DNA of 64,000 nt from an uncultured Acidobacteriota bacterium (GCA_963713825.1 CAVQNG010000014.1:64001-128000); one strand, 5' to 3'; shown: positions 1 to 64,000, counted from the first letter of the stretch. Notes: generated from the sequence alone by a model not told the origin. A program made the numbers and translations.

Positions 1-2259
1 GGCGACGCGAATACCCTGGAAACAGCCCGACGTGTCGAGGCTGTGGTCGAGGAGCTGCGGGAGAACCCCCGCCTGCAGCTCATTGAGATAGCGACTCTGT
101 TCGACCAGGGCGAGATCATCAGGGAATCGTTGGACACGATGTTCGACAGCGGCAAGGTCGGAGGGATTCTCGCCCTGCTGGTCTTGTTCTTCTTTCTGCG
201 GCGCGTTCGGATGACCCTGATCGTTACGCTGTCGATTCCGGTGAGCATCGTCATTGCTCTGACGGTGATGTATTTCGTCGGCGAGTCCCTGAACATCCTG
301 ACGCTGCTGGCGCTGATGATCTCTGTCGGTCTCCTGGTGGATAACTCGGTCGTAGTGGCCGAGAACATCTTCAGATTGCATCGCGAGGGGATGCCACGGC
401 GCCAGGCCTGCATTCAGGGCGCTGGTGAGATTGCTTTGGCGATCGTCATGGCCACCCTGACGACGATCGTGGTCTTTCTGCCGGTCTCTCTTGTCGAAGG
501 TATGGGCCAGTTTTTCCTCCTTCGGCTCTCGATCCCCATCTCCGTGGCCCTTCTGGGCTCTCTTCTGGTGGCGTTGATCTTCATTCCGCTTTTCGTCTTC
601 ATCACGCTGCCCGAAAAGGAGGCCGAAAACCACGAGAAGCCTCATCCGATGGCTATTGGCCTCAAGAAGGCCTACGACCTTACGTTCGGCAAGCTCAATT
701 ACTTCTACACCAAGACTCTGGCGTTCTTCCTGCGCCGACGGCTGGATCTCGTGCTGCTGGTGATGGCGGTGTTCGCTTTGACGGCCGCCTTGCCGATGAA
801 GCAGATCAAATTCGTCGATGTGCAAGACGAAGACCGCGGTGGCTTCGAAATCAACGTCAACTTGCCGCAAAACACCACCCTGGAAGAGGCTGAGGAGTAC
901 TTCCTGGTGGGCGAGAGTCTCATCGAGGAGATGGCGGAGGACCTGGATCTGGACGGGTGGTTCATTCAGCACCGCAGCACGTATGGGTCCTTTCAAGGAT
1001 GGTTCAAAGAGGAGCGCACCAACAAGGTCAGCCCCAAGGAGGCAATGGAACGGGTCAAGGAGCGGCTGCCGGAGAAGGCCGGTGTCAAGCTCTACACAGG
1101 GGAGGACCAACAGGGCGACGAGCGACAGGGCAAAGGCACCCATACCTTCAAGCTCGAAGGCGAGGATGCCGAGGCCCTCGAGGTGATAGCGGCCCAGCTG
1201 GAGGAGATCTTCGCTTCGGTCGAGGGTGTCGTGGGCGTGAAGAAGGTGGGGGACGACACGCCCAGCGAGATGGCTCTGGTGCTGGATCGTGAGCGCATGC
1301 AGAACCAAAACATCAACCCCATGGTGGTCTCAGCCGTTGTGGGCTACGCCTTGCGGGGTGAGACCTTGCCTCGCTACCACCAGGCTGGCAAAGAGATTCC
1401 GGTCGTCGTGCGCTTCCAGGAGGAAGACCGGGACTCCCTCGACGAGCTCAACAACTTCTGGGTACCGACCAACGATGGCGCCGCCGTGCAGTTGTCCTCG
1501 ATATCCGAGCCCCGCTATCTGGCTTCGGCGCAGCGCATCTTCCGCACCAACAAACGAACATCGAGGGAGATCACCCTGGAGCTCCGCGAGGAGGAGGAGG
1601 AGGAGACGCGGGCCCGGCTCATGGCCATGGCGAGCCTCATCGAGCTGCCTGAAGGTGTGATCTTCGGTATGGGTGAGAGCATGCTGGGCCTGAGTGAAGA
1701 CCTTCAGAACATGCTGTTTGCCGGCATCGTATCGGTGATCTTCATCTACCTGCTCATGGGTTTCCTCTTCGAGAGCTTCATTTTGCCGCTCTCCATCATC
1801 CTCACCATTCCCCTGGCCAGCTTGGGGGTCTACTGGGCTCACTTCATCTTCGGGCTGAATATCGACTTCCTGGGAGCAGTCGGGTTGATCCTCCTGGTGG
1901 GCGTCGTGGTGAACAACGGCATCGTTCTCATCGACTACGTGACGCGACTGAGGCACGCTGGGCACAGCAGGCACGAAGCCCTTCTCCTGGCGGCCGAGCG
2001 GCGCTTCCGACCCATCATGATGACCGCCCTGACCACCATCGGCGGCATGATCCCGTTGACTGTTCAGGGTGCCTCCAGCATCGGCCTGAGCTACAAGAGC
2101 TTCGGCCTGACTCTGATTGGCGGTCTGACAACGGCGACCCTGCTTACCCTCCTGGTAGTGCCCGTCTTCTACACCTTCTTCGACGACGCCCGCGCCGCGG
2201 TCAGCGGCATCGTCAAACAGGCCCTGGGCAAGCGCCGCGCTGCAGCGACCACTTCGTGA
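1..2259 (+). CDS. AcrB/AcrD/AcrF-family RND efflux permease, 5'-truncated by the window edge
   Basis: Frame open from base 1; TM motifs GLLVDNSVVVAENI, GVVVNNGIVLID, RFRPIMMTALTT. Confidence 0.95.
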   Translation, partial: GDANTLETARRVEAVVEELRENPRLQLIEIATLFDQGEIIRESLDTMFDSGKVGGILALLVLFFFLRRVRMTLIVTLSIPVSIVIALTVMYFVGESLNILTLLALMISVGLLVDNSVVVAENIFRLHREGMPRRQACIQGAGEIALAIVMATLTTIVVFLPVSLVEGMGQFFLLRLSIPISVALLGSLLVALIFIPLFVFITLPEKEAENHEKPHPMAIGLKKAYDLTFGKLNYFYTKTLAFFLRRRLDLVLLVMAVFALTAALPMKQIKFVDVQDEDRGGFEINVNLPQNTTLEEAEEYFLVGESLIEEMAEDLDLDGWFIQHRSTYGSFQGWFKEERTNKVSPKEAMERVKERLPEKAGVKLYTGEDQQGDERQGKGTHTFKLEGEDAEALEVIAAQLEEIFASVEGVVGVKKVGDDTPSEMALVLDRERMQNQNINPMVVSAVVGYALRGETLPRYHQAGKEIPVVVRFQEEDRDSLDELNNFWVPTNDGAAVQLSSISEPRYLASAQRIFRTNKRTSREITLELREEEEEETRARLMAMASLIELPEGVIFGMGESMLGLSEDLQNMLFAGIVSVIFIYLLMGFLFESFILPLSIILTIPLASLGVYWAHFIFGLNIDFLGAVGLILLVGVVVNNGIVLIDYVTRLRHAGHSRHEALLLAAERRFRPIMMTALTTIGGMIPLTVQGASSIGLSYKSFGLTLIGGLTTATLLTLLVVPVFYTFFDDARAAVSGIVKQALGKRRAAATTS

Positions 2260-2346
2260 ACCCTCCGAGGTTGGGAAGGGGCTTTCCCCCTCCTGCGGGT
2301 GACCGCGAGGGCCGCCCCCAAAATGTCAGTCGAGTGCCTGGTGGGA

Positions 2347-2787
2347 CTAGAGGTAGTCCCGGAGCTGCAAAACTCGCAGCCCGCCGACAGCCGGGATCCT
2401 TCGATCATTGGTCACAAAGGTAGTACATCCGGTTTGTAGGGCTGCAGCAATTTGCAGGGCGTCAGGAGTCTCGAGTCCTTCAAGAGCGCGGAGTTGTGCT
2501 GCCAGTCGCACAAGCGGCCGGTCGAGATCGAGCAGGAGGAGTCCGCGACTGTGGCTCAGGTGGCCCTCGTACTGCTCGGCCAATGTGAGATTGCCAGCGC
2601 GGATTGGAACGACAAGAGTCTCGAGCAGGGTGATGGTCGAAGTCACTCCGACCAACCGCTCCTCGTCCAGGGCAACGAAGATCTCCTCGACCAGTGACAA
2701 GTAAAGGGGGTGCTCTTCAATGAAGTAGATGAAGACCGCTGTGTCGAGAGCGACAGGCCCCCCATCGAGGTCGCCGATCAGTCCCAA
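2347..2787 (-). CDS. vapC: PIN-domain (VapC-type) toxin
   Basis: VALDTAVFIYFIE...TPDALQIAAA...FVTNDRR; TTG start at 2787 overlaps the antitoxin end. The ORF-track extension to 3060 is spurious. Confidence 0.88.
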   Translation of the reverse strand: MGLIGDLDGGPVALDTAVFIYFIEEHPLYLSLVEEIFVALDEERLVGVTSTITLLETLVVPIRAGNLTLAEQYEGHLSHSRGLLLLDLDRPLVRLAAQLRALEGLETPDALQIAAALQTGCTTFVTNDRRIPAVGGLRVLQLRDYL

Positions 2788-3008
2788 GAATCGCGCTCCT
2801 CGGCCACATGTCGTGCTGCATCGAGATCGACCCAGGCTGACCTTCCGAGGCCACGAAGCTCGAGAATCGAGCCTTGTTTTCTGGGCTCTAGAGTCTCGGC
2901 AAGAAGATGGATGACCTCCTGGGAGACTGAGCGGCGATCCACTTTGGCGCGCTCGCGAAGTTTCTCGTACAACTTGTCGGGGAAGTTCTTGATGTTGAGC
3001 ACAGACAT
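2778..3008 (-). CDS. FitA/Arc-like ribbon-helix-helix antitoxin
   Basis: MSVLNIKNFPDKLYEKLRERAKVDRRSVSQEV; 76 aa, directly upstream of the PIN gene. Confidence 0.88.
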   Translation of the reverse strand: MSVLNIKNFPDKLYEKLRERAKVDRRSVSQEVIHLLAETLEPRKQGSILELRGLGRSAWVDLDAARHVAEERDSWD

Positions 3009-3015
3009 GTTGTGT

Positions 3016-3041
3016 CCTCCAAAGTTCCTCCAGTTTGGAGG
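3016..3041. promoter_or_regulatory. Inverted repeat upstream of the antitoxin, probable TA operator
   Basis: CCTCCAAA-N10-TTTGGAGG, overlapping the GGAGG ribosome-binding site. Confidence 0.5.
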
Positions 3042-3227
3042 AAAGCAAAGCGAGAGTCAATTCCCTCCATTCAAGAAGACGGATTGAAAAGGAAGGTTCT
3101 CGTCATCCCTTGGCGGGTTCATAGGAGGTCAAGTCTTGGGAAGCCTCGCCTCCTCATCGACAGGCGAGTCACTTGGAGGTCGCGATTCGAGCGTAGCGCC
3201 GCAGTTGGGGCTGAGGCTGGTCCTGGC

Positions 3228-4004
3228 TCAGGGCGACCTGGAGATGCTTTCGTACCAGGCGTCGATCTGCGTATCGGGAACGAACCCGAGCTTGGCTGCC
3301 AGGCCGAGGGACCCTGGGTTGTTTTCCATGGCGCCCCAGGCGGGGATCAGACCATGGTCCGCCATGTGTCGGGCCAGGGAAAGGAAAGTCGCCGCTGCCA
3401 GGCCGCGGCGACGGTAGGGCTTGATGGTCTCGATCGAGACGTCCCACAGAGTATCGGTCGTGAAGGCGGCATAGCAGAAGGTGACTGGCAGCCCCTCGAC
3501 GATGGCGATGGCCATGGGTCTCTTGGCCACCCAGTCGAGGTTGTATTCGTACCGGGAGGTTGCGGGGACATGGTCGAACGTGAGTCCAACAGCACTATGC
3601 CCTTCGGGGAGCAGGTCGATTCTGGCATCGACGTCGAGATCGGGTCGTTCGAGCTCTCCTTCCCATCGATGCAGATGGACGCTGCTGCGTCGCCAGTCTG
3701 GCAGCGCTGCTTCCACGGCCATTCGGCTTTCCGGAGGTGCCAGGAGTTGCCACCCCTCTGGGACGTGTTGGCCCTGAGAGGCTGAACGACCGGCTTCGAC
3801 GGCTTGCCGGATGAGGCTGACCCCTGGCATTGCATGGATCGCAGCGAATGGGTAGTCCCAGGATCGGGCGACGAAGCCTCTTTCCGGCTCTGACTCGGAC
3901 CAGATGTCACAGCGCCCACTGACCAGCAGGCCCTTGAGATCGATCCACCTCGGCTCATCAGAGAGCGGCGAGGCTAGATGCGCAGGCGTTGGGGAGGGGC
4001 TCAT
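3228..4004 (-). CDS. GNAT-family N-acetyltransferase
   Basis: C-terminal SIETIKPYRRRGLA and ENNPGSLGLAAKLGF motifs. Confidence 0.85.
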   Translation of the reverse strand: MSPSPTPAHLASPLSDEPRWIDLKGLLVSGRCDIWSESEPERGFVARSWDYPFAAIHAMPGVSLIRQAVEAGRSASQGQHVPEGWQLLAPPESRMAVEAALPDWRRSSVHLHRWEGELERPDLDVDARIDLLPEGHSAVGLTFDHVPATSRYEYNLDWVAKRPMAIAIVEGLPVTFCYAAFTTDTLWDVSIETIKPYRRRGLAAATFLSLARHMADHGLIPAWGAMENNPGSLGLAAKLGFVPDTQIDAWYESISRSP

Positions 4005-4035
4005 TCCTCTGGACGGGCGGGGAAGGGCTCTGAGT

Positions 4036-4437
4036 CTAGCTGGTGAAATCCTCGATGGTGACAGTCAGTTCGGGGCACTGTCTGGCGATGGCGGCATCAC
4101 CGGTCACCAACGGTACCCCCAGATCCTGAGCCAGTGCGACGAAGTGGGCATCGTAGGCTGATATCTGTCTTTCGAGAGCGACGCTCAATACCTGGTCACC
4201 GTCTGGCTCGATCTCCTGATGGGAGAACACATCGCAGGCGGTCCACCAAACCGAAAAGGCCTGCGCTCGTTCGAGAACCCTGGCTCTGACCGCGGTGGCG
4301 AGGACATTGAGGAACTCACTGCGCCACAGGGTTGGCAGTTTCCAGTCGGGGTCCTGCTGATGGACTCGGCGAGCGGCACCCGTTCGCTCACCCTCGATGA
4401 GCAGGTAGCTGACCAGATTTGTGTCGGCAATGATCAC
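4036..4437 (-). CDS. vapC: PIN-domain (VapC-type) toxin
   Basis: MIIADTNL...SAYDAHFVALAQDLGVPLVTGD. Confidence 0.9.
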   Translation of the reverse strand: MIIADTNLVSYLLIEGERTGAARRVHQQDPDWKLPTLWRSEFLNVLATAVRARVLERAQAFSVWWTACDVFSHQEIEPDGDQVLSVALERQISAYDAHFVALAQDLGVPLVTGDAAIARQCPELTVTIEDFTS

Positions 4438-4667
4438 GGGCGGCCGCTCGTGCGAGCGCGGTCAATCAGATCCTGGGTCAAGAGCTTGGCACCCTCCACT
4501 CGGAGAGCGTCGATCTGTTCCAGAGTAGGCGGGCCTGCCGGGGTGGAGAGCGCCTGCTCGAGAAGAACGAGGGCTTCCCGGCCAAGGCTGCGACGATGTG
4601 CCTCGGCCCGCTCCTTGAGTTTGTCGTGGAGTTCTTCGGGGACATCTCTGATGAGCACTCCTGGCAT
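4434..4667 (-). CDS. FitA/Arc-like antitoxin
   Basis: MPGVLIRDVPEELHDKLKERAEAHRRSLGREAL; 4-bp overlap with the toxin; GGAG-containing purine run upstream of ATG 4667 is weak. Confidence 0.87.
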   Translation of the reverse strand: MPGVLIRDVPEELHDKLKERAEAHRRSLGREALVLLEQALSTPAGPPTLEQIDALRVEGAKLLTQDLIDRARTSGRP

Positions 4668-4788
4668 CTCGGGCGACCTCGCGTTCTTGGAATAGCGTAA
4701 TGATAGCATAATGCTTACAAGCAAACAGGCCCAGTCTTCTGCAGAGGACGGAACTTGGTGTTGCGATCTCGCAGGGCGAGGGCGGGTT

Positions 4789-5376
4789 CTAGACCGATTC
4801 CCAGGCGCAGGACACGAAGCGGCCATCGTGGGAAAGGGAGAGGTCGAAGGGAAGGGGTTGTCCTTGCCGTTGTGCTTGGGGGACCCTGTTCACCGAAACG
4901 ATCTCGATCTCACTCGGGGTGATCTCGAGAAGACCTCCGAGGGCGGAGCTGGCCAGGCGTCGGACCCGTTCCCTGAAGCCTTTCTCCAGGGACCCGGGGT
5001 CGGTTGAGGAATCCCCATCGAGGAGGAATTTCGGCTTCTCGCCGGCTTGGCTAGCGACGGCGTGCACCCACTGGTCCGAGTGATCGAGCCAAACGCTGAA
5101 TCGAGCCAGTCGATGGGTCACCTCAGCACGAGCGTCGCCAAGAATGACCTCGAAGTCGCGGGGTATGAAGCGAACCTGTGAGTCGAGCTTGCGGAGAGCC
5201 TTGAAAGCGCTTTCCTTGGTCGCCCATAGCGACCATCGCATCTGGTGGACTTTGTCTGTGGCTGCTAGTAGCGCGATCTCGCGCGCTGAGAAGGCCCGGT
5301 TGTCGAAACGAGGGTGGATCGCGTCGGGCTGGCAGAGGGGATGCCGGAGGTCGACGACGTCGTTACCGACTGGCAA
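4789..5376 (-). CDS. 4'-phosphopantetheinyl transferase (AcpS-like)
   Basis: VGNDVVDL, WATKESAFKA, LSLSHDG motifs; last gene of the fab operon. Confidence 0.9.
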   Translation of the reverse strand: MPVGNDVVDLRHPLCQPDAIHPRFDNRAFSAREIALLAATDKVHQMRWSLWATKESAFKALRKLDSQVRFIPRDFEVILGDARAEVTHRLARFSVWLDHSDQWVHAVASQAGEKPKFLLDGDSSTDPGSLEKGFRERVRRLASSALGGLLEITPSEIEIVSVNRVPQAQRQGQPLPFDLSLSHDGRFVSCAWESV

Positions 5377-6109
5377 AGTAATCCTCTTCCATCCGCGCCA
5401 GCTTGGCGACGATCTGCTGGGCCAGATCCCGCGACCGCCGCAGGCCCTCGTGCAACGATTCGGGCTGAAAGAGCTCGAAATCGACGTGGAAGGTCTCTCC
5501 CAGGGCCGGAATGGTCGACCAGGTACGCTGCCCCTCGCCGCGGAGATACACGCACAGTGCTCTGCAGTCCTCGACAGCGCTCAGGATGCGGCCCGGGCCG
5601 TGAGCGACGGAATCCGCCTGTACTCGCCCAGTTCGGCTGCGCCCGCCCTCGGCAAAGATCAATGCCGTTTCGCCGCGGGAAAGCACGTGCTGCACTCTCT
5701 TGATTACGCCGGACACCTGTTGGCGCGGGCCGCCGCGCACCACGGGGATGCACTTCGTCACCCAGGCTGCAACGCGACTGAACCAGATCGACGCGAAGTT
5801 GTTGTACTCGGGGAGATTCCAGGGCATGCGGCGGTAGTTGAAGATGTACCACCAGGATCCACCTAGCGCCCAGGCCAGGATCGCCGAGTCCACCATGGTC
5901 AAATGGTTGGCGCAGATCAGGATCGGTCCGTCGCTCTGCTTGATCATGACTCGATACCGTCTCCGAAGCTCGGCCGCGTTCTCGATGCGGTAGCGCAACA
6001 GCACGCGCAACGTGAAGACGATCGGAGGAATCCAGACGATGGACGACAACCGACCAGCCTCGCGCTGGAGAGTCAGTGCGGCACGGGTGCGAAAGGGAAG
6101 CGCGGACAC
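5363..6109 (-). CDS. PlsC-like lysophospholipid acyltransferase
   Basis: NHLTMVD (HxxxxD) and FAEGGRS motifs. Confidence 0.88.
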   Translation of the reverse strand: MSALPFRTRAALTLQREAGRLSSIVWIPPIVFTLRVLLRYRIENAAELRRRYRVMIKQSDGPILICANHLTMVDSAILAWALGGSWWYIFNYRRMPWNLPEYNNFASIWFSRVAAWVTKCIPVVRGGPRQQVSGVIKRVQHVLSRGETALIFAEGGRSRTGRVQADSVAHGPGRILSAVEDCRALCVYLRGEGQRTWSTIPALGETFHVDFELFQPESLHEGLRRSRDLAQQIVAKLARMEEDYFASR

Positions 6110-6119
6110 AACTGTTGTT

Positions 6120-6368
6120 CTAGGAGACCCTTGCAGCGATCAACTGCACGGCGTCACCCACCGTATTCACTGCGTCGGCATCCTCGTCCTCGACCTCGAT
6201 GTCGAAGGCGTCCTCGAAGTCGAGGATGATGTCGACCAAGCGGGCCGAGTTCACCTGCAGATCCTGGAGGATGTTCGTGTTCTCACCCACCGACTCGAAG
6301 GCTTCCTGGTTCTTGACGAACGGCTTGATGATCTCGATCACCTTGGCGAAAATCTCGTCTCTCGTCAT
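6120..6368 (-). CDS. Acyl carrier protein
   Basis: 82 aa, acidic; LQVNSARLVDIILDFEDAFDIEV (Ser attachment site in an NS rather than DS context). Confidence 0.93.
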   Translation of the reverse strand: MTRDEIFAKVIEIIKPFVKNQEAFESVGENTNILQDLQVNSARLVDIILDFEDAFDIEVEDEDADAVNTVGDAVQLIAARVS

Positions 6369-6392
6369 GGCTTCTTCCTGTCTCGCAGAGTG

Positions 6393-7679
6393 TTAGCCGT
6401 TCCAACGACGGAAGACTAGACACGAATTGACGTCTCCGAAGCCGAAACCGGCCTTGATGATGGTCTTCAGCTGCGGCATTTCTAGCACACTGTGGGGAAT
6501 CGAGCCAGCGAAAGCTTCGATTTCCGGATGTACATCCTCGCAGTTGAGGGATGGATGAACGAATCCTCCTGTCAGCATGAGGACGCATGCCACCGACTCC
6601 ATGCCTCCAGCGGCACCGAGCCCGTGCCCGATCATCGACTTGGTAGAGACAATCGGTGGAAAGTCCTCTGGCGAGCGACCGAGCGCTTTCGACCAAGCGT
6701 TGACCTCTCTTGGGTCGGCGCCGGTTGCTGTCAGATGCCCGTTGATCGCGTCTATCTCGCTCGGGTCGATACCCGCGTCATCGATCGCTTGGCGAATGCA
6801 GCGCTGCACTCCTGTGGGATTCGGGGCGGTCATGCTTCCGCCGCCGCGGTGGCCGCCGCAGTTGATGGCACCGCCGAGGATCTCCGCATGGATTCGAGCT
6901 CCCCGTGCTGTGGCACTCTCGAGGCTCTCCAGGTGCAGGATCCCGGCGCCGCTGCCCGGCACGAAACCGCCCGCTGAAGCGCTCATGGGCCGCGAAGCTC
7001 TCTCGGGTTCGTCGTTGAACTTGCGACAAAGCACTCGCATGGAGTCGAAGCCGCTCCAGTTGTAGTGACTGGATCCTTCGGTTCCGCCGCACAACATGCG
7101 CTTCGCCAAACCCGAACGAATGCGGTAGTACCCGTCGATGATCGCTTCGGAACCTGTGCTGCAGGCGCTCGAGTTGGACGTGACCTGGTTGCCGAGGGCC
7201 AGCAGGCCGGCGACTCGTGCAGAGACTCCGCTGCCCATGACCTGTTCCACCACCGTGCTCCCAAGCCGGCGGACGCGGCCGCTGTCGACCAGGGGCACAA
7301 TCCGCTCGCCAACAGTGTCGAGGCCCCCGATGCCGGTGCCGATGATTGCACCCACATCCCAATCGATGGCCGCATCGTCCAGCGGATCTGGTCGTTCATA
7401 GCCGGCGTCGGTCCAGGCATCCACTGCCGCGATGCAGCCGAAGCGGTGGCTCGAGTTCATCGCTTTCAGCTCGTCGGGCGCAAAGTACTGCTCGGCCAAC
7501 TCGTCCACGTCCTGGGGCACACCGGCCACCTGGCAGGCGAACTTGAGCTCGGCCAGCAGGGGAATGTGGCGAATCCCGGAGGTGCCTCTTCTCAGGGCTT
7601 GCTCATACGCTTCTGTGCCGGTGGCGTTGGGTGCCACGACGCCCAAGCCGGTGACGACGACACGGCCGCTCTCACTCAC
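6393..7679 (-). CDS. Beta-ketoacyl-ACP synthase (FabF/FabB family)
   Basis: RVVVTGLG, SSACSTG, NGHLTAT, TKSMIGH, FGFGDVN; GTG start at 7679 overlaps the fabZ stop. Confidence 0.93.
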   Translation of the reverse strand: MSESGRVVVTGLGVVAPNATGTEAYEQALRRGTSGIRHIPLLAELKFACQVAGVPQDVDELAEQYFAPDELKAMNSSHRFGCIAAVDAWTDAGYERPDPLDDAAIDWDVGAIIGTGIGGLDTVGERIVPLVDSGRVRRLGSTVVEQVMGSGVSARVAGLLALGNQVTSNSSACSTGSEAIIDGYYRIRSGLAKRMLCGGTEGSSHYNWSGFDSMRVLCRKFNDEPERASRPMSASAGGFVPGSGAGILHLESLESATARGARIHAEILGGAINCGGHRGGGSMTAPNPTGVQRCIRQAIDDAGIDPSEIDAINGHLTATGADPREVNAWSKALGRSPEDFPPIVSTKSMIGHGLGAAGGMESVACVLMLTGGFVHPSLNCEDVHPEIEAFAGSIPHSVLEMPQLKTIIKAGFGFGDVNSCLVFRRWNG

Positions 7680-8152
7680 CGCTTCACCCCCATTCCCGAA
7701 ATTGTTCCCTCGCATACCAGGGTGCCGTCTGCGAGGGTCATGCTGGCTTTCGAGCGAATCTTGCTGCGGCGCCAGAATACCTTTGTGGCCGAGATGGTCA
7801 CTTCCGTGTCCGGTGGCACCATGGCGAAGAACTCGACCTCGGCGTCGGCGAAAAGGGATACCGTCTGCTCGGCTTCCTCCAAGGTGTGATCGAGGGCGAA
7901 CAGATAGATGCCCAGTGCCACGACGCCTGCTTGACCCAGCGCTTCCAAGAGGATGACACCGGGTGTGACGGGATCGCCTGGGAAGTGTCCGCGGTAGAAG
8001 TCGGCCTCGGGTCGAAATCGATAGGTTGCGACAATGTGTTCTTCGTCGATTTCCAGAATGCGGTCCACGAAGCGGAAGGGCTCCTGCTGGGGGAGCATCT
8101 CCAGAACCTGATCCGGAGTCAGTGGGCCGAGGACTTCTGCAGAGCCCTTCAT
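7676..8152 (-). CDS. fabZ: FabZ-type 3-hydroxyacyl-ACP dehydratase
   Basis: LPQQEPFRFVD, GHFPGDPVTPGVILLEA (His/Glu pair). Confidence 0.88.
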   Translation of the reverse strand: MKGSAEVLGPLTPDQVLEMLPQQEPFRFVDRILEIDEEHIVATYRFRPEADFYRGHFPGDPVTPGVILLEALGQAGVVALGIYLFALDHTLEEAEQTVSLFADAEVEFFAMVPPDTEVTISATKVFWRRSKIRSKASMTLADGTLVCEGTISGMGVKR

Positions 8153-8739
8153 TCGCCCATCTTTCCGCCCCGAGAGTTTCTGGAGCGCCGAGGATAGTCT
8201 GGATAATCGATGTCGCGGAACATTCCCACTTTGGCCCGCTTGATCTCGTAGATCGGGTCGTCGTCGACGCAGACGGTCGCGTCACCGAGGACCACGGCTG
8301 AGCCAGAGGTCGCGAGCGTTTGGTAGCGCACGATGTCGACCTCGTACCGAACGATGCTATTGAAAGGCCGGATCTGCCCGGCGAACTCGACTTCGCCGCA
8401 GCCGAGGGCTCTACCCGAGCCAAGAGCACCTCGCCAGGCGCAGTAGAAGCCCAGAAGCTGCCAGACGGCATCGACGCCGAGGCACCCCGGCTGCACCGGG
8501 TCCCCGAGGAAGTGACACTGAAAGAACCAATCGTCGACCCGAACGTCGCGCTCTGCGACGATTCGCCCGCGGGCCCGTTTCGAGGACACCTCGACGATGC
8601 GATCGATCATAAGCATCGGCGGCAGCGGCAAACCCGTTTTGAGCTCCGGTGGGGCGTCGTCGAAGAGAGAGCCGTGTGCGATTGCCAGCACCTCCTCGTG
8701 GGAGAAGCTGGACTGGTTCTGAAATTCTTCGTACTTCAA
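8149..8739 (-). CDS. fabA: FabA-type dehydratase/isomerase
   Basis: LPLPPMLMIDRI, WFFQCHFLGDPVQPGCLGVDAVWQLLGF, GRALGCGEV (His/Asp pair); TTG start at 8739. Confidence 0.9.
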   Translation of the reverse strand: MKYEEFQNQSSFSHEEVLAIAHGSLFDDAPPELKTGLPLPPMLMIDRIVEVSSKRARGRIVAERDVRVDDWFFQCHFLGDPVQPGCLGVDAVWQLLGFYCAWRGALGSGRALGCGEVEFAGQIRPFNSIVRYEVDIVRYQTLATSGSAVVLGDATVCVDDDPIYEIKRAKVGMFRDIDYPDYPRRSRNSRGGKMGE

Positions 8740-9731
8740 GCCTGACCTCCGAACCGAAGGATGTAGCTCGACCAGGTGAGCCCCGAGCCCACACCGATGA
8801 TGGCGATGTTGTCTCCGTCCTGCCATCGGTCCCAGTTCATGGAGATGACCGATGGTGCGGCAGCCGCCCCGGTATTCCCAAACTCGACAACATTGGAGTG
8901 ATGGTGGTCGGCATCGACTCCGCAGCGCTCGCAGACTGTCTCGAGCATCCGGAGATTGGCCTGATGGCCGATGAAGTGGAGGTCATCGGCCACTTCCGGG
9001 AACGCCTTCTTGAGGTCGCGGAAGCACCGAATGGTCTTCTTGATCGCGAACATCTGGACAGTCCGCCCCTCCTGATCGAAGTGACCGAATAGCGGTGCGA
9101 TGACCTTTTCTCTTCCGGCAGGGCTCGAAGCCAGGGTATTGCCGAGAATCTCGGCTCGTCCGGGTCGGCGAGTCGAAAGGACGGCTGCGGTGGTGCCATC
9201 TCCCCACAGCACAGAGGCCGACCGGTCGGAGTAGTCGACGGTGGTTGTAAGGCTCTCAGGTGTCACCAGCAAAATGAGCTCTGGTAGGGCCTCGGGGCGC
9301 ATCATGGAGAGCATGTACAGGGCGGCCCACATACTCGTACAGGCCGAGTTGATATCGAACGCCGGGACCTCGAGCTCGAGGGCGTCGGCAATGGCGCAGG
9401 CGTCGGCCGGGGAGGACATCTCGGGCCGACTGGACCCGGCAATGACCAGGCCGATCTGATCCTTGTCGATACCGGCCCGCTGGAGGGCCATCTCGGCCGC
9501 CCTCTTGCCCGTCTCGGCATGGGAGTAGAGAGCCGCCTCGAGGGCCATGGAGGGGTCCGCATTTCGGGTGTCCCGAATGTAGTCGAGGGGCATTACGGTA
9601 CGACGAGTCTCGATTCCTACCCTCTCTTCGATCCACTCCTGGCTCGTACCGATGTCGAGCTCTTCCAGGAATCGATTGGTGATCTGGACCTCGGAATGGA
9701 AATGGCCGAGGCTGTGCAGGAACAGGCTCAT
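8736..9731 (-). CDS. fabH: 3-oxoacyl-ACP synthase III (FabH family)
   Basis: INSACTS, GHQANLR, FGNTG Cys-His-Asn triad. Confidence 0.9.
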   Translation of the reverse strand: MSLFLHSLGHFHSEVQITNRFLEELDIGTSQEWIEERVGIETRRTVMPLDYIRDTRNADPSMALEAALYSHAETGKRAAEMALQRAGIDKDQIGLVIAGSSRPEMSSPADACAIADALELEVPAFDINSACTSMWAALYMLSMMRPEALPELILLVTPESLTTTVDYSDRSASVLWGDGTTAAVLSTRRPGRAEILGNTLASSPAGREKVIAPLFGHFDQEGRTVQMFAIKKTIRCFRDLKKAFPEVADDLHFIGHQANLRMLETVCERCGVDADHHHSNVVEFGNTGAAAAPSVISMNWDRWQDGDNIAIIGVGSGLTWSSYILRFGGQA

Positions 9732-10684
9732 CGCGAGGCCCCCGAAATGCGTTCGCCACCGTCGACCCGGATGATCTCGCCATTGATCCAGCTGGCCTCT
9801 GGCAGGCAGAGCAGGTAGATGGCATTGGCGACATCTGCAGGAGTGGTCAGACGATGGAAGGGGTTGCGGAGGCGGGCCAGCGCCTTGAGGTGGGCGCTAC
9901 CCGGAATCATCCGCAGGGCATTCGTATCTGTGACGCCGGCTTGCACGATGTTGGAGCGAATTCCGTATGGCGCCATCTCGACTGCGATAGAGCGCGAGAC
10001 CGATTCGAGCGCGACCTTGGCCGCAGCCACGGCGGCGTAGCCCTTCCAGGCGACTTCGTTGCCTTCGCTTGTGAGGCCGAGTACTCGGGCATCGGAAGCA
10101 AATAGGCCCCGTTCGAGGATCTCCTGCGTCCAGCCGAGGAGGCTCGTGCCCATGGCGTGAACGGTGCGCGCCATGTCCTCTTCTTCCAGGAAGAGGTCGG
10201 CCGAGTACTGCGGTGGGGTGGTGAGGCCCTGGACGCCGTCGCATCCCTCCTCGAACAGGCGGTCGGCAGTCTCCCGCACGACGCTCTCTTCGATGCCGAG
10301 TGCCGCGGCGAGCTGGGCGCCGGCCGTATCGTTGGACGGCGCTTCGGGTCCGACGAGTTTCAGGTTGCCGAAAGCGATGGAGTGGAGGAGGACCCGGATC
10401 TTGCCGCTCGGTGCGAGGGCCTCGGTCAGTGTGTCCAAGATCTCACTGCGGACCTCGGAGTCGAGGGCATCCCGGTTGAAGGTCACCAGGGAGACACCCC
10501 GCTGGCGGAGGCGCTCGAATTCCGGTTCGATCTTGCGCATCGCTCCCCGACGATCCCGGTGCACGATGCAGAGGTTCAAGCCGTGTTCGGCCAGCTTGTG
10601 AGCGGTGGCCAGTCCAAAGCCGCTGGAACCGCCGAGGATCAGGGCCCATTCATCGGTGCTGAAGCGTGTCGCTGAGACGTTCAC
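9728..10684 (-). CDS. SDR enoyl-ACP reductase (FabL/FabI-like)
   Basis: LGGSSGFG, YAAVAAAK (YxxxxxxK), WINGEIIRVDGG. Confidence 0.85.
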   Translation of the reverse strand: MNVSATRFSTDEWALILGGSSGFGLATAHKLAEHGLNLCIVHRDRRGAMRKIEPEFERLRQRGVSLVTFNRDALDSEVRSEILDTLTEALAPSGKIRVLLHSIAFGNLKLVGPEAPSNDTAGAQLAAALGIEESVVRETADRLFEEGCDGVQGLTTPPQYSADLFLEEEDMARTVHAMGTSLLGWTQEILERGLFASDARVLGLTSEGNEVAWKGYAAVAAAKVALESVSRSIAVEMAPYGIRSNIVQAGVTDTNALRMIPGSAHLKALARLRNPFHRLTTPADVANAIYLLCLPEASWINGEIIRVDGGERISGASR

Positions 10685-11019
10685 TCGGGTTTCCTTCCCG
10701 GTGGAGTGCAGGCTGAGACCACCGTAGATGCATCGACCGCAAGCTCGATGCCCGACTTAGCTATCTCCTTTGATCTGGGGACAGAGAATACCAAAGGGAC
10801 CGGATCGAGGTGAAGCGAGAAGCCAACTACAGAACCGCCTCGAGTCGTGCCGAGCGAGCTCGCGGTTGATGGTCAGAGCCGTGTTCAGTGCGAATGACCG
10901 CTTATAGACTCATGGCTACTCATCAATTGGATTAGCTGCGCACGCCGCCTTATGATCGTTGGGTTGTTGGAACCATTGTGGTCGAGACTCTTGGGATGTG
11001 AACCGGAAGGAGGAGTTGC

Positions 11020-12228
11020 ATGTCGGGTGGAAGGTCGATTTATCTGATGGTGGGTTTAGTGTTGGTCATGCTGTTTTCGATCGTACCGGCTGAAGGGTCG
11101 GGTCGAGGGGCTGGAGACTTCGAGTCGTGGGAGTGGGACGTGATCAAGCCGAGTGATCGTTTCGATGGAAGCTGGTCGCCGCGGGCTGGGCTTCAGGTGG
11201 TCAAGCTGCGCAACACCTTTTACCTCATGGGCGGACGAACTCCGAAGCCACCCAGCTTCCCTCCAATTCCCGGCGATAGCATCATTTGGGGAGACGTTTG
11301 GAAGAGTCGTAATTTGGGACGTACCTGGGAGAGAATTCTCGACACCGACTCCCCAGGTCACTGGCCCGCTCGTGCCTACTTTCAGGTCGTGAAGAAAGGC
11401 GGGTGGATGTACGTGGTCGGAGGACAGAACTTCAAGGCCGGCCCGGTCGACTGCCCCGTAGACGTGCCGATTTGCTCCGACTTTTTCAGTGATGTCTGGC
11501 GCAGCAAGAACGGTGTCGACTGGGTCGAGCTGACCGACGATGCTGGCTGGGAGCCTCGTGCAGGTCTCAGCAGTATTGTCTTCCGAGGCGAGATCTATGT
11601 GATGGCTGGTTCTCAGAATGATGACGAGTCGATTGGTCCCGGCGGTCCGGCCAGGATCTACTTTGACGACGTCTGGAAGTCTCGCAATGGCAGGGATTGG
11701 GAGCTCGTGACCCAACATGCCCCGTGGGAAGCGCGAGCCGGCGCGGTCCTGGTAGAGAAGAACGGCTATATGTACTTGCTGGGGGGAGAGGAAGGATTCG
11801 TTTGCGATCCACTGCCGTTTTGCGAACCCCCGTACTTCAACGACGTATGGCGGTCGCGGAACGGTGCCGACTGGGAGCTGGTCACCGAGGCGGCTGGATG
11901 GTCTCCGCGACCCGGGCACCAGTGTGCCGTGGTGTTGAACAACTTCGTCTGCTTCGGCGGCTTTGGCCTTCTCGAGAATCCACAGGACGTCTGGGTCAGC
12001 AAGAACGGTGCGGACTGGCGGCAGGTCAATGACTCACCGTGGAACTCGACCTCGGCGGATGACATCAAGTACGACTTCGACGTCTTGGTGGTGCGGGGCG
12101 GCAAGCGAGGACAGCGCCCATCGATCTTCACCTTCGGCGGCGATCGGGAGACCTTCGATTTCACCGACCCCACCAACTTTCTGAGAGTCGACAACGACGT
12201 CTGGAGATACTCGCCGCCCAAGCACTAA
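11020..12228 (+). CDS. Secreted Kelch/BNR-like beta-propeller repeat protein
   Basis: Signal peptide; about 5-6 repeats of DVW(R/K)SxNGxDWxxVTxxAxWxxRxG...Y(L/V)xGG; GGAGG ribosome-binding site. Confidence 0.8.
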   Translation: MSGGRSIYLMVGLVLVMLFSIVPAEGSGRGAGDFESWEWDVIKPSDRFDGSWSPRAGLQVVKLRNTFYLMGGRTPKPPSFPPIPGDSIIWGDVWKSRNLGRTWERILDTDSPGHWPARAYFQVVKKGGWMYVVGGQNFKAGPVDCPVDVPICSDFFSDVWRSKNGVDWVELTDDAGWEPRAGLSSIVFRGEIYVMAGSQNDDESIGPGGPARIYFDDVWKSRNGRDWELVTQHAPWEARAGAVLVEKNGYMYLLGGEEGFVCDPLPFCEPPYFNDVWRSRNGADWELVTEAAGWSPRPGHQCAVVLNNFVCFGGFGLLENPQDVWVSKNGADWRQVNDSPWNSTSADDIKYDFDVLVVRGGKRGQRPSIFTFGGDRETFDFTDPTNFLRVDNDVWRYSPPKH

Positions 12229-12610
12229 CGAGGGACGAAGGTTCGACTTCACAGATTGTCGGATCGAGCTGCCTTGACGCTGCCCCGGCCAGCCGGATCA
12301 CTGGCTCGGGGCAGCCTTCGAGGGAGTTTCCAACAGGCCATCGAGAATGGCTTCCGCGGTGCTTTCCAGATAGGCGAGCTCTACGCTCGCTGCCCTGTTC
12401 ATCCCCCGGCCAGATTTCCTATCGAGTCACGGTTGGATCTGCCTTCCTCGGAGCATTCGCACGATATGCTGCCAGTATTGGGATGATTTGGACCAGGGAT
12501 CTGTGTGACCTCTGGGGCAGTTTCGCTCTATCAGGGGAGGATCCGGTCGGCTTGGACCGCGCCCTGAGATCCGCCAGAGCGCAGGTTTCAGCGGTGGGGA
12601 GGGGCTAACG

Positions 12611-13681
12611 ATGCGTCTGTCGAAGATGATCCAAGCGGTTGACACCCATGTTTGCGGTGAGCCCGGGAGGGTGATCGTCGGTGGGGTGCTGGATGTTCCC
12701 GGCTCGACGATGTTCGAGAAGATGCGGTATCTCGAAACCGAGGCTGACGACCTGCGGCTGAGGATGCTCCGGGAGCCGAGGGGCTATCCGGCGACCTGCT
12801 GCAATCTCATCCTGCCGCCGACCCATCCAGATGCGCACGCCGGTTACGTGATCATGGAACAGGTCGAGTACCCGGGGATGTCGGGCACAAACACGATCGC
12901 GGTGGCTACGGTGCTCATCGAGACGGGGATGGTGCCATCGCAAGAGCCAGTAACCGAGTTACTGCTCGAATCCCCAGCTGGCCTGATCGCGATTCGGGCA
13001 GACGTACGAGGGGGAAAAGTCGAGCGTGTGACTTTCGAGAATGTCCCGGCGTTCCCGGTCCAACTGGACGCCGAGGTCGAAGTGCCCCATATCGGCAAGG
13101 TGAATGTCGATGTAGCCTATGGCGGTATGTTCTACGTCATCGCGGATGCCGATCAGTTGGGACTGAGCTTGAGCGCCGCCGAAGGGGGGGAGGCCGCTCG
13201 GGTCGGAGAGATGATCAAGGCGGCGACCATCGAGCAGCTCGAAACGCCGGTCCATCCGGAGAACCCTGACATTCGGGGCGTGACGATCAGTCAATTGTCG
13301 GCTCCATCGACCAACCCGATCGCCGACCGCAAGAACACGGTGATCGTCTCCTCGGGCGAGCTGGATTGGAGTCGGCCCAGCACCTGGACAGGTGTCCTCG
13401 ACCGTTCCCCCTGCGGCACCGGCACATCGGCCAAGATGGCCTGTCTGTGGGCCAAAGGCCATCTACCGCTCGATCAGGACTTCGTGCACGAGGGAATCTT
13501 GGGTACGACCTTCACTGGCAGGCTGGTGCGAGAGACAAAGGTCGGCAATATCGAGGCCGTTGTGCCAACGATCTCTGGCACTGCGTGGATCACGGGGTTC
13601 GCCCAGTACGTGGTCGATCCCGACGACCCCTTTCCCAATGGGTTTACCGTAGGTGACATCTGGGGCGGACAGGAGGAGTAA
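12611..13681 (+). CDS. Proline racemase superfamily enzyme (Ser/Cys active-site type)
   Basis: DTHVCGEPGR, EPRG, PGMSGTN (Ser where MCGH has Cys), DRSPCGTGTSA. Confidence 0.92.
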   Translation: MRLSKMIQAVDTHVCGEPGRVIVGGVLDVPGSTMFEKMRYLETEADDLRLRMLREPRGYPATCCNLILPPTHPDAHAGYVIMEQVEYPGMSGTNTIAVATVLIETGMVPSQEPVTELLLESPAGLIAIRADVRGGKVERVTFENVPAFPVQLDAEVEVPHIGKVNVDVAYGGMFYVIADADQLGLSLSAAEGGEAARVGEMIKAATIEQLETPVHPENPDIRGVTISQLSAPSTNPIADRKNTVIVSSGELDWSRPSTWTGVLDRSPCGTGTSAKMACLWAKGHLPLDQDFVHEGILGTTFTGRLVRETKVGNIEAVVPTISGTAWITGFAQYVVDPDDPFPNGFTVGDIWGGQEE

Positions 13682-13685
13682 GGGA

Positions 13686-14654
13686 ATGGTACAGATCATC
13701 CCTCTTGAAGTCATTGAACGCGTTCTGAAACGGATCGATGTCGTCGGGCTGATGGAGGAGGGCTTTGTCGCCTATTCTGAAGGGCGGGCGATGGTGCCGC
13801 CCGTCGGCGAGCTGATCTTCGAAGATCCACCGGGCGAAACCCACATCAAGTATGGCTACATCCGGGGCGGAGATCACTATGTCATCAAGATCGCCTCGGG
13901 TTTCTATGGGAATTCCGAGATCGGCTTGCCGTCGGGCAGCGGCTTGATGCTCCTTCTCAGCCAGAAGACAGGCTTCCTCGAAGCGGTCTTGCTCGACGAG
14001 GGCCGTCTCACCGATGTGCGGACCGCTGCGGCTGGTGCCGTGGCCGCTAAGCACCTGGCGCCGAGTGAGGTTCGGCGCATCGGAATTCTGGGTGGAGGAG
14101 TGCAGGCTCGACTCCAGTTGGAGCTCATGCTGCCGTTCATCTCGTGTCGGCAGGTCCTGGTTTGGATGCGCGATCCCGCCGAGGCCGAGCCCTACCTGCA
14201 GTACTTCGCAGACTCGGATGCGGAGATCGAGATTGCAGGTAGTGCCGAGGAGGTCGCCGATGGCTGCAATCTGATCGTAACTGCGACTCCCTCCAAGACA
14301 CCATTGCTTTCGGCGGCGAGCATCCAAGCCGGGACTCATATCACCGCCATTGGCTCGGATACGGTCGACAAGATCGAGTTGGCTCCGGAAATCCTCGGCA
14401 ATGCGGACCTGGTTGTGGTCGACAGTCTCTCTCAGTCGGAAGCTCGGGGCGAGGTCTTTCGAGCTGTGGATGCGGGAGCACTGAGTCGCGAGACCGTTGT
14501 CGAGTTGGGTGCCGTCGTCGCGGGCCACGCTACGGGCCGAGTCGATGACAGCCAGGTGACCGTTTGCGACCTGACCGGAGTCGCCGTGCAGGACCTGATG
14601 ATTGCCCAGGGCGTGAAAGACGGGGCCGACCCGGAATCAAGTCACGAGTTCTGA
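13686..14654 (+). CDS. Ornithine cyclodeaminase/mu-crystallin family (possible pyrroline-2-carboxylate reductase)
   Basis: LTDVRTAAAGA, GGGVQA, DLTGVAVQD; ATG at 13686. Confidence 0.9.
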   Translation: MVQIIPLEVIERVLKRIDVVGLMEEGFVAYSEGRAMVPPVGELIFEDPPGETHIKYGYIRGGDHYVIKIASGFYGNSEIGLPSGSGLMLLLSQKTGFLEAVLLDEGRLTDVRTAAAGAVAAKHLAPSEVRRIGILGGGVQARLQLELMLPFISCRQVLVWMRDPAEAEPYLQYFADSDAEIEIAGSAEEVADGCNLIVTATPSKTPLLSAASIQAGTHITAIGSDTVDKIELAPEILGNADLVVVDSLSQSEARGEVFRAVDAGALSRETVVELGAVVAGHATGRVDDSQVTVCDLTGVAVQDLMIAQGVKDGADPESSHEF

Positions 14655-14726
14655 ACAAGAGCTCCGTATTCGGATTTGGCTCGTTTCGTGTCTGTGGCTG
14701 AAGTGAATCTGTAACGGAAGACGGCA

Positions 14727-16734
14727 ATGAACCGGAAGCGCCTCCTGAACACGCTTGTGGCCTGCGGCATCTTCGGACTCGTGTCGCACTCTTCGATCGC
14801 AGCGCAGGCGAAGCGGGCGATGACCGTCGACGACATGCTCGACATGGTTCGCGTTGACGACGTCCTGATGACGCCGGATGGTTCGAGAGTCTTCTTCACC
14901 GAACGCCGACTGAACTGGGAGACGAACAAGTACGAGAAGACTCTATTCGCGATCTCTTCTCGCGGTGGCGAGGCCGTGCCGTTCGTGCGAAAGGACGGCG
15001 GGGAGAGCTACCGGATCTCTCCCGACGGGAAGTTCCTATCTCTCTTGCGAGAGGTCGAGGACAAGCCCCAGATCTTCCTGATGTCTCTGGAGGGCGGTGA
15101 GCCCTGGCAGTTGACTGAACACCAGGGCAAGATCACCGACTATCGATGGTCCGGCGATAGCAGGAGCCTCGTTTTCGTTTCCGAGCAGGCCATGTCCGAA
15201 GAAGAGGAGAAAGAGTTCAAGCTGGGCAACGACCCCATCTATGTCAATGAGGGGCCCAGCGGCAAGAATCACGGCAGGTGGACCCATCTCTGGCGGGTCG
15301 ATCTTCAAGCCAAGGCCGAGATCCCGATCCTCGAAGAGGACCGCCTGATCGACGGCTTCGATGTGTCGCCGGACGGCTCGAGAGTGGTCTTCTCTGCCCG
15401 GCCTGACAATCGCGGCAACTTCCCGTTTACTTCGGAGCTCTATGTTGTCGATACAGAAGGTGGTGATCCGATCAAGGTCACCGACAACCAGGATCTCGAG
15501 TTCGATCCGCTCTGGTCCCCCGATGGGAAGACCTTCGTCTTTCATGCCAGCAGCGGCAAGGGCTTCGATCTCAGGAACGGGTATCTCTGGATTCTGAATC
15601 CAGACACTGGGGCGCTCCGAAGGCTCGAAGCGCATCACATCGGCGAGATCGATCATCTGGTGTGGAGCGCTGATGGCAAGAGCCTGCTCTTCAATGAGGT
15701 ACATGGCACCGACACCAACCTGTACAGGCTCGACATTGCCTCCGATGCGTTGGTGGCCCTGACGAGCCAGTCCGGGACCTTTCGCGCTCTCGCTTACTCG
15801 ACAGGACAGAAGTGCGATTGCCTACTCCTTCAACGATTTCGATACACCGACGGACCTCTATGCATCGGCTCTCGACGGATCTGGAGCCATCCGACTTACC
15901 GACGCCAACCCGTGGATCGAAGAAGACATTCTCCTTCCCAAGAGTCGAATTCTCCAGTGGAAGAGCTCGGACGGCACGAGCATCGAGGGCATCTTCATGC
16001 TTCCCTCTGACTACCGTGAAGGAGCGCAGGTGCCCCTGGTCTTGCAGATTCACGGCGGACCCAGTGGCTATTGGGCCAACGCCTTCGAACCGGACCTGAT
16101 CGTCTACACGGGTCTCGGCTATGCGGTGCTGGGACCCAATGTCCGGGGTTCCAGTGGGTACGGTGATGATCTGCTCAGGGGGCTGATGGGTGATGTCGGC
16201 GGGGGCGAGTATCAGGACCTGATGTCGGGAGTCGACCAAGTCATCGAGGCCGGCTATATCGACCCCGAGAAGATGGGAGTCGCTGGTTGGAGCTGGGGCG
16301 GCGTGCTGGCTGGCTGGGTGATCACCCAGACCGACCGATTCAAGGCGGCTTCCGTCGGTGCAGGGGTGAGCAATTGGATCGCGGAAAGCGGCCCGGGCTA
16401 CAACTGGGACATCTCCCATTGGCACGTCGGTGGAAAGCACTGGACCAACCGAGACGAGTGGCGCCGCCGCTCGGCCATCAACTTCGTGGAGAACGTCCAG
16501 ACGCCAACCCTGTTCTTGCACGGGGAGAAAGACCAGACGAGCAGTACCAACCAGAGTATGGTCTACTTCGACGCTCTACAGGAGCGCGGCATCCCGACCC
16601 GATTCATCAAGTTCCCTCGGCAGGAGCACGGAATCCGCGAGCCACGACTCCTCAGGGTCCGCATCGTCGAAGAGATTCGATGGATGGAGAAGTACGTGCG
16701 CGGCGTTGACTGGTCGCCGTGGACTCGAGACTAG
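14727..16734 (+). CDS. Secreted S9 (prolyl oligopeptidase family) peptidase, frameshifted near 15801
   Basis: Signal peptide and PD40-like propeller (ORF 14727) continue after a +1 shift into IHGGP, NVRGSSGYG, GWSWGG, HGEKD, EHG. Confidence 0.88.
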
Positions 16735-16753
16735 GGTGACAGGAGCGAAGAGA

Positions 16754-17683
16754 ATGCAATTCGAAGGCATCTACACACCGGTGATCACGCCGATGGGGCC
16801 CGATCGGGAGATCGATGAGAAGGGGTGGGTCGAGGTGATCGAGCACCTTGTGGGGCAGGGGATGCATGGGTTGGTGCTGGGCGGTACGACTGGCGAGAAC
16901 TACGCGCTGACGACCAAGGAGCGTATCCGCCAATTTCAGTACGGCAACGAGGTGATTGCCGGGCGGGTGCCGTGGGTTGCCGGCGTCAACGACATCCGGA
17001 CCGAGGATGTCAGTGACTATGCGGTCGCTGCCCGAGAAGCCGGGGCCGCGGCGATCCTGCTGGCAGTGCCACCGTACTCGATACCCAACGACAAGGAGCT
17101 GGCACAGCATGCGTTGGCCGTTGACAAGGCCTGCGGCCTGCCGGTGATGTTGTACAACTACCCGGGACGATCGGGGACAGGGTTCGGGCGTGAGTTTCTC
17201 GAGAGGGTGAGTCGGAACAGTAACTTCACGGCGATCAAGGAGAGCAGCGGTGACCTCGACCGCATCCATATGATTGCCCGGGAGTTCCCCCATCTGCAGC
17301 TGAGCTGCGGCGCGGACGATCAAGCCCTGGAGTTCTTTGTCTGGGGAGCGCGCTCATGGGTCTGTGCTGCGGGGAACTTCCTTGGTGCCGAGTGCATCGC
17401 CCTCTATGAAACCTGCGTGCTGCAAGAGGACTTCGCCAAGGGACGCCGGATCATGAAGGCTCTGCTGCCGGTCATGACGGTGCTGGAGCGGGGCGGGAAG
17501 TTCGCACAATGCGTGAAGTATGGATGCGAAATGGATGGGCTGCCGGCGGGAACCGTGCGTTTGCCCCTGCGGCCGATGAAGAAGGAACTGAAACGTCAGA
17601 TGCGAGATGCGGTGTTGACGGCGCGGAAGACGATCAAGGGGATCTTGGCAGCATCGCCGGAGCCTGCAGCGCCAGCGAGCTGA
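16754..17683 (+). CDS. Dihydrodipicolinate synthase-family lyase/deaminase
   Basis: GGTTGENY, LYNYPGR, IKESSGD; AGGAG upstream of ATG 16754. Confidence 0.92.
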   Translation: MQFEGIYTPVITPMGPDREIDEKGWVEVIEHLVGQGMHGLVLGGTTGENYALTTKERIRQFQYGNEVIAGRVPWVAGVNDIRTEDVSDYAVAAREAGAAAILLAVPPYSIPNDKELAQHALAVDKACGLPVMLYNYPGRSGTGFGREFLERVSRNSNFTAIKESSGDLDRIHMIAREFPHLQLSCGADDQALEFFVWGARSWVCAAGNFLGAECIALYETCVLQEDFAKGRRIMKALLPVMTVLERGGKFAQCVKYGCEMDGLPAGTVRLPLRPMKKELKRQMRDAVLTARKTIKGILAASPEPAAPAS

Positions 17684-17743
17684 GCCACCGAGAGGAATGA
17701 GGATCTCCCAGCCTGACGGGATCACACGGATAGGAGTTTTGGT

Positions 17744-19271
17744 ATGACGGATGTTCTGACGCGAGAAGAGTACGTTGGGGTCGCGAAGGCCATGACGTAT
17801 CCCGCCAGCTCGTGGATCAATGGGAAGTTCACGACCGCGAAGTCGGGGGAGACCTACGAATCGACGAACCCTGCCACCGGTGAAGTTCTGGCCAAGATCG
17901 CCTCTTGTGGGCGAAGAGGAGGTGGACTACGCGGTGAAGAAGGCACGACAGGCCTTCGATGCGGGAGTGTGGTCGCGGCTGCATCCGTCCGAGCGCAAAG
18001 ACATCATGATCCAGTGGGTCAAGCGCCTGAAGCGAGAGCGTTACGAGCTGACGGTTCTGGAGAGTCTCGAGAGCGGCAAGCCGGTCCGCGACATCGCCGA
18101 GATCGACCTCGAGGAGACGATCCACTGCCTGGCCTGGTATGCGGAGGCGGCCGACAAGCTGTTCGGCAAGATGACGCCATCGGGTGATGACGCCATGGGC
18201 CTGGTTGTACGAGAGCCGGTTGGCGTCGTGGGCTGCGTTCTGCCGTGGAATTTCCCGATGCTGATGTTCGCGTGGAAGGTCGGTCCAGCGCTGGCGGCGG
18301 GAAATAGCGTCATCGTCAAGGCCGCAAAGGAAACGAGCATGACGGCGGTGCGCCTGGCGGAACTGGCGAGTGAAGCGGGTGTTCCGGATGGCGTATTGAA
18401 CGTCGTGACCGGGCCCGGATCGAGGGTGGGGAAGGCGATTGGTACTCACGACGGAATCGACGCGGTTTCCTTCACGGGCTCGACCGAAATCGGTCGAGAG
18501 TTCTTGAAATACTCTGCAAACAGCAATCTAAAGAAGGTCACTCTCGAGCTCGGAGGCAAGAACCCGGCGGTGGTGCTGTCGGATGCCGAACACCTGGATG
18601 CGGTGGCCGAGCACGTGGTGAATGCCTGCTTCTGGAACATGGGGCAGAACTGCACCTCCAACAGTCGGCTCATCGTGCACAAGGACGTGAAGGAGGATCT
18701 GGTCGAGCGGATTCTCATCAAGGTTCGCGAATGGCGCACGGGTGATCCGCTGGAGCCGTCGAATCGGTTCGGCTCGATGGTGTCGAAAGAGCACTTCGAC
18801 AAAGTCATGGGCTACATCGAGACCGGGAAGAAGGAGGGCGCGACCCTTCTGCTCGGGGGCGAGCCGATGGAGGAGGGAAGTGGCCTCTTCATTCCACCGA
18901 CGATCTTCGACGACGTGACGCCCGAGATGACCATCTACAAGGAGGAGATCTTCGGGCCGGTTCTGGCCATCACGACCGCCGGCAGCGACGACGAGGCGCT
19001 GCTGCTCGGCAACGACACCTGCTACGGACTTCAGGCGTCGCTCTTCAGTGGGGGGCTGCGGAATGCCCTGCGTGGGGCCCGAGAGCTCAAGGCCGGCACC
19101 GTCTCGGTGAACAGCTACACCGAAGGCGACATCACGACACCCTTCGGCGGCATGAAGCTGTCTGGCTTCGGCGGCCGCGACAACGGGCTCGAGGCCTTCG
19201 ACCAATACCTCGAAACGAAGACGATCTGGCTCGACCTGAGCGACTACGAGGTCGACGCCGAGCTGGACTGA
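17744..19271 (+). CDS. NAD-dependent aldehyde dehydrogenase, frameshifted near 17910
   Basis: NPATGEVLA, PWNFP, FTGSTEIG, LELGGKNP, GQNC, EEIFGPV; extra G in GGG at 17909-17911. Confidence 0.92.
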
Positions 19272-19275
19272 CCCC

Positions 19276-19972
19276 TCAACCCTCCTTCCAGGGATTGGTC
19301 GCAAAGACGGCGAACTCGGGCCATAGAGCCCGGCGCTCGGCCGAGATCGCGGAGAGAATCGCGTCGGCGATATCGGAGGCGTAGAGCTTGTTGGGATTGT
19401 TGCGACCGACCTTGCCACCCCAGGCGGTCTGGACCTCGGAAGGGCACACGCAGATAACGCGGATGTCGTGCGGGCGTAGCTCAGCCTGCCAGCACTGACT
19501 CAACTCCTCGCACGGCCCACTTGCTTGCCGAGTAGGCGGTGCCGTGGGCGTGGCCCTTGATCCCCGAGGTCGAGGCGATGTTGACGATGTCGCCGCTGCC
19601 CTGCGCTTTCATCATGGGAACAACGCGGTTGGTCAAGTCGACCATTCCGAAAACGTTGGTGTTGAACAGGGCCTTCATGGCGTCCATGTCGACCTCGCCG
19701 ATCTCAGCCATGTAGCCGTAGCCGGCATTGTTGACCAACACGTCGATGCCGCCCATTCGCTCCTGACAAGCCTCGACTGTACGAGCGTTGTCCTCGGCGA
19801 TAGAGACATCAGCCTGCACTCCGTGTGCTCCCGTCTCCGCGGCCACCTGTTCGATCAACTCTTCATTGCGCCCGGTGAAGACGACTTCGCCACCGCTCTT
19901 TCGGGCCGCTTCGACAATCGCGGCTCCGATCCCCTGACTGCCGCCGGTAATCAAGTATCGTGTCCCTGCCAT
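19276..19972 (-). CDS. SDR-family oxidoreductase, frameshifted near 19504
   Basis: TGGSQGIG, NNAG, YSASK; continues in another frame as SQCWQAELRPHDIRV. Confidence 0.88.
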
Positions 19973-20023
19973 GAGGTTTCTCCTTTGTTGATGAGGGCCG
20001 ATCTTACAGCGTCGCGATCGGCA

Positions 20024-20422
20024 CTAGGCCAACTCGATGGGGCAGACCTGGCTCATGCGCTCGAAGTCGCGATCCGTGGTGAGCAACTGACAATCGTTCT
20101 CGATCGCGCTCGCTGCGATGTGACAGTCGATGGTAGAGGCACCCAGGCCATGATCTCGACATTGCCGATAGAGTCGCGCAGCTACCCGGCAGAGGCTGGA
20201 TTCGACGGGGAGGAGTGGAAAAGGCTCGAAGTAATCGGCGATCTGGGAAGCCACCTTCTCACTTCGGAAAGCCTGCAGAATCTCCTGCAGGATCAAGGCT
20301 GTCAGAAACAGGTCCTCCCCGGTGTCCAGATAGCGACGCAGCTTCCTCACCGCTGGATGTTCGGCCGGACCGCCGCGGCGCAGAGCCAGCGACCATACCG
20401 AGGTATCGACGAGAATCCTCAC
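20024..20422 (-). CDS. vapC: PIN-domain (VapC-type) toxin
   Basis: ILVDTSVW...STIDCHIAA...LLTTDRDF; GTG start overlaps the antitoxin stop. Confidence 0.9.
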   Translation of the reverse strand: MRILVDTSVWSLALRRGGPAEHPAVRKLRRYLDTGEDLFLTALILQEILQAFRSEKVASQIADYFEPFPLLPVESSLCRVAARLYRQCRDHGLGASTIDCHIAASAIENDCQLLTTDRDFERMSQVCPIELA

Positions 20423-20619
20423 CGTCTCTGCCGCTCCTTCTTGTGGTCGTACTCGGCATCCCAATCGACCCGGCCGAAGAGGCTGACGATTTCACGGCGC
20501 TTGCGCCGCGCTACGTACTCTTCCAGCGCCTCGTTGACGGCCTGCCTCTTGGTGCGGTGGCCCCCGAGTCTGCGGGCTTCATCGATCAGTTCGTCGTCGA
20601 GGGCGAGATTGGTGGGCAT
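20419..20619 (-). CDS. vapB: VapB-family antitoxin
   Basis: MPTNLALDDELIDEARRLGGHRTKRQAVNEALEEYV. Confidence 0.9.
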   Translation of the reverse strand: MPTNLALDDELIDEARRLGGHRTKRQAVNEALEEYVARRKRREIVSLFGRVDWDAEYDHKKERQRR

Positions 20620-20633
20620 GTGGGTGGCTCCTT

Positions 20634-20665
20634 TTACACATTAACTTACACATAATATCACACAA
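20634..20665. promoter_or_regulatory. Three TYACACA direct repeats with 12-bp period upstream of vapB (probable operator/promoter)
   Basis: TTACACA at 20634, TTACACA at 20646, TCACACA at 20658, in an AT-rich patch. Confidence 0.55.
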
Positions 20666-20775
20666 CATCTCGGCTCGCACTGAGCTGCTGAGGTGGCAGC
20701 TACAGGAAAAGACGAACTCTGCGGTTGGATACTTGTGGCGAGAGCTCAGGCTGAAGGCTCGAGGCGAGTCGCCGG

Positions 20776-21672
20776 TCAGGCCGGCGCCAGCTCGCCTCGT
20801 CGCCTCCAGAACAGCCAGGCAACCAGGGCGATGGCGGCGACCGTGACAACACCGAACTCACCGACCAGGTACTGTGCCGTGCCCTCCGATGTGGTGAGTC
20901 GATCGAAGAAGCTCTGAATGAAGGCATTGTGGCTGGCATGAAGAAGCACTGCCGTCCACAGACTCCCCGATTTGAGGCGCAACCAAGCGAAGATGAAGCT
21001 AGCGGCAATCGCCATCAGCGAAAATGTGACCAGGCTGAAAGCGGCCGATCCGCTCTGATAGCCGGCGACGAGAATCAGCGGCCAGTGCCAGGTCGCCCAG
21101 ATGAGGCCAGAGATCCAGGAGGTGTTTGTATAGGAGGTAACTTCCGCCAGCCTCGGGACCAGCAATCCGCGCCAACCGATCTCCTCGCCGAGGGCGAACA
21201 GGAGGTTGAAGAACATGCCGCGTGTCGCGATCAGCAAGAAGAATACGCCGAGTACGGCGCCATCAGACCCGAATGTCCATCCCCAGCGCTCGTCGAGTCG
21301 TTCGGCGATCTGCCCAAGCATCTCGTGGTCGAAGAACGCTCCGCCACTCGCCAGCCAGGCCAGACCATAGGCCAAGGCCGCATAGAGAAGCGGCGTCCCG
21401 TAGCTGGCCAGCAGGTACCGTGGCTTGCCCAGCCCCCACCCGAGTCCCCGGAGATTCCGCTGGAAGGCAAACCGGGTGATCAGTGCCGCGACCCCCGGGC
21501 ACCACATCAGTCCTAGAATGAGGAGAGCACCCGCAGCTTCGAGGTCCCCCGCCGCGATGATCTTGTAGTAGAAGATCGAGCTCAGGCCGAGGGTGAGCAA
21601 TAGGAAGGTGATGATTTCCCGCCAAGCCCCGCCTGTGTGGGTGTGCTGGGATTCTTCAGTAGAGGCCCTCAT
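20776..21672 (-). CDS. CPBP/CAAX-family intramembrane metalloprotease
   Basis: GEEIGWRG, WATWHWP, LLHASHN; multiple TM helices. Confidence 0.92.
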   Translation of the reverse strand: MRASTEESQHTHTGGAWREIITFLLLTLGLSSIFYYKIIAAGDLEAAGALLILGLMWCPGVAALITRFAFQRNLRGLGWGLGKPRYLLASYGTPLLYAALAYGLAWLASGGAFFDHEMLGQIAERLDERWGWTFGSDGAVLGVFFLLIATRGMFFNLLFALGEEIGWRGLLVPRLAEVTSYTNTSWISGLIWATWHWPLILVAGYQSGSAAFSLVTFSLMAIAASFIFAWLRLKSGSLWTAVLLHASHNAFIQSFFDRLTTSEGTAQYLVGEFGVVTVAAIALVAWLFWRRRGELAPA

Positions 21673-21986
21673 AGACTGCCTTACGACCCTGAGATGAGTC
21701 GTGTTTCACTAACTACTCGGGACTATTGCGACGAGGCTAACCAGGCCGAAGTGTCGCCGGTTTCAAAGCAGTCGAGGAATACCCGTCATCGGCAGTCCTG
21801 AATTGATGGACACCCAGCTTTTGCCGTCGGCCCGAGATCAAAAGATCCCTTTTCCAGTGGCGGTAACGAGGTACCCACCATGAGCCTCCAAGTCGTTGAT
21901 CTGCGATGTCACCGGACCCTCGAATCTCTGCCATTGAGCGAAGACAAGAGACGACGTCGACGCCAAAAGCACGGCTCCAAACACAA

Positions 21987-22025
21987 GCGCCGGCAGGGAC
22001 CCCAACCGAACCCCCAGATCCGAAG
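21987..22025 (-). repeat. Degenerate copy of the tRNA-Arg 3' half (att scar A)
   Basis: GCGCCGGCAGGGACcCcAACC--GAACCCCCAGATCCGAAG compared with tRNA 49256-49296. Confidence 0.8.
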
Positions 22026-22077
22026 GTGCGAAGCTGAAACCTGCGAGGCCCGAGACCAGAGATCTCAGGATGGACGG

Positions 22078-22792
22078 CTACCACTCCACCATTTCGATCG
22101 CACCTCCGTCCAGGAGTTGGGCTGTCGCGTTCGCAGCGGTGGATGGAAATTTGCCTTTGTGAGAAATGGCAAGGCATGACCCCCTTCCTGGCATACGAGA
22201 GAGGAATCCGTGGATCGCGAAGACCACGTAGGGGCCAATCTCGACCGTCCCGCTCGACCGGAATCTCTGGTAGGACGTCCGCGGCTTCAAATGGATCGAA
22301 CACCCCTTCCAGAGCCTGTGTCAGCTTCATGGGAAAACGAGCTTCGAGATCCTTGCCAAGAGGAACCTGCGTCACGTCACCCGCCGCCATGAGGAGCGTC
22401 TCACCGCGGATCAAAGAGATGGCAAGATCAGCGGAAGACGATCTCGAGAGGTGAATCAGGTCGCCTGGTTGGCGGGCAGACATCACCTGCGTGTCGACGA
22501 AGAAGGATGCCGATGCGACCGACGCCAAGTGGCGACTTGGTGCGGTCAGCTTGATTCGACTTCGTAGAATATTGGGAAGCCAAACTCCTCGATCCCAGCC
22601 GGGGTTCGGCGTGGGGCCAGCGTCCTCGATTTGCATGTGAGGGGTATGCCCTACAAGGCGATGGTCCTGAAGCTTGCGCCCTGAGAGTTTGACGAGGTAG
22701 GTCAGCCGGGCCTCACACGACCCGCCCGAGTTTTCCCAATCCACAGGTATCTCGGCAACATAGTCGAACGTGCCACTGATGAGCATGACCAT
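22078..22792 (-). pseudogene. Hypothetical protein, frameshifted near 22255; C-terminal fragment of a paralog at 38.7 kb
   Basis: ORF 22792 joins ORF 22078-22290 (EIGPYVVFAIHGFL...AIEMVEW*); homolog IELGPYVIFAIHGFL...AIEMVQW* at 38682-38770. Confidence 0.55.
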
Positions 22793-23214
22793 GGTTCACC
22801 TCTATAGCTGTGCTGTCAAAAAGGAGGGTTGATGTAGTCGCTGAGCCGTGCCGCTCCCTTCAGTACTCCAACCCGATTCGCAGCATCAGGCGGCGGGGTT
22901 TGACCCACATTCTGGGCACGAACTCGTCGCCTTCATTGAGCACGTAGTCACCGAACTGGACAACCGCAGAGCTGTTGAGCAGGGATCTCGAAAGAACCGA
23001 AGAAAAGACTTGACAAGATTTTCGCGTCATTTTTCGGAGCCTCTGAGGTCGACCCTTGAAAGAGTCTGTGTGGCCCTGGGTGACTTCCTGCGTGGCGTAC
23101 CTCGCGATGCGTGACGAAAATGCCTCGAGGCCCCTCGATCGTGCGCCAGAAGACATCCTAAAGCGTTGAAAATAGTAGGTTTATAATGGTGCGTGACTCC
23201 TGGAGAGAACGCTC

Positions 23215-24537
23215 ATGATCGAACCTATTGCTACCCCGACTACGAAATCACAACTCGGCCCTGGAACTTCGGAGGTCGACCAGCTCGGCGATCGAATCGC
23301 CGAGCTCTCGGCCCAGATCCAGGCTGCCACCTACCACCTGCTGGTCCTGATCCGGGAGTTCGACGAGAAGAGCGGTTGGAACACCGGCTTTCGCTCCTGT
23401 GCCCATTGGCTCAACTGGCGCACTGGGCTCGACCTGGGCGCGGCCCGGGAGAAGGTACGAGTGGCCAAGGCCCTGGGCGAGTTGCCGCTTCTTTCCGAGG
23501 CGATGGGTTGTGGGGAGCTCTCCTACTCCAAGGTCAGGGCCCTGACCCGAGTGGCGACCCGTGAGAACGAGGCGGAGCTCCTCGAATTCGCTCGGGCTGG
23601 AACGGCCGCCCATGTGGAGAAGCTGGTGCGGGCCTGGCGCCGTGTCGATCGGCAGGACGAGGTCCACCGAGAGAATCTACGTCACGCCAGCCGCTACCTG
23701 GCGGCCACCACGGATTACGACGGCATGATCGTGCTACGGGCACGATTGGACCCGGAAGTGGGAGCCGCTCTGCTGAAAGCTCTGGAGGCAGCCGAGCAGG
23801 TGCTCTATGACAGAGAGCGGGAGACCAAGGACGAGCGAGGCGATGGAATCGCGGTCCGCCAGCGACGAGCGGATGCCATAGGTCTTGTCGCCGAAAGTGC
23901 GCTGGATGGCGGGATGGACCAAGGAACTCGGGCCGAGCGCTTGCAGGTGGTGGTGCATGTCGACGAGGAGGTTCTGGCCGATCCGCAAGCCGCAGGGGTG
24001 TCCATGCTGGAGGACGGCACAGACGTTTCCGCGGAAACGTCCCGGAGGCTCTCCTGCGATGCCGGCAAGGTGGTCATGAAACACGATTCCGAGGGCAATA
24101 TCCTCGATGTCGGCCGTCGAACTCGCACGATTCCCACCCCGATTCGCCGCGCTCTGACCGCCAGGGACGAAGGCTGCCAGTTTCCGGGCTGCGGATTGAA
24201 GCATTGCGAGGCTCACCACCTCAAACACTGGGCCGACGGAGGAAAGACCAGCCTCGAAAACCTGGTTCTGCTGTGTCGCCGTCACCATCGCGCCGTGCAC
24301 GAAGAGGGATACCGCATCGAGCACATTGGGGATGGCGGGCTGCGCTTCTTCCGACCCCAGGGCTGGGAGATTCCGAGCGTTCCTCCGCCACCACCCCTGG
24401 TCGAGGACCCCTTGGCGGAGCTCGAGAGCCTGCTCGACGAGGAAGACATCTCGATCGACTCCCACACAGGGTTTCCGCGCTGGCAGGGAGAGCGACTCGA
24501 CCTCAACTGGGCGGTCCAGGGCTATCGACAGCTGTGA
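23215..24537 (+). CDS. DUF222 + HNH endonuclease (13E12-repeat-like family)
   Basis: SCAHWLNWRTG, LSYSKVRALTRVA, RRLSCDA, RDEGCQFPGC, HHLKHWADGGKTSLENLVLLCRRHHRAVH. Confidence 0.92.
   Translation: MIEPIATPTTKSQLGPGTSEVDQLGDRIAELSAQIQAATYHLLVLIREFDEKSGWNTGFRSCAHWLNWRTGLDLGAAREKVRVAKALGELPLLSEAMGCGELSYSKVRALTRVATRENEAELLEFARAGTAAHVEKLVRAWRRVDRQDEVHRENLRHASRYLAATTDYDGMIVLRARLDPEVGAALLKALEAAEQVLYDRERETKDERGDGIAVRQRRADAIGLVAESALDGGMDQGTRAERLQVVVHVDEEVLADPQAAGVSMLEDGTDVSAETSRRLSCDAGKVVMKHDSEGNILDVGRRTRTIPTPIRRALTARDEGCQFPGCGLKHCEAHHLKHWADGGKTSLENLVLLCRRHHRAVHEEGYRIEHIGDGGLRFFRPQGWEIPSVPPPPPLVEDPLAELESLLDEEDISIDSHTGFPRWQGERLDLNWAVQGYRQL
24022..24041. repeat. 20-bp perfect palindrome, copy 1 (inside the HNH gene)
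   Basis: GACGTTTCCGCGGAAACGTC, encodes DVSAETS. Confidence 0.95.
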
Positions 24538-24544
24538 CGGACCC

Positions 24545-24564
24545 GGCGTTTCCGCGGAAACGTC
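24545..24564. repeat. 20-bp palindrome, copy 2 (19/20), 7 bp after the HNH stop
   Basis: GgCGTTTCCGCGGAAACGTC. Confidence 0.95.
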
Positions 24565-24618
24565 TGCGCACCCTCCTCAGGGCGCCCGAATCGGCTGGCA
24601 CCGTTCCCGATCCCCGAG

Positions 24619-24957
24619 TCACAGCGCCAGTACCAGGCGAATACCCTCATCAATGCGAGTCATCGCTTGGGTTGTCAGGCGACCGACCGGTTTAGAGAGA
24701 AAGGAGCGGTCGAGTGTGAGCAGCTGCGACACATTCACAACCGAGTCCTTGGGGAGCCAGCTGGTCTTCTTCTTCAGCAATACGTTGCCGGGAGAATCTG
24801 CCAGGCGTAGGTTCGATGTAATGACCGCGACGACAACGGTCTGAATCCGGCTGGCATTGAAGGCGTCGGATTGCACGATGAGGACAGGCCGGCGAAGCCC
24901 AGGGCCAGAGCCCTGAGGCCGGGGGAGTGAGGCCCACCGGATCTCCCCCCGCTGCAC
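24619..24957 (-). CDS. mazF: MazF/PemK-family endoribonuclease toxin
   Basis: QRGEIRWASL, GSGPGLRRPVLIVQSDAFN, VITSN, SVVNVSQLLTLD. Confidence 0.93.
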   Translation of the reverse strand: MQRGEIRWASLPRPQGSGPGLRRPVLIVQSDAFNASRIQTVVVAVITSNLRLADSPGNVLLKKKTSWLPKDSVVNVSQLLTLDRSFLSKPVGRLTTQAMTRIDEGIRLVLAL

Positions 24958-25193
24958 TACCAGTCCTCGGAATCCAGCGTAGCGAGTTGCAGGGTGTCGA
25001 GGATGGGATCGACTCGCGCTGGCTCGTCGCTGTAGATCTGGTTGAGACTCTCGGTGACTTCAAGGTGTTGATGCTCGGCCACGAAACACCGAACTGCCGT
25101 GGCATAGAGTCGGCTCCGGGAAAGACCCAAGCGTTGGGCAAGTTGCTCGGCTGCCTCGTAGACCTGGTCAGGAATCGAGATCGCGGTTTTCAT
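24957..25193 (-). CDS. Ribbon-helix-helix antitoxin (ChpI-like)
   Basis: MKTAISIPDQVYEAAEQLAQRLGLSRSRLYATAV; abuts the toxin. Confidence 0.9.
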   Translation of the reverse strand: MKTAISIPDQVYEAAEQLAQRLGLSRSRLYATAVRCFVAEHQHLEVTESLNQIYSDEPARVDPILDTLQLATLDSEDW

Positions 25194-25198
25194 GTCTA

Positions 25199-25220
25199 TA
25201 GTATAACCAAAGTTATACTA
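25199..25220. promoter_or_regulatory. Inverted-repeat operator of the MazEF-like operon
   Basis: TAGTATAAC-CAAA-GTTATACTA, 5 bp upstream of the antitoxin ATG. Confidence 0.7.
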
Positions 25221-25434
25221 ATGAGTCAGTGATGGAGCTGAGCTGATCCGACAGCCTGGAATCGAGCCGGGAAACAGTACCCCGGAGCTTTCTAGATCTT
25301 GGTCTATCTGTATGGAGCTTCGTTACGCTTCAGGTTGTGGATCGTCAGGAGTCCACCCTGACACCCAGTCGTAGCAAAGGCCTGTTGATATCCCCGAACC
25401 GTCGCAGAATCGGCTGCCCCCTATTCGCAGTTCC

Positions 25435-25454
25435 GACGTTTCCGCGGAAACGTC
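25435..25454. repeat. 20-bp perfect palindrome, copy 3 (intergenic)
   Basis: GACGTTTCCGCGGAAACGTC. Confidence 0.95.
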
Positions 25455-25815
25455 TTCAGGCGGGGGCAAACCCCGCCCCTGCTCTAATACCCACCCCTGC
25501 GCCTAAATTCGAGATCGGCTGGCACCCACCTAGTAACCCAACTAGTACGGGCAGTGGCGAAAGGGGAGAAACAGTGCACGAAGGCGTGAGGATGCGAACC
25601 AACCCCTTGGTCCACTCCTGGTCCATTTCGGTGGAACTTGTGGACGGTTCCCGAACTATCAGTAAGTCCTTCCGATAGGTTTCCGTGACAAGGGGAGGTA
25701 TCTCGGAGCCACGCGAGCGACTCGTGAATATTGAGATGACTGTCCCGATAGTTCAGACTAGGAAGACAAGGCTGGGCGCAAGTGCCGCCACTCAGAAACA
25801 GCCTGTGAGAGCTTT

Positions 25816-27006
25816 CTATTCCACTGTATTCGACCACGCCGAGGTGTCGCCGGACTCGAAGCCGTCTCTGAATAACAGCTGAGGGGTCATGTCTCCGAGG
25901 GCAACGTGATATGTGTCGTTCTCGTCGGAGCTAAGATCGGTACAGCTGAATCCACCCAGGCCATCTCCGAGACACAACCGATTCCGCGCCTGGTAGTTCC
26001 CGAAAACAGCATCGAGGTATTGATCGTCGTCGACGTAGCTTAGAGCGACACCAAGAGAGTCGAACTCGTCGGTACTGACATCGCCGCAGGTGAAGTGCCC
26101 GGCTCCATCTCCGAGGCACACTCGATTTCGACCGAAGGCGACCCCGAACACGGCATCGAGGTTCTGATCGTCGTCGATCAACCCCAAAGAAACTCTCGTG
26201 TGGAAGTGTTCGTCCGTGCTGACATCGCTACAAGTGAAGCCGCCCAGGCCATTGCCAATACAGACGCGGTTGCGTTGTTCTTTGTTGGCGAAGACGGCAT
26301 CGAGAATCTGGTCGTTGTCGATGTAGCCCAGAGCAACGCCAGTCGAGTAGAACTCGTCGCTACTGACATCACTGCAAGTGAAGCCACCCAAACCGTCCCC
26401 AAGGCAGATGCGATTGCGCGGCTGACTCGGGAAACCAGTACCCCAGACTGCAAAGACGGCGTCAAGGACCTGATCGTTGTCAACTAGGCCCAGCGCAACA
26501 TCTGTGGCACCAACGATGTCGGTGCCAACGTTGCTGCAGGTGAACTGTCCGGCTCCATCTCCGAGGCATACGCGATTCGGCGTGGCCGCATTGTGACCTC
26601 CAATGATGGCGTCGAGGTGCTGATCGCCATCAATAAGTCCGAGCGCCACGCCGGATGAGCCTTCTGCTACAGTATCGACATAACTGCAAGAGGAAAATCT
26701 CCCCAAGCCGTCGCCAAAGCAGACACGGTCGCGTTGATGTGCGCGATTGGCAAACACAGCATCGGGGTGCTGATCGCCATCCACGAGGCCGAGCGCAACC
26801 GTCCCGCCAGCGTCCTCGTCATCGCTGACATCACTACACATGAACCCTGCACCACCGTCGCCAAGGCAGAAACGATCTGGAGATCCCCAGACCGCAAAAA
26901 CAGCGTCTAAGGATTCACTCGCCGACACCGCCCCGGCACCGACCATTGCTGACAAAAGCACAATCAGTCCGGCACAGACTTTCAACCTCTCTCTCATCTC
27001 GAACAT
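25816..27006 (-). CDS. Secreted FG-GAP/VCBS-like repeat protein with C-terminal FxDGFESGD tail
   Basis: Signal peptide; 7 repeats of about 48 aa, DAVF...NRVCLGDGxGxFxCSDV...GVALG; ends LFRDGFESGDTSAWS. Confidence 0.85.
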   Translation of the reverse strand: MFEMRERLKVCAGLIVLLSAMVGAGAVSASESLDAVFAVWGSPDRFCLGDGGAGFMCSDVSDDEDAGGTVALGLVDGDQHPDAVFANRAHQRDRVCFGDGLGRFSSCSYVDTVAEGSSGVALGLIDGDQHLDAIIGGHNAATPNRVCLGDGAGQFTCSNVGTDIVGATDVALGLVDNDQVLDAVFAVWGTGFPSQPRNRICLGDGLGGFTCSDVSSDEFYSTGVALGYIDNDQILDAVFANKEQRNRVCIGNGLGGFTCSDVSTDEHFHTRVSLGLIDDDQNLDAVFGVAFGRNRVCLGDGAGHFTCGDVSTDEFDSLGVALSYVDDDQYLDAVFGNYQARNRLCLGDGLGGFSCTDLSSDENDTYHVALGDMTPQLLFRDGFESGDTSAWSNTVE

Positions 27007-27153
27007 CCTTTCCGCATGTGGATCGGGGGAATTCCCGGCCGGCCATATCGATAGGCACTTCGGCCCCTCCTTACAGGAACGGTGATCCGGTGATTCGGCC
27101 CTGAGCTATTCCGGGTGTGCCTTCGTCGAAGCACTTTCACTGTCTCCGCTAAT

Positions 27154-27181
27154 AGAAGGCCCAAGCGGACAGATTTGTTAC
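27154..27181 (-). promoter_or_regulatory. Putative ECF sigma promoter, copy 1
   Basis: Minus strand GTAACAAATCTGT-N7-GGCCTTCT, 147 bp upstream of the FG-GAP gene; matches 37699-37726. Confidence 0.6.
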
Positions 27182-27230
27182 CCCCAATTGACGGGGGCGC
27201 TCTCCGGGCCTGACCGTCTGAGGAAGGGAT

Positions 27231-29993
27231 CTAGAACTCAACCCTCAAGCCCAGCTCGTAGCGGCGGGGGAGCTGCCATTCGGTGGCGTCGCCTTGCTCG
27301 TACTCGCCACAACCGCTGACCCGGCCGCAGATGTCGGTAGCGTTCTCCGAGTCGAAGAGGTTGAGGACCGTTCCGATCAACCGTAGGCGGGTGCGCCCGA
27401 GGTTGAAATCCTTGGAGAGCTGGACGTCGAGCTGGCCCCACTCGTCTCCTTCACGGCTACCACGGGGCTCGACAAGAATGTTGCCCCAGGCACCTGGATC
27501 GACGGTGGCCGCAGGACGGACCGGGGTCCAACGGAAAGGCGACCCCCAGACTCCGTTGAATCCGATGCCGAAGTCCAGCGGCAAGAAGACATAACCGCTC
27601 GCCTTCAGTCGGTGCTTGCGGTGATAGCCGAGATAGCCGTCACGATTCGTGAAGTGGTAGGGATACAGATCGAAATCGGTCGACGCGATATTGCTGTGAG
27701 TCGAGCCTTCGGAATTGGAGTTGGTGTACGAGGCCAGCACGTGGAGGCGATCCAGCGCTCGGCTTTCGAAGCTCAAGAGCCATCCGGTGTAGTCGCGACG
27801 AGCCTGGGGAAGATTGGCGATGATGAATCCAGTGCAACTGGTACCGGTTGTAGGTGTCGGGTAGTTTTCGACACAGGTGTCGTCGAACACGTCGCGTGTG
27901 GCCTTGTCGACGTAACTCAGCTCGAGAGAGGTGCGGCGGAGGAGCTCCCTTTCGAAGCCGATGATGAAAGTATCGACGTACTGGGGTGTGAGATCGGACG
28001 CGATGACAGAGGGCTCTGACCCGACGGTATTGAAGAGTAGCCATCCCGCAGGATCCCAGTGGTTGGGATCAAAACGCCATTCCAGACCCTGGCTTGCACC
28101 CACTGCGGCGCACACCTCGGGATCAGTCACCCCCACGATGGTCGTGCAGGAGCCCCAGATCCTTCCGGTCTCCACCGCGGTGATCGCCGCGCGCGGCAAC
28201 TGAAGGAAGCTCGAGTGCATGAAGCGGCCCCCCGATGCTCGAAGAAGATTGCGTCCGTTCCGCGTCAGGTCCCAGGTGACCCCGAGGCGGGGCTGGAGCA
28301 TCTGGAGATCCGCCACCTCCTGCCCTATGTCGTTGTCGTAGATCGCGCGGTCCCAGCGAAGCCCGAGCTGAAGCGTGACATCCGGCCGCACACGCCAGGA
28401 ATCCTGAACGAACAGGTCGGTGATCGAGCCCGTCGTTTCATAGGGTCCCGAAGGCGACAGGGCCTGCATCAGGTACGGAATGCTGGTGCCGGAAGCGGAT
28501 AGATCACCGTACTGGTAGCCTTCCTCGCCTTGCCGACAGAGCCCTCCGCCCTGGATTCCGGTCCAACACGTATTCCGGTCTTGGGAGGTTTGGTGAATTT
28601 CGCCCCCAACCTTGATGTCGTGGCTGCCCAAGGCTTCATCCACGAACCAAGTGAAATCAGTGCCGACCTGGTCCCGTCGGATGCCTGTGGAGCGGAGCGT
28701 CAGATAGTTGCCGGTTATGAGTCCGGTGTCGAGGTTGTAGTGCTGTATCAGGGAGTTGTCACCGCTCATGGGGCCCAATTCGTCATCGACCCAGTCCGAA
28801 CCGATGTGCATCTCCCAGAGGAGGCTTCGCGCCAAGACCCCGGACACCTCGGCCTGGAAGAGGGTGTAGGGACGTTCCCAGCGACCCGTCGCCTCGGCAG
28901 CCGTGAATGTCCCGGAACCCGCATTGGTACTCTCAAAAGGGGTTCTGAGGTACTTTGCCTGGACCAACCAGTTCGGAGCCGCCTGACCGGTGATCTTGAT
29001 GAAGGCCGGGGTGCTTGCCTGTCGCTCCGTGGTGGGGGAATCGAGCCAGGTCCAGCGGTAGTCGTGCGACTCGAGCGAGCCGAAGAACCAGGCTCGGTCG
29101 CGAACGAGGCGGCCACCGAGGGTGACGCCCGCGATGCTCGTGCTCGAAGTCTGTTCGTCGGGATTGTAGTGATCCCCAGAGGTCTCGAGGTTGTTGTCCG
29201 TGTAGCGGATATCGACTGCTCCCGACCAGGCATTGCTGCCGGACTTCGTCAGCGCATTGATGACCCCACCCGTAGCACGTCCAAACTCGGCTTGGAAGCC
29301 TCCCGATTCGAAGGCCACCTCCTGGATGGCGAGGGTTGGGTATCCCACCTGAGGGCCACCCCAGCTCGGGCTCGTAGCATCGAGGCCGTCGATCAGGAAC
29401 ACGTTCTCTGACCCAGTAGACCCTAAAACGCTCTGGGTGAAGTAGAAACCAGACTCTCCCGCCGGAAACGTGGAGCCGGTCCCAGCCGCCTGCAGAATCA
29501 GCTGTATGTGCGAATAGCGAACGCCTAGGCCGACCGCTGCCTCCTGGATGAAGTCGTTGGTGAAGCTCTGCCCCGTGGACACTCTCTGAGGATCCACTAC
29601 GGGTGTCGTTTCGGTGACCGTGATCTCGTCCCCATATCTGGCGAGCGGCAGGACGACCCGCACCTGAGCCATGCGCTCCAGGCGCACCTGGACCTCGGTG
29701 AGCTCCTGGGTGTGGAAGCCGTCGAGCTCGAGGCGCACGGTGAAGTACCCGGGGCTCAGACGGGGATACTGGAACCATCCCTCGGCGTCGGTCTGGGTCG
29801 TCTGGACTCCGCCGATCTGGTTGGGAGAACTCGCTGAGACCGCGACACCGGGCAGTGGCACACCTTCCCCGTCGACTACAAAGCCCGAAAGCCGCCCCGT
29901 AGTTCCAGCGTGAACGGGTTCGGCCAGGGTCAGAACTACAGCAGCCATTGCGATGATCAGGCATGCGGATGGGACAGCAGCTCCCGCTTTCAT
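27231..29993 (-). CDS. Oar-like TonB-dependent receptor with N-terminal carboxypeptidase-regulatory-like domain
   Basis: Signal peptide, GVPLPGVAV, AEFGRATGGVINALTKSGSN, FVQDSWRV, LGLRWD, terminal Phe. Confidence 0.92.
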   Translation of the reverse strand: MKAGAAVPSACLIIAMAAVVLTLAEPVHAGTTGRLSGFVVDGEGVPLPGVAVSASSPNQIGGVQTTQTDAEGWFQYPRLSPGYFTVRLELDGFHTQELTEVQVRLERMAQVRVVLPLARYGDEITVTETTPVVDPQRVSTGQSFTNDFIQEAAVGLGVRYSHIQLILQAAGTGSTFPAGESGFYFTQSVLGSTGSENVFLIDGLDATSPSWGGPQVGYPTLAIQEVAFESGGFQAEFGRATGGVINALTKSGSNAWSGAVDIRYTDNNLETSGDHYNPDEQTSSTSIAGVTLGGRLVRDRAWFFGSLESHDYRWTWLDSPTTERQASTPAFIKITGQAAPNWLVQAKYLRTPFESTNAGSGTFTAAEATGRWERPYTLFQAEVSGVLARSLLWEMHIGSDWVDDELGPMSGDNSLIQHYNLDTGLITGNYLTLRSTGIRRDQVGTDFTWFVDEALGSHDIKVGGEIHQTSQDRNTCWTGIQGGGLCRQGEEGYQYGDLSASGTSIPYLMQALSPSGPYETTGSITDLFVQDSWRVRPDVTLQLGLRWDRAIYDNDIGQEVADLQMLQPRLGVTWDLTRNGRNLLRASGGRFMHSSFLQLPRAAITAVETGRIWGSCTTIVGVTDPEVCAAVGASQGLEWRFDPNHWDPAGWLLFNTVGSEPSVIASDLTPQYVDTFIIGFERELLRRTSLELSYVDKATRDVFDDTCVENYPTPTTGTSCTGFIIANLPQARRDYTGWLLSFESRALDRLHVLASYTNSNSEGSTHSNIASTDFDLYPYHFTNRDGYLGYHRKHRLKASGYVFLPLDFGIGFNGVWGSPFRWTPVRPAATVDPGAWGNILVEPRGSREGDEWGQLDVQLSKDFNLGRTRLRLIGTVLNLFDSENATDICGRVSGCGEYEQGDATEWQLPRRYELGLRVEF

Positions 29994-30018
29994 CGAGGCT
30001 CTCCTTCCAGGTACAGCA

Positions 30019-33000
30019 TCAGGGCCACTCGGGGATCGCGGCCCAGCCGGGGAAGGGCGCGTAGCCGAGCTTCCAACCAGTCGGGGAGTCGGAATTTTCG
30101 ACGACTCGAACGTTGGTCCGCGAATGGAGCTCGGCGAGCAGCTCATCATGTGGCAGGGTGTGAAGGGGTGGTTTAGACATGTCCGGAAAAGGCCAGACTC
30201 GCACAGTCCGGTCGTCGCCTACCGAGGCAATCCAACGACCGTCGGGAGACACCGCGATGGTTCGAACGAGGCCCCGATGGCCGATTAGTAGGTGCGGTTC
30301 CTCTCCCGATACCGGGCCGACTCGCAAGGGACCGTCCAGCCCCCCACTGATGATCCACTGGTCAGAAGGATGGAGGGCGATCCGGAAGGGGTCTGGATGG
30401 GTGTCGAGGCGACGTGTCTCCCTCCCGTCGAGGCTACTCCAGGCAAGGTGGGACCGGAGATCCTCGGTGCTGTAGGCGTCGCCGTCCCAGTGCACGTCTA
30501 TTTTGAATTCACCGTTGGAACTGAGTGCCCGTGTCGCGACCATTCCCTCTTCTGCCACTACCTCGACACTGTTGTCTTCAAGATCGAAGACTCTCTCTCC
30601 ACCCGTAGCGCCCGGGACGACCCCCGCGGCCCCGACCCAGCGGAGCCTTCGGTTGTCATCGAAGCGGAGAAAGGAGGTGCTACCAGGGACCGGTCCCAGT
30701 ACCTGGACCTTGTTCGTCAGCAGGTCCCAGACACGTATGACCATCTCTTCTGCTGCGCCGTTCATCAAGGCGGAAGCTAGTAGACGGCCGTCAGGGCTGA
30801 AGTCGAGCTCCATGCCGTAACGACCCCGTCCTGGCCACTCGGCGGGCATCTCTCGAACTTCTCCTCCCTCGAGCGGAACGATCATCACCGTGGACCAGCT
30901 CGAGACCGCCACATTTCTTCCGCTCGGATCGAAGGCCATCGAGGTGAAGCCTCTGAGCCTCTCATCAGTGAGCACGCGCATCTTGCCCTCGTTCTGACCT
31001 TCGAGCGGCCAGGCAAGCAATCCGTCTCGTCCTACCGATAGCAGAAGCCAACTTCCATCTGGGCTGAACTGCAGATCACCCGCATTGCCTTCGAACCCAT
31101 GAAACACAGATCGAGATCGACTGGGCAGGGGCCAGAATGCAGCATTGCCAAGGTAGGCAGAGACGACCATCCGGCCACTGGGGTGCAGGGCGACACCGTG
31201 TGAAAAGACCTCGTCTGCCTTGCGGAGAACCAGGGGTTCAGCGGCAGGAGGTGCGCTCAAGTCCCAGAGGCGCACCGAGGCGACGCCTTGCTCCATTCCC
31301 CTGAAACCCAGCCACCTTCCGGTCGGGCCATACCCGACCCGGGACCGCACCACGACCCCCTTGAGGTTGCCCATTGCCAGGGTTCGGAGCGGCCGAGTTG
31401 ATTCTCCTTCGAGTGACCAGATCTTCAACTCTCCCAACTCATCTCGTGCCGCCACTCGATCCCCTAAGGGGTGAAACGAGAGCTCCAGAACCTCGGCCGG
31501 GTGCTGGCCGACCTGGCGGGGCGCCCGCATCCACTCGTCGAGCGAGCGAATGAAGACCCGGTCCTGCCTGTTGTAGGCCATCCTCGAGCCGTTGGTGTCG
31601 ATGTCAAAGGCATTGCCCCAGGCCGGCATACTGCCGATCAGCCGCGACTCACCTTCCTCGTAGGGCCACCAGCGAATTTCTGCCACCTCCTCATCCACCG
31701 AAACGCTGTAGTAACCATCGCCGCTCGGAGCGTGGAGTTGTCCCCGGCTGTCTTCGGCACTGCGAAGTTCCCTTCCCTCGGGAATGGAGAACCAGCGGAA
31801 CTCACCCTGCTTCTCGATAATGACCAGGTCATCGAGCGGGAACGCGACTGCCGGTGGATACAGCTGATTCGGATAGTTGACAAGAGTGATAGCTTCCTTG
31901 CCATCTTCGGGAAGCACGGTCACCCTGTCCCACCCGTTGATCGCCAGCCACTCCCCGCTCGGGCTGAACACGAGGCCAGAAGCCCGAGACTCCTCGTTCG
32001 CCGGAAGTACTGTTGCCGGGGGAGCCATCTGGAGCGCACGCAGGGCGAGCATGCGCCCCTCCTCGGTGTCGAAGACCTCGAGGCTCTTGGTCGCCCAGGC
32101 GAGTGCGGCGGTCGGATATCTGTCGATCTCGAGCTCGCCCAGGGCCAGCAGGCGACCGGATTCCGCCCGGAGACGTTCCTGCTCAGCCCGATGCCAGAAG
32201 CCAGCGACAATGGTCAGACCAACAAGGAGAAGAGTAATGACCGTGGTGACCGCAATTCCTTTCTGCCGCCTGCGGCGCTCAGCAAACGAGGTCATCGCCC
32301 TCGCGAAGGCCTCCTCGGTATCCGTCAGTCCACCTGGGTAACGCTCGCGCCAAAGCTCGTACTCCTTGAATGCGTTCCCGGTCCAGAGATAGTCCTCGGA
32401 GCGGCGGTGCTCCTCCCAGATCCGGGCCTGGCTGCGAAGCTCGTCGCGAAGCTGTGCTCCTTCGGCGTCTTGTGTCTGCCATCGCACCAGCCGCGGCCAG
32501 TTTGAAAGCAGGGACTCGTGGATGATCTCGATGCGGTGGTGCAGCCCACCGCCTTCCTCGTCGGCAGGGACCTCGAAGGAGGTGAGGAGGCGAGCGTCGA
32601 TGAGGGTGGACAGGACGCTCGCCGCTGCGCTGCGAGACCCCGCGCCAGCGGTGCCCTGTTTGTCGAAGACCGAGAACAGCTCCTGGCGGTCTCGAGAATC
32701 GCGGGTGCCCTCGGCGGTGACGAGATTGCGAAAGATCTCACGCACAATCGGCACGTTGGCTTCGCCGATGTAGTCGAGAGTCGCCTCCGCATGCTGAGCC
32801 AGGGCCCCACTCACGCCGCCGATTTGGTGGTAGCTCTTGCGAGTCAGGAGTCCGGTCTCGCGGTCGCGGCGGTCCCAGAGCTGGGCGGCGGCAAACGCGA
32901 GCAAGGGCAGGGCACCACGCTGGCCTTCGATCTCGCCCAGCATCTGCTCCACGATTCCTTCGTCCTCGAAGCCGTAGCCGCACCGCAGGGCTGGCTCGAC

Positions 33001-34605
33001 CAGAGCCCGCCGCAGAGCTGCCCCGGTCGGAGCACCCAGGAGTGTCAGATCCGTGAGGATAGGCCGCAAGGCCTCGAAGTGATGACAATGGAACAGAAAA
33101 TCATCCCGCATCGAGAGCAGGACGTGAATGTCGACTTCGAGGGGCAATCGACCCAGCACATCGGCGAACGATGACTGTACTATTGCAGTGTTCTGGGTGA
33201 AGAGCTCTTCGAATTGATCGACGATGAGGAGCGCGTGCGTGTGACTTCGACGCCACTCGGTCAGCAACTCGACCGCGACGTCGGGATCCTCGAGGTGTTG
33301 CAGGAGGTAGCTTGCGCTCGGCACATCGCGTAGCTCCACGGGCAGTGCTCGAGCGAGGTGGTCGAACGGTCGGTTCCCTGGAGTCATCACGAGCGCTTGC
33401 CAGCCGTCGATCAGCGTGGGTAGCAAGCCCGCCCTCAGGAAGGAACTTTTTCCAGCACCTGAAGGCCCGATGAGAGCGAGCAGATGAGGCCGCCTAAGCT
33501 TCTTCCACAGCGATTCGATTTCCAGCTCTCTGCCGTAGAAGTGATCCGCATCCTCCTCTTGGAAGGCTGCCAATCCCGGATAGGGGCGGGCCTGTTCGTC
33601 ACCGACGGCTCGTAGAGTCACCTCCTCGAGGGCTCTGGCCAGCTCTGCCGCGCTCGAGAAGCGTTCGCCGGGAGCCGGCGTAGCACACCGACGAATCACG
33701 CGTGACCAGGGGGTCTCGGTCACATGGGGTCCTTCCTGATGGAGTGCCTCCCAGATCGCTTGTCGATCCTCGAAGGTCTTGACCCCATGCGGTTCAACCA
33801 TCTCCGCCAGAAGGATGCCGGCTGAGAAGACATCCGAGCGGGCATCCAGATCGGCGCCCCGGGCTTGCTCGGGGGACATGTAGGGCGGTGTCCCGGCTAC
33901 GAAACCACTTCTGCTGTCGCCAAGGCCTTTGGTGATGCCGAAGTCCATGACGACGACCCGGCCGGTGCGGGTCATCATGACGTTCTCGGGCTTGATGTCG
34001 CGGTGCACGAGGCCGGCATCGTGAATCGCTTCCAGTCCCGCCAGGAACTGCGAGGCGATCTCTCGGGCTTCAACGAGGTCCAGGGGAGAGCGCTCCTCGA
34101 GAATCTCCTGGAGCGTCGTCCCATCGATGTACTCCATCAGCACCAGCTCCTGGCCGTCGAGTTCCTCGAGATCGTAGACGCGGCAGACGTTGGGTGAGAT
34201 CACTCGGCGTGCCGCTCGGACTTCCTTGCGCAGGGCCTCGAGCGCTTCCCTGTTCTGGATCAGCTCGGGGCGCAGTGCTTTCAGTGCCACATCCTGACGG
34301 AGCTTCAGGTCGTAGGCTCTCCAGACGTCACCCATGCCGCCTCGCCCGACAAGCGAGCGAAAACGGTAGCGACCGCCGAGGACTCGGCCTTCCTGGAAGG
34401 TGTCGCCTGGAGGGAGGTGCTCTCGGTCTACTTCCGACTCCGCCAACACCTCGGCCTCGATAGAGGTGTCGTCGAGTGCCATCGAAAGAAGGCAGCTCGG
34501 GCACAGTCCTTCGCTACCACCCTTCCTCGAAAGGGGTACCCCACATGTCGGGCACTGGACCGATGCGGCCTTCATGGTCTCTCTCCCATCCTCGGCCGTG
34601 GGCAT
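30019..34605 (-). CDS. Ser/Thr kinase - STAND NTPase - TM - WD40 repeat protein
   Basis: CPTC/CPSC knuckle; [17 protein letters not shown]; [36 protein letters not shown] (nSTAND1-like); TM helix; WD40 repeats. Confidence 0.92.
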
Positions 34606-34652
34606 CCACGGTCGTCAGGCTCGAGAGAAATAGACCGAAGCCAGGCTAGGTG

Positions 34653-35381
34653 TTACTTCACTTGGCCTGACTGGGGTTTCACGACTTCCAGGAGATGCCG
34701 AATCTCATCATCGACATCATCGGGGTCGGCGACGATCTCTGATATTTCGGTGCGCAGGCACTGGCCGAAGCGCTTTCGAAGGCGGTGGACGGCGGTTCTC
34801 ACCGCCCCTTCGTTCATACCCAGGGCATGGGCGACCTGGTTGTAGGGTGCCTGAGGCTCCGCGCTGGTCAGGTACTGCCTGAGCAGTTCGAATTGGTTCG
34901 GATCGCCGTAGGCATTTGACTGATCGCGTAGGCGATCCATAGCGCGGTCGAGTACAGTCAACGCCCAACCCTCCTCGAAGACTTCCTCCGGTGTGCGACT
35001 GGCAGGCTCGCCCTCGTAGAACTCCTCAGCGACGTCGGTGGCCAGAGACAGTACCCGGGTCCTGCCACCACGCTTGAGAGTTCGGTCCCGTCTTCGCTCG
35101 TGTGCGAGGAAGTGACGGAGAGATGCCAGCAGGAAGGAGCGAAATCGACCTTTCGACGGATCGACGTTAGCCAGGAGATCCTTCTCCATGAGCTCTGTGA
35201 AGAAGCCTTGCGTCAAATCCATGGCTTCGTCGGGACTCGAGCCATGGTGCCGGATATAGGCGTAGAGGGGCTGCCAGTAGGTCTGGCAGAGGCTTTCCAG
35301 GGCCGCCCGCGCTTCCGTGTCGGAACCGTCTCTGGCGGCGAGTACCTGGCTCCACTGAGTCGTGGCCACCTTGCCGCTCAT
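34653..35381 (-). CDS. ECF sigma-70 factor of the kinase-associated type
   Basis: TTQWSQVLAA, LCQTYWQPLYAYIR, DLTQGFF, GRFRSFLL, AVRTAVHRLRKR. Confidence 0.9.
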   Translation of the reverse strand: MSGKVATTQWSQVLAARDGSDTEARAALESLCQTYWQPLYAYIRHHGSSPDEAMDLTQGFFTELMEKDLLANVDPSKGRFRSFLLASLRHFLAHERRRDRTLKRGGRTRVLSLATDVAEEFYEGEPASRTPEEVFEEGWALTVLDRAMDRLRDQSNAYGDPNQFELLRQYLTSAEPQAPYNQVAHALGMNEGAVRTAVHRLRKRFGQCLRTEISEIVADPDDVDDEIRHLLEVVKPQSGQVK

Positions 35382-35700
35382 GCTCCCTCCCGTAGGAGCA
35401 ACCGAAACAACAGTCTGGACGAGCTCGCACCGCGAGGCCGTCCGCAGAGTCAGCTTGGTTCTTCGGACCCGTCAAGAGTACAGGAAGTCCTTTCAAGAAG
35501 CACTACCTGTCGAGGTAGGAATAGGTACGTCCTTGCACCGACAAGGGGGTGACCGATGGTTCTAGTTGCTCGGAGCAGCGCCGGCGGTAGCGGCCTCGTG
35601 GTCTAGTGCCATGTTGGTGACGTAGGTTGTGGTTGACAATTCCGGATCATGGCACTGCCGCCGCTACCGCCAGTGTACTCGTGAGTGAATGCCCGCCGCC

Positions 35701-36648
35701 TCAGTCGGAGGGTGATCGACAATCGCCGTCAAGAGGCTTCACGTCAGCGTCGTGTACAGAGAAACAGCTTGGCGTGGTGGCCCCTGCCACAGCACCATCC
35801 AGCTGCGAATGGAGCAGGGACGCGACCCCGTAGTTGCAGATCCCTCCCCTGATCTCCGAGCTTCGGACTGTCATTGAGCCAAGGGTCCCAACTGTAATCG
35901 CACAGGCTTCTCCGAGAACTGAAGTCCGCTGCAGCCCAGTCAGGCCGTAGCCCAGGATGCCTTGTGATCCTGGGCCGTCGGCAACGATTATCGAGTTCCT
36001 GACTTCGAGAACTGACTCGGCTGAAAAAGCGACGATGCCGTAGGAGCCGCGTTCATCGCTTGTGGCCAGCAGCGTGACGCCATCTAGGACCGCCGTTGAT
36101 CTGGCGATTCTGATACCAGAGCCCCAGCCTGAGGTCGGAGCGATCTCAATCGTCACATGCTTGAGGTATGTTGGTCCCGCGTACCAGATTTCGATACCCC
36201 GTGGTTCGTGGCCCGAGGCTCTGATCGTGACGTCAGAAACGGATGCGGATTGACCGGAGCCTACCCACAGGACCCTCTCGCAGGAAGCGGCACCTTCGAG
36301 GGTGAGTGATCGGAGCTCCGCGTGACTGGAACCGCTGATGGCGTAGTCTCTACCTGAGACGATTTTCGTCAATGCCTCGCCTGCGCCCTCAATGTCAACG
36401 AAAGGCTTCATGTCGATTTGTTCTTCATAGACCCCGGGTGCCACGTACACCAGATAGGGGTTGTCCTCCGTCGCATCTGTGATGCTGTCGAGTGCCGCTT
36501 GTATGGAGTGGAAGGCTGCACCGTTCTTTGCTACCTGGATGATGTTGTTCGTGCCGCCCCACTTGTTCCAGAGCTGTCCTTCGACCGTCGCGGCACGGAG
36601 GAGCAGCAGAGTAATGACGATCCCTGTCCTCAGTCGATGGTGAATCAT
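35701..36648 (-). CDS. Secreted pectin-lyase-like beta-helix protein (paralog 1)
   Basis: Signal peptide; VAKNGAAFHSIQAALDSI...VAPGVYEE, then beta-helix-like repeats. Confidence 0.7.
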   Translation of the reverse strand: MIHHRLRTGIVITLLLLRAATVEGQLWNKWGGTNNIIQVAKNGAAFHSIQAALDSITDATEDNPYLVYVAPGVYEEQIDMKPFVDIEGAGEALTKIVSGRDYAISGSSHAELRSLTLEGAASCERVLWVGSGQSASVSDVTIRASGHEPRGIEIWYAGPTYLKHVTIEIAPTSGWGSGIRIARSTAVLDGVTLLATSDERGSYGIVAFSAESVLEVRNSIIVADGPGSQGILGYGLTGLQRTSVLGEACAITVGTLGSMTVRSSEIRGGICNYGVASLLHSQLDGAVAGATTPSCFSVHDADVKPLDGDCRSPSD

Positions 36649-36708
36649 GATCTGTCCTCCTTCGCTGTGATCGGTGCTGATTGGGCACGACGAGATAAGC
36701 TAGCATCC

Positions 36709-37668
36709 TCACTCGAGAATTGGCTGACAATGCTCGTCCAGAGCGCTCATTTTGGGGCCGCAGGTGGAGAAGCAGGAGACACTGTCCCCAGACACATGAT
36801 CCGTGAGCTCCGAGTGGGAGATTGCAACGTCCTCCCCGAGCCCGGTGGCAATCGCTCCACTGATCTCTGAATGCTTTATCTTCAGCGCCCCATAAGACCC
36901 GACGGCCCAGCTGTCTCCAGCAACCGTCACATGCTTCAGAACGGCCGACGAGCCTCCGGCGAAGACGCTGATGGACGCCGGTTCACCCTCGACGACAATG
37001 CTCGAATTCGTCATCTCGAAGTCGTCCCGAAGGTAAACACCGGTGTTGGTGCATTCGTCATTCGCAACCAGCATCGAGAGGTCGTCAAACAGCAGAACAG
37101 GCGTGCAGCCCAACATGCATCTGCCAAGAATGCCGTTGCCACGACACAGGCCTGACTCCGGAGTTGGGACTACCGCTACCGTCACGTCCTTCAGAGTCAG
37201 ATCTCCGCAACAGGTACCAATGCCGGTGGCCCATCTGCCGGACGCCTTGATGGTGACGTGAGTGATCTTCAGAGCAGCCCGGTTGTCGATCGCGGTGCAG
37301 CTGTCGATTCCGGTGCATTCAACAGTCAGCGATCGCAGCGCCGCGTCGGCGCCCTTGAGGGTTCTTGGCCCCGCGGAGACAATCCTCGTAAGGTGCTCGC
37401 CGGCGCCCTCGATGTCCACGAAGTGCTTCATGACGACCCGCCCTGCGTAGACTCCGGGTGCTACGTACACCAGATAGGGGTTGTCTTCACTTGCATCCGT
37501 GATGCTGTCCAGGGCGGCTTGAATGGAGCGAAAACCCCGGCCGCTCTTGGCGACGATGACGATTTGATCGGTCATGCCCAATCGGTTCACCAGCTGCCCA
37601 TCGGCGTTCAGGGCGCCGAGCAGCAGCAAGACAGTGAAAGCTACGATGAGTGATCTGTTCTGGGTCAT
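36709..37668 (-). CDS. Secreted pectin-lyase-like beta-helix protein (paralog 2)
   Basis: ATG at 37668 with GGAGG upstream; VAKSGRGFRSIQAALDSI...VAPGVY. Confidence 0.7.
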   Translation of the reverse strand: MTQNRSLIVAFTVLLLLGALNADGQLVNRLGMTDQIVIVAKSGRGFRSIQAALDSITDASEDNPYLVYVAPGVYAGRVVMKHFVDIEGAGEHLTRIVSAGPRTLKGADAALRSLTVECTGIDSCTAIDNRAALKITHVTIKASGRWATGIGTCCGDLTLKDVTVAVVPTPESGLCRGNGILGRCMLGCTPVLLFDDLSMLVANDECTNTGVYLRDDFEMTNSSIVVEGEPASISVFAGGSSAVLKHVTVAGDSWAVGSYGALKIKHSEISGAIATGLGEDVAISHSELTDHVSGDSVSCFSTCGPKMSALDEHCQPILE

Positions 37669-37698
37669 ATTGGCCCTCCTTCCTGGTCGTCCACTAGA

Positions 37699-37726
37699 AG
37701 AAGGCCGCAACCAACAGATTCGTTAC
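37699..37726 (-). promoter_or_regulatory. Putative ECF sigma promoter, copy 2
   Basis: Minus strand GTAACGAATCTGT-N7-GGCCTTCT, 30 bp upstream of ATG 37668. Confidence 0.6.
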
Positions 37727-38016
37727 ACCCCGGTCAACGAAGTTGCCCCGCGGACCAACGCACTGGAAGCAAGTGCGCGCCACCACGAACAATCGCGCCG
37801 GCTCATCGGGTCAGACAGATCGAGAGGCGAGGACAGAAGTCCTCTTCGGGACTCTAGTTCGGGCGAAGTCGGCACCGAACCGGTCCTGTGGAGCTTCCTG
37901 GAAGGGTCGGCGGCGCAGCAGAACCGCCGGCTGGCTCAGGGCTTGGGGGATGGAGCCGTTTCCCGAAGTTTCCGTTCAGCGAGGGTGAGAAGGGAAGTTC
38001 AAGATCGGAATCGAGA

Positions 38017-38418
38017 TCACCGTTTCCGCAGGACGCTCTCGAGGCTCCAGATCCCAGACCCCTTGGTGGCGATGTACAGAAACAGGAACGCGTAGAGGGC
38101 AGCCAGCTCTCCCCGATTCTGGATGGGAAGGGGACCTTGGGGTTGGTGCACGAGGAAGTAGGCGAAAGCCATCAGACCGCTGGCGAGAAATGCAGCCCAG
38201 CTCGTCCCGATACCCAGCAGGATGGCAAGTCCACCAACCAGCTCGATGATGCCAGCCACCCCTCCTCGTGACACGAGCTCGACCGTTCCGCCGTCTCCGC
38301 CCGCCCCGCCGAATAGGCCGAGGAGCTTCTGCGCACCATGGCAAAGAAAGAGAAATCCAGCCACGATCCGCAGCATCGCATAGGTCTGGTCCGAGTACTT
38401 TCCGAGGAATCTCTTCAT
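38017..38418 (-). CDS. DoxX-family membrane protein
   Basis: LRIVAGFLFLCHGAQKLLG, IELVGG, MAFAYFLVH, NRGELA. Confidence 0.9.
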   Translation of the reverse strand: MKRFLGKYSDQTYAMLRIVAGFLFLCHGAQKLLGLFGGAGGDGGTVELVSRGGVAGIIELVGGLAILLGIGTSWAAFLASGLMAFAYFLVHQPQGPLPIQNRGELAALYAFLFLYIATKGSGIWSLESVLRKR

Positions 38419-38536
38419 TTTCGACTCCCTGATCTCTTCTACTCCTACCTTGTTAAAGTCCGCCCCCAGTTTCCCATAAGTGACCGGGAGGTCCAACCAG
38501 TTGCTGCTCAACCGAATGGTGTGAAGAGGTCTCGAC

Positions 38537-38627
38537 TGGCGCGCCGGCAGGGACTCGCTCCTGGGTGTGGTGGGCGGGTGTGGACGGCGACCAAAGGGAG
38601 CCACACCCTGAACCCCCAGATTCGAAG
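38537..38627 (-). repeat. tRNA-Arg 3' half (att scar B), split by a 47-bp insertion
   Basis: TGGCGCGCCGGCAGGGACTCG (38537-38557) + insert + ACCCtGAACCCCCAGATtCGAAG (38605-38627). Confidence 0.85.
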
Positions 38628-38826
38628 GTGCGATGCTGAAGCCTGTGAAGCAGTGAGACCGGAGATCGTCGGGTCCACGGCTACCACTGGACCATCTCGA
38701 TCGCACTCCTCCCTGGTATATCTGCAAGGAATCCGTGGATCGCGAAGATGACGTAGGGGCCGAGCTCAATCGGGCCTCGACAGCGAAATTGGCGCTGGCG
38801 ATCGAAAATCTACGTTGACAGCCGTG

Positions 38827-41800
38827 TCAGGCGATCGCCTGCTGGTCGGGACTTTCGTCGGCCCACTTTCGTTTCGATGCCCGGGATAGTGCCACCCAAT
38901 TGGCGACCGTCGAGTAGGTCACGGGAATCAATATCAGGGTAACCAGAGTCGAAGCCAGCAGCCCGCCGATGACGACGCGGGCAAGCGAAGCCTGAATCTC
39001 GCCGCCCACACCGAGGCCCAGGGCGAGGGGTACCAGGCCGAGCACGGTGGTCGCAGTGGTGATAAGGATGGGTCGGAGCCGCAATCGACCCGCCTCGATG
39101 ATCGCATCGGCAGCACCCATCTGGCGCTCGCGCCGGAGCAGGTTGATGGCATCGACCAACACGATGGCGTTGTTGACCACGATGCCGATCAGCATGACCA
39201 GCCCCATGACACTCTGGATGTTGAGAGTGGTTCCGGTCAGCAACAAAGTGGGCACCACCCCGATGAGAGCCATTGGCACCGCGAGCATGACGATAAGTGG
39301 ATCGAAGAAGCGCTCGAACTGGGCGGCCATCAGCATATAGACCAGCACCAGCGCCATGATGATGGCGATGGTGAAGTCGCGCCGAGCCGCGATCTGCTCT
39401 TCGTACTGCCCCCCATAGAGAATCGTGAAACCGCTCGGTAGCTCGAGACCTGCGAGGGCGGCTCGCACCCCTTCGACCGCATCGCCGAGGGCGACACCGC
39501 TCTCGAGATTGGCGGTCACGTAGGTGACCCGCTGCCCGTCGACACGATCGATCTCCACCGGTCCACGGCCGCGCTGTCGCTCGACCAAGCTGGAGAGTGC
39601 CACCACGGCGCCCTGCGGTGTTCGCAGGGTGACGCCGTCGAGGTCCTGGGAGATCTGTCGGTCTTGTCGTCGCAACCGGACGGTGATCGGGAATTCGTAG
39701 CCTGCCTCACGGTAGCGGCCGGCTTCGATGCCGGCAACGTTGGCCAACAGGGTCTGGCCGACTTCGCGCACCGACAGTCCCAATTCGGAGATCCGCTCGC
39801 GATCGAGAATCAGCCGCTCCTCGGGTCGTCCTTCGCGGCGGCTGACACGAACGTCGGTCACGCCGGGCACCGCTTCCATGCGCCGTCGCATATCAGCGGC
39901 GATGCGGTCGGCTCGGTCCAGCTCCCAGCCACGAAGCTCGAGCTCCAGGGCATCGCTGCCGCCCCCCGAGCTGAAGACTCGATTGAGCATCCAGAGTCCT
40001 TGTTGTGCCTCGACCTCCAGCAGTCCCCCTGGCACCCGCCCATCGACCTCGCGACGCACCAGATCCGCCAGCTCGGAGCTCGCCAACTGACGCTGGTTCT
40101 GTGACTCCAGCTTGAGCTCCACGGCGGCATTGTCGCCTCGAATCTCGGTCGAAAAAAGGCGAACGTCGCCAGCCGGTACGACGGCTCGCACCCTGTCTTC
40201 GAGCTCATCGGTGTAGGCGCGGGCGACCGCGATATTGGTGCCACGCTCCATTTCGAGCTGAATGTCGATCTCGTCGGCTTCCGTTTGGGGTGCGAGCTCG
40301 ACCGGGATCAGGGGCCAGGCGGCGATAGCCAGAGCCAGAGCCAAACCGGTCAAGGCAAAAACGCGTCCGCGATGCCTCATGGCGAATCGCAGCCGATCGG
40401 TGTACCAGCTCTCGAGCCTGCGCTGTAGGCGATGGTGTGGTGATCTTTCCAATTCCTCGCGTGGTGGCAGATGGAGAAACCGCGATGCAAGCATCGGCAC
40501 CAGTGTCAACGCGACAAACAGCGAGCAGATGAGTGCAAAGACAACGACCAGGGCGAGAGCTTGAAAAAGCGCTCCGGTGGTCGTGCGGGTGAAAACGACA
40601 GGCACGAAGATCACGCAGGTGGTCAGCGTCGACGCGGTGATGGCGCCGGCCACGTCACGAGTTCCTATTCGGGCCGCTTCCGGCGGCGGCAGATCCTCTT
40701 CCTCGCGCTTGCGGACGATGCTCTCCAGAACCACGATGGCGCTGTCGACGATCAGTCCGACCCCGAGGGCGAGACCGCCGAAGGTCATCTGATTGAGGGT
40801 CTGACCGCCGAAGAAGAGAAGTGCGAAGGTAGCAATCACCGAAATCGGGATCGCCAGTGTGATGATCAGTGTGCTCGAACGGTTGCGCAGGAAGAGGTAC
40901 AAGACGCCGATGGCGAGAAAGGACCCCCAGATCGCTGATCTCTGGACGTTGCCAATCGACTGTCGGATGAAATCGCTCTGGTCGACGACGACGGTCAGCT
41001 GGATATCGTCACGCTCCTGGTTGATCAGCTCCGCTTCGTGCCGAACGGCCCGTGCAACCTCCACGGTGTTGCCACCACTCTGCTTCTGGATTCCGAGACT
41101 GATCGAGGGAACACCGTTCATCTCGACGAGGTAGCGCACGTCCTCGTAGGCGTCGCGCACTTCGCCGATATCCCGCACGCGCACCGGTCGACCGCCAGGA
41201 GTGGCGACCACGGTGAGGGCGATCTCCTCGAGGGACCGATACTCCCCGAGGCTGCGGATATAGAGGTCGTTGAAACCGCTTTTCACCGTGCCGGTTGGGA
41301 GCGTCACATTCTCCCGCGCCAAGGCTCGCTCGACATCGAGTGCGGTCAGACCCGTCGCCTGCAGGCGGTCGCGGTCGAGCTCGACCCGGATCTCGCGATA
41401 GACGCCTCCACGAATGTCGATGGCGCCCACACCGGGGATTTGTTCGAACCGGCGGGCCAACTCATCCTCGAGCAGTCGCGTCACCTCTTCGAGGTCACGC
41501 GTCGAGGTTACAGCCAGGCTCACCACCTCGACGCGGTCGAGGTCGAGCTTGAAAACGCGCGGCGCAGAGGCCTCCACAGGCAGGTCATCCCGCAATCCGT
41601 CGAGGGCTGCTCGCAGGTCGTTGGCCGCTTCGTCGATACTCGTACCGCGAGCAAACTCGAGCCTGACCCGGCTGCTGCCCTCTTCAGACTGAGAAGTCAC
41701 CCTCTCCAAGTTGGGTAGCCCGGCGACGGCGTTCTCGATCCGGTCGGTAATGATCTGCTCGACTTCCTCTGGACCGACATTCGGATAGCCGACCCGCACG

Positions 41801-41937
41801 GTCAGTTGGGTGAATTCCACTTTCGGCAGCAGGTCGATCGGCAGACTGCGGAACGAGACGATCCCGACGACGATCAGCATGAGAAAGACCATCGTCGTGG
41901 CGACAGGCCGGTGGATGGAGACCTCGGTCAAGCGCAT
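38827..41937 (-). CDS. AcrB/AcrD/AcrF-family RND efflux permease
   Basis: 1036 aa; RPVAT, GLIVDSAIVVLE, GIVVNNAIVLVD, RLRPILIT. Confidence 0.95.
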   Translation of the reverse strand: MRLTEVSIHRPVATTMVFLMLIVVGIVSFRSLPIDLLPKVEFTQLTVRVGYPNVGPEEVEQIITDRIENAVAGLPNLERVTSQSEEGSSRVRLEFARGTSIDEAANDLRAALDGLRDDLPVEASAPRVFKLDLDRVEVVSLAVTSTRDLEEVTRLLEDELARRFEQIPGVGAIDIRGGVYREIRVELDRDRLQATGLTALDVERALARENVTLPTGTVKSGFNDLYIRSLGEYRSLEEIALTVVATPGGRPVRVRDIGEVRDAYEDVRYLVEMNGVPSISLGIQKQSGGNTVEVARAVRHEAELINQERDDIQLTVVVDQSDFIRQSIGNVQRSAIWGSFLAIGVLYLFLRNRSSTLIITLAIPISVIATFALLFFGGQTLNQMTFGGLALGVGLIVDSAIVVLESIVRKREEEDLPPPEAARIGTRDVAGAITASTLTTCVIFVPVVFTRTTTGALFQALALVVVFALICSLFVALTLVPMLASRFLHLPPREELERSPHHRLQRRLESWYTDRLRFAMRHRGRVFALTGLALALAIAAWPLIPVELAPQTEADEIDIQLEMERGTNIAVARAYTDELEDRVRAVVPAGDVRLFSTEIRGDNAAVELKLESQNQRQLASSELADLVRREVDGRVPGGLLEVEAQQGLWMLNRVFSSGGGSDALELELRGWELDRADRIAADMRRRMEAVPGVTDVRVSRREGRPEERLILDRERISELGLSVREVGQTLLANVAGIEAGRYREAGYEFPITVRLRRQDRQISQDLDGVTLRTPQGAVVALSSLVERQRGRGPVEIDRVDGQRVTYVTANLESGVALGDAVEGVRAALAGLELPSGFTILYGGQYEEQIAARRDFTIAIIMALVLVYMLMAAQFERFFDPLIVMLAVPMALIGVVPTLLLTGTTLNIQSVMGLVMLIGIVVNNAIVLVDAINLLRRERQMGAADAIIEAGRLRLRPILITTATTVLGLVPLALGLGVGGEIQASLARVVIGGLLASTLVTLILIPVTYSTVANWVALSRASKRKWADESPDQQAIA

Positions 41938-43361
41938 TTCATGGCTCCACCGGTTTCTGTCTCTTGGCAGCGGCCTCCTCGAGGACTTGTTCCACCACCT
42001 GCTTCGCTCGCGGGGATCTCGGCCCCGAGAGCAGCGGCTATCGTGCGCTGTTTGTCGAGAAAGCTCTCGAGCAGGTCCTCGTCCTGCAGGTCCTGAAGCT
42101 CCATAACGCGATCCCAGCTTGTCGGGCGGATGCGAGCAACTGCTGTGCCGACGCCCTTCGGACCTTCATCGGAGTCTGGACCGGCGGCCTTCGCCGCCAA
42201 CTCCGACTGCTCGTTCAAGAGGTGCTGCCCAACGGTCACGACCCAGGCATCCGCCGCGATGCCGGTAACTCCCGCGGCACCGCGGCCCTCAGCCAGGATG
42301 TCGATCGGCCGAAACACCACCCGATAGACGGTCTCCGCGCTCCAGGTATCGGCTTCGGCAGGCTCTTCGAGGCCTGCCGCTTCCTGGACCTCGAAGACTC
42401 CACGCTGGCCAGAAGCCGGATTCTCCCAGACCGCGCCCACCGGCACGAGGATCGCCTGCTGGCTCTGACCGACGAGAATGCGCACGGTGGCGAACATCCC
42501 TGGCCTCAGTGCGCCGGCGCGATTGTCGACATCGATCTCACCCAGGGTCGTAAAGCTGTCCGCGGCAAGAAAGGGGGAGATGCGCGACAGAAAAGCCCGG
42601 ATCGGCTCAGCTGCCGCCGAGCGGGTTGCGATCTCCACCGACTGGCCCACTTCGACACGGGAGAGCATGGCTTCGGTCAGATCGACTTCGACAATCAGCT
42701 CGTTCAGATCGCCCATCACAAAGAGGATATCTGCGGAGTCGACCAACATTCCCACTTCGGCGCGACGCTCGCCGAGTTGGCCGGAAACCGGAGCGCGTAC
42801 AACGGTCTTGGCTCTGGAGGAACGCCTCTCTACGGCTGTAGCCTGCGCCTGCTCGACGCGTGCCGTGGCTTCGTCGGTGCTGGCATGAAGGGTGTCGAGC
42901 TGAGCTTCGAGCGTCTCGAGCTCCTGCTCACTGATCAGTTCCTCAGCCGCCAGGGTTCGGGTCCTGGCCACCCGTGCCTCGAGCTCCACGACCCGGGCTC
43001 TGGCCGCCGCCGCACTTGCTTCCGCCAGACGGACATTGGCTTCGGCCTGTCGCAGCCGTTCGCGGGCCTCGACTTCGTCCAGACGAACCAGAGGCTGGCC
43101 ACGTTCGACCACCTCGCCGCTGCGGACCAGGACTTCCACGACTCGGCCCTCCATCTCTGGACGGATCGCCACCTGATTGCGGGCTCGGACCACGCCGGGC
43201 ACCGTCACCTCGATTGGCAGTGCACCAACGCGAGACTGAACCGCCTCTACCAGGGGTGCCAGTGTCGGCTTGCTCTCCTCGCGGTCGGTGCTCCCGCAGG
43301 CAAGGCCAAACACCAGGCACAGGCATACTGCGGCGCGGAGTATGGGTTGAAGAGTGTTCAT
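41928..43361 (-). CDS. RND periplasmic adaptor (membrane fusion protein), lipoprotein
   Basis: Lipobox LAC, GEVVERGQPLVRLD, VRAPVSG, LRPGMFA; C-terminus probably frameshifted near 42001. Confidence 0.9.
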   Translation of the reverse strand: MNTLQPILRAAVCLCLVFGLACGSTDREESKPTLAPLVEAVQSRVGALPIEVTVPGVVRARNQVAIRPEMEGRVVEVLVRSGEVVERGQPLVRLDEVEARERLRQAEANVRLAEASAAAARARVVELEARVARTRTLAAEELISEQELETLEAQLDTLHASTDEATARVEQAQATAVERRSSRAKTVVRAPVSGQLGERRAEVGMLVDSADILFVMGDLNELIVEVDLTEAMLSRVEVGQSVEIATRSAAAEPIRAFLSRISPFLAADSFTTLGEIDVDNRAGALRPGMFATVRILVGQSQQAILVPVGAVWENPASGQRGVFEVQEAAGLEEPAEADTWSAETVYRVVFRPIDILAEGRGAAGVTGIAADAWVVTVGQHLLNEQSELAAKAAGPDSDEGPKGVGTAVARIRPTSWDRVMELQDLQDEDLLESFLDKQRTIAAALGAEIPASEAGGGTSPRGGRCQETETGGAMKCA

Positions 43362-43629
43362 CGCCCTGATCTTTCCCCTTCGACACCCCGCTCAGCCAGA
43401 ATCGAACGGGGCGGTAGACTATCAGCTGAGCGGTCGGACACGCTTCAGCTTCTCTTCTCGGGCCTCGCTAGGCGGGTGTGGCGACCGGATTTGAATTCAC
43501 CGGCATGAGCGGTTTCTGGTGCGGGTGGGGTGAAATGATGAGCAGGGGGTCGGTACTCGAGATCATGGTGGCGCCATGCTTGGCAAAGACCTCACACAGG
43601 ATAGGCCCCATGAACAGGTGCGCAGTGGC

Positions 43630-43812
43630 CAGGAAGACCGAGAGCTGCTGGCGTCGAGCCAGGTTCTCGAGGACGAGGTGACGTCGAGTTCGGAAGGCTG
43701 AAGATGTGGACCGGAGGAACACTCCAAGAAGGCGAATCATCACGCGGAGAGGATATCCGCTACCGGTGTGAAGGCTGCTGTCTACTGGACGGATGAGAAA
43801 ACGACAGGGACA
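43630..43812 (-). mobile_element. IS relic: left end and N-terminal fragment of an integrase-core-type transposase
   Basis: FRTRRHLVLENLARRQQLSV is homologous to the 46.6 kb ORF; end TGTCCCTGTCGT...CATCCG at 43812. Confidence 0.7.
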
Positions 43813-43827
43813 ACCGAGGGTCAGCCA

Positions 43828-46407
43828 CTAGCCGCTACTGGTCTCGGCGAGAAAACGCTCGTGGCATGCCTTGCCGGCGGCGCGGACGTCGGCCCACTCC
43901 TCGGCAAACTCGGGATCATTGCGCAGGCTGGCAATCAGAGGATCGGTATCGATGTGCGGGTACGAGCAGTAACCCCCATCGATCGCCCGCTCCAACAACT
44001 CTAGAGCGACCTCGTGCTCGCCGGCGAAAGCAAAAATGGCCGCATTCCAGTGGACCTGCTCCACGTCATTGAGGAGGTCCGTGAAACCCATCTCTTGCTG
44101 CAGTACCTCCGGCGCCATGGTCCGATCTTCCAAAACGGGCTCGAGACTCGCTGCCAGGATGGTATAGCTCGTATTCCGTGACAGCTCCAGCGCCTCCTCG
44201 AGGCGCCCTTGCCGTATCCGAACGACGGCCAGATTGCCAAAGTAGAAGTCGTTGCCAGGACTCAGATCGAGGAACTGCTCGGCCCGATCGTAGCGACTCG
44301 CCAGGTAGTTGGTGATGCCGCACGATCGAAAGCCTGGGTTGTTCGGGTCGAGACCGAGGGCCGTATCGCAATCCCGCACCGATTGCTCGATCGCACCGGC
44401 ATAGCGCAAAAGGTAGGCGCGGAGAAAATAGACCCGGCCAACTCTTGGGCGCTGTTCGATCAACTGACTCGCGGCCCTGTAGGCCTTGGCCAGCTCACCA
44501 CGCTCGATATCGATCATGATGACCCGCACTTGTGGCTCGATCAGCTCGGGATCGAGCTCCAAGGCCCGGTGGGCAGCTTCGATGGCCCTGTCACTGTCCT
44601 CGAATGTACCGCCGCCGTAAAGCACGTAGAAATGCAGGCGATTGGCCAGCTCTCCCCAGGCTGGCGCGTAGTTCGGGTCGAGCTCGACGGCCCGCTCCAC
44701 CAGGGCCAAAGCCTCGCTATTCGGAGCGGGATCCGAGCTCATCGAGAGGCTACGTAGATAGAAATTGTACGCTTCCTCGTTGGTCGGCAACGTACCGGTC
44801 GACGCCAGCGTGGCGCCGGGATCGAGAATCGGCATCAATCCCTGCTCCACCCTCTCGGCCACCGCTTGGCGGAGCGACAAGAGCTCCTGCCATCCAACCA
44901 CGACACTGTCTCGCCAGACCACGCTATTGCCATCGACATCGATAGCCTCGAGCGTCAGTCTCAGCTGATCCCCCTCTTTGAGATACTGACCCGTCACCAC
45001 GTTGGCAACACCAAGCTCTCGCCCGAGGGTCAAGGGATCTGTTCCCGCGGTATCGAGCCGCGAGGTGGTCGAGAAGGGGCGAATCGACAGACCCGAGCCG
45101 CGACTCAAGGCCGTCGTGATTTCATCAGGCACCGCCAGTCGCAGATAATCCAGCTCGGCGTTCGCGCCGAGATTGGCAAACGGCAGCACGGCAACAGAGC
45201 GCGGATCCTGCTCTTCAGCTGCGACTGCAACCGCATCGGTGGTCTCGGTTGGAGCCGATGTTTGCCGGCCCTGCCACCAGAAGATTCCCACAACGAGGAT
45301 CCCCGCTGCTGCGACGATTGCCCCGAGCAGACCCCACGGACGCCTCGCTTCTGGCTGCGGTCCACTAACTTGCGCCGGGACCTCGGCGACGGACGAAGCC
45401 GGATCAGTCACAACCGTCGCGCCGCCGCTGACCGCAGACGCTGGTGCACTCACAGGTGGCCCTGGAGCGCTCGAAACGGGCCCGCTCGCCGCAGCTCCCT
45501 GGAGCACGGGTGTCCCGGTGGTCGTCGAGAGCTGCCCCGAGTCGACCTCGCCGCGGAGCCCTTCAAGCTCATTGCGCACGTCTTTGGCCGACTGGTAGCG
45601 CCGCTCCGGGTCTTTCTCCAAACAGTGCTGAATGATCCGCGCCAGGTGGCGCGGCAGATCGGCCCGCATCTCGACCACCGAGGACGGCGTGTCCTTCAGG
45701 ATGCTCGAAGCTAGCTCGATCCCCGAGTCGCCTTGAAAGGGTCGCCGACCGGTGACCATCTCATAGAGCAAGATGCCGAACGAGAAGATATCGGTGCGCG
45801 AGTCCACCTCTTTACCGCTCAGCTGCTCGGGACTCATGTAGGGCGCGGTGCCCATGACAGTGCCTTCGCCGGTCAGCGCTGCCGATTGCGTCAGCGCTTC
45901 GGTCGCCACATCCAAAAATGTAGTCGGCGAGGTTTCCGTCGCCAGCTTAGCGAGCCCGAAATCCAAAACTTTGATATTGCCGTCGGCGGTGACCATGACG
46001 TTGGCTGGCTTCAAATCCCTATGGGTGATGCCCTTCTCGTGCGCTGCCGCCAAGGCATCGGCCAGCGGAATGGCATACGCAAAGACCTCGGCCAGCGGCA
46101 TTCCACCCGGCGGCAGAACCCGATCGAGGCTCCTGCCCTCGACCTTTTCCATCACCAGCAAACGCCGTCCCTCGGCCTCTTCCACATTGAACAGCGTGAC
46201 GATATTGGGATGATTGAGCGATGCCACAGCCCGCGCCTCGCGCCGAAACCTCTCCAAGCGCTCCGGGCTCTCCTCGGCCATCGGCGGCAAGATCTTCAGT
46301 GCAACCTCCCGGCCGAGCTCCGTATCCTCGGCCAGATAGACCTCACCCATCCCACCCTCACCGAGCTTCGCAACGATTTTGTACCGCGAGAGAGTCTTTC
46401 CGATCAT
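43828..46407 (-). CDS. Ser/Thr kinase - TM - TolB-N-like/TPR protein
   Basis: GEGGMGEVY, HRDLKPAN, DFG, GTAPYMSPE; TM helix; SVAVLPFAN; TPR repeats. Confidence 0.93.
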   Translation of the reverse strand: MIGKTLSRYKIVAKLGEGGMGEVYLAEDTELGREVALKILPPMAEESPERLERFRREARAVASLNHPNIVTLFNVEEAEGRRLLVMEKVEGRSLDRVLPPGGMPLAEVFAYAIPLADALAAAHEKGITHRDLKPANVMVTADGNIKVLDFGLAKLATETSPTTFLDVATEALTQSAALTGEGTVMGTAPYMSPEQLSGKEVDSRTDIFSFGILLYEMVTGRRPFQGDSGIELASSILKDTPSSVVEMRADLPRHLARIIQHCLEKDPERRYQSAKDVRNELEGLRGEVDSGQLSTTTGTPVLQGAAASGPVSSAPGPPVSAPASAVSGGATVVTDPASSVAEVPAQVSGPQPEARRPWGLLGAIVAAAGILVVGIFWWQGRQTSAPTETTDAVAVAAEEQDPRSVAVLPFANLGANAELDYLRLAVPDEITTALSRGSGLSIRPFSTTSRLDTAGTDPLTLGRELGVANVVTGQYLKEGDQLRLTLEAIDVDGNSVVWRDSVVVGWQELLSLRQAVAERVEQGLMPILDPGATLASTGTLPTNEEAYNFYLRSLSMSSDPAPNSEALALVERAVELDPNYAPAWGELANRLHFYVLYGGGTFEDSDRAIEAAHRALELDPELIEPQVRVIMIDIERGELAKAYRAASQLIEQRPRVGRVYFLRAYLLRYAGAIEQSVRDCDTALGLDPNNPGFRSCGITNYLASRYDRAEQFLDLSPGNDFYFGNLAVVRIRQGRLEEALELSRNTSYTILAASLEPVLEDRTMAPEVLQQEMGFTDLLNDVEQVHWNAAIFAFAGEHEVALELLERAIDGGYCSYPHIDTDPLIASLRNDPEFAEEWADVRAAGKACHERFLAETSSG

Positions 46408-46461
46408 GTCTGCAGACCGATTGTAGAACTTCCAGCCCCCGCATGGGAGGGCGCAAGGCCC

Positions 46462-47320
46462 TGTAGGGCGCCAGAACCCCATCCGCCCAACGAAATCGTT
46501 GACACCCTGCAGTGATCGCCGGCTGACTGAGCTGATGCTCTAGATCTTCTTCACGATCGTGAGGACGCTCCGATCTGCCCTCAAGGTTCGGCGAGATTTC
46601 GTCCTCGAGAACCTGGCACTTCGACACCAGCTCGCTGTCCTGACGCGCTCGGGTAACCGTCCCCGCTTTCGCCCAGCTGATCGCTTTCTCTGCACCTGGC
46701 TCCGGTCTCTCTGGGACTGTTGGAGACAATCGCTTGTCCTCGTTCTCCCGGCAACCGTCGTTCGCTGGCATCGCGAGGGTTTCCGGCGATATTGGGCTCG
46801 GAAGTCTCGTCGCCAGCCGGGTAGACCGCGAGTCGATCCAGAGCTCTTGAGACTCATCCGCCTGATGGCCACTACAAACCCACTTTGGGGAGCGCCTGAT
46901 CGGTTCTGTCCGGCGCGAGTGCCTCGATCACGTAATCGTCCTTGGAGAGGCACATTCGCGCCACGTCCTCGGCACCCACTTCGCCTACTACCAGCGCTCG
47001 AGAATCCACCTCTTCCTGAACAAAGATGCTCCCAACCCGACAGACATCCAGCCACCGGCGATGGGTGAGGTCATCGAGCTACCCGAAGTCGGTGGGCTCC
47101 ATCATCGCTACGAACGCCGGGCGGCCTGACCACTGGACCGCCTCTCCGAGATCAGCGCCCTCTAGCCCGCCCCAAAGCTGGACCGCTGCGCCCGAGCCCC
47201 GAACGCGGCCCGCAGAAGTCACCGCTCCGACCCTGGCACGGGCCAGTCGGCGTGCGCCCATCGAAGGATCGGAGCCCAATCCCGCGCATAATCGGCCAGA
47301 CGGGGTTTACGATACGGACA
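46462..47320 (+). mobile_element. Internally deleted IS (integrase-core/IS3-IS481-like transposase pseudogene)
   Basis: N-terminal LENLALRHQLAVL, PATVVRWHR, NPLWGAP joined to C-terminal GGLHHRYERRAA*; imperfect terminal IRs TGT...AACCCC at 46462 and 47320. Confidence 0.8.
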
Positions 47321-47425
47321 AGGAGATTGCACATACCAATGGACCGTGGATGGACCATGTGAGCTGGAGGTGTCTAGTGTCGCCACTTGACCTTACGGCA
47401 AATGTCCTGTTTTGAGGGAGTTGCT

Positions 47426-47470
47426 TGGCGCGCCGGCAGGGACTCGAACCCCGAACCCCCAGATCCGAAG
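47426..47470 (-). repeat. Perfect 45-bp copy of the tRNA-Arg 3' half (att C)
   Basis: Identical to 49252-49296; identity ends at the anticodon loop. Confidence 0.95.
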
Positions 47471-47536
47471 CAGGGGGGTTCAGGGACTTCTCAGAAGGTT
47501 CTCTTGAGCCCCTGGGACCGTTTCGGCAAAGCTGAG

Positions 47537-48058
47537 CTAGGGCTTCCCGCCGTCAGAAACTCGGAAACCCAGAGGATTCAGTAGTAGTTCAGGTGCGACG
47601 ACCTCGGGTTGCTTCATGTCGAGCGGTCTACAGGGCGAGTGGGCCAGGAACAGCGACAACTCGAGCAGAGTCATTTCGGGCTCGGTGGCCAGAATGTCCC
47701 TGGTCATGTGGGTGAAATCGGTCATCGATCCAAGCACCACGCGGCTGTTTGTCCGTCCGTAGTACATTGGATCCATCAGGGACAACTCGCGATCGATAGC
47801 CTCTTGCGGAACCTTCAGCGCGAGGAGCACGTCTGTGAGAAGTCTCAGGAATCGCTTTTCAAAATGGTCGAGATCCCGAGCTGTCGTGACGATCGGGAGC
47901 AGGGACCGCTCGCTGACCAGGATTAGAAAGTGCCCCTGCGGGGTGTAGACGATGTTTGCGAACCAATCTCCCAGCCGATTCTCTGGAGGGGGCGGCTCGC
48001 CTGGATCTCGGATTCCCAGCCGTTTGAGGAGCTTCGCCGTGCATCGAAGGGTCGTCAT
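47537..48058 (-). CDS. Conserved hypothetical protein (DUF6933-like)
   Basis: LRCTAKLLKRL...LGDWFAN...SERSLLP...TNSRVVLGSMTDF pattern. Confidence 0.7.
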   Translation of the reverse strand: MTTLRCTAKLLKRLGIRDPGEPPPPENRLGDWFANIVYTPQGHFLILVSERSLLPIVTTARDLDHFEKRFLRLLTDVLLALKVPQEAIDRELSLMDPMYYGRTNSRVVLGSMTDFTHMTRDILATEPEMTLLELSLFLAHSPCRPLDMKQPEVVAPELLLNPLGFRVSDGGKP

Positions 48059-48123
48059 GGTTCTTCCTCGTCCAATGCAGATGGGGGCAGAAAGCCGTGC
48101 CTGATGAAGAAGCCTCCTGGGAA

Positions 48124-48462
48124 TCAGTCAGCGAGAGTCCGCTCGAGAGCATCGATCATCTCGCGCAGATCAGTCGACACGACATTCCAGACAATGTCAT
48201 GGTCCACCGCGGCGTAGCCGTGTACCAGACGATTCCTCATGCCGATGATTTCCTTCCAGGGAATCTCGGGCGAGTTCGCCCTGGTCGAAGGTGAGACCTT
48301 GCTCGCAGCCTCGCCGATGACCTCGACAAAGCGCTCCAGGGCTGCAGCCAGGATCAGGTCAGAGTCGAGATCTGATCGATCCTTCTCTGCGACCGCTTCA
48401 ACTGCCCGGCGGGCGTGATCGAGCATGTCGCGAAGGAGAACGTTGTCTTCAGGCGGCCTCAT
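48124..48462 (-). CDS. HepT-like (DUF86/HEPN) ribonuclease toxin
   Basis: VIGEAASKV, IPWKEIIGMRNRLVHGY (RxxxxH). Confidence 0.92.
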   Translation of the reverse strand: MRPPEDNVLLRDMLDHARRAVEAVAEKDRSDLDSDLILAAALERFVEVIGEAASKVSPSTRANSPEIPWKEIIGMRNRLVHGYAAVDHDIVWNVVSTDLREMIDALERTLAD

Positions 48463-48751
48463 AGATGGGTATCGCTTCGGCAGTCACGCGATCGCGGAAG
48501 TGTGGGCTGAGGAACCCGGGTGTGTTCAGGTCGACCTCTCGCCCGACCAGGTTTGACAGTTCATCCTGTATAGCGATGAATTGCAGGCCTACGTTGTGCC
48601 CCGGGATGAACTCGACGAGCAGGTCAATGTCGCTGTCTGGATGCAGTTCGCGCCGCGCAGCCGATCCGAAGACAGCCAAGCGGCGAATGCCATGTTGCCG
48701 ACACAGCTCAGCGAGCTTTCGTTGGTCGATCTCGAGTACTGCCCGGTTCAT
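48449..48751 (-). CDS. Minimal nucleotidyltransferase (MNT) antitoxin
   Basis: FGSAARRELHPDSDIDLLVEF. Confidence 0.92.
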   Translation of the reverse strand: MNRAVLEIDQRKLAELCRQHGIRRLAVFGSAARRELHPDSDIDLLVEFIPGHNVGLQFIAIQDELSNLVGREVDLNTPGFLSPHFRDRVTAEAIPIYEAA

Positions 48752-48939
48752 CGCCTCGTGATGATACCGCAGTGAGGCTGAGTGGTAAGGGGCGGGTGAG
48801 GTCCTCTAGTGGGTGGGACGTGAGGTGGAGAAGGGCGTAGGTACAGCCCCCGTCAGTCTGCCGAACGCGAGCGACAGGGTAGAACTGGAGAACTACTCTC
48901 AGGTGTGAGTCAGGAAGCTGCGTCTGAAGTACCGACACC

Positions 48940-49148
48940 AAGCGCCGGGCTTCGAGCCTCAGCGAGTATCGGCCGTTCACTCTCTCGAACTGATTTGCCT
49001 TCGTCTGGCTGTGAGGAAGGGTAGCGAGAACGAACATTCTTGGCATGAAACCAAGAGCGCCGGCCTCGTGAACATCTCGAATTTCGATGGGAAGAACTCG
49101 AGCGGAGGGCCGGTCTTCCAACAGCAGGTGCTGGCGCATCAAGCCCAC
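48940..49148 (-). pseudogene. Truncated plasmid-type replication initiator (RepA_C-like) fragment
   Basis: EAGALGFMPRMFVLATLPHS...FERVNGRYSLRL resembles the N-terminus of IncW-like RepA; similarity is lost after about 65 aa. Confidence 0.6.
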
Positions 49149-49251
49149 CGCAATCCCTGCCTGCGCACCAATAGCGCACCAAATCGCCGATTTGGGGGTC
49201 TGAGGCCGACTCCAAGAATCGATGTAAATGTCTTAGTTTGAGGGAGTTGAG

Positions 49252-49328
49252 TGGCGCGCCGGCAGGGACTCGAACCCCGAACCCCCAGATCCGAAGTCTG
49301 GTGCTCTATCCAATTGAGCTACCGGCGC
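49252..49328 (-). tRNA. tRNA-Arg (anticodon TCG)
   Basis: GCGCCGG TA GCTCAATTGGATAGAGC A CCAGA CTTCGGA TCTGG GGGTT CGGGG TTCGAGT CCCTG CCGGCGC GCCA; 77 nt with encoded CCA. Confidence 0.97.
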
Positions 49329-49493
49329 ACGGAAAAGTGTTGTCTCACAACTGGTGCAAAGATGCAAGCACCCGGATGAAGACGCAGTGAAGATCGTCAT
49401 GCCGCATAGCGGCGAAAACGGGTAGAATCGGGCTTGAAAGCGGGAGCGGTCGTCCGCAGGGGGCGAGGCCAACTCTCGGCGCGGGAGGTAAAC

Positions 49494-51329
49494 GTGGACT
49501 ACAACGTCGATTTCAGGGATGTGAAGTTTCAGATCTTCGATTGGCTGCCCACCGAGCGACTGCTGGGCAAGGGAATGTACGAGGACTGGGATCGGGATAG
49601 CCTCGAGATGGTCCTGGCGGAGGCTCTCAAAATCTCACAAGAAGAGATTGCACCGACCAACGAAGACGGAGATCAAGAGGGCTCTACTCTCGAAGATGGA
49701 GTCGTCAAGGTTCCCTCGTCATTCAAGGCGCCCTACAAGACGGTCGCGGAGGGCGGCTGGATTGGTTGTACGAACAATCCGGAGTTTGGCGGTCTGGGCA
49801 TTCCGGTCGTCGTGGGCACGGCGGTCAATGAGTTCTTTTCCGGTGCCAACCTCTCTTTGGCGCTGGTTCTCATGCTGACGCGTGGTGCTGGTGAGCTCGT
49901 CGAGGAGTTCGGTACCGACGAGATGCGCGAGCTCTTCTGCGACAAGCTGTTTTCCGGTGAGTGGACCGGCACGATGTGCTTGACGGAGCCGCAGGCAGGT
50001 TCTGATGTCGGAGCTTCGACGAGCAAGGCGGAGCCCCAGGAGAACGGGCGCTATCTCATCTCCGGTGAGAAGATCTTCATCACCTACGGCGATCACGACC
50101 TGACGGACAACGTGATCCACGCGGTGCTAGCTCGGCTTCCGGGAGCGAAGCCCGGAACCAAGGGTCTCTCCCTCTTCATCGTGCCGAAATATCGAGTCAA
50201 CCCCGATGGCAGCTTGGGCGAGCCGAACGACGTCCAGTGCGCCAGCATCGAGCACAAGATGGGCATCCACGGTTCACCCACGTGCTCGATGCTCTTCGGG
50301 CAGAATGGGGCCTGCGAAGGCTTTCTGGTAGGCGAAGAGAACAAGGGCATGAAGCTCATGTTCACGATGATGAATGCCGCCAGGCTGGAAGTGGGCTTGC
50401 AGGGTGTGGCCGTGGCAGGAGCAGCCCATCAGGCGGCGCAGGCATACGCTCGCGAACGGGTCCAAAGTCGGCATTGGAGTGGGGCACGCGACGCCGGCCC
50501 GGTTGCCATCGTCGAGCACCCCGATGTGCGTCGTCTGCTGCTGCTGTCCGACTCCTATGTGCAGGGGATGAGGGCTCTTCTACTCCAGACCGCCCTGTAC
50601 CAGGATATGGCCCGCGCACTGAATGGAGAAGAGGCGGTGAGCTACAAGGCCATTAGTGAGCTGCTAACCCCTATCTGCAAAGCCTGGTGCACCGACTGGA
50701 GCTTCAGGGTGACGGAGTGGTGCCTGCAGGTCTTTGGAGGCTATGGCTACACGAAGGACTATCCGGCGGAGCAGTATCTGAGGGATGCCAAGATCGGCTC
50801 CATCTACGAAGGCACCAACGGTATCCAGGCGCTCGATCTCGTCGCGCGCAAGATCCCGTCCCATGAGGGCAAGCCGTTCGGCGAGCTTCTGGCTCGAGTC
50901 GGCAATACAGTGAAGAACCTGCGTGGGGACTCGCTGCTCGGGGGGCCAGCGCTGCGGCTCGGCAAGGCGGTCAAGCAAGTCGAGGAGACCGTGGGGGAGG
51001 TCTCACAACGCCCCGACATGATGCAGTCGCTGATGCTGAATGCGGTGCCGATGCTCGACATGGTTGGCACGACTCTGGCCGGTAACTTCTTGCTGGAGCA
51101 GGCCAATCTTGCGAAGGCCAAGCTCGAGAAGATCCTGCAGGCAAAGAGCGTCGATGCCGAGGATGGGGATGCTCTCGCAGCCCTGCTGAGCGACGATGAA
51201 GAGGCCGCTTTCTACCACAACAAGATTCAGGCGGCGATCCACTTCGCTTTCAGGGTTCTGCCCATGGTCAAGGCGATGGGTGTAGCGGTTCGGGCCGGTG
51301 AATCGGCTCCCATCGCGGCACATCTCTAG
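49494..51329 (+). CDS. Acyl-CoA dehydrogenase (about 600 aa type)
   Basis: MCLTEPQAGSD, GEKIFIT, EHKMGIHGSPTC, QVFGGYGY, IYEGTNGIQ; GGAGG + GTG 49494. Confidence 0.95.
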   Translation: MDYNVDFRDVKFQIFDWLPTERLLGKGMYEDWDRDSLEMVLAEALKISQEEIAPTNEDGDQEGSTLEDGVVKVPSSFKAPYKTVAEGGWIGCTNNPEFGGLGIPVVVGTAVNEFFSGANLSLALVLMLTRGAGELVEEFGTDEMRELFCDKLFSGEWTGTMCLTEPQAGSDVGASTSKAEPQENGRYLISGEKIFITYGDHDLTDNVIHAVLARLPGAKPGTKGLSLFIVPKYRVNPDGSLGEPNDVQCASIEHKMGIHGSPTCSMLFGQNGACEGFLVGEENKGMKLMFTMMNAARLEVGLQGVAVAGAAHQAAQAYARERVQSRHWSGARDAGPVAIVEHPDVRRLLLLSDSYVQGMRALLLQTALYQDMARALNGEEAVSYKAISELLTPICKAWCTDWSFRVTEWCLQVFGGYGYTKDYPAEQYLRDAKIGSIYEGTNGIQALDLVARKIPSHEGKPFGELLARVGNTVKNLRGDSLLGGPALRLGKAVKQVEETVGEVSQRPDMMQSLMLNAVPMLDMVGTTLAGNFLLEQANLAKAKLEKILQAKSVDAEDGDALAALLSDDEEAAFYHNKIQAAIHFAFRVLPMVKAMGVAVRAGESAPIAAHL

Positions 51330-51350
51330 GGAACGAGCTTGGTTGGGGAG

Positions 51351-53084
51351 CTAGAGCTTCTCGATCTCGACCTGCAGTCCCGCCAACGAGTCCTTCGACT
51401 CTCCGAGCGCGCTGTCGAGCTCTTCTAGCTTCTCGCGCTCTGCCCTGACGAATCGCGTATAGGGACCGATCGCCTCTTCGATGCGGTGACGGGCGCGCTC
51501 GACCTCCCGATCGAACTGCTCGGTCAGGGAGCTCATGAGCTTCTCCCGGAGCACGAGGATCTTCTTGCTGAGCTCCTTCTTGGCTCTCTTGCGGCGAGCC
51601 GGCAACACGAACAGGCCCAGCAGAGCGAGTGTTCCGGCTGCCATCAATCCGGTGACGTCGGCCAGCTGGGTGGTGGCCATCAGTGTGATGATGGCTCCGA
51701 GCCCGAGGGCGCTGACCTCGATGATGGCAGTGCCAGCGACGGCGGTTCGCACGGATTCGGCCATGCGATCGATCTCCGCCACCCGACTGTAGCCATCCAC
51801 TGCATCCTGGGCGGCCCTGCCGACAGTCTCCAGGAGGGTCTGGCGATCGTATTCGAAGGTGCCCATCTCTCCAACCAGTTTGCTGTCGTGCTCGACCCGC
51901 CTCTTGGAGAGGCTTTCGGAGACCCCTTTCCACTGGCGCAGCTCCGCCTCGACCATCCAGTCGATGATCTCGTTGACCTTCGTCTCGATCTGCTGTGGCG
52001 CCCGCCCAATGACCTGGCGTTCGAAGTCGGCCTTGATCTTGGCCTTGTTCATCAGGTCGAAGGCTCGGGGCAGCCGCAGCGTCTCATCGAAGTACTCCAT
52101 GCCGCGGCGCTCGAACTCGAGCAGGATGTTGTCGACATCGGTGAGGCGGTAGCGAAACTCGCGGGCCATGTCCTGCCCATAGAGGTCGAGTTGGCGCTCG
52201 ACATGGTCGATGGCTTCAAAGTCCTCGGCCAGGACCTCCAACCGGCTCACCGTGGCATCGGAGTAGGTCTCCGCGAGATGCCGGCCGACGCCGAGAGGAT
52301 TGAGGAGTTTCAACCGGATGCGCTCTGTTTCATCGAGCGTCTCCAGGAGGAAGCTCTCCAGAGAGGGTAGGCGGCTGTGGGCGAGAAGCTCCTCGTCCAC
52401 TGTGGGCCGCAGCTTCGCACTGAGCGCCTGTTGGGAAGAGACCGGGAAGACTTCGGAAGCGAACCCCAGAAGGCGTTCACCGTTCTCTCTCACGTAGTCG
52501 ACGACTTGCTCGAGGTCTTCCTGACTCCGCAGGATGTCGATTTTGTTGACGACGAAGACCAGTTTCTTGCCCCACTGACGAATCCCGTTCATGAAGTTCC
52601 GTTCGCTCTCGGTGAAGGGGCGATCGGCAGAGGTCACGAACAGCACGAGGTCGGCTCGCGGCACGAAATCGGAGGTGATGGCCTCGTGATCCCGGTCGAG
52701 GGCGTTCGTACCGGGTGTGTCGACGATGTGCACCTCATCGAGGATCTCGACTGGTGCGGTGATCTCTTCAATGCCCTCTTCACCGACCGAATCGCCGTTG
52801 GCTTCGCCGTACTTGAGATGGTGAATGCGGGTGGTGGTCGGTGTGACGCCGTCCGGCAGCACCTGGCGCCCCAGCAGGGCGTTGATAAAGGTGCTTTTGC
52901 CAGCGTTGAACTCGCCTACGACAACGAGCAGAAACAGGTCGTCGAGCTGGCGAATCGAGCGCTCGAGAGTCCTTTGATCTTCTCGGCTGGCAGCAGAGCG
53001 CACCAGGGAGACGTGCAGATCACCGAGGAGGCGACGCTCCTCGATCAGTAGCTCGGTCTGATGTTTGTCGAGAATCTTCTGCAT
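51351..53084 (-). CDS. Dynamin-like GTPase
   Basis: GEFNAGKS, PTT, DTPG, NKID; helical stalk and C-terminal hydrophobic hairpin. Confidence 0.9.
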   Translation of the reverse strand: MQKILDKHQTELLIEERRLLGDLHVSLVRSAASREDQRTLERSIRQLDDLFLLVVVGEFNAGKSTFINALLGRQVLPDGVTPTTTRIHHLKYGEANGDSVGEEGIEEITAPVEILDEVHIVDTPGTNALDRDHEAITSDFVPRADLVLFVTSADRPFTESERNFMNGIRQWGKKLVFVVNKIDILRSQEDLEQVVDYVRENGERLLGFASEVFPVSSQQALSAKLRPTVDEELLAHSRLPSLESFLLETLDETERIRLKLLNPLGVGRHLAETYSDATVSRLEVLAEDFEAIDHVERQLDLYGQDMAREFRYRLTDVDNILLEFERRGMEYFDETLRLPRAFDLMNKAKIKADFERQVIGRAPQQIETKVNEIIDWMVEAELRQWKGVSESLSKRRVEHDSKLVGEMGTFEYDRQTLLETVGRAAQDAVDGYSRVAEIDRMAESVRTAVAGTAIIEVSALGLGAIITLMATTQLADVTGLMAAGTLALLGLFVLPARRKRAKKELSKKILVLREKLMSSLTEQFDREVERARHRIEEAIGPYTRFVRAEREKLEELDSALGESKDSLAGLQVEIEKL

Positions 53085-53118
53085 GGCGAGAAGGGTCGAG
53101 GAAAAGATAGCACGGGGC

Positions 53119-54315
53119 TCACTCCTCCAAGGCCTGCTGATCGTTCTCCAGACTGGAGAGGGCCACTTCACGCAGCGCAGCAATCTCTTCGTCGGTGGCT
53201 GAGCGCCACAGTCGCTTCTGCCGCCGGCGCTCGATGGAAGCCGGCGAATAGCGAATGGAGGTCACCAGCTTGCCGGCCCGGTTGAACACGTGAGCGCGAC
53301 CCCGCTCACCAAGCACGATCAGGGTTCTTCTGCGGGTGTCGAAGAGGAGATCCTCGTCGCTGGCTGCGGCTAGATCCGACAGAGCCTTCCAGGTGGGTCG
53401 GTCTCTTTGACGGTGCCGATGTTCAGCGTGGCCGGTTCGACGGCGCCTGGACCGATCCCGCCTTTCGAGGCGACGGGCCAGCCCAGAGAGGAGGCCCTGA
53501 ATTCTCTCGTCGAGTTGGCCCTCGTCGATGGTGCGGGCTCTCGCCACGGTGTGCTCGATCTGGCGTAAGGCCTCCTGTGCCCAGCGGGCGGATCGCATCC
53601 AAGGCAACTCGCCGGTGCGGTCGAAGAGATTTTCGAGCGGCTGATCGTCTGGAGCGACACCGATGAGGTTGAGGCCGAACCGGCGTTGCCCCTTCGGGGG
53701 CTGGGAGGAGACGATCTGGAAAGTCAGGGCCAGCGTCTCTTCCAATCCGCGGATGGTGGGGAAGGAATACCAGCCTGCCGCGACTTGACCGTGGATGTGA
53801 TAGCCGGAGTCGGCGTCCTGGAAGGCAGGGAGCAGGTGACTCGTCAGCTCCGGTCCCGAGGTGGTGTGCGCGATCAGTCGGCGCGGAGTCTTGTAGAGCT
53901 GATCGACCCTGGGGTCCTTTTGCTCCAGCAACCACTGGCCGAAGTCCAGGAATCGGGGCAATCCACTTGGACCGTAACCGGCAAAGACCTCCTGTCCGGT
54001 TGCTGGTATCGAGTGGTCGCAGGCTGCACTGGCACAGCGCAGACAGTAGAGATGCCCCGGAAGAAAGACCGAGCGATGCACGAGGATCTCGTTCAGGCCG
54101 TGGCTCAAGGCGTCAGCCGCGTCGTCTCGGGCGTTCTCCAGCCAGCCTTTGCGCTGGTGAATTGGGACTTGGAGTCGCACCTCGAGCGTCTCGTCTCCGC
54201 CTTCGAGCAGATGTCCCGACGGGTGTCGTCGGATTCGGCTGCCGATCTCCTTGGCCAGCAACCGGAGGGCCAGGGAGAGCGTGTCCTTGTCGGGGCTGTC
54301 GGAGCGACCGGCCAT
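53119..54315 (-). CDS. Hypothetical protein with a CxxC-x4-CxH motif
   Basis: 398-aa ORF filling the gap; YCLRCASAACDH. Confidence 0.65.
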   Translation of the reverse strand: MAGRSDSPDKDTLSLALRLLAKEIGSRIRRHPSGHLLEGGDETLEVRLQVPIHQRKGWLENARDDAADALSHGLNEILVHRSVFLPGHLYCLRCASAACDHSIPATGQEVFAGYGPSGLPRFLDFGQWLLEQKDPRVDQLYKTPRRLIAHTTSGPELTSHLLPAFQDADSGYHIHGQVAAGWYSFPTIRGLEETLALTFQIVSSQPPKGQRRFGLNLIGVAPDDQPLENLFDRTGELPWMRSARWAQEALRQIEHTVARARTIDEGQLDERIQGLLSGLARRLERRDRSRRRRTGHAEHRHRQRDRPTWKALSDLAAASDEDLLFDTRRRTLIVLGERGRAHVFNRAGKLVTSIRYSPASIERRRQKRLWRSATDEEIAALREVALSSLENDQQALEE

Positions 54316-54518
54316 GACCTGATGCTATCGGAATGCGAGGTGAATCTCGGTCCGTCGGCTGGCAGGGGCGCCAGCCGCTTCAGGTCAGGTTGCGGGACTC
54401 GTTTGCCGGGTGATAGTGGTTCAGGGGTGGAAGACGACCTAACAAAGTCCGCTGGTTTGCGTATACAGTTTTGAAGCCGAATGTAGTCGATGGAGGAGGC
54501 TCTTCGGAGGGGAGATCC

Positions 54519-56789
54519 ATGTTTCAGCGTCGTTACCTGATCTTGGTCGTCGTTTGCCTGATGGGTTGGACACCCTTGTTCGCTCAAGAGGATTCCGAAG
54601 CGGGCGAAGTCGTTACCAAGGAGAAGATCGTCTACGAGCTGCGAGCGGCGACTTCCGAGGTGAAGGTGGACGGGATTCTGGATGAGCAGGCCTGGCAGGA
54701 CGCGGCGGTTCTCCCCGTGAAGTTCGAGTGGTTCCCTGGCAACAATCTAGAACCACCGGTCGAGACCGAGGTGCTGGTCACGTTCGGTGAACGGGCTCTT
54801 TACGTCGCATTTCGTGCGTTCGATCCCAATCCTGAGCAGATTCGGGCGCATTTGATGGACCGCGACCAGATCAACACCTTTGTCCAAGACGACTACGTCA
54901 TCGTGCAGCTGGATACCTTCAACGATGGGCGCAGGGCGTTCCAGTTTCGGGTCAACCCTCTGGGCGTCCAGGCCGACGCCTTCAGCAGCGAGGTGGAAGG
55001 GATCGAAGACTGGTCTTGGGACATGATCTGGGATTCGAAGGGGCGAATTACCGCCGACGGCTATGAAGTGGAGATCGCGTTTCCCTTCAACCAGCTGCGA
55101 TTTCAATCGACACAGGAAGTCCAGACCTGGGGCATCGACGTCGGTCGGTCGTATCCCCGAAGCAGTCGGCACCGCATGAACAACGCGGGTCGGGACCGCA
55201 ACCTGAGCTGCGTCATCTGCCAGTTCAACAAGGTCACGGGCTTGCAGGGACTGAAGCCGGGTCGCAACTTGGAGTTCGATCCGACGGTGACCGCTTCTCG
55301 CACGGATGAGTTGGATGAGTTCCCCGACGGCAGTCTGGAGGATGGCGAGGAGGACGTCGAGGCTGGGATCACGGTCCGTTGGGGCATCACCCCAAGCCTG
55401 GTGCTCACCGGCACCCTCAACCCGGACTTCTCACAGGTCGAGGCCGATGTGGCGCAGCTGGCCATCAACGAGCGATTCGCTCTCTTCTACGAAGAGAAGC
55501 GCCCCTTCTTCCTTGAAGGCGTCGACGTCTTTGCGACGCCGATCAATGCCGTTTACACCAGAACGGTGGTTGCTCCCGATTGGGGCCTCAAGCTGACGGG
55601 CAAGCAGAAGCGCAACGCCATAGGGCTTTTCGCGGCCGAGGACACGGTCAATGTTCTCCTGTTTCCCTCTAACCAGAGGACCGATTCGACACTGCTGGAC
55701 GAATCGGTCACCAGTGGTGTGCTGCGCTACCGCAGGGATGTCGGAGCCAATTCCTCTCTCGGAGTGATCTACACCGGCAGGGAAGGCGAGGATGACTACC
55801 ACAATCGGGTAGGCGGCATCGATGGTCTGTTTCGAATCGGCGACAAGGACACCATCGTGTTTCAGTACCTATACTCGGACACTCGTTACGCAGACGCTGT
55901 CGCCGAGGAGTTCGGACAGCCCCAAGAGGCTTTCACCGACGATGCGATCCAGCTGTCCTACACCCATGATTCGAACAAGTGGTACTGGGAGTTCGAGTAC
56001 GAGGACCGTGGCCCCGGATTTCGTCTCGATAGCGGCTTCGTGCCTCGCGTCGACACCAAAGAGGCGGATGCCTTCATCATGCGACGCTTCTGGGCTCCGG
56101 AGGAAGACGACTGGTACAACCGCTGGGATGTGATCGTCAGGGGCGAGCGGACCGAAGACCATGAAGGTCAGCTGACGGACGAAGATTTCGAGATCATCGG
56201 AAGGCTCTTTGGACCCCTACAATCCATCGTCACCGGTTCTGTGGGTCGACGCAAGGAGTATTTCGAAGGCGTTCTGTACGAGGATCTCGACTTCGGGGAA
56301 CTGGGCATCGAGATTCAGCCCAGCGGCGCCATCAAGCTCGAGTTCTACGGTATCAAGGGCGATGGAATCGACTTCGCCAACAACCAACCGGCCGATAACA
56401 CCTTTCTCAATCCCGCCCTCGAGGCGAAGCTGGGCCGCCACGTCAATGTCCGGCTGGATCACACCCTGCAGCAGCTGGACGTCGAGGGAGGCAAGCTGTT
56501 CGAAGCCAACCTGAGCCAGCTGAGGCTGATCTACAACTTCAATGTGCGGACCTTCGTTCGCGGCATCTTCCAATGGCAAGACATCGAGCGCAATCCCGAT
56601 CTCTACACCTTCGAGGTGGAACCCACAACCGAGACCCTCTTCACACAGCTGTTGTTCTCCTACAAGTTGAATGCGAGAACAGTGCTCTTTGCCGGCTACT
56701 CGGACAACCACCTCGGAGTCGAGAACGTCGATCTCACCCAGACCAACCGCACCTTCTTCTTCAAGATCGGTTACGCCTGGATTCTGTAG
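54519..56789 (+). CDS. Outer-membrane protein with CBM9-like and DUF5916 domains
   Basis: Signal peptide, VDGILDEQAW, NPDFSQVEAD, EKRPFFLEG, terminal KIGYAW. Confidence 0.88.
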   Translation: MFQRRYLILVVVCLMGWTPLFAQEDSEAGEVVTKEKIVYELRAATSEVKVDGILDEQAWQDAAVLPVKFEWFPGNNLEPPVETEVLVTFGERALYVAFRAFDPNPEQIRAHLMDRDQINTFVQDDYVIVQLDTFNDGRRAFQFRVNPLGVQADAFSSEVEGIEDWSWDMIWDSKGRITADGYEVEIAFPFNQLRFQSTQEVQTWGIDVGRSYPRSSRHRMNNAGRDRNLSCVICQFNKVTGLQGLKPGRNLEFDPTVTASRTDELDEFPDGSLEDGEEDVEAGITVRWGITPSLVLTGTLNPDFSQVEADVAQLAINERFALFYEEKRPFFLEGVDVFATPINAVYTRTVVAPDWGLKLTGKQKRNAIGLFAAEDTVNVLLFPSNQRTDSTLLDESVTSGVLRYRRDVGANSSLGVIYTGREGEDDYHNRVGGIDGLFRIGDKDTIVFQYLYSDTRYADAVAEEFGQPQEAFTDDAIQLSYTHDSNKWYWEFEYEDRGPGFRLDSGFVPRVDTKEADAFIMRRFWAPEEDDWYNRWDVIVRGERTEDHEGQLTDEDFEIIGRLFGPLQSIVTGSVGRRKEYFEGVLYEDLDFGELGIEIQPSGAIKLEFYGIKGDGIDFANNQPADNTFLNPALEAKLGRHVNVRLDHTLQQLDVEGGKLFEANLSQLRLIYNFNVRTFVRGIFQWQDIERNPDLYTFEVEPTTETLFTQLLFSYKLNARTVLFAGYSDNHLGVENVDLTQTNRTFFFKIGYAWIL

Positions 56790-56819
56790 CAGCAGCCTGG
56801 ACTCTGTACCTGGGAGGAA

Positions 56820-57362
56820 ATGATGAATGAAGCCGAGCTGCTGAGTCGTCGGGAGATCTTCAAAGGCCGGGTCGTGGATCTGTCTGTCGACCAGGTGAGG
56901 ATGCCGAACGGCAAATCTACCGAGCTAGAGGTCATCCGGCACCCCGGAGCAGCGGCCATGGTCCCGTTGACGGACTCGGGAGAAGTTCTCCTGGTGAGGC
57001 AATACCGCTACGCGACGGGTGGCTGGCTGGTCGAGGTGCCAGCTGGCAAGCTCGATGAGGGAGAGGCTCCGGAGGTCTGCGCCGCTCGAGAGCTCGAGGA
57101 GGAAGTGGGGATGAAACCGGCCGAGGTGCTTTCTCTCGGCTGGATCTGGACCACGCCGGGCTTCACCGACGAGAGGATCTGGCTATACCTGTGCCGGGGT
57201 TTGAGCCCTGCCCAGCAGGACCTGGAAGACGATGAAGTGCTGACCGTCGAGTCCAGGTCACTACCTGAAGCCATCGAGATGGTCCACCGCGGTGAGATCT
57301 GTGATGGCAAGTCGGTCTGTGCTCTGTTGCGGGCTGCCGAGTTTCTGCACGGCGAAGGCTGA
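56820..57362 (+). CDS. NUDIX hydrolase (ADP-ribose pyrophosphatase-like)
   Basis: VRQYRY, EVPAGKLDEGEAPEVCAARELEEEVG, TPGFTDE. Confidence 0.93.
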   Translation: MMNEAELLSRREIFKGRVVDLSVDQVRMPNGKSTELEVIRHPGAAAMVPLTDSGEVLLVRQYRYATGGWLVEVPAGKLDEGEAPEVCAARELEEEVGMKPAEVLSLGWIWTTPGFTDERIWLYLCRGLSPAQQDLEDDEVLTVESRSLPEAIEMVHRGEICDGKSVCALLRAAEFLHGEG

Positions 57363-57367
57363 AATTC

Positions 57368-57400
57368 AAGGCACGGCGGGCCATGGGCCCGCCGTGCTTT
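57368..57400. terminator. Hairpin terminator between the convergent NUDIX and osmC genes
   Basis: GCACGGCGGGCC-ATG-GGCCCGCCGTGC followed by TTT. Confidence 0.75.
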
Positions 57401-57428
57401 CCAATTCGTATGACCTCCGAGCTGCTCG

Positions 57429-57857
57429 TCAGCTCACCAGCTGGGCGTCGAGTGAAATGTCGACGCCGGCCAGCGCCTGGGAGACCGGGCAGCCGGCCTT
57501 GGCTCCAGCGGCGATCTCCTGAAAAGCCGCATCATCGATCCCAGGCACGCTCGCCTGGCAGGTCAGCTGAATGCGGGTGATCTTGAAGCCTTCGCCGACC
57601 TTCTCCAGGTGGGCCTTGGCCGAGGTTTCGACCCGTTCTGGGTTGAAGCCAGACTTGGTGAGGCCCCCGGAAAGGGCCATCGAGAAACAGCCTGCGTGGG
57701 CCGCGGCAATCAGTTCTTCGGGGTTGGTTCCGGGGTCTTCCTGGAACCGGGAGCCGAACGAGTACTTTCCCTCGTAGGCACCGCTCTGCATCTTCATGGT
57801 GCCATTGCCTTCCTTCAGGGTGCCGTTCCAGACGGCACTTGCTTTGCGTACGGGCAT
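57429..57857 (-). CDS. osmC: OsmC peroxiredoxin
   Basis: ASAVWNGTLKEGNG, GTNPEELIAAAHAGCFSMAL, CPVS. Confidence 0.95.
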   Translation of the reverse strand: MPVRKASAVWNGTLKEGNGTMKMQSGAYEGKYSFGSRFQEDPGTNPEELIAAAHAGCFSMALSGGLTKSGFNPERVETSAKAHLEKVGEGFKITRIQLTCQASVPGIDDAAFQEIAAGAKAGCPVSQALAGVDISLDAQLVS

Positions 57858-57916
57858 GGTATTCCTCCTGTCGTCAGTGATTTGGGTCAGGGTCGTGCGC
57901 CTGACCTGGCTTGATT

Positions 57917-58948
57917 CTACTTGTAGATCTGGATGGTGGGGTTGCCATCCGCGTGCACATAGCCCCGGTACATACCTGCCGTGTTGAAGGGCATGGAGCT
58001 CTGTCCACGCCCGTCGAGGGTGATGACTCCGCCCGTGCCGCCAGCGGCTGGCAAGACTTCGAAGATCACCTCCTTGGCCGCTTCTTCGACAGTGATTCCG
58101 AGATAGCGGGCGCGAGCGCAGATGTCGGAAGCCACGGCGAAACGAATGAAATACTCGCCATGTCCTGTTGCCGAGACTGCGCAGTCCTGGTCGGCCCACG
58201 TACCCGCACCGATGATGGGCGTGTCGCCGATACGTCCGAAGCGCTTATTGGTCATGCCTCCCGTCGAAGTGGCTGCCGCCAGGCGGCCCTGTTGGTCCAG
58301 GGCCAGAGCGCCAACCGTACCCAGATAGAGCCTCGAGGCATCTTTCGAAATGTCGCCAGTCTTCGCTGCCGTCTCTTCTTCTCGTGCCTTCTCGAGCTGC
58401 TTCCATCGTCGCTCCGTGTAGAAGTACTCGGGTTCAGCCAACTCCAGGCCCTGAGAGACGGCGAAGGTGTCGGCTCCGGCACCAGCCAGCATGACGTGCT
58501 CCGTGTGCTCCATGACGGCTCTGGCTGCGGTGATGGGGTTCTTGACCCGGGTCACAAAGGCGACGGCTCCAGCTTTGCCGGTGGCGCCATCCATGATGGC
58601 CGCGTCCATCTCGTTGCGGCCGTCCGCCGTAAAGACAGCGCCCTTGCCGGCGTTGAACAAGGGTGAGTCTTCGAGGATCTTGATGACCGCGACCACCGAG
58701 TCCAGGCTACTGCCCCCTGTCTGCAGGACCTCTTGCCCGGCGAGCAGGGCTTCCTTCAGCTTGGCTCGAAACTGCTCTTCCAACTCCGGGGTCATCTGCC
58801 CCTTGACGATGGTACCGGCGCCACCGTGGATCACCAGGGCCGTAGCTGGGGTCGAGTCTGCTGCCAGAACTTCGGCAGCAAAGCCGTCGAATACAGAAGC
58901 GAACAGTAGACAGGCAAGGACAATGCGAACCGGTGTCGAGGTCTTCAT
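57917..58948 (-). CDS. iaaA: Isoaspartyl peptidase/L-asparaginase (Ntn hydrolase) with signal peptide
   Basis: IHGGAG, FNAGKG, GTVGA, TSTGG, GRIGDTP, TGHGE. Confidence 0.92.
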   Translation of the reverse strand: MKTSTPVRIVLACLLFASVFDGFAAEVLAADSTPATALVIHGGAGTIVKGQMTPELEEQFRAKLKEALLAGQEVLQTGGSSLDSVVAVIKILEDSPLFNAGKGAVFTADGRNEMDAAIMDGATGKAGAVAFVTRVKNPITAARAVMEHTEHVMLAGAGADTFAVSQGLELAEPEYFYTERRWKQLEKAREEETAAKTGDISKDASRLYLGTVGALALDQQGRLAAATSTGGMTNKRFGRIGDTPIIGAGTWADQDCAVSATGHGEYFIRFAVASDICARARYLGITVEEAAKEVIFEVLPAAGGTGGVITLDGRGQSSMPFNTAGMYRGYVHADGNPTIQIYK

Positions 58949-58990
58949 GATGAGACTGTTTATCACAACAGAGCGGTAAGATCCCCCTCC

Positions 58991-61969
58991 ATGGTGCTGT
59001 CGATGACAGAGGTGATCGAGGGGCTCCGATCCGATCGGCGCCTGGCGCCTCAGTGGGTGGAGACCCTCTATCTGGAGGCTGCGGAGCCGCGGTACGGAGC
59101 CTTGAGTCCCCCTCTCCCGGATCCCATCGCTCGGGCCCTGGCAGGCCAGGGAATTGAGCAATTGTGGACCCATCAGGTGGAAGGTCTCGAAGCGGTGAGG
59201 GGCGGCGAGAACGTGCTGATCACGACGCCGACTGCTTCAGGGAAGTCGATGGTGTTTCACCTACCGGTGCTCGAGGAAGCAGCCAGGGGAGGACCGGGGC
59301 GGGCCCTGTTTCTCTATCCACTCAAGGCACTGGGGCAGGACCAGAAGGGGAAGTTCAATGACCTGGCGGCTGCCAGCGGGCTCGACAGTGTCGCCAGGTG
59401 CGAGATCTATGACGGCGACACTCCAAGAAGCCAGCGACAGAAGATCAAGCAGGACTTCCCCCGCGTTCTCATATCGAACCCCGACATGCTGCACCTGGGA
59501 ATCCTGAGTTACTGGCAGCAGTGGGAGGGGTTTCTGAAAGACCTTCGATGGGTCGTCATCGATGAGTTGCACACCTATCGGGGAATCTTCGGCAGTCACT
59601 TTCACCATGTCATCCAGAGATTGCGCCGGATCTGTCGGTCACTGGGGGCCGAGCCGATCTTCGTGTCCTCCTCGGCCACGGCCGCCAATGCCGACGAATT
59701 TGGACGGGACCTTGCGGATCTGGAGTTTCGATGGCTCTCGGAGTCGGGTGCACCTCGCGAAGGGCGGCACTTCCTCCTGTTGCAGCCAGAGTCGAGCCCC
59801 TACACAACGACGCTGCAGCTATTTGCGGCCCTGCAACGGGCCGGTCTCAAGACCATCGTTTTCACCAAGGCGCGACGGATTACCGAGCTGCTGTATTCGT
59901 GGCTGCGCCGGCAGGAGCCGGAGCTGGCCCAGCGAGTGGCGAGCTATCGATCTGGTTTCCTCGCCGAGGAGCGGCGGCAAATCGAAGCCGACCTCTTCGA
60001 AGGCCGCCTCGACGGCGTGATCTCGACCTCGGCTCTGGAAATGGGCATCGATGTGGGTGGGCTCGATGCCTGCATCCTGGTCGGCTACCCAGGCAGCGTC
60101 ATGGCTACGTGGCAACGCTCGGGGAGGGTCGGCCGTGCGGGCCGAGAGTCCATTACGGCCCTGGTTGCCATGCCGGACGCTCTGGATCAGTACTTCGTCG
60201 AGAATCCGCAGGAGCTCGTCGGTCGGCCCTGCGAACGGTTGATCGTGGATCCCGATAACGAGCTCGTCGGCCGCGGACACCTGGTCTGCGCTGCTGCGGA
60301 GATGCCGTTGAGTCGGAAGAACGACGCCGCCTACCTCGAACGCCGCGCGCCTCTCGTGGGCGAGCTCCTGGCCGCCCGCGATCTGATCGAGGCCGCTGAC
60401 GGTAGTGAGCTCTACACGCGTCGCCGCAGGCCTCAACGGCAGGTCAGCTTGAGGGGGGTGGATCGAGGCTCGGCAATCCTGGACATGAAGACCGAGAAGG
60501 TGATCGGTACCGTGGATGGAATTCGGGCCCTGCGCGAGTGCCATCCCGGGGCGATCTACCTGCATGCGGGACGGCAGTACCTGGTGAGGAAGCTGGACCT
60601 CGAGGCAGGCAGGGTACATGCGGAGCCCACGAGGGTCGACTACTTCACGGTTCCGCTGACGGAGAAGGATACTCGCATCCTGGAGATTCTGGACTCCAGC
60701 CACGACGGCGGATTGCAGGTTTGGCTGGGGCGTCTGAGGGTGACAGAGAGGATTGTCGGATACGAACGCAAGCGGATTCAGAGCCGTGAGGTCCTCGACC
60801 GGCACGAATTGGACCTGCCTCCGGTGCAGTTCGAGACGGTTGGCTTTTGGTGGGCGGTACCCAGGGCTTTGGAGGCGGAGCTCAAAGAGGCCGGACGGCA
60901 CTTCATGGGCGCCTTGCACGCTGCTGAGCATGCCGCGATCTCGCTGATGCCATTGACCGTCGTTTGTGATCGTGGAGACATCGGCGGAATCTCGATCCCT
61001 CTGCACAACCAAGTGAGAGCCGGCTCGGTCTTCATCTACGATGGCCACGCTGGTGGAGTGGGGATCTCGGCCCGGGCCTTCGAGGAGATTCGATTGCTGC
61101 TCAGTCGGGTAGTGGGTCTCCTGGAGGGATGCGATTGCAGGGAGGGATGCCCGTCGTGCGTTCAGTCGCCGAAGTGCGGCAACGGCAATCGACCTCTCGA
61201 CAAGGTGGGTGCCCTGACCATGCTGACGCGGCTCCTGGAGACGAAGCATGGAGAAGCGGTAGGGCAAGCTGTGGAGATCGATTTGCAGCCGGATCCCCAG
61301 CCAGACAGGGAAGAGGAGACCACCAAAAGAGGTGGCGAGGCTGTCGAGTCTACGGCCTTGCCGGCCGCAGCTCCCGAGACGCTGCCCAAGGTGAAGGCAA
61401 GTCGGAGGGCACGCCAACCTCGAACTGGGGCAGGAGGCGGGACGGTTCTATTCGACTTGGAGACGCAACTGTCGGCGGCTGATGTCGGCGGTTGGCAGAA
61501 CGCCCACAAGATGTTGGTTTCAATCGGGGTGGTCTGCCATCTGGAAGAGGGCCGGATGGAGAGCTACGGAGAGGCCGAGATCGGTTCCCTCATCGAGTGT
61601 TTGCAGGGTGCGGACCTGGTGGTTGGCTTCAACATCGCGCGATTCGACTACAAGGTATTGTCCGGCTACACCGGTGTCGACTATCGGCGCACGCTGCCGA
61701 CTCTCGATCTGCTCCAGGAGATTCACAAGAAGCTGGGGTTTCGGCTCAGCCTGGATCACCTGGCCAACGCAACGCTGGGAGTGAGCAAGTCCGCAGACGG
61801 GCTGCAGAGCCTGGAGTGGGTCAAGCAGGGCCGACTCGACCTGGTCGAGGAGTACTGCCGGCACGACGTGGAGATCTTGCGAAACCTCTACCTGTACGGT
61901 CGTCGTATGGGCCACGTGTTGTACGTCGACCGCGACGATCGCAAGGTCAAACTACCGATGGACTGGTAG
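58991..61969 (+). CDS. DEAD/DEAH helicase with DUF1998 (YprA/MrfA/Hrq1-like) fused to an RNase H-like exonuclease domain
   Basis: PTASGKS, DELH, SAT, QRSGRVGR, CDCREGCPSC; C-terminal FDLETQ, GFNIARFD, YCRHDV. Confidence 0.92.
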   Translation: MVLSMTEVIEGLRSDRRLAPQWVETLYLEAAEPRYGALSPPLPDPIARALAGQGIEQLWTHQVEGLEAVRGGENVLITTPTASGKSMVFHLPVLEEAARGGPGRALFLYPLKALGQDQKGKFNDLAAASGLDSVARCEIYDGDTPRSQRQKIKQDFPRVLISNPDMLHLGILSYWQQWEGFLKDLRWVVIDELHTYRGIFGSHFHHVIQRLRRICRSLGAEPIFVSSSATAANADEFGRDLADLEFRWLSESGAPREGRHFLLLQPESSPYTTTLQLFAALQRAGLKTIVFTKARRITELLYSWLRRQEPELAQRVASYRSGFLAEERRQIEADLFEGRLDGVISTSALEMGIDVGGLDACILVGYPGSVMATWQRSGRVGRAGRESITALVAMPDALDQYFVENPQELVGRPCERLIVDPDNELVGRGHLVCAAAEMPLSRKNDAAYLERRAPLVGELLAARDLIEAADGSELYTRRRRPQRQVSLRGVDRGSAILDMKTEKVIGTVDGIRALRECHPGAIYLHAGRQYLVRKLDLEAGRVHAEPTRVDYFTVPLTEKDTRILEILDSSHDGGLQVWLGRLRVTERIVGYERKRIQSREVLDRHELDLPPVQFETVGFWWAVPRALEAELKEAGRHFMGALHAAEHAAISLMPLTVVCDRGDIGGISIPLHNQVRAGSVFIYDGHAGGVGISARAFEEIRLLLSRVVGLLEGCDCREGCPSCVQSPKCGNGNRPLDKVGALTMLTRLLETKHGEAVGQAVEIDLQPDPQPDREEETTKRGGEAVESTALPAAAPETLPKVKASRRARQPRTGAGGGTVLFDLETQLSAADVGGWQNAHKMLVSIGVVCHLEEGRMESYGEAEIGSLIECLQGADLVVGFNIARFDYKVLSGYTGVDYRRTLPTLDLLQEIHKKLGFRLSLDHLANATLGVSKSADGLQSLEWVKQGRLDLVEEYCRHDVEILRNLYLYGRRMGHVLYVDRDDRKVKLPMDW

Positions 61970-61977
61970 GTACCAGT

Positions 61978-63207
61978 TCAGGTGGTCGCCTGCAGCTCTC
62001 GATCGCCGGTCAGAACTCCGATCACCTTCTCGATCGCCCAGTCCAACTCTTCACGGTTGATCACCAGCGGCGGCGCGATCCGAATGACGTGCTCGTGCGT
62101 TTCCTTGCAGAGCATGCCGGCTTGCTGCAGTGCCTCGCAGAAGCGCCGGGCACCACCGGCCTCGGGGTGGAGCTCGATGCCGATCCACAGGCCCCTACCT
62201 CGGATCTCCTTGATGAGCTCCGACTCGACGGCCGTCAGTCGCTCCAGCAGGTACTGGCCCTGGGTAGCCGAGTTCTCGACCAGGCCCTCGTCGACCAGAA
62301 CATCGAGCGCCGCTCGTCCGACCGCGGCTGCCACAGGGTTGCCGCCGTAGGTGGAGCCGTGATCGCCGGGCTGAAAGACATCCATGACCTCGTCGTCGGC
62401 CAGCATCACCGAAACCGGGTAGAGACCGCCCGAGAGGGCCTTGCCCAGGATCAGGACGTCGGGCCTGATGTTCTCGTATTCGTAGGCGAACATCTTGCCA
62501 GTGCGGCCGAGGCCTGACTGGATTTCGTCCGCCATCAGCAGAGCCCGGTGCTCCTTGCACAGGCTGGCGATTTCGGCAAGGTAACCATCAGGTGGAATGA
62601 TGATGCCGCCCTCACCCTGGATGGGCTCGATCAGGATCGCCGCCACGTTCGGGTTCATGGCGTCTCTGACGGCTTCGATCTCGCCATACGGCAGCAAGGT
62701 GAAACCAGCCGCGAAGGGGCCGAAGCCGGAGCGGTACTGCTCTTCGGAGGAGAAGCCGACGATGGTTGTCGTCCGGCCGTGGAAGTTCTGGCTGAAGACC
62801 AGGATCTCTGCCTGGTTGTAGGGCACACCCTTGACGGTGTAAGCCCACTTCCGCGCCGCCTTGATCGCCGTTTCAACGGCTTCGGCACCGGTGTTCATCG
62901 GCAAGGTCCTGGAGAATCCGGTGAGCTCGCTCAATTGCTGGTAGAAGAGGCCCAGCTGATCGTTGCGAAAGGCCCGTGAGGTCAAAGCCATCTTCGAGCT
63001 CTGATCGATCAATGCCTGGACGATTCTGGGATGGCAGTGGCCCTGATTGACTGCCGAGTAAGCGGCCAGGCAATCCATGTACTTGCGGCCCTCGACGTCC
63101 CAGACCCAGACTCCCTCGCCTTTGGTGATGACGACGTCGAGTGGATGGTAGTTGTGCGCTCCGTAGCGATCTTCGAGCTCAACGTATTCGGCGGTAGTTG
63201 TCGGCAT
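61978..63207 (-). CDS. rocD: Ornithine--oxo-acid aminotransferase
   Basis: GAHNYHPL, YSAVNQGHCHP, EPIQGEGG, DEIQSGLGRTG, LGKALSGG, HGSTYGGNP. Confidence 0.95.
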   Translation of the reverse strand: MPTTTAEYVELEDRYGAHNYHPLDVVITKGEGVWVWDVEGRKYMDCLAAYSAVNQGHCHPRIVQALIDQSSKMALTSRAFRNDQLGLFYQQLSELTGFSRTLPMNTGAEAVETAIKAARKWAYTVKGVPYNQAEILVFSQNFHGRTTTIVGFSSEEQYRSGFGPFAAGFTLLPYGEIEAVRDAMNPNVAAILIEPIQGEGGIIIPPDGYLAEIASLCKEHRALLMADEIQSGLGRTGKMFAYEYENIRPDVLILGKALSGGLYPVSVMLADDEVMDVFQPGDHGSTYGGNPVAAAVGRAALDVLVDEGLVENSATQGQYLLERLTAVESELIKEIRGRGLWIGIELHPEAGGARRFCEALQQAGMLCKETHEHVIRIAPPLVINREELDWAIEKVIGVLTGDRELQATT

Positions 63208-63434
63208 GGATCTGTCCTCGTGCCCAGTGGGTCGATCGGTTGATTTTCGGGTGTCCCGGGAACCGCTGTTCGAGGCCCCCAGAGTCGTCAAGTTGTACCA
63301 CAAAAAGGGGCTTTGAGCGAGTCTCCTCTAGCCTCACCTGGCAGGTTGGCACTGGACTGAAGGGCTCGGTGAGGCTAGGGTCTGAGCGCCGAAGGCGAAA
63401 CAACTGGGCTGCCTGGCAACAGCGCTCCTGGGTC

Positions 63435-64000
63435 ATGCCAAAATCCGCCTCCATCGGCCGTCTCGAAGTCTTGATCACGGCCCTGCTCTTTTCGACGGGG
63501 GGCGCCGTCATCAAGGCGATATCGATGACGGGCTGGCAAGTGGCAGCGTTTCGGTCGGCAATTGCAGCGGCATTCCTCCTCTTGATGCTGCCATCGGCTC
63601 GTAGGGGCTGGACCTGGAAGACCCTGGCTGTCGGTGCTGCATATTCCGGGGCCCTGATCTCCTATGTACTGGCGAACAAGCTCACGACTGCAGCGAGCAC
63701 GATCTTCCTCTACTCGACGGCACCTCTTTACATCTTGATTCTGGGACCGCTCGTTTTGCGGGAGCCTGTTCGGAGGCGTGATCTCCTGGTCATGGCGGCC
63801 TTGGCGGCGGGGATGAGTCTCTTCTTTTTGGACGTCGATCCTGTTACCGCAAGCGCCCCTCGACCAATGGTGGGCAATCTTCTGGCAGCGCTGGGCGGGT
63901 TCTTCTGGGCTTTGGTTGTTGTGGGACTGCGATGGCTGGGCCGTGATCAAAATGCGGCTCGAAGCGGCTCGGTGGCGGCTGTAGTGGCAGGAAATCTCAT
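63435..64000 (+). CDS. EamA/DMT-family transporter, 3'-truncated by the window edge
   Basis: Manual translation MPKSASIGRLEVLITALLFSTGGAVIKA...ANKLTTAASTIFLYSTAPLYIL; absent from the ORF track because it has no stop. Confidence 0.85.
   Translation, partial: MPKSASIGRLEVLITALLFSTGGAVIKAISMTGWQVAAFRSAIAAAFLLLMLPSARRGWTWKTLAVGAAYSGALISYVLANKLTTAASTIFLYSTAPLYILILGPLVLREPVRRRDLLVMAALAAGMSLFFLDVDPVTASAPRPMVGNLLAALGGFFWALVVVGLRWLGRDQNAARSGSVAAVVAGNL

Follow-up and report, generated by a model that had tools for sequence, protein, structure and literature searches.

The analysed window, the whole 64,000-nt stretch of DNA, is located on contig C14 (348 kb) of a 5.4-Mb, 38-contig MAG from an uncultured sediment Thermoanaerobaculia (Acidobacteriota) lineage. 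ARAGORN detects one tRNA in the window, an intact tRNA-Arg(TCG) gene on the minus strand (49252–49328; Rfam 68 bits), whose 3' 45 nt (49252–49296) constitute the att core. A BLAST comparison of this tRNA with the window revealed displaced copies of its 3' half at 47426–47470 (45/45, E 4e-21), 38537–38557 (21/21, E 9e-7), 38605–38627 (21/23, E 3e-3) and 21987–22025 (41 columns with 2 mismatches and 1 gap, E 2e-7), all in the same orientation. Other matches in the window were just 11–12-mers with E ≥ 0.2. These results confirmed the same-orientation recurrences at 47426, 38537 and 21987 described in an earlier note on this DNA, which had regarded tRNA-Arg fragments equally common elsewhere in the genome as evidence against integration. 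No fragments of tRNA-Arg(TCG) were found outside this locus in the 5.4-Mb assembly.

The copies, designated R1 to R3, are all on the minus strand and differ in structure. R1 (47400–47470) joins the perfect 45-nt copy to 26 nt on its left that resemble the present downstream flank of the tRNA (21/26), the RepA-side arm adjoining it, and forms a 71-bp repeat with 49226–49296 (93% identity). R2 (38537–38627) is a composite scar consisting of the 3' 21 nt of the tRNA, a spacer of 24 nt and a full but degenerate 3' half (33/45). This arrangement is also present in the related genomes G001, G004, G041 and G042, and a reading of R2 as a copy split by an insertion was rejected. R3 (21983–22025) is a degenerate 3' half (37/45) that has other nucleotides in place of the first 4 nt of the tRNA end. 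As the earlier note had observed, the identity ends at the anticodon loop each time: R1, R2 and R3 all stop at ...CCGAAG (TCGAAG in R2), corresponding to C32, the first base of the loop, and past this junction their flanks are unlike the tRNA 5' half. The junction falls at the same base in every copy read from G000, G001, G004, G041, G042 and the metagenome contig L033. Tyrosine integrases often cross over in the 7-nt anticodon loop and thereby duplicate the tRNA 3' end. The assignment of R1, R2 and R3 as att-type scars of site-specific integration into a site extending from the anticodon loop to the tRNA 3' end is supported.

Identity to the tRNA had been described as decaying with distance from it, but once R2 is treated as a composite the values are non-monotonic (45/45 in R1, 33/45 in the inner copy of R2 and 37/45 in R3), with R2 more diverged than the more distant R3. 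The degenerate pattern of R2 recurs at approximately 90% in other genomes and genera, which indicates that R2 is old and inherited. The attL- and attR-type sites delimit three blocks of 1781 bp (A, R1 to tRNA), 8798 bp (B, R2 to R1) and 16511 bp (C, R3 to R2), in agreement with the earlier estimates of 1.8, 8.8 and 16.5 kb.

Block A (47471–49251) encodes, all on the minus strand, the N-terminal 73 codons of a truncated RepA_C-type replication initiator (RepA', 48930–49148), a HepT toxin (48124–48462) with an MntA-type nucleotidyltransferase antitoxin (48449–48751), and a DUF6933 protein (47537–48058), whose gene is terminal in the block and adjoins R1. About 100 nt separate the start of RepA' from the tRNA 3' end, and the homologue of RepA' in G004 has 311 aa. 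This block is best read as the 1.8-kb rump of a RepA_C-type plasmid-like element. An int gene is absent from the window and rep is present as a 73-codon fragment.

Block B (38628–47425) is best read as opening with a remnant of a gene designated g249, followed by RND pump and kinase genes and closing with the 26-nt remnant of a RepA-type arm. The g249 remnant (38681–38797, minus strand) comprises the last ~42 codons with a 26-codon in-frame deletion, and its stop lies about 55 nt from the R2 junction. The minus-strand cargo includes an AcrB-type RND pump (38827–41937) and a membrane-fusion protein (41928–43361), as well as a Ser/Thr kinase with TPR repeats (43828–46482), which is inverted in other metagenomes. 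Block C (22026–38536) opens with a full-length copy of g249 (249 aa; 22081–22792, minus strand), whose stop is also about 55 nt from the scar junction, that of R3. This copy contains one frameshift, with aa 1–180 in one frame and aa 187–249 in another. The g249 copies opening B and C share 79–82% DNA identity. The 3' end of this 249-aa gene follows both R2 and R3, so two related elements appear to have entered here. Contig L033 shows the order DoxX, 45/45 scar and full-length g249.

The remainder of block C is a mosaic. It contains a DUF222-HNH endonuclease unit on the plus strand (22988–24565, gene 23215–24537), which has a second copy at C5 (91%) and is multicopy in G004, a PemK/MazF toxin gene (24619–24957, minus strand) with a weakly matching RHH antitoxin partner (24957–25193, minus strand), and a 12.8-kb cargo block (25222–38018). 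The latter encodes an FG-GAP protein, a CarboxypepD_reg outer-membrane barrel, a kinase-nSTAND1-WD40 protein, an ECF sigma factor and two pectinesterase-like proteins. DoxX (38029–38418, minus strand) lies directly left of R2. The 72-nt 3'-end remnant of an M28 peptidase gene, intact in G004, is found outside the block, left of R3 (21714–21785, minus strand). We consider that block C is best read as a unit running from the full-length frameshifted g249 to DoxX, which was later invaded and reshuffled by the HNH unit, the PemK pair and the 12.8-kb block.

The assembly contains the 12.8-kb block in two copies, the second of which makes up the entire contig C38 (12,797 bp) and differs by one mismatch, and part of the stack, especially segment C, could in principle be a misjoin of the MAG. 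This is highly improbable, as R1, R2, R3 and their junctions are all outside the duplicated block, independent metagenome contigs bridge DoxX, R2, the g249 remnant and AcrB (X3, 1182 nt, 38346–39529; X1, 329 nt), and the DoxX-scar-g249 junction was seen in another sample (L033).

The same site was compared in other Thermoanaerobaculia MAGs, with five same-genus genomes examined for segment B and C DNA. The flanks, which encode an acyl-CoA dehydrogenase and an aldehyde dehydrogenase, are conserved, but the cargo differs in G001, G003, G004 and G041, and segment B and C DNA is absent from this locus in all five same-genus genomes; the whole-region synteny that the earlier note named as an argument against integration is therefore not observed. 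In G004, one contig carries DoxX, a composite scar, a BrnT/BrnA pair and another composite scar at the contig end, with at least 70 identical nt in the composite repeats flanking the pair, and a second contig carries a degenerate scar, a TerB-like gene, RepA and the tRNA. G041 has the order DoxX, approximately 3.7 kb, scar, BrnA/BrnT pair, composite scar, 5 kb of cargo, RepA and tRNA, its nearest scar being 3.7 kb from DoxX. Toxin-antitoxin pairs are found in or beside the blocks both here and in relatives. In G007, a 346-aa tyrosine integrase (PF00589, 93 bits) is encoded at a distance of 111 nt from this tRNA, at the position of the truncated RepA_C gene here and oriented in the same way, and a 48-nt scar is present on another contig of this genome.

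The position of DoxX bears on the number of integrations. DoxX directly adjoins a scar of this tRNA in G000, G004, G042 (where only the gene start is on the contig) and L033, so treating segment C as one integration needs the extra assumption that DoxX is the terminal gene of the element. Alternatively, DoxX may be the original chromosomal neighbour of the tRNA, and the locus would then record two integrations rather than three, with segment C no integration unit and with R3 and g249 placed by a secondary rearrangement (duplication or translocation of a scar-g249 junction, or homologous import from another strain). In favour of this alternative, the M28 peptidase gene, DoxX and a scar are consecutive in G004, M28 and DoxX having no scar between them, and the M28 remnant here stands left of R3. 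The first 4 nt of R3 are lost, as at a deletion edge, and segment C includes the block also present as C38. However, G001 has a composite scar 80 bp from the SDR/aldehyde-dehydrogenase flank and no DoxX, and the other neighbour of DoxX differs among G000, G004 and G041, as expected of the terminal gene of a mobile unit. Moreover, the tRNA part of R3 resembles the tRNA (37/45) more than it does the inner copy of R2, so R3 was not copied from R2, and the order scar, g249, DoxX, scar, g249 remnant is that expected for two tandem elements of the same family. We therefore regard a history of two integrations as rather unlikely. Block C is nevertheless awkward for a reading by accretion, since DoxX in G004 is directly followed by the M28 gene, whose remnant here is outside the block.

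The claim that the 27 kb lacks a tyrosine or serine integrase was borne out. Six-frame searches with PF00589 produced six matches in the genome and none on C14, and the only match to the serine recombinase families PF00239 and PF07508 is located at C3:798–1662; neither type of recombinase was thus found on the whole 348-kb contig. A tblastn search of the window with three integrases gave nothing (best E 0.3), and Pfam analysis of the candidate ORFs tested across the three segments revealed no integrase, relaxase or coupling protein. Because no integrase remnant, not even a fragment, was found in the 27 kb, the loss of such a gene is deduced rather than seen. No excision or circle junctions were seen in four metagenomes, a result of little weight as the contigs break at repeats. 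Integrase-bearing elements may also be unbinned in this 38-contig MAG.

The stack might also have grown, or might still be undergoing reshuffling, by RecA-dependent exchange or unequal crossing-over on the 45–90-nt tRNA-derived repeats, with no site-specific recombinase involved. The R1/tRNA repeat (71 bp) and the G004 composite repeats (at least 70 identical nt) would suffice for low-frequency exchange, which would account for no integrase being needed now. Such exchange could move or delete blocks but leaves unexplained how foreign DNA first gained a tRNA segment, and the recurrence of the same anticodon-loop boundary beside unrelated cargo, seen in several genomes, suggests that an attP adapted to an integrase was inherited. 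Given also the G007 integrase at this site, an origin by homologous recombination seems very unlikely.

The whole genome contains 26 tRNA scars at nine tRNAs, compared with two intact non-Xer integrases. Clustering of 283 ORFs showed that RepA_C (nine copies in six of nine island regions) is the sole protein family shared across these regions. Seven of 11 RepA matches have tRNA-derived sequence 100–200 nt upstream of the gene, from tRNA-Leu(TAA) in five cases and from tRNA-Lys(TTT) and tRNA-Arg in one case each; in other MAGs the same holds for four of ten loci, two of the ten having too little upstream DNA. RepA proteins encoded beside tRNA-Arg share 79, 66 and 65% identity with one another and 50–58% with those beside tRNA-Leu. 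Two small scar-bounded units are complete and lack a recombinase: a 5.4-kb unit on C11 with 47/47 repeats, RepA and cargo, and a 5.6-kb unit on C1 encoding RepA, an AraC regulator and a sulfatase. Elsewhere in the genome, five of the nine clustered RepA copies have at least 257 aa, and one of the nine is on an integrase-bearing contig. Since RepA-type elements elsewhere lack an integrase and have often kept RepA, the absence of an integrase gene from the present locus fits "never had" as well as "lost".

These observations are those expected if at least the RepA_C-type blocks never encoded an integrase and moved in trans as hitch-hikers, using a tRNA-derived att next to repA and being inserted and excised by the small number of integrases that reside in the cell or visit it. 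Against this, the fuller element on contig C35 carries an integrase together with RepA, an AlpA-type HTH gene, a helicase and MobC, which shows that members of the family can have an integrase of their own. Among the RepA copies, several are broken or frameshifted, and a stack of seven scars at tRNA-Ser has neither RepA nor integrase, indicating that integrase absence is general rather than RepA-specific. In addition, MAG binning may hide integrase-bearing elements, and the four metagenomes, whose contigs break at repeats, gave no evidence of mobility. Such hitch-hiking is therefore unlikely. A doubtful extension of the same idea is that RepA_C-plus-att units represent lineage-wide integrase-free integrative replicons in Thermoanaerobaculia, which would be small plasmid-like circles borrowing integrases in trans at several tRNA targets and having the initiator and the tRNA-derived att directly upstream as their sole mobility features.

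We favour, with a probability of roughly 0.6, a history in which integrative elements accreted in tandem and decayed to CIME-like blocks that lack an integrase and were retained along with toxin-antitoxin pairs. According to this reading, mobile elements with tRNA-Arg(TCG) positions 32–76 as attP would have inserted by tyrosine-type site-specific recombination, each insertion rebuilding the tRNA and pushing the earlier 3' half outward to stay as a scar (R1, R2, R3). The elements would then have lost their integration genes, if ever present, and most backbone genes by deletion, leaving CIME-like blocks bounded by att scars, probably retained through toxin-antitoxin addiction and useful cargo. 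Possible signs of decay from an ICE or IME are the truncated RepA', the frameshifted or truncated g249 copies and the 26-nt arm remnant left of R1; no remnant of an integrase or transfer gene was found. Counted against accretion were the greater divergence of R2 than of R3, the 3.7 kb between DoxX and a scar in G041 and the double presence of the 12.8-kb block in the assembly. Of the earlier proposal that the locus is a chronological record of at least three integrations, site-specific integration with variable cargo holds, but the scars provide no clean clock, as R2 is old and more diverged than R3, and block C is a mosaic.

In the Islander approach, tandem island arrays at tRNA genes are recognized as an intact tDNA followed by displaced 3' fragments, and calls require an integrase inside the island. 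The present locus has the same layout, an intact tRNA and then direct copies of its 3' part starting in the anticodon loop, but no integrase inside the island. Salmonella genomic island 1 (SGI1) carries a rep gene of plasmid type and is able to replicate once excised; it has an integrase and an excisionase of its own and uses trmE as its target. Like SGI1 and IMEs, the elements considered here combine integration with a replication initiator and the possibility of tandem arrays at the attachment site, but the target is a tRNA, rep is truncated and neither int nor xis is present. The attachment site of IMEX (Xer-dependent integrative elements) resembles the chromosomal dif site; the repeats here are tRNA-derived. 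A three-step model of integration, decay to CIME and accretion is outlined in PMC5704250, which cites CIMEs and tandem ICE/IME accretion for ICESt1/ICESt3 of Streptococcus thermophilus (Pavlovic 2004, Bellanger 2011). As in that outline, the blocks are att-bounded, devoid of integration and transfer genes and arranged one after another at the target gene's 3' end; in contrast to ICESt1/ICESt3 as presented there, the stack retains no functional element, the host belongs to an uncultured lineage of Thermoanaerobaculia, and the sole backbone remnant is a RepA_C replication gene rather than conjugation genes. The tycheposon islands of Prochlorococcus, as summarized in 10.1101/2020.12.28.424599, likewise grow next to tRNAs by successive integrations, accumulating partial tRNAs and degenerate elements, and most of them contain no element. 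However, the defining features of tycheposons given there are a tyrosine or large serine recombinase of their own and a primase/helicase module, both absent from this island, where the marker is RepA_C.

The locus fits an established mode of growth and decay of bacterial gene islands, and integrase-based island finders would miss all 27 kb of it. The 26:2 ratio of scars to intact integrases raises the question of whether integrase-less cassettes are helper-dependent or mere wreckage, and the recurrence of RepA_C beside att sites sharpens it; integrase-free replicons, if real, would explain this imbalance across nine tRNAs. In this uncultured sediment Acidobacteriota lineage, accessory genes, including an RND efflux pump, kinases, a sigma factor/receptor operon and toxin-antitoxin pairs, appear to have been parked at a tRNA hotspot and then fixed once the mobility genes vanished.

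The only tRNA gene of the window, tRNA-Arg(TCG), lies on the minus strand at 49252-49328 (Rfam tRNA, 68 bits). A BLAST search of the window with this gene agreed with the earlier note that its 3'-terminal 45 nt recur at three places in the same orientation: as a perfect copy at 47426-47470 (scar R1; 45/45, E 4e-21), as two pieces at 38537-38557 (21/21) and 38605-38627 (21/23; scar R2), and at 21987-22025 (scar R3; 41 columns, 2 mismatches, 1 gap, E 2e-7). The best unrelated matches in the window are 11-12-mers with E values of at least 0.2. The boundary placed at the anticodon loop also proved correct, since every copy in the window stops at C32, the first base of the loop (...CCGAAG; TCGAAG in R2), and past C32 the DNA at all three copies is unlike the tRNA 5' half. 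R1 and the tRNA share a 71-bp repeat (47400-47470 and 49226-49296, 93%) that extends 26 nt beyond the tRNA end, with 21 of the 26 nt to the left of the two copies identical. In a search of the whole assembly (5.42 Mb, 38 contigs), tRNA-Arg(TCG) fragments were confined to this locus and thus are not common elsewhere in the genome; the remaining matches are other tRNA genes or copies of those. GC content is flat at about 0.56-0.65.

R2, noted earlier as split, is not a copy interrupted by an insertion; it is a composite found in other genomes too. It consists of the 3'-terminal 21 nt of the tRNA, a 24-nt spacer and a degenerate full 3' half (33/45), and the same degenerate pattern is present in other genomes of the family. 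A survey with a 234-nt query matched 5 of 45 genomes, the source genome included, and detected composite scars in the Thermoanaerobaculia relatives G001 (about 90% identical), G042 (88-91%, in two copies), G004 (in two copies with a canonical inner part) and G041 (a partial copy). The proposed decay of identity with distance from the tRNA is not steady, since the inner copy of R2 matches at 33/45 positions whereas the more distant R3 retains 37/45 of the tRNA 3' half.

The stack was said to lack an integrase, and this was borne out by six-frame searches with the PF00589, PF00239 and PF07508 profiles, which gave no match on C14, the contig carrying the window (as C14:64001-128000). Over the whole genome, PF00589 had six matches, none on C14: two frames of 312 and 315 aa, which we read as Xer-sized genes, a 451-aa frame (C25:523198), a 448-aa frame (contig C35), a fragment (C3:1156518) and a sub-threshold match. 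Genome-wide matches to PF00239 and PF07508 in six frames were restricted to C3:798-1662. No integrase was found in the window by tblastn with the integrases of C35, C25 and the relative G007 (best E 0.3), and the assembly holds only two intact non-Xer integrases in total. The C25 frame lies beside tRNA-Lys(CTT) (C25:511958-524499) and starts within the tRNA gene; 12 kb away there is a copy of tRNA positions 1-64 (100%) with the first 82 integrase codons (82%), and the locus looks like an island between 5'-part repeats. This integrase is 43% identical to that of G007 at tRNA-Arg(TCG).

The flanks of the locus are kept in relatives, with an acyl-CoA dehydrogenase gene to the right of the tRNA and an aldehyde dehydrogenase gene to the left of the stack; the content between them varies, and therefore the region as a whole is not shared in synteny. 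In G004, from the same genus, the first contig carries the aldehyde dehydrogenase, several genes, a GGDEF/EAL gene, an M28 peptidase, DoxX, a composite scar, a BrnT/BrnA pair (610 bp) and a second composite scar at the contig end, and a second contig carries a degenerate scar, a TerB-like gene, RepA_C (311 aa) and the tRNA. The order in G041, from another genus, is DoxX, about 3.7 kb, a 45-nt scar, a BrnA/BrnT pair, a composite scar, 5 kb of cargo, RepA_C, the tRNA and acyl-CoA dehydrogenase. Two composite scars, 1.1 kb apart, adjoin DoxX in G042; DoxX is absent from G001, where 80 bp separate a composite scar from the SDR/aldehyde-dehydrogenase flank. The five same-genus genomes are without segment B (between R1 and R2) or segment C (between R2 and R3) at this locus. 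The BrnT/BrnA toxin-antitoxin pair forms a roughly 610-bp mini-block between tRNA-Arg scars in two genera (contig L002 of G004, 1-730; contig L019 of G041, 9356-10067); in G004 it is bounded by composite scars identical over at least 70 nt, and it seems to be all that survives of a decayed element. G007, which represents a third genus, encodes a 346-aa tyrosine integrase (PF00589, 93 bits) at a distance of 111 nt from the tRNA, matching the window's RepA gene in place and orientation, and has a 48-nt scar on a different contig. The DUF6933-like stretch beside the tRNA of G009 aligns over ~75 nt without an adjoining scar and is uninformative. In G016, the 20 kb downstream of tRNA-Arg(TCG) contain no scar; this may be an empty site, but it is unusable as an empty-site reference because its flanks are not homologous to those of the window. 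None of the conclusions drawn here depends on G006, a genome marked as unpublished.

Segment A (47471-49251, between the tRNA and R1) encodes a DUF6933 protein, a HepT toxin with an MntA-type antitoxin, and RepA', which corresponds to codons 1-73 of a RepA_C (PF04796) replication protein and starts about 100 nt from the tRNA. RepA' is nearest to the tRNA-Arg-adjoining RepA proteins of G003 (79%), G004 (66%) and G041 (65%) and shares 50-58% identity with RepA genes adjoining tRNA-Leu; the RepA profile had no match in the PDB. Besides small unassigned ORFs, of which two (43468-43743 and 46559-47068) matched nothing in Pfam or NCBIfam, segment B (38628-47425) encodes an AcrB-type pump, a membrane-fusion protein and a TPR Ser/Thr kinase. 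The AcrB/MFP homologue of G003 (76%) was rejected as the same element, having a different context without a scar or g249, a 249-aa gene adjoining R3. The TPR kinase is inverted relative to its flanks in contigs from three metagenomes, each of a different study (43812 joined to 46484 on opposite strands), and an imperfect inverted repeat lies outside it (43636-43676 and 46639-46599, 83%); one sequencing run joins 43812 to 38537 with 7 nt between. An invertible segment, or else a polymorphism between strains, may account for the kinase region (43812-46484).

Segment C (22026-38536) comprises g249, a DUF222-HNH gene, a PemK/MazF toxin gene (87 bits) and its weak RHH partner, a 12.8-kb block and DoxX. 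The block encodes an FG-GAP protein, an outer-membrane barrel, a kinase-nSTAND1-WD40 protein, an ECF sigma factor and two pectinesterase-like paralogues. Elsewhere in G004, the kinase/sigma module has a counterpart at about 74%. All 12,797 bp of contig C38 correspond to the reversed window sequence 25222-38018 with a single mismatch at 27673, a 12-nt direct repeat (25171-25182 and 38007-38018) lies near the block edges, and C38 is either a redundant contig or a population structural variant. The DUF222-HNH unit (22988-24565) has a second copy in the source genome (C5:43213-44790, 91%) and matches at least eight places in G004 (78-83%); judged by this distribution, it behaves like a selfish multicopy gene.

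The DNA to the right of R2 and R3 is homologous (21995-22103 and 38595-38706, 79%; 22183-22242 and 38708-38767, 82%). This stretch is the 3' end of g249, which reads on the minus strand toward the scar, so that about 55 nt separate its stop from the junction. A structured RNA in the ~190 bp common to both scars was rejected, since Rfam matched only the tRNA and the stretch is the end of a protein gene. The copy at R3 is full length and frameshifted (residues 1-180 at 22792-22253 and 187-249 at 22269-22081, in differing frames), and the remnant at R2, g249', retains only the last ~42 codons, minus 26 codons lost by an in-frame deletion. Segments B and C thus both start with g249 (about 80% identity), the outcome expected of two related elements inserted at different times. 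Metagenomes contain full-length homologues (P0002, a protein of 249 aa that is about 76% identical to the fragment). The 2050-bp metagenome contig L033 has DoxX, a canonical 45/45 scar and full-length g249 in that order, and so unites the left flank of R2 with the right flank of R3. The family comprises 382 representative clusters without a Pfam family and was present in 2 of 301 sampled Acidobacteriota genomes, the copy outside the window having no tRNA nearby. Its AlphaFold model is confident and beta-rich (pLDDT 95.5, pTM 0.92), and comparison with the PDB gave a best Foldseek E of 0.057 and a best VIA-align Z of 3.7 (rmsd 4.7 over 91 residues); the ESM Atlas returned no usable match. On these findings, which include neither a Pfam family nor a PDB match, we rejected g249 as a hidden recombinase; it looks like cargo and was treated as such.

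The DoxX-R2-g249'-AcrB junction was confirmed in other samples by the metagenome contigs X3 (1182 nt at 38346-39529, 32 differences) and X1 (329 nt). Part of 42000-51500 is contained in 18 listed runs from 12 studies, mostly sediment metagenomes. Contigs of four runs, compared with 31001-51000, contained no excision or circle junction; being short and ending at R1 and the tRNA, they say nothing on mobility.

With the tRNA on the minus strand, an integrated element would have its P arm at the right edge of a scar and its P' arm at the left edge of the following scar or of the tRNA. Unit A would then run from R1 and DUF6933 to RepA' and the tRNA, unit B from R2 and g249' to a 26-nt remnant of a RepA-type arm and R1, and unit C from R3 and g249 to DoxX and R2. 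The last assignment requires DoxX to be the terminal gene of an element family and not the chromosomal gene beside the tRNA. The outer neighbour of DoxX varies among the source genome, G004 and G041, the gene is missing from G001, and its order in L033 fits a two-element junction or a circle. However, G004 has M28 peptidase, DoxX and scar consecutively with no scar separating the first two, 72 nt of the M28 3' end remain to the left of R3 in the window, and the nearest scar in G041 is 3.7 kb from DoxX. We lean slightly toward C as a true third unit. One unit or not, C was reshuffled afterwards: the HNH unit has its copy on C5, and the 12.8-kb block recurs as C38.

Scars were also sought genome-wide by comparing all 49 tRNA genes with the genome and counting non-gene tRNA-derived fragments of at least 20 nt, which gave 26 fragments from 9 tRNA genes. 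These include seven from tRNA-Ser(TGA), of which six lie no more than 48 kb from the gene (C3:453908-501606), four from tRNA-Leu(TAA), two perfect 47-nt copies from tRNA-Lys(TTT) and five from tRNA-Glu(CTC). Further integrase-less stacks were seen at C3:453908-501606, C1:1-66000 and C11:3358-15192; in these stacks every tRNA-Leu(TAA) scar adjoins a RepA_C gene. RepA_C is the only protein family common to these island regions, with 9 members in 6 of 9 regions (283 ORFs). Of the 11 RepA matches in the source genome, 7 have the tRNA itself or a tRNA 3' half 100-200 nt upstream, as do 4 of 10 RepA loci in other genomes, where two of the ten had too little upstream DNA. Contigs C35 and C6, both with RepA_C genes, share a 1.6-kb stretch (C35:9910-11522 and C6:16046-17655, 99.6% identical), a 545-aa ORF of no known family that lies in the C35 element.

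Small complete units contain RepA and cargo, nothing more, and the fuller relative on C35 combines RepA with an integrase, an AlpA-type HTH gene, a DnaB-like helicase and NikA/MobC. The main rival reading, that the segments belong to a family of integrase-free hitch-hikers, seems to us unlikely. A decayed accretion stack is the best explanation, with a probability of roughly 0.6. What the earlier note observed is upheld and its interpretation finds partial support, C as a single unit being slightly favoured.

A review on integrative and mobilizable elements (PMC5704250) describes a three-step route, citing Pavlovic 2004 and Bellanger 2011: integration, decay to a cis-mobilizable element that retains its att sites and whose genes for integration and transfer are gone, and renewed integration at attR. 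A preprint on tycheposons (10.1101/2020.12.28.424599) reports that successive integrations enlarge tRNA-adjoining islands and leave partial tRNAs and degenerate elements, the majority of such islands being without any element. Going by titles and the opening lines of abstracts, none of the papers found on genomic islands and Thermoanaerobaculia concerned such a locus. Particular to this stack are the complete absence of a recombinase, a RepA_C remnant where a relative has its integrase, a composite scar common to several genera, and two related left ends.
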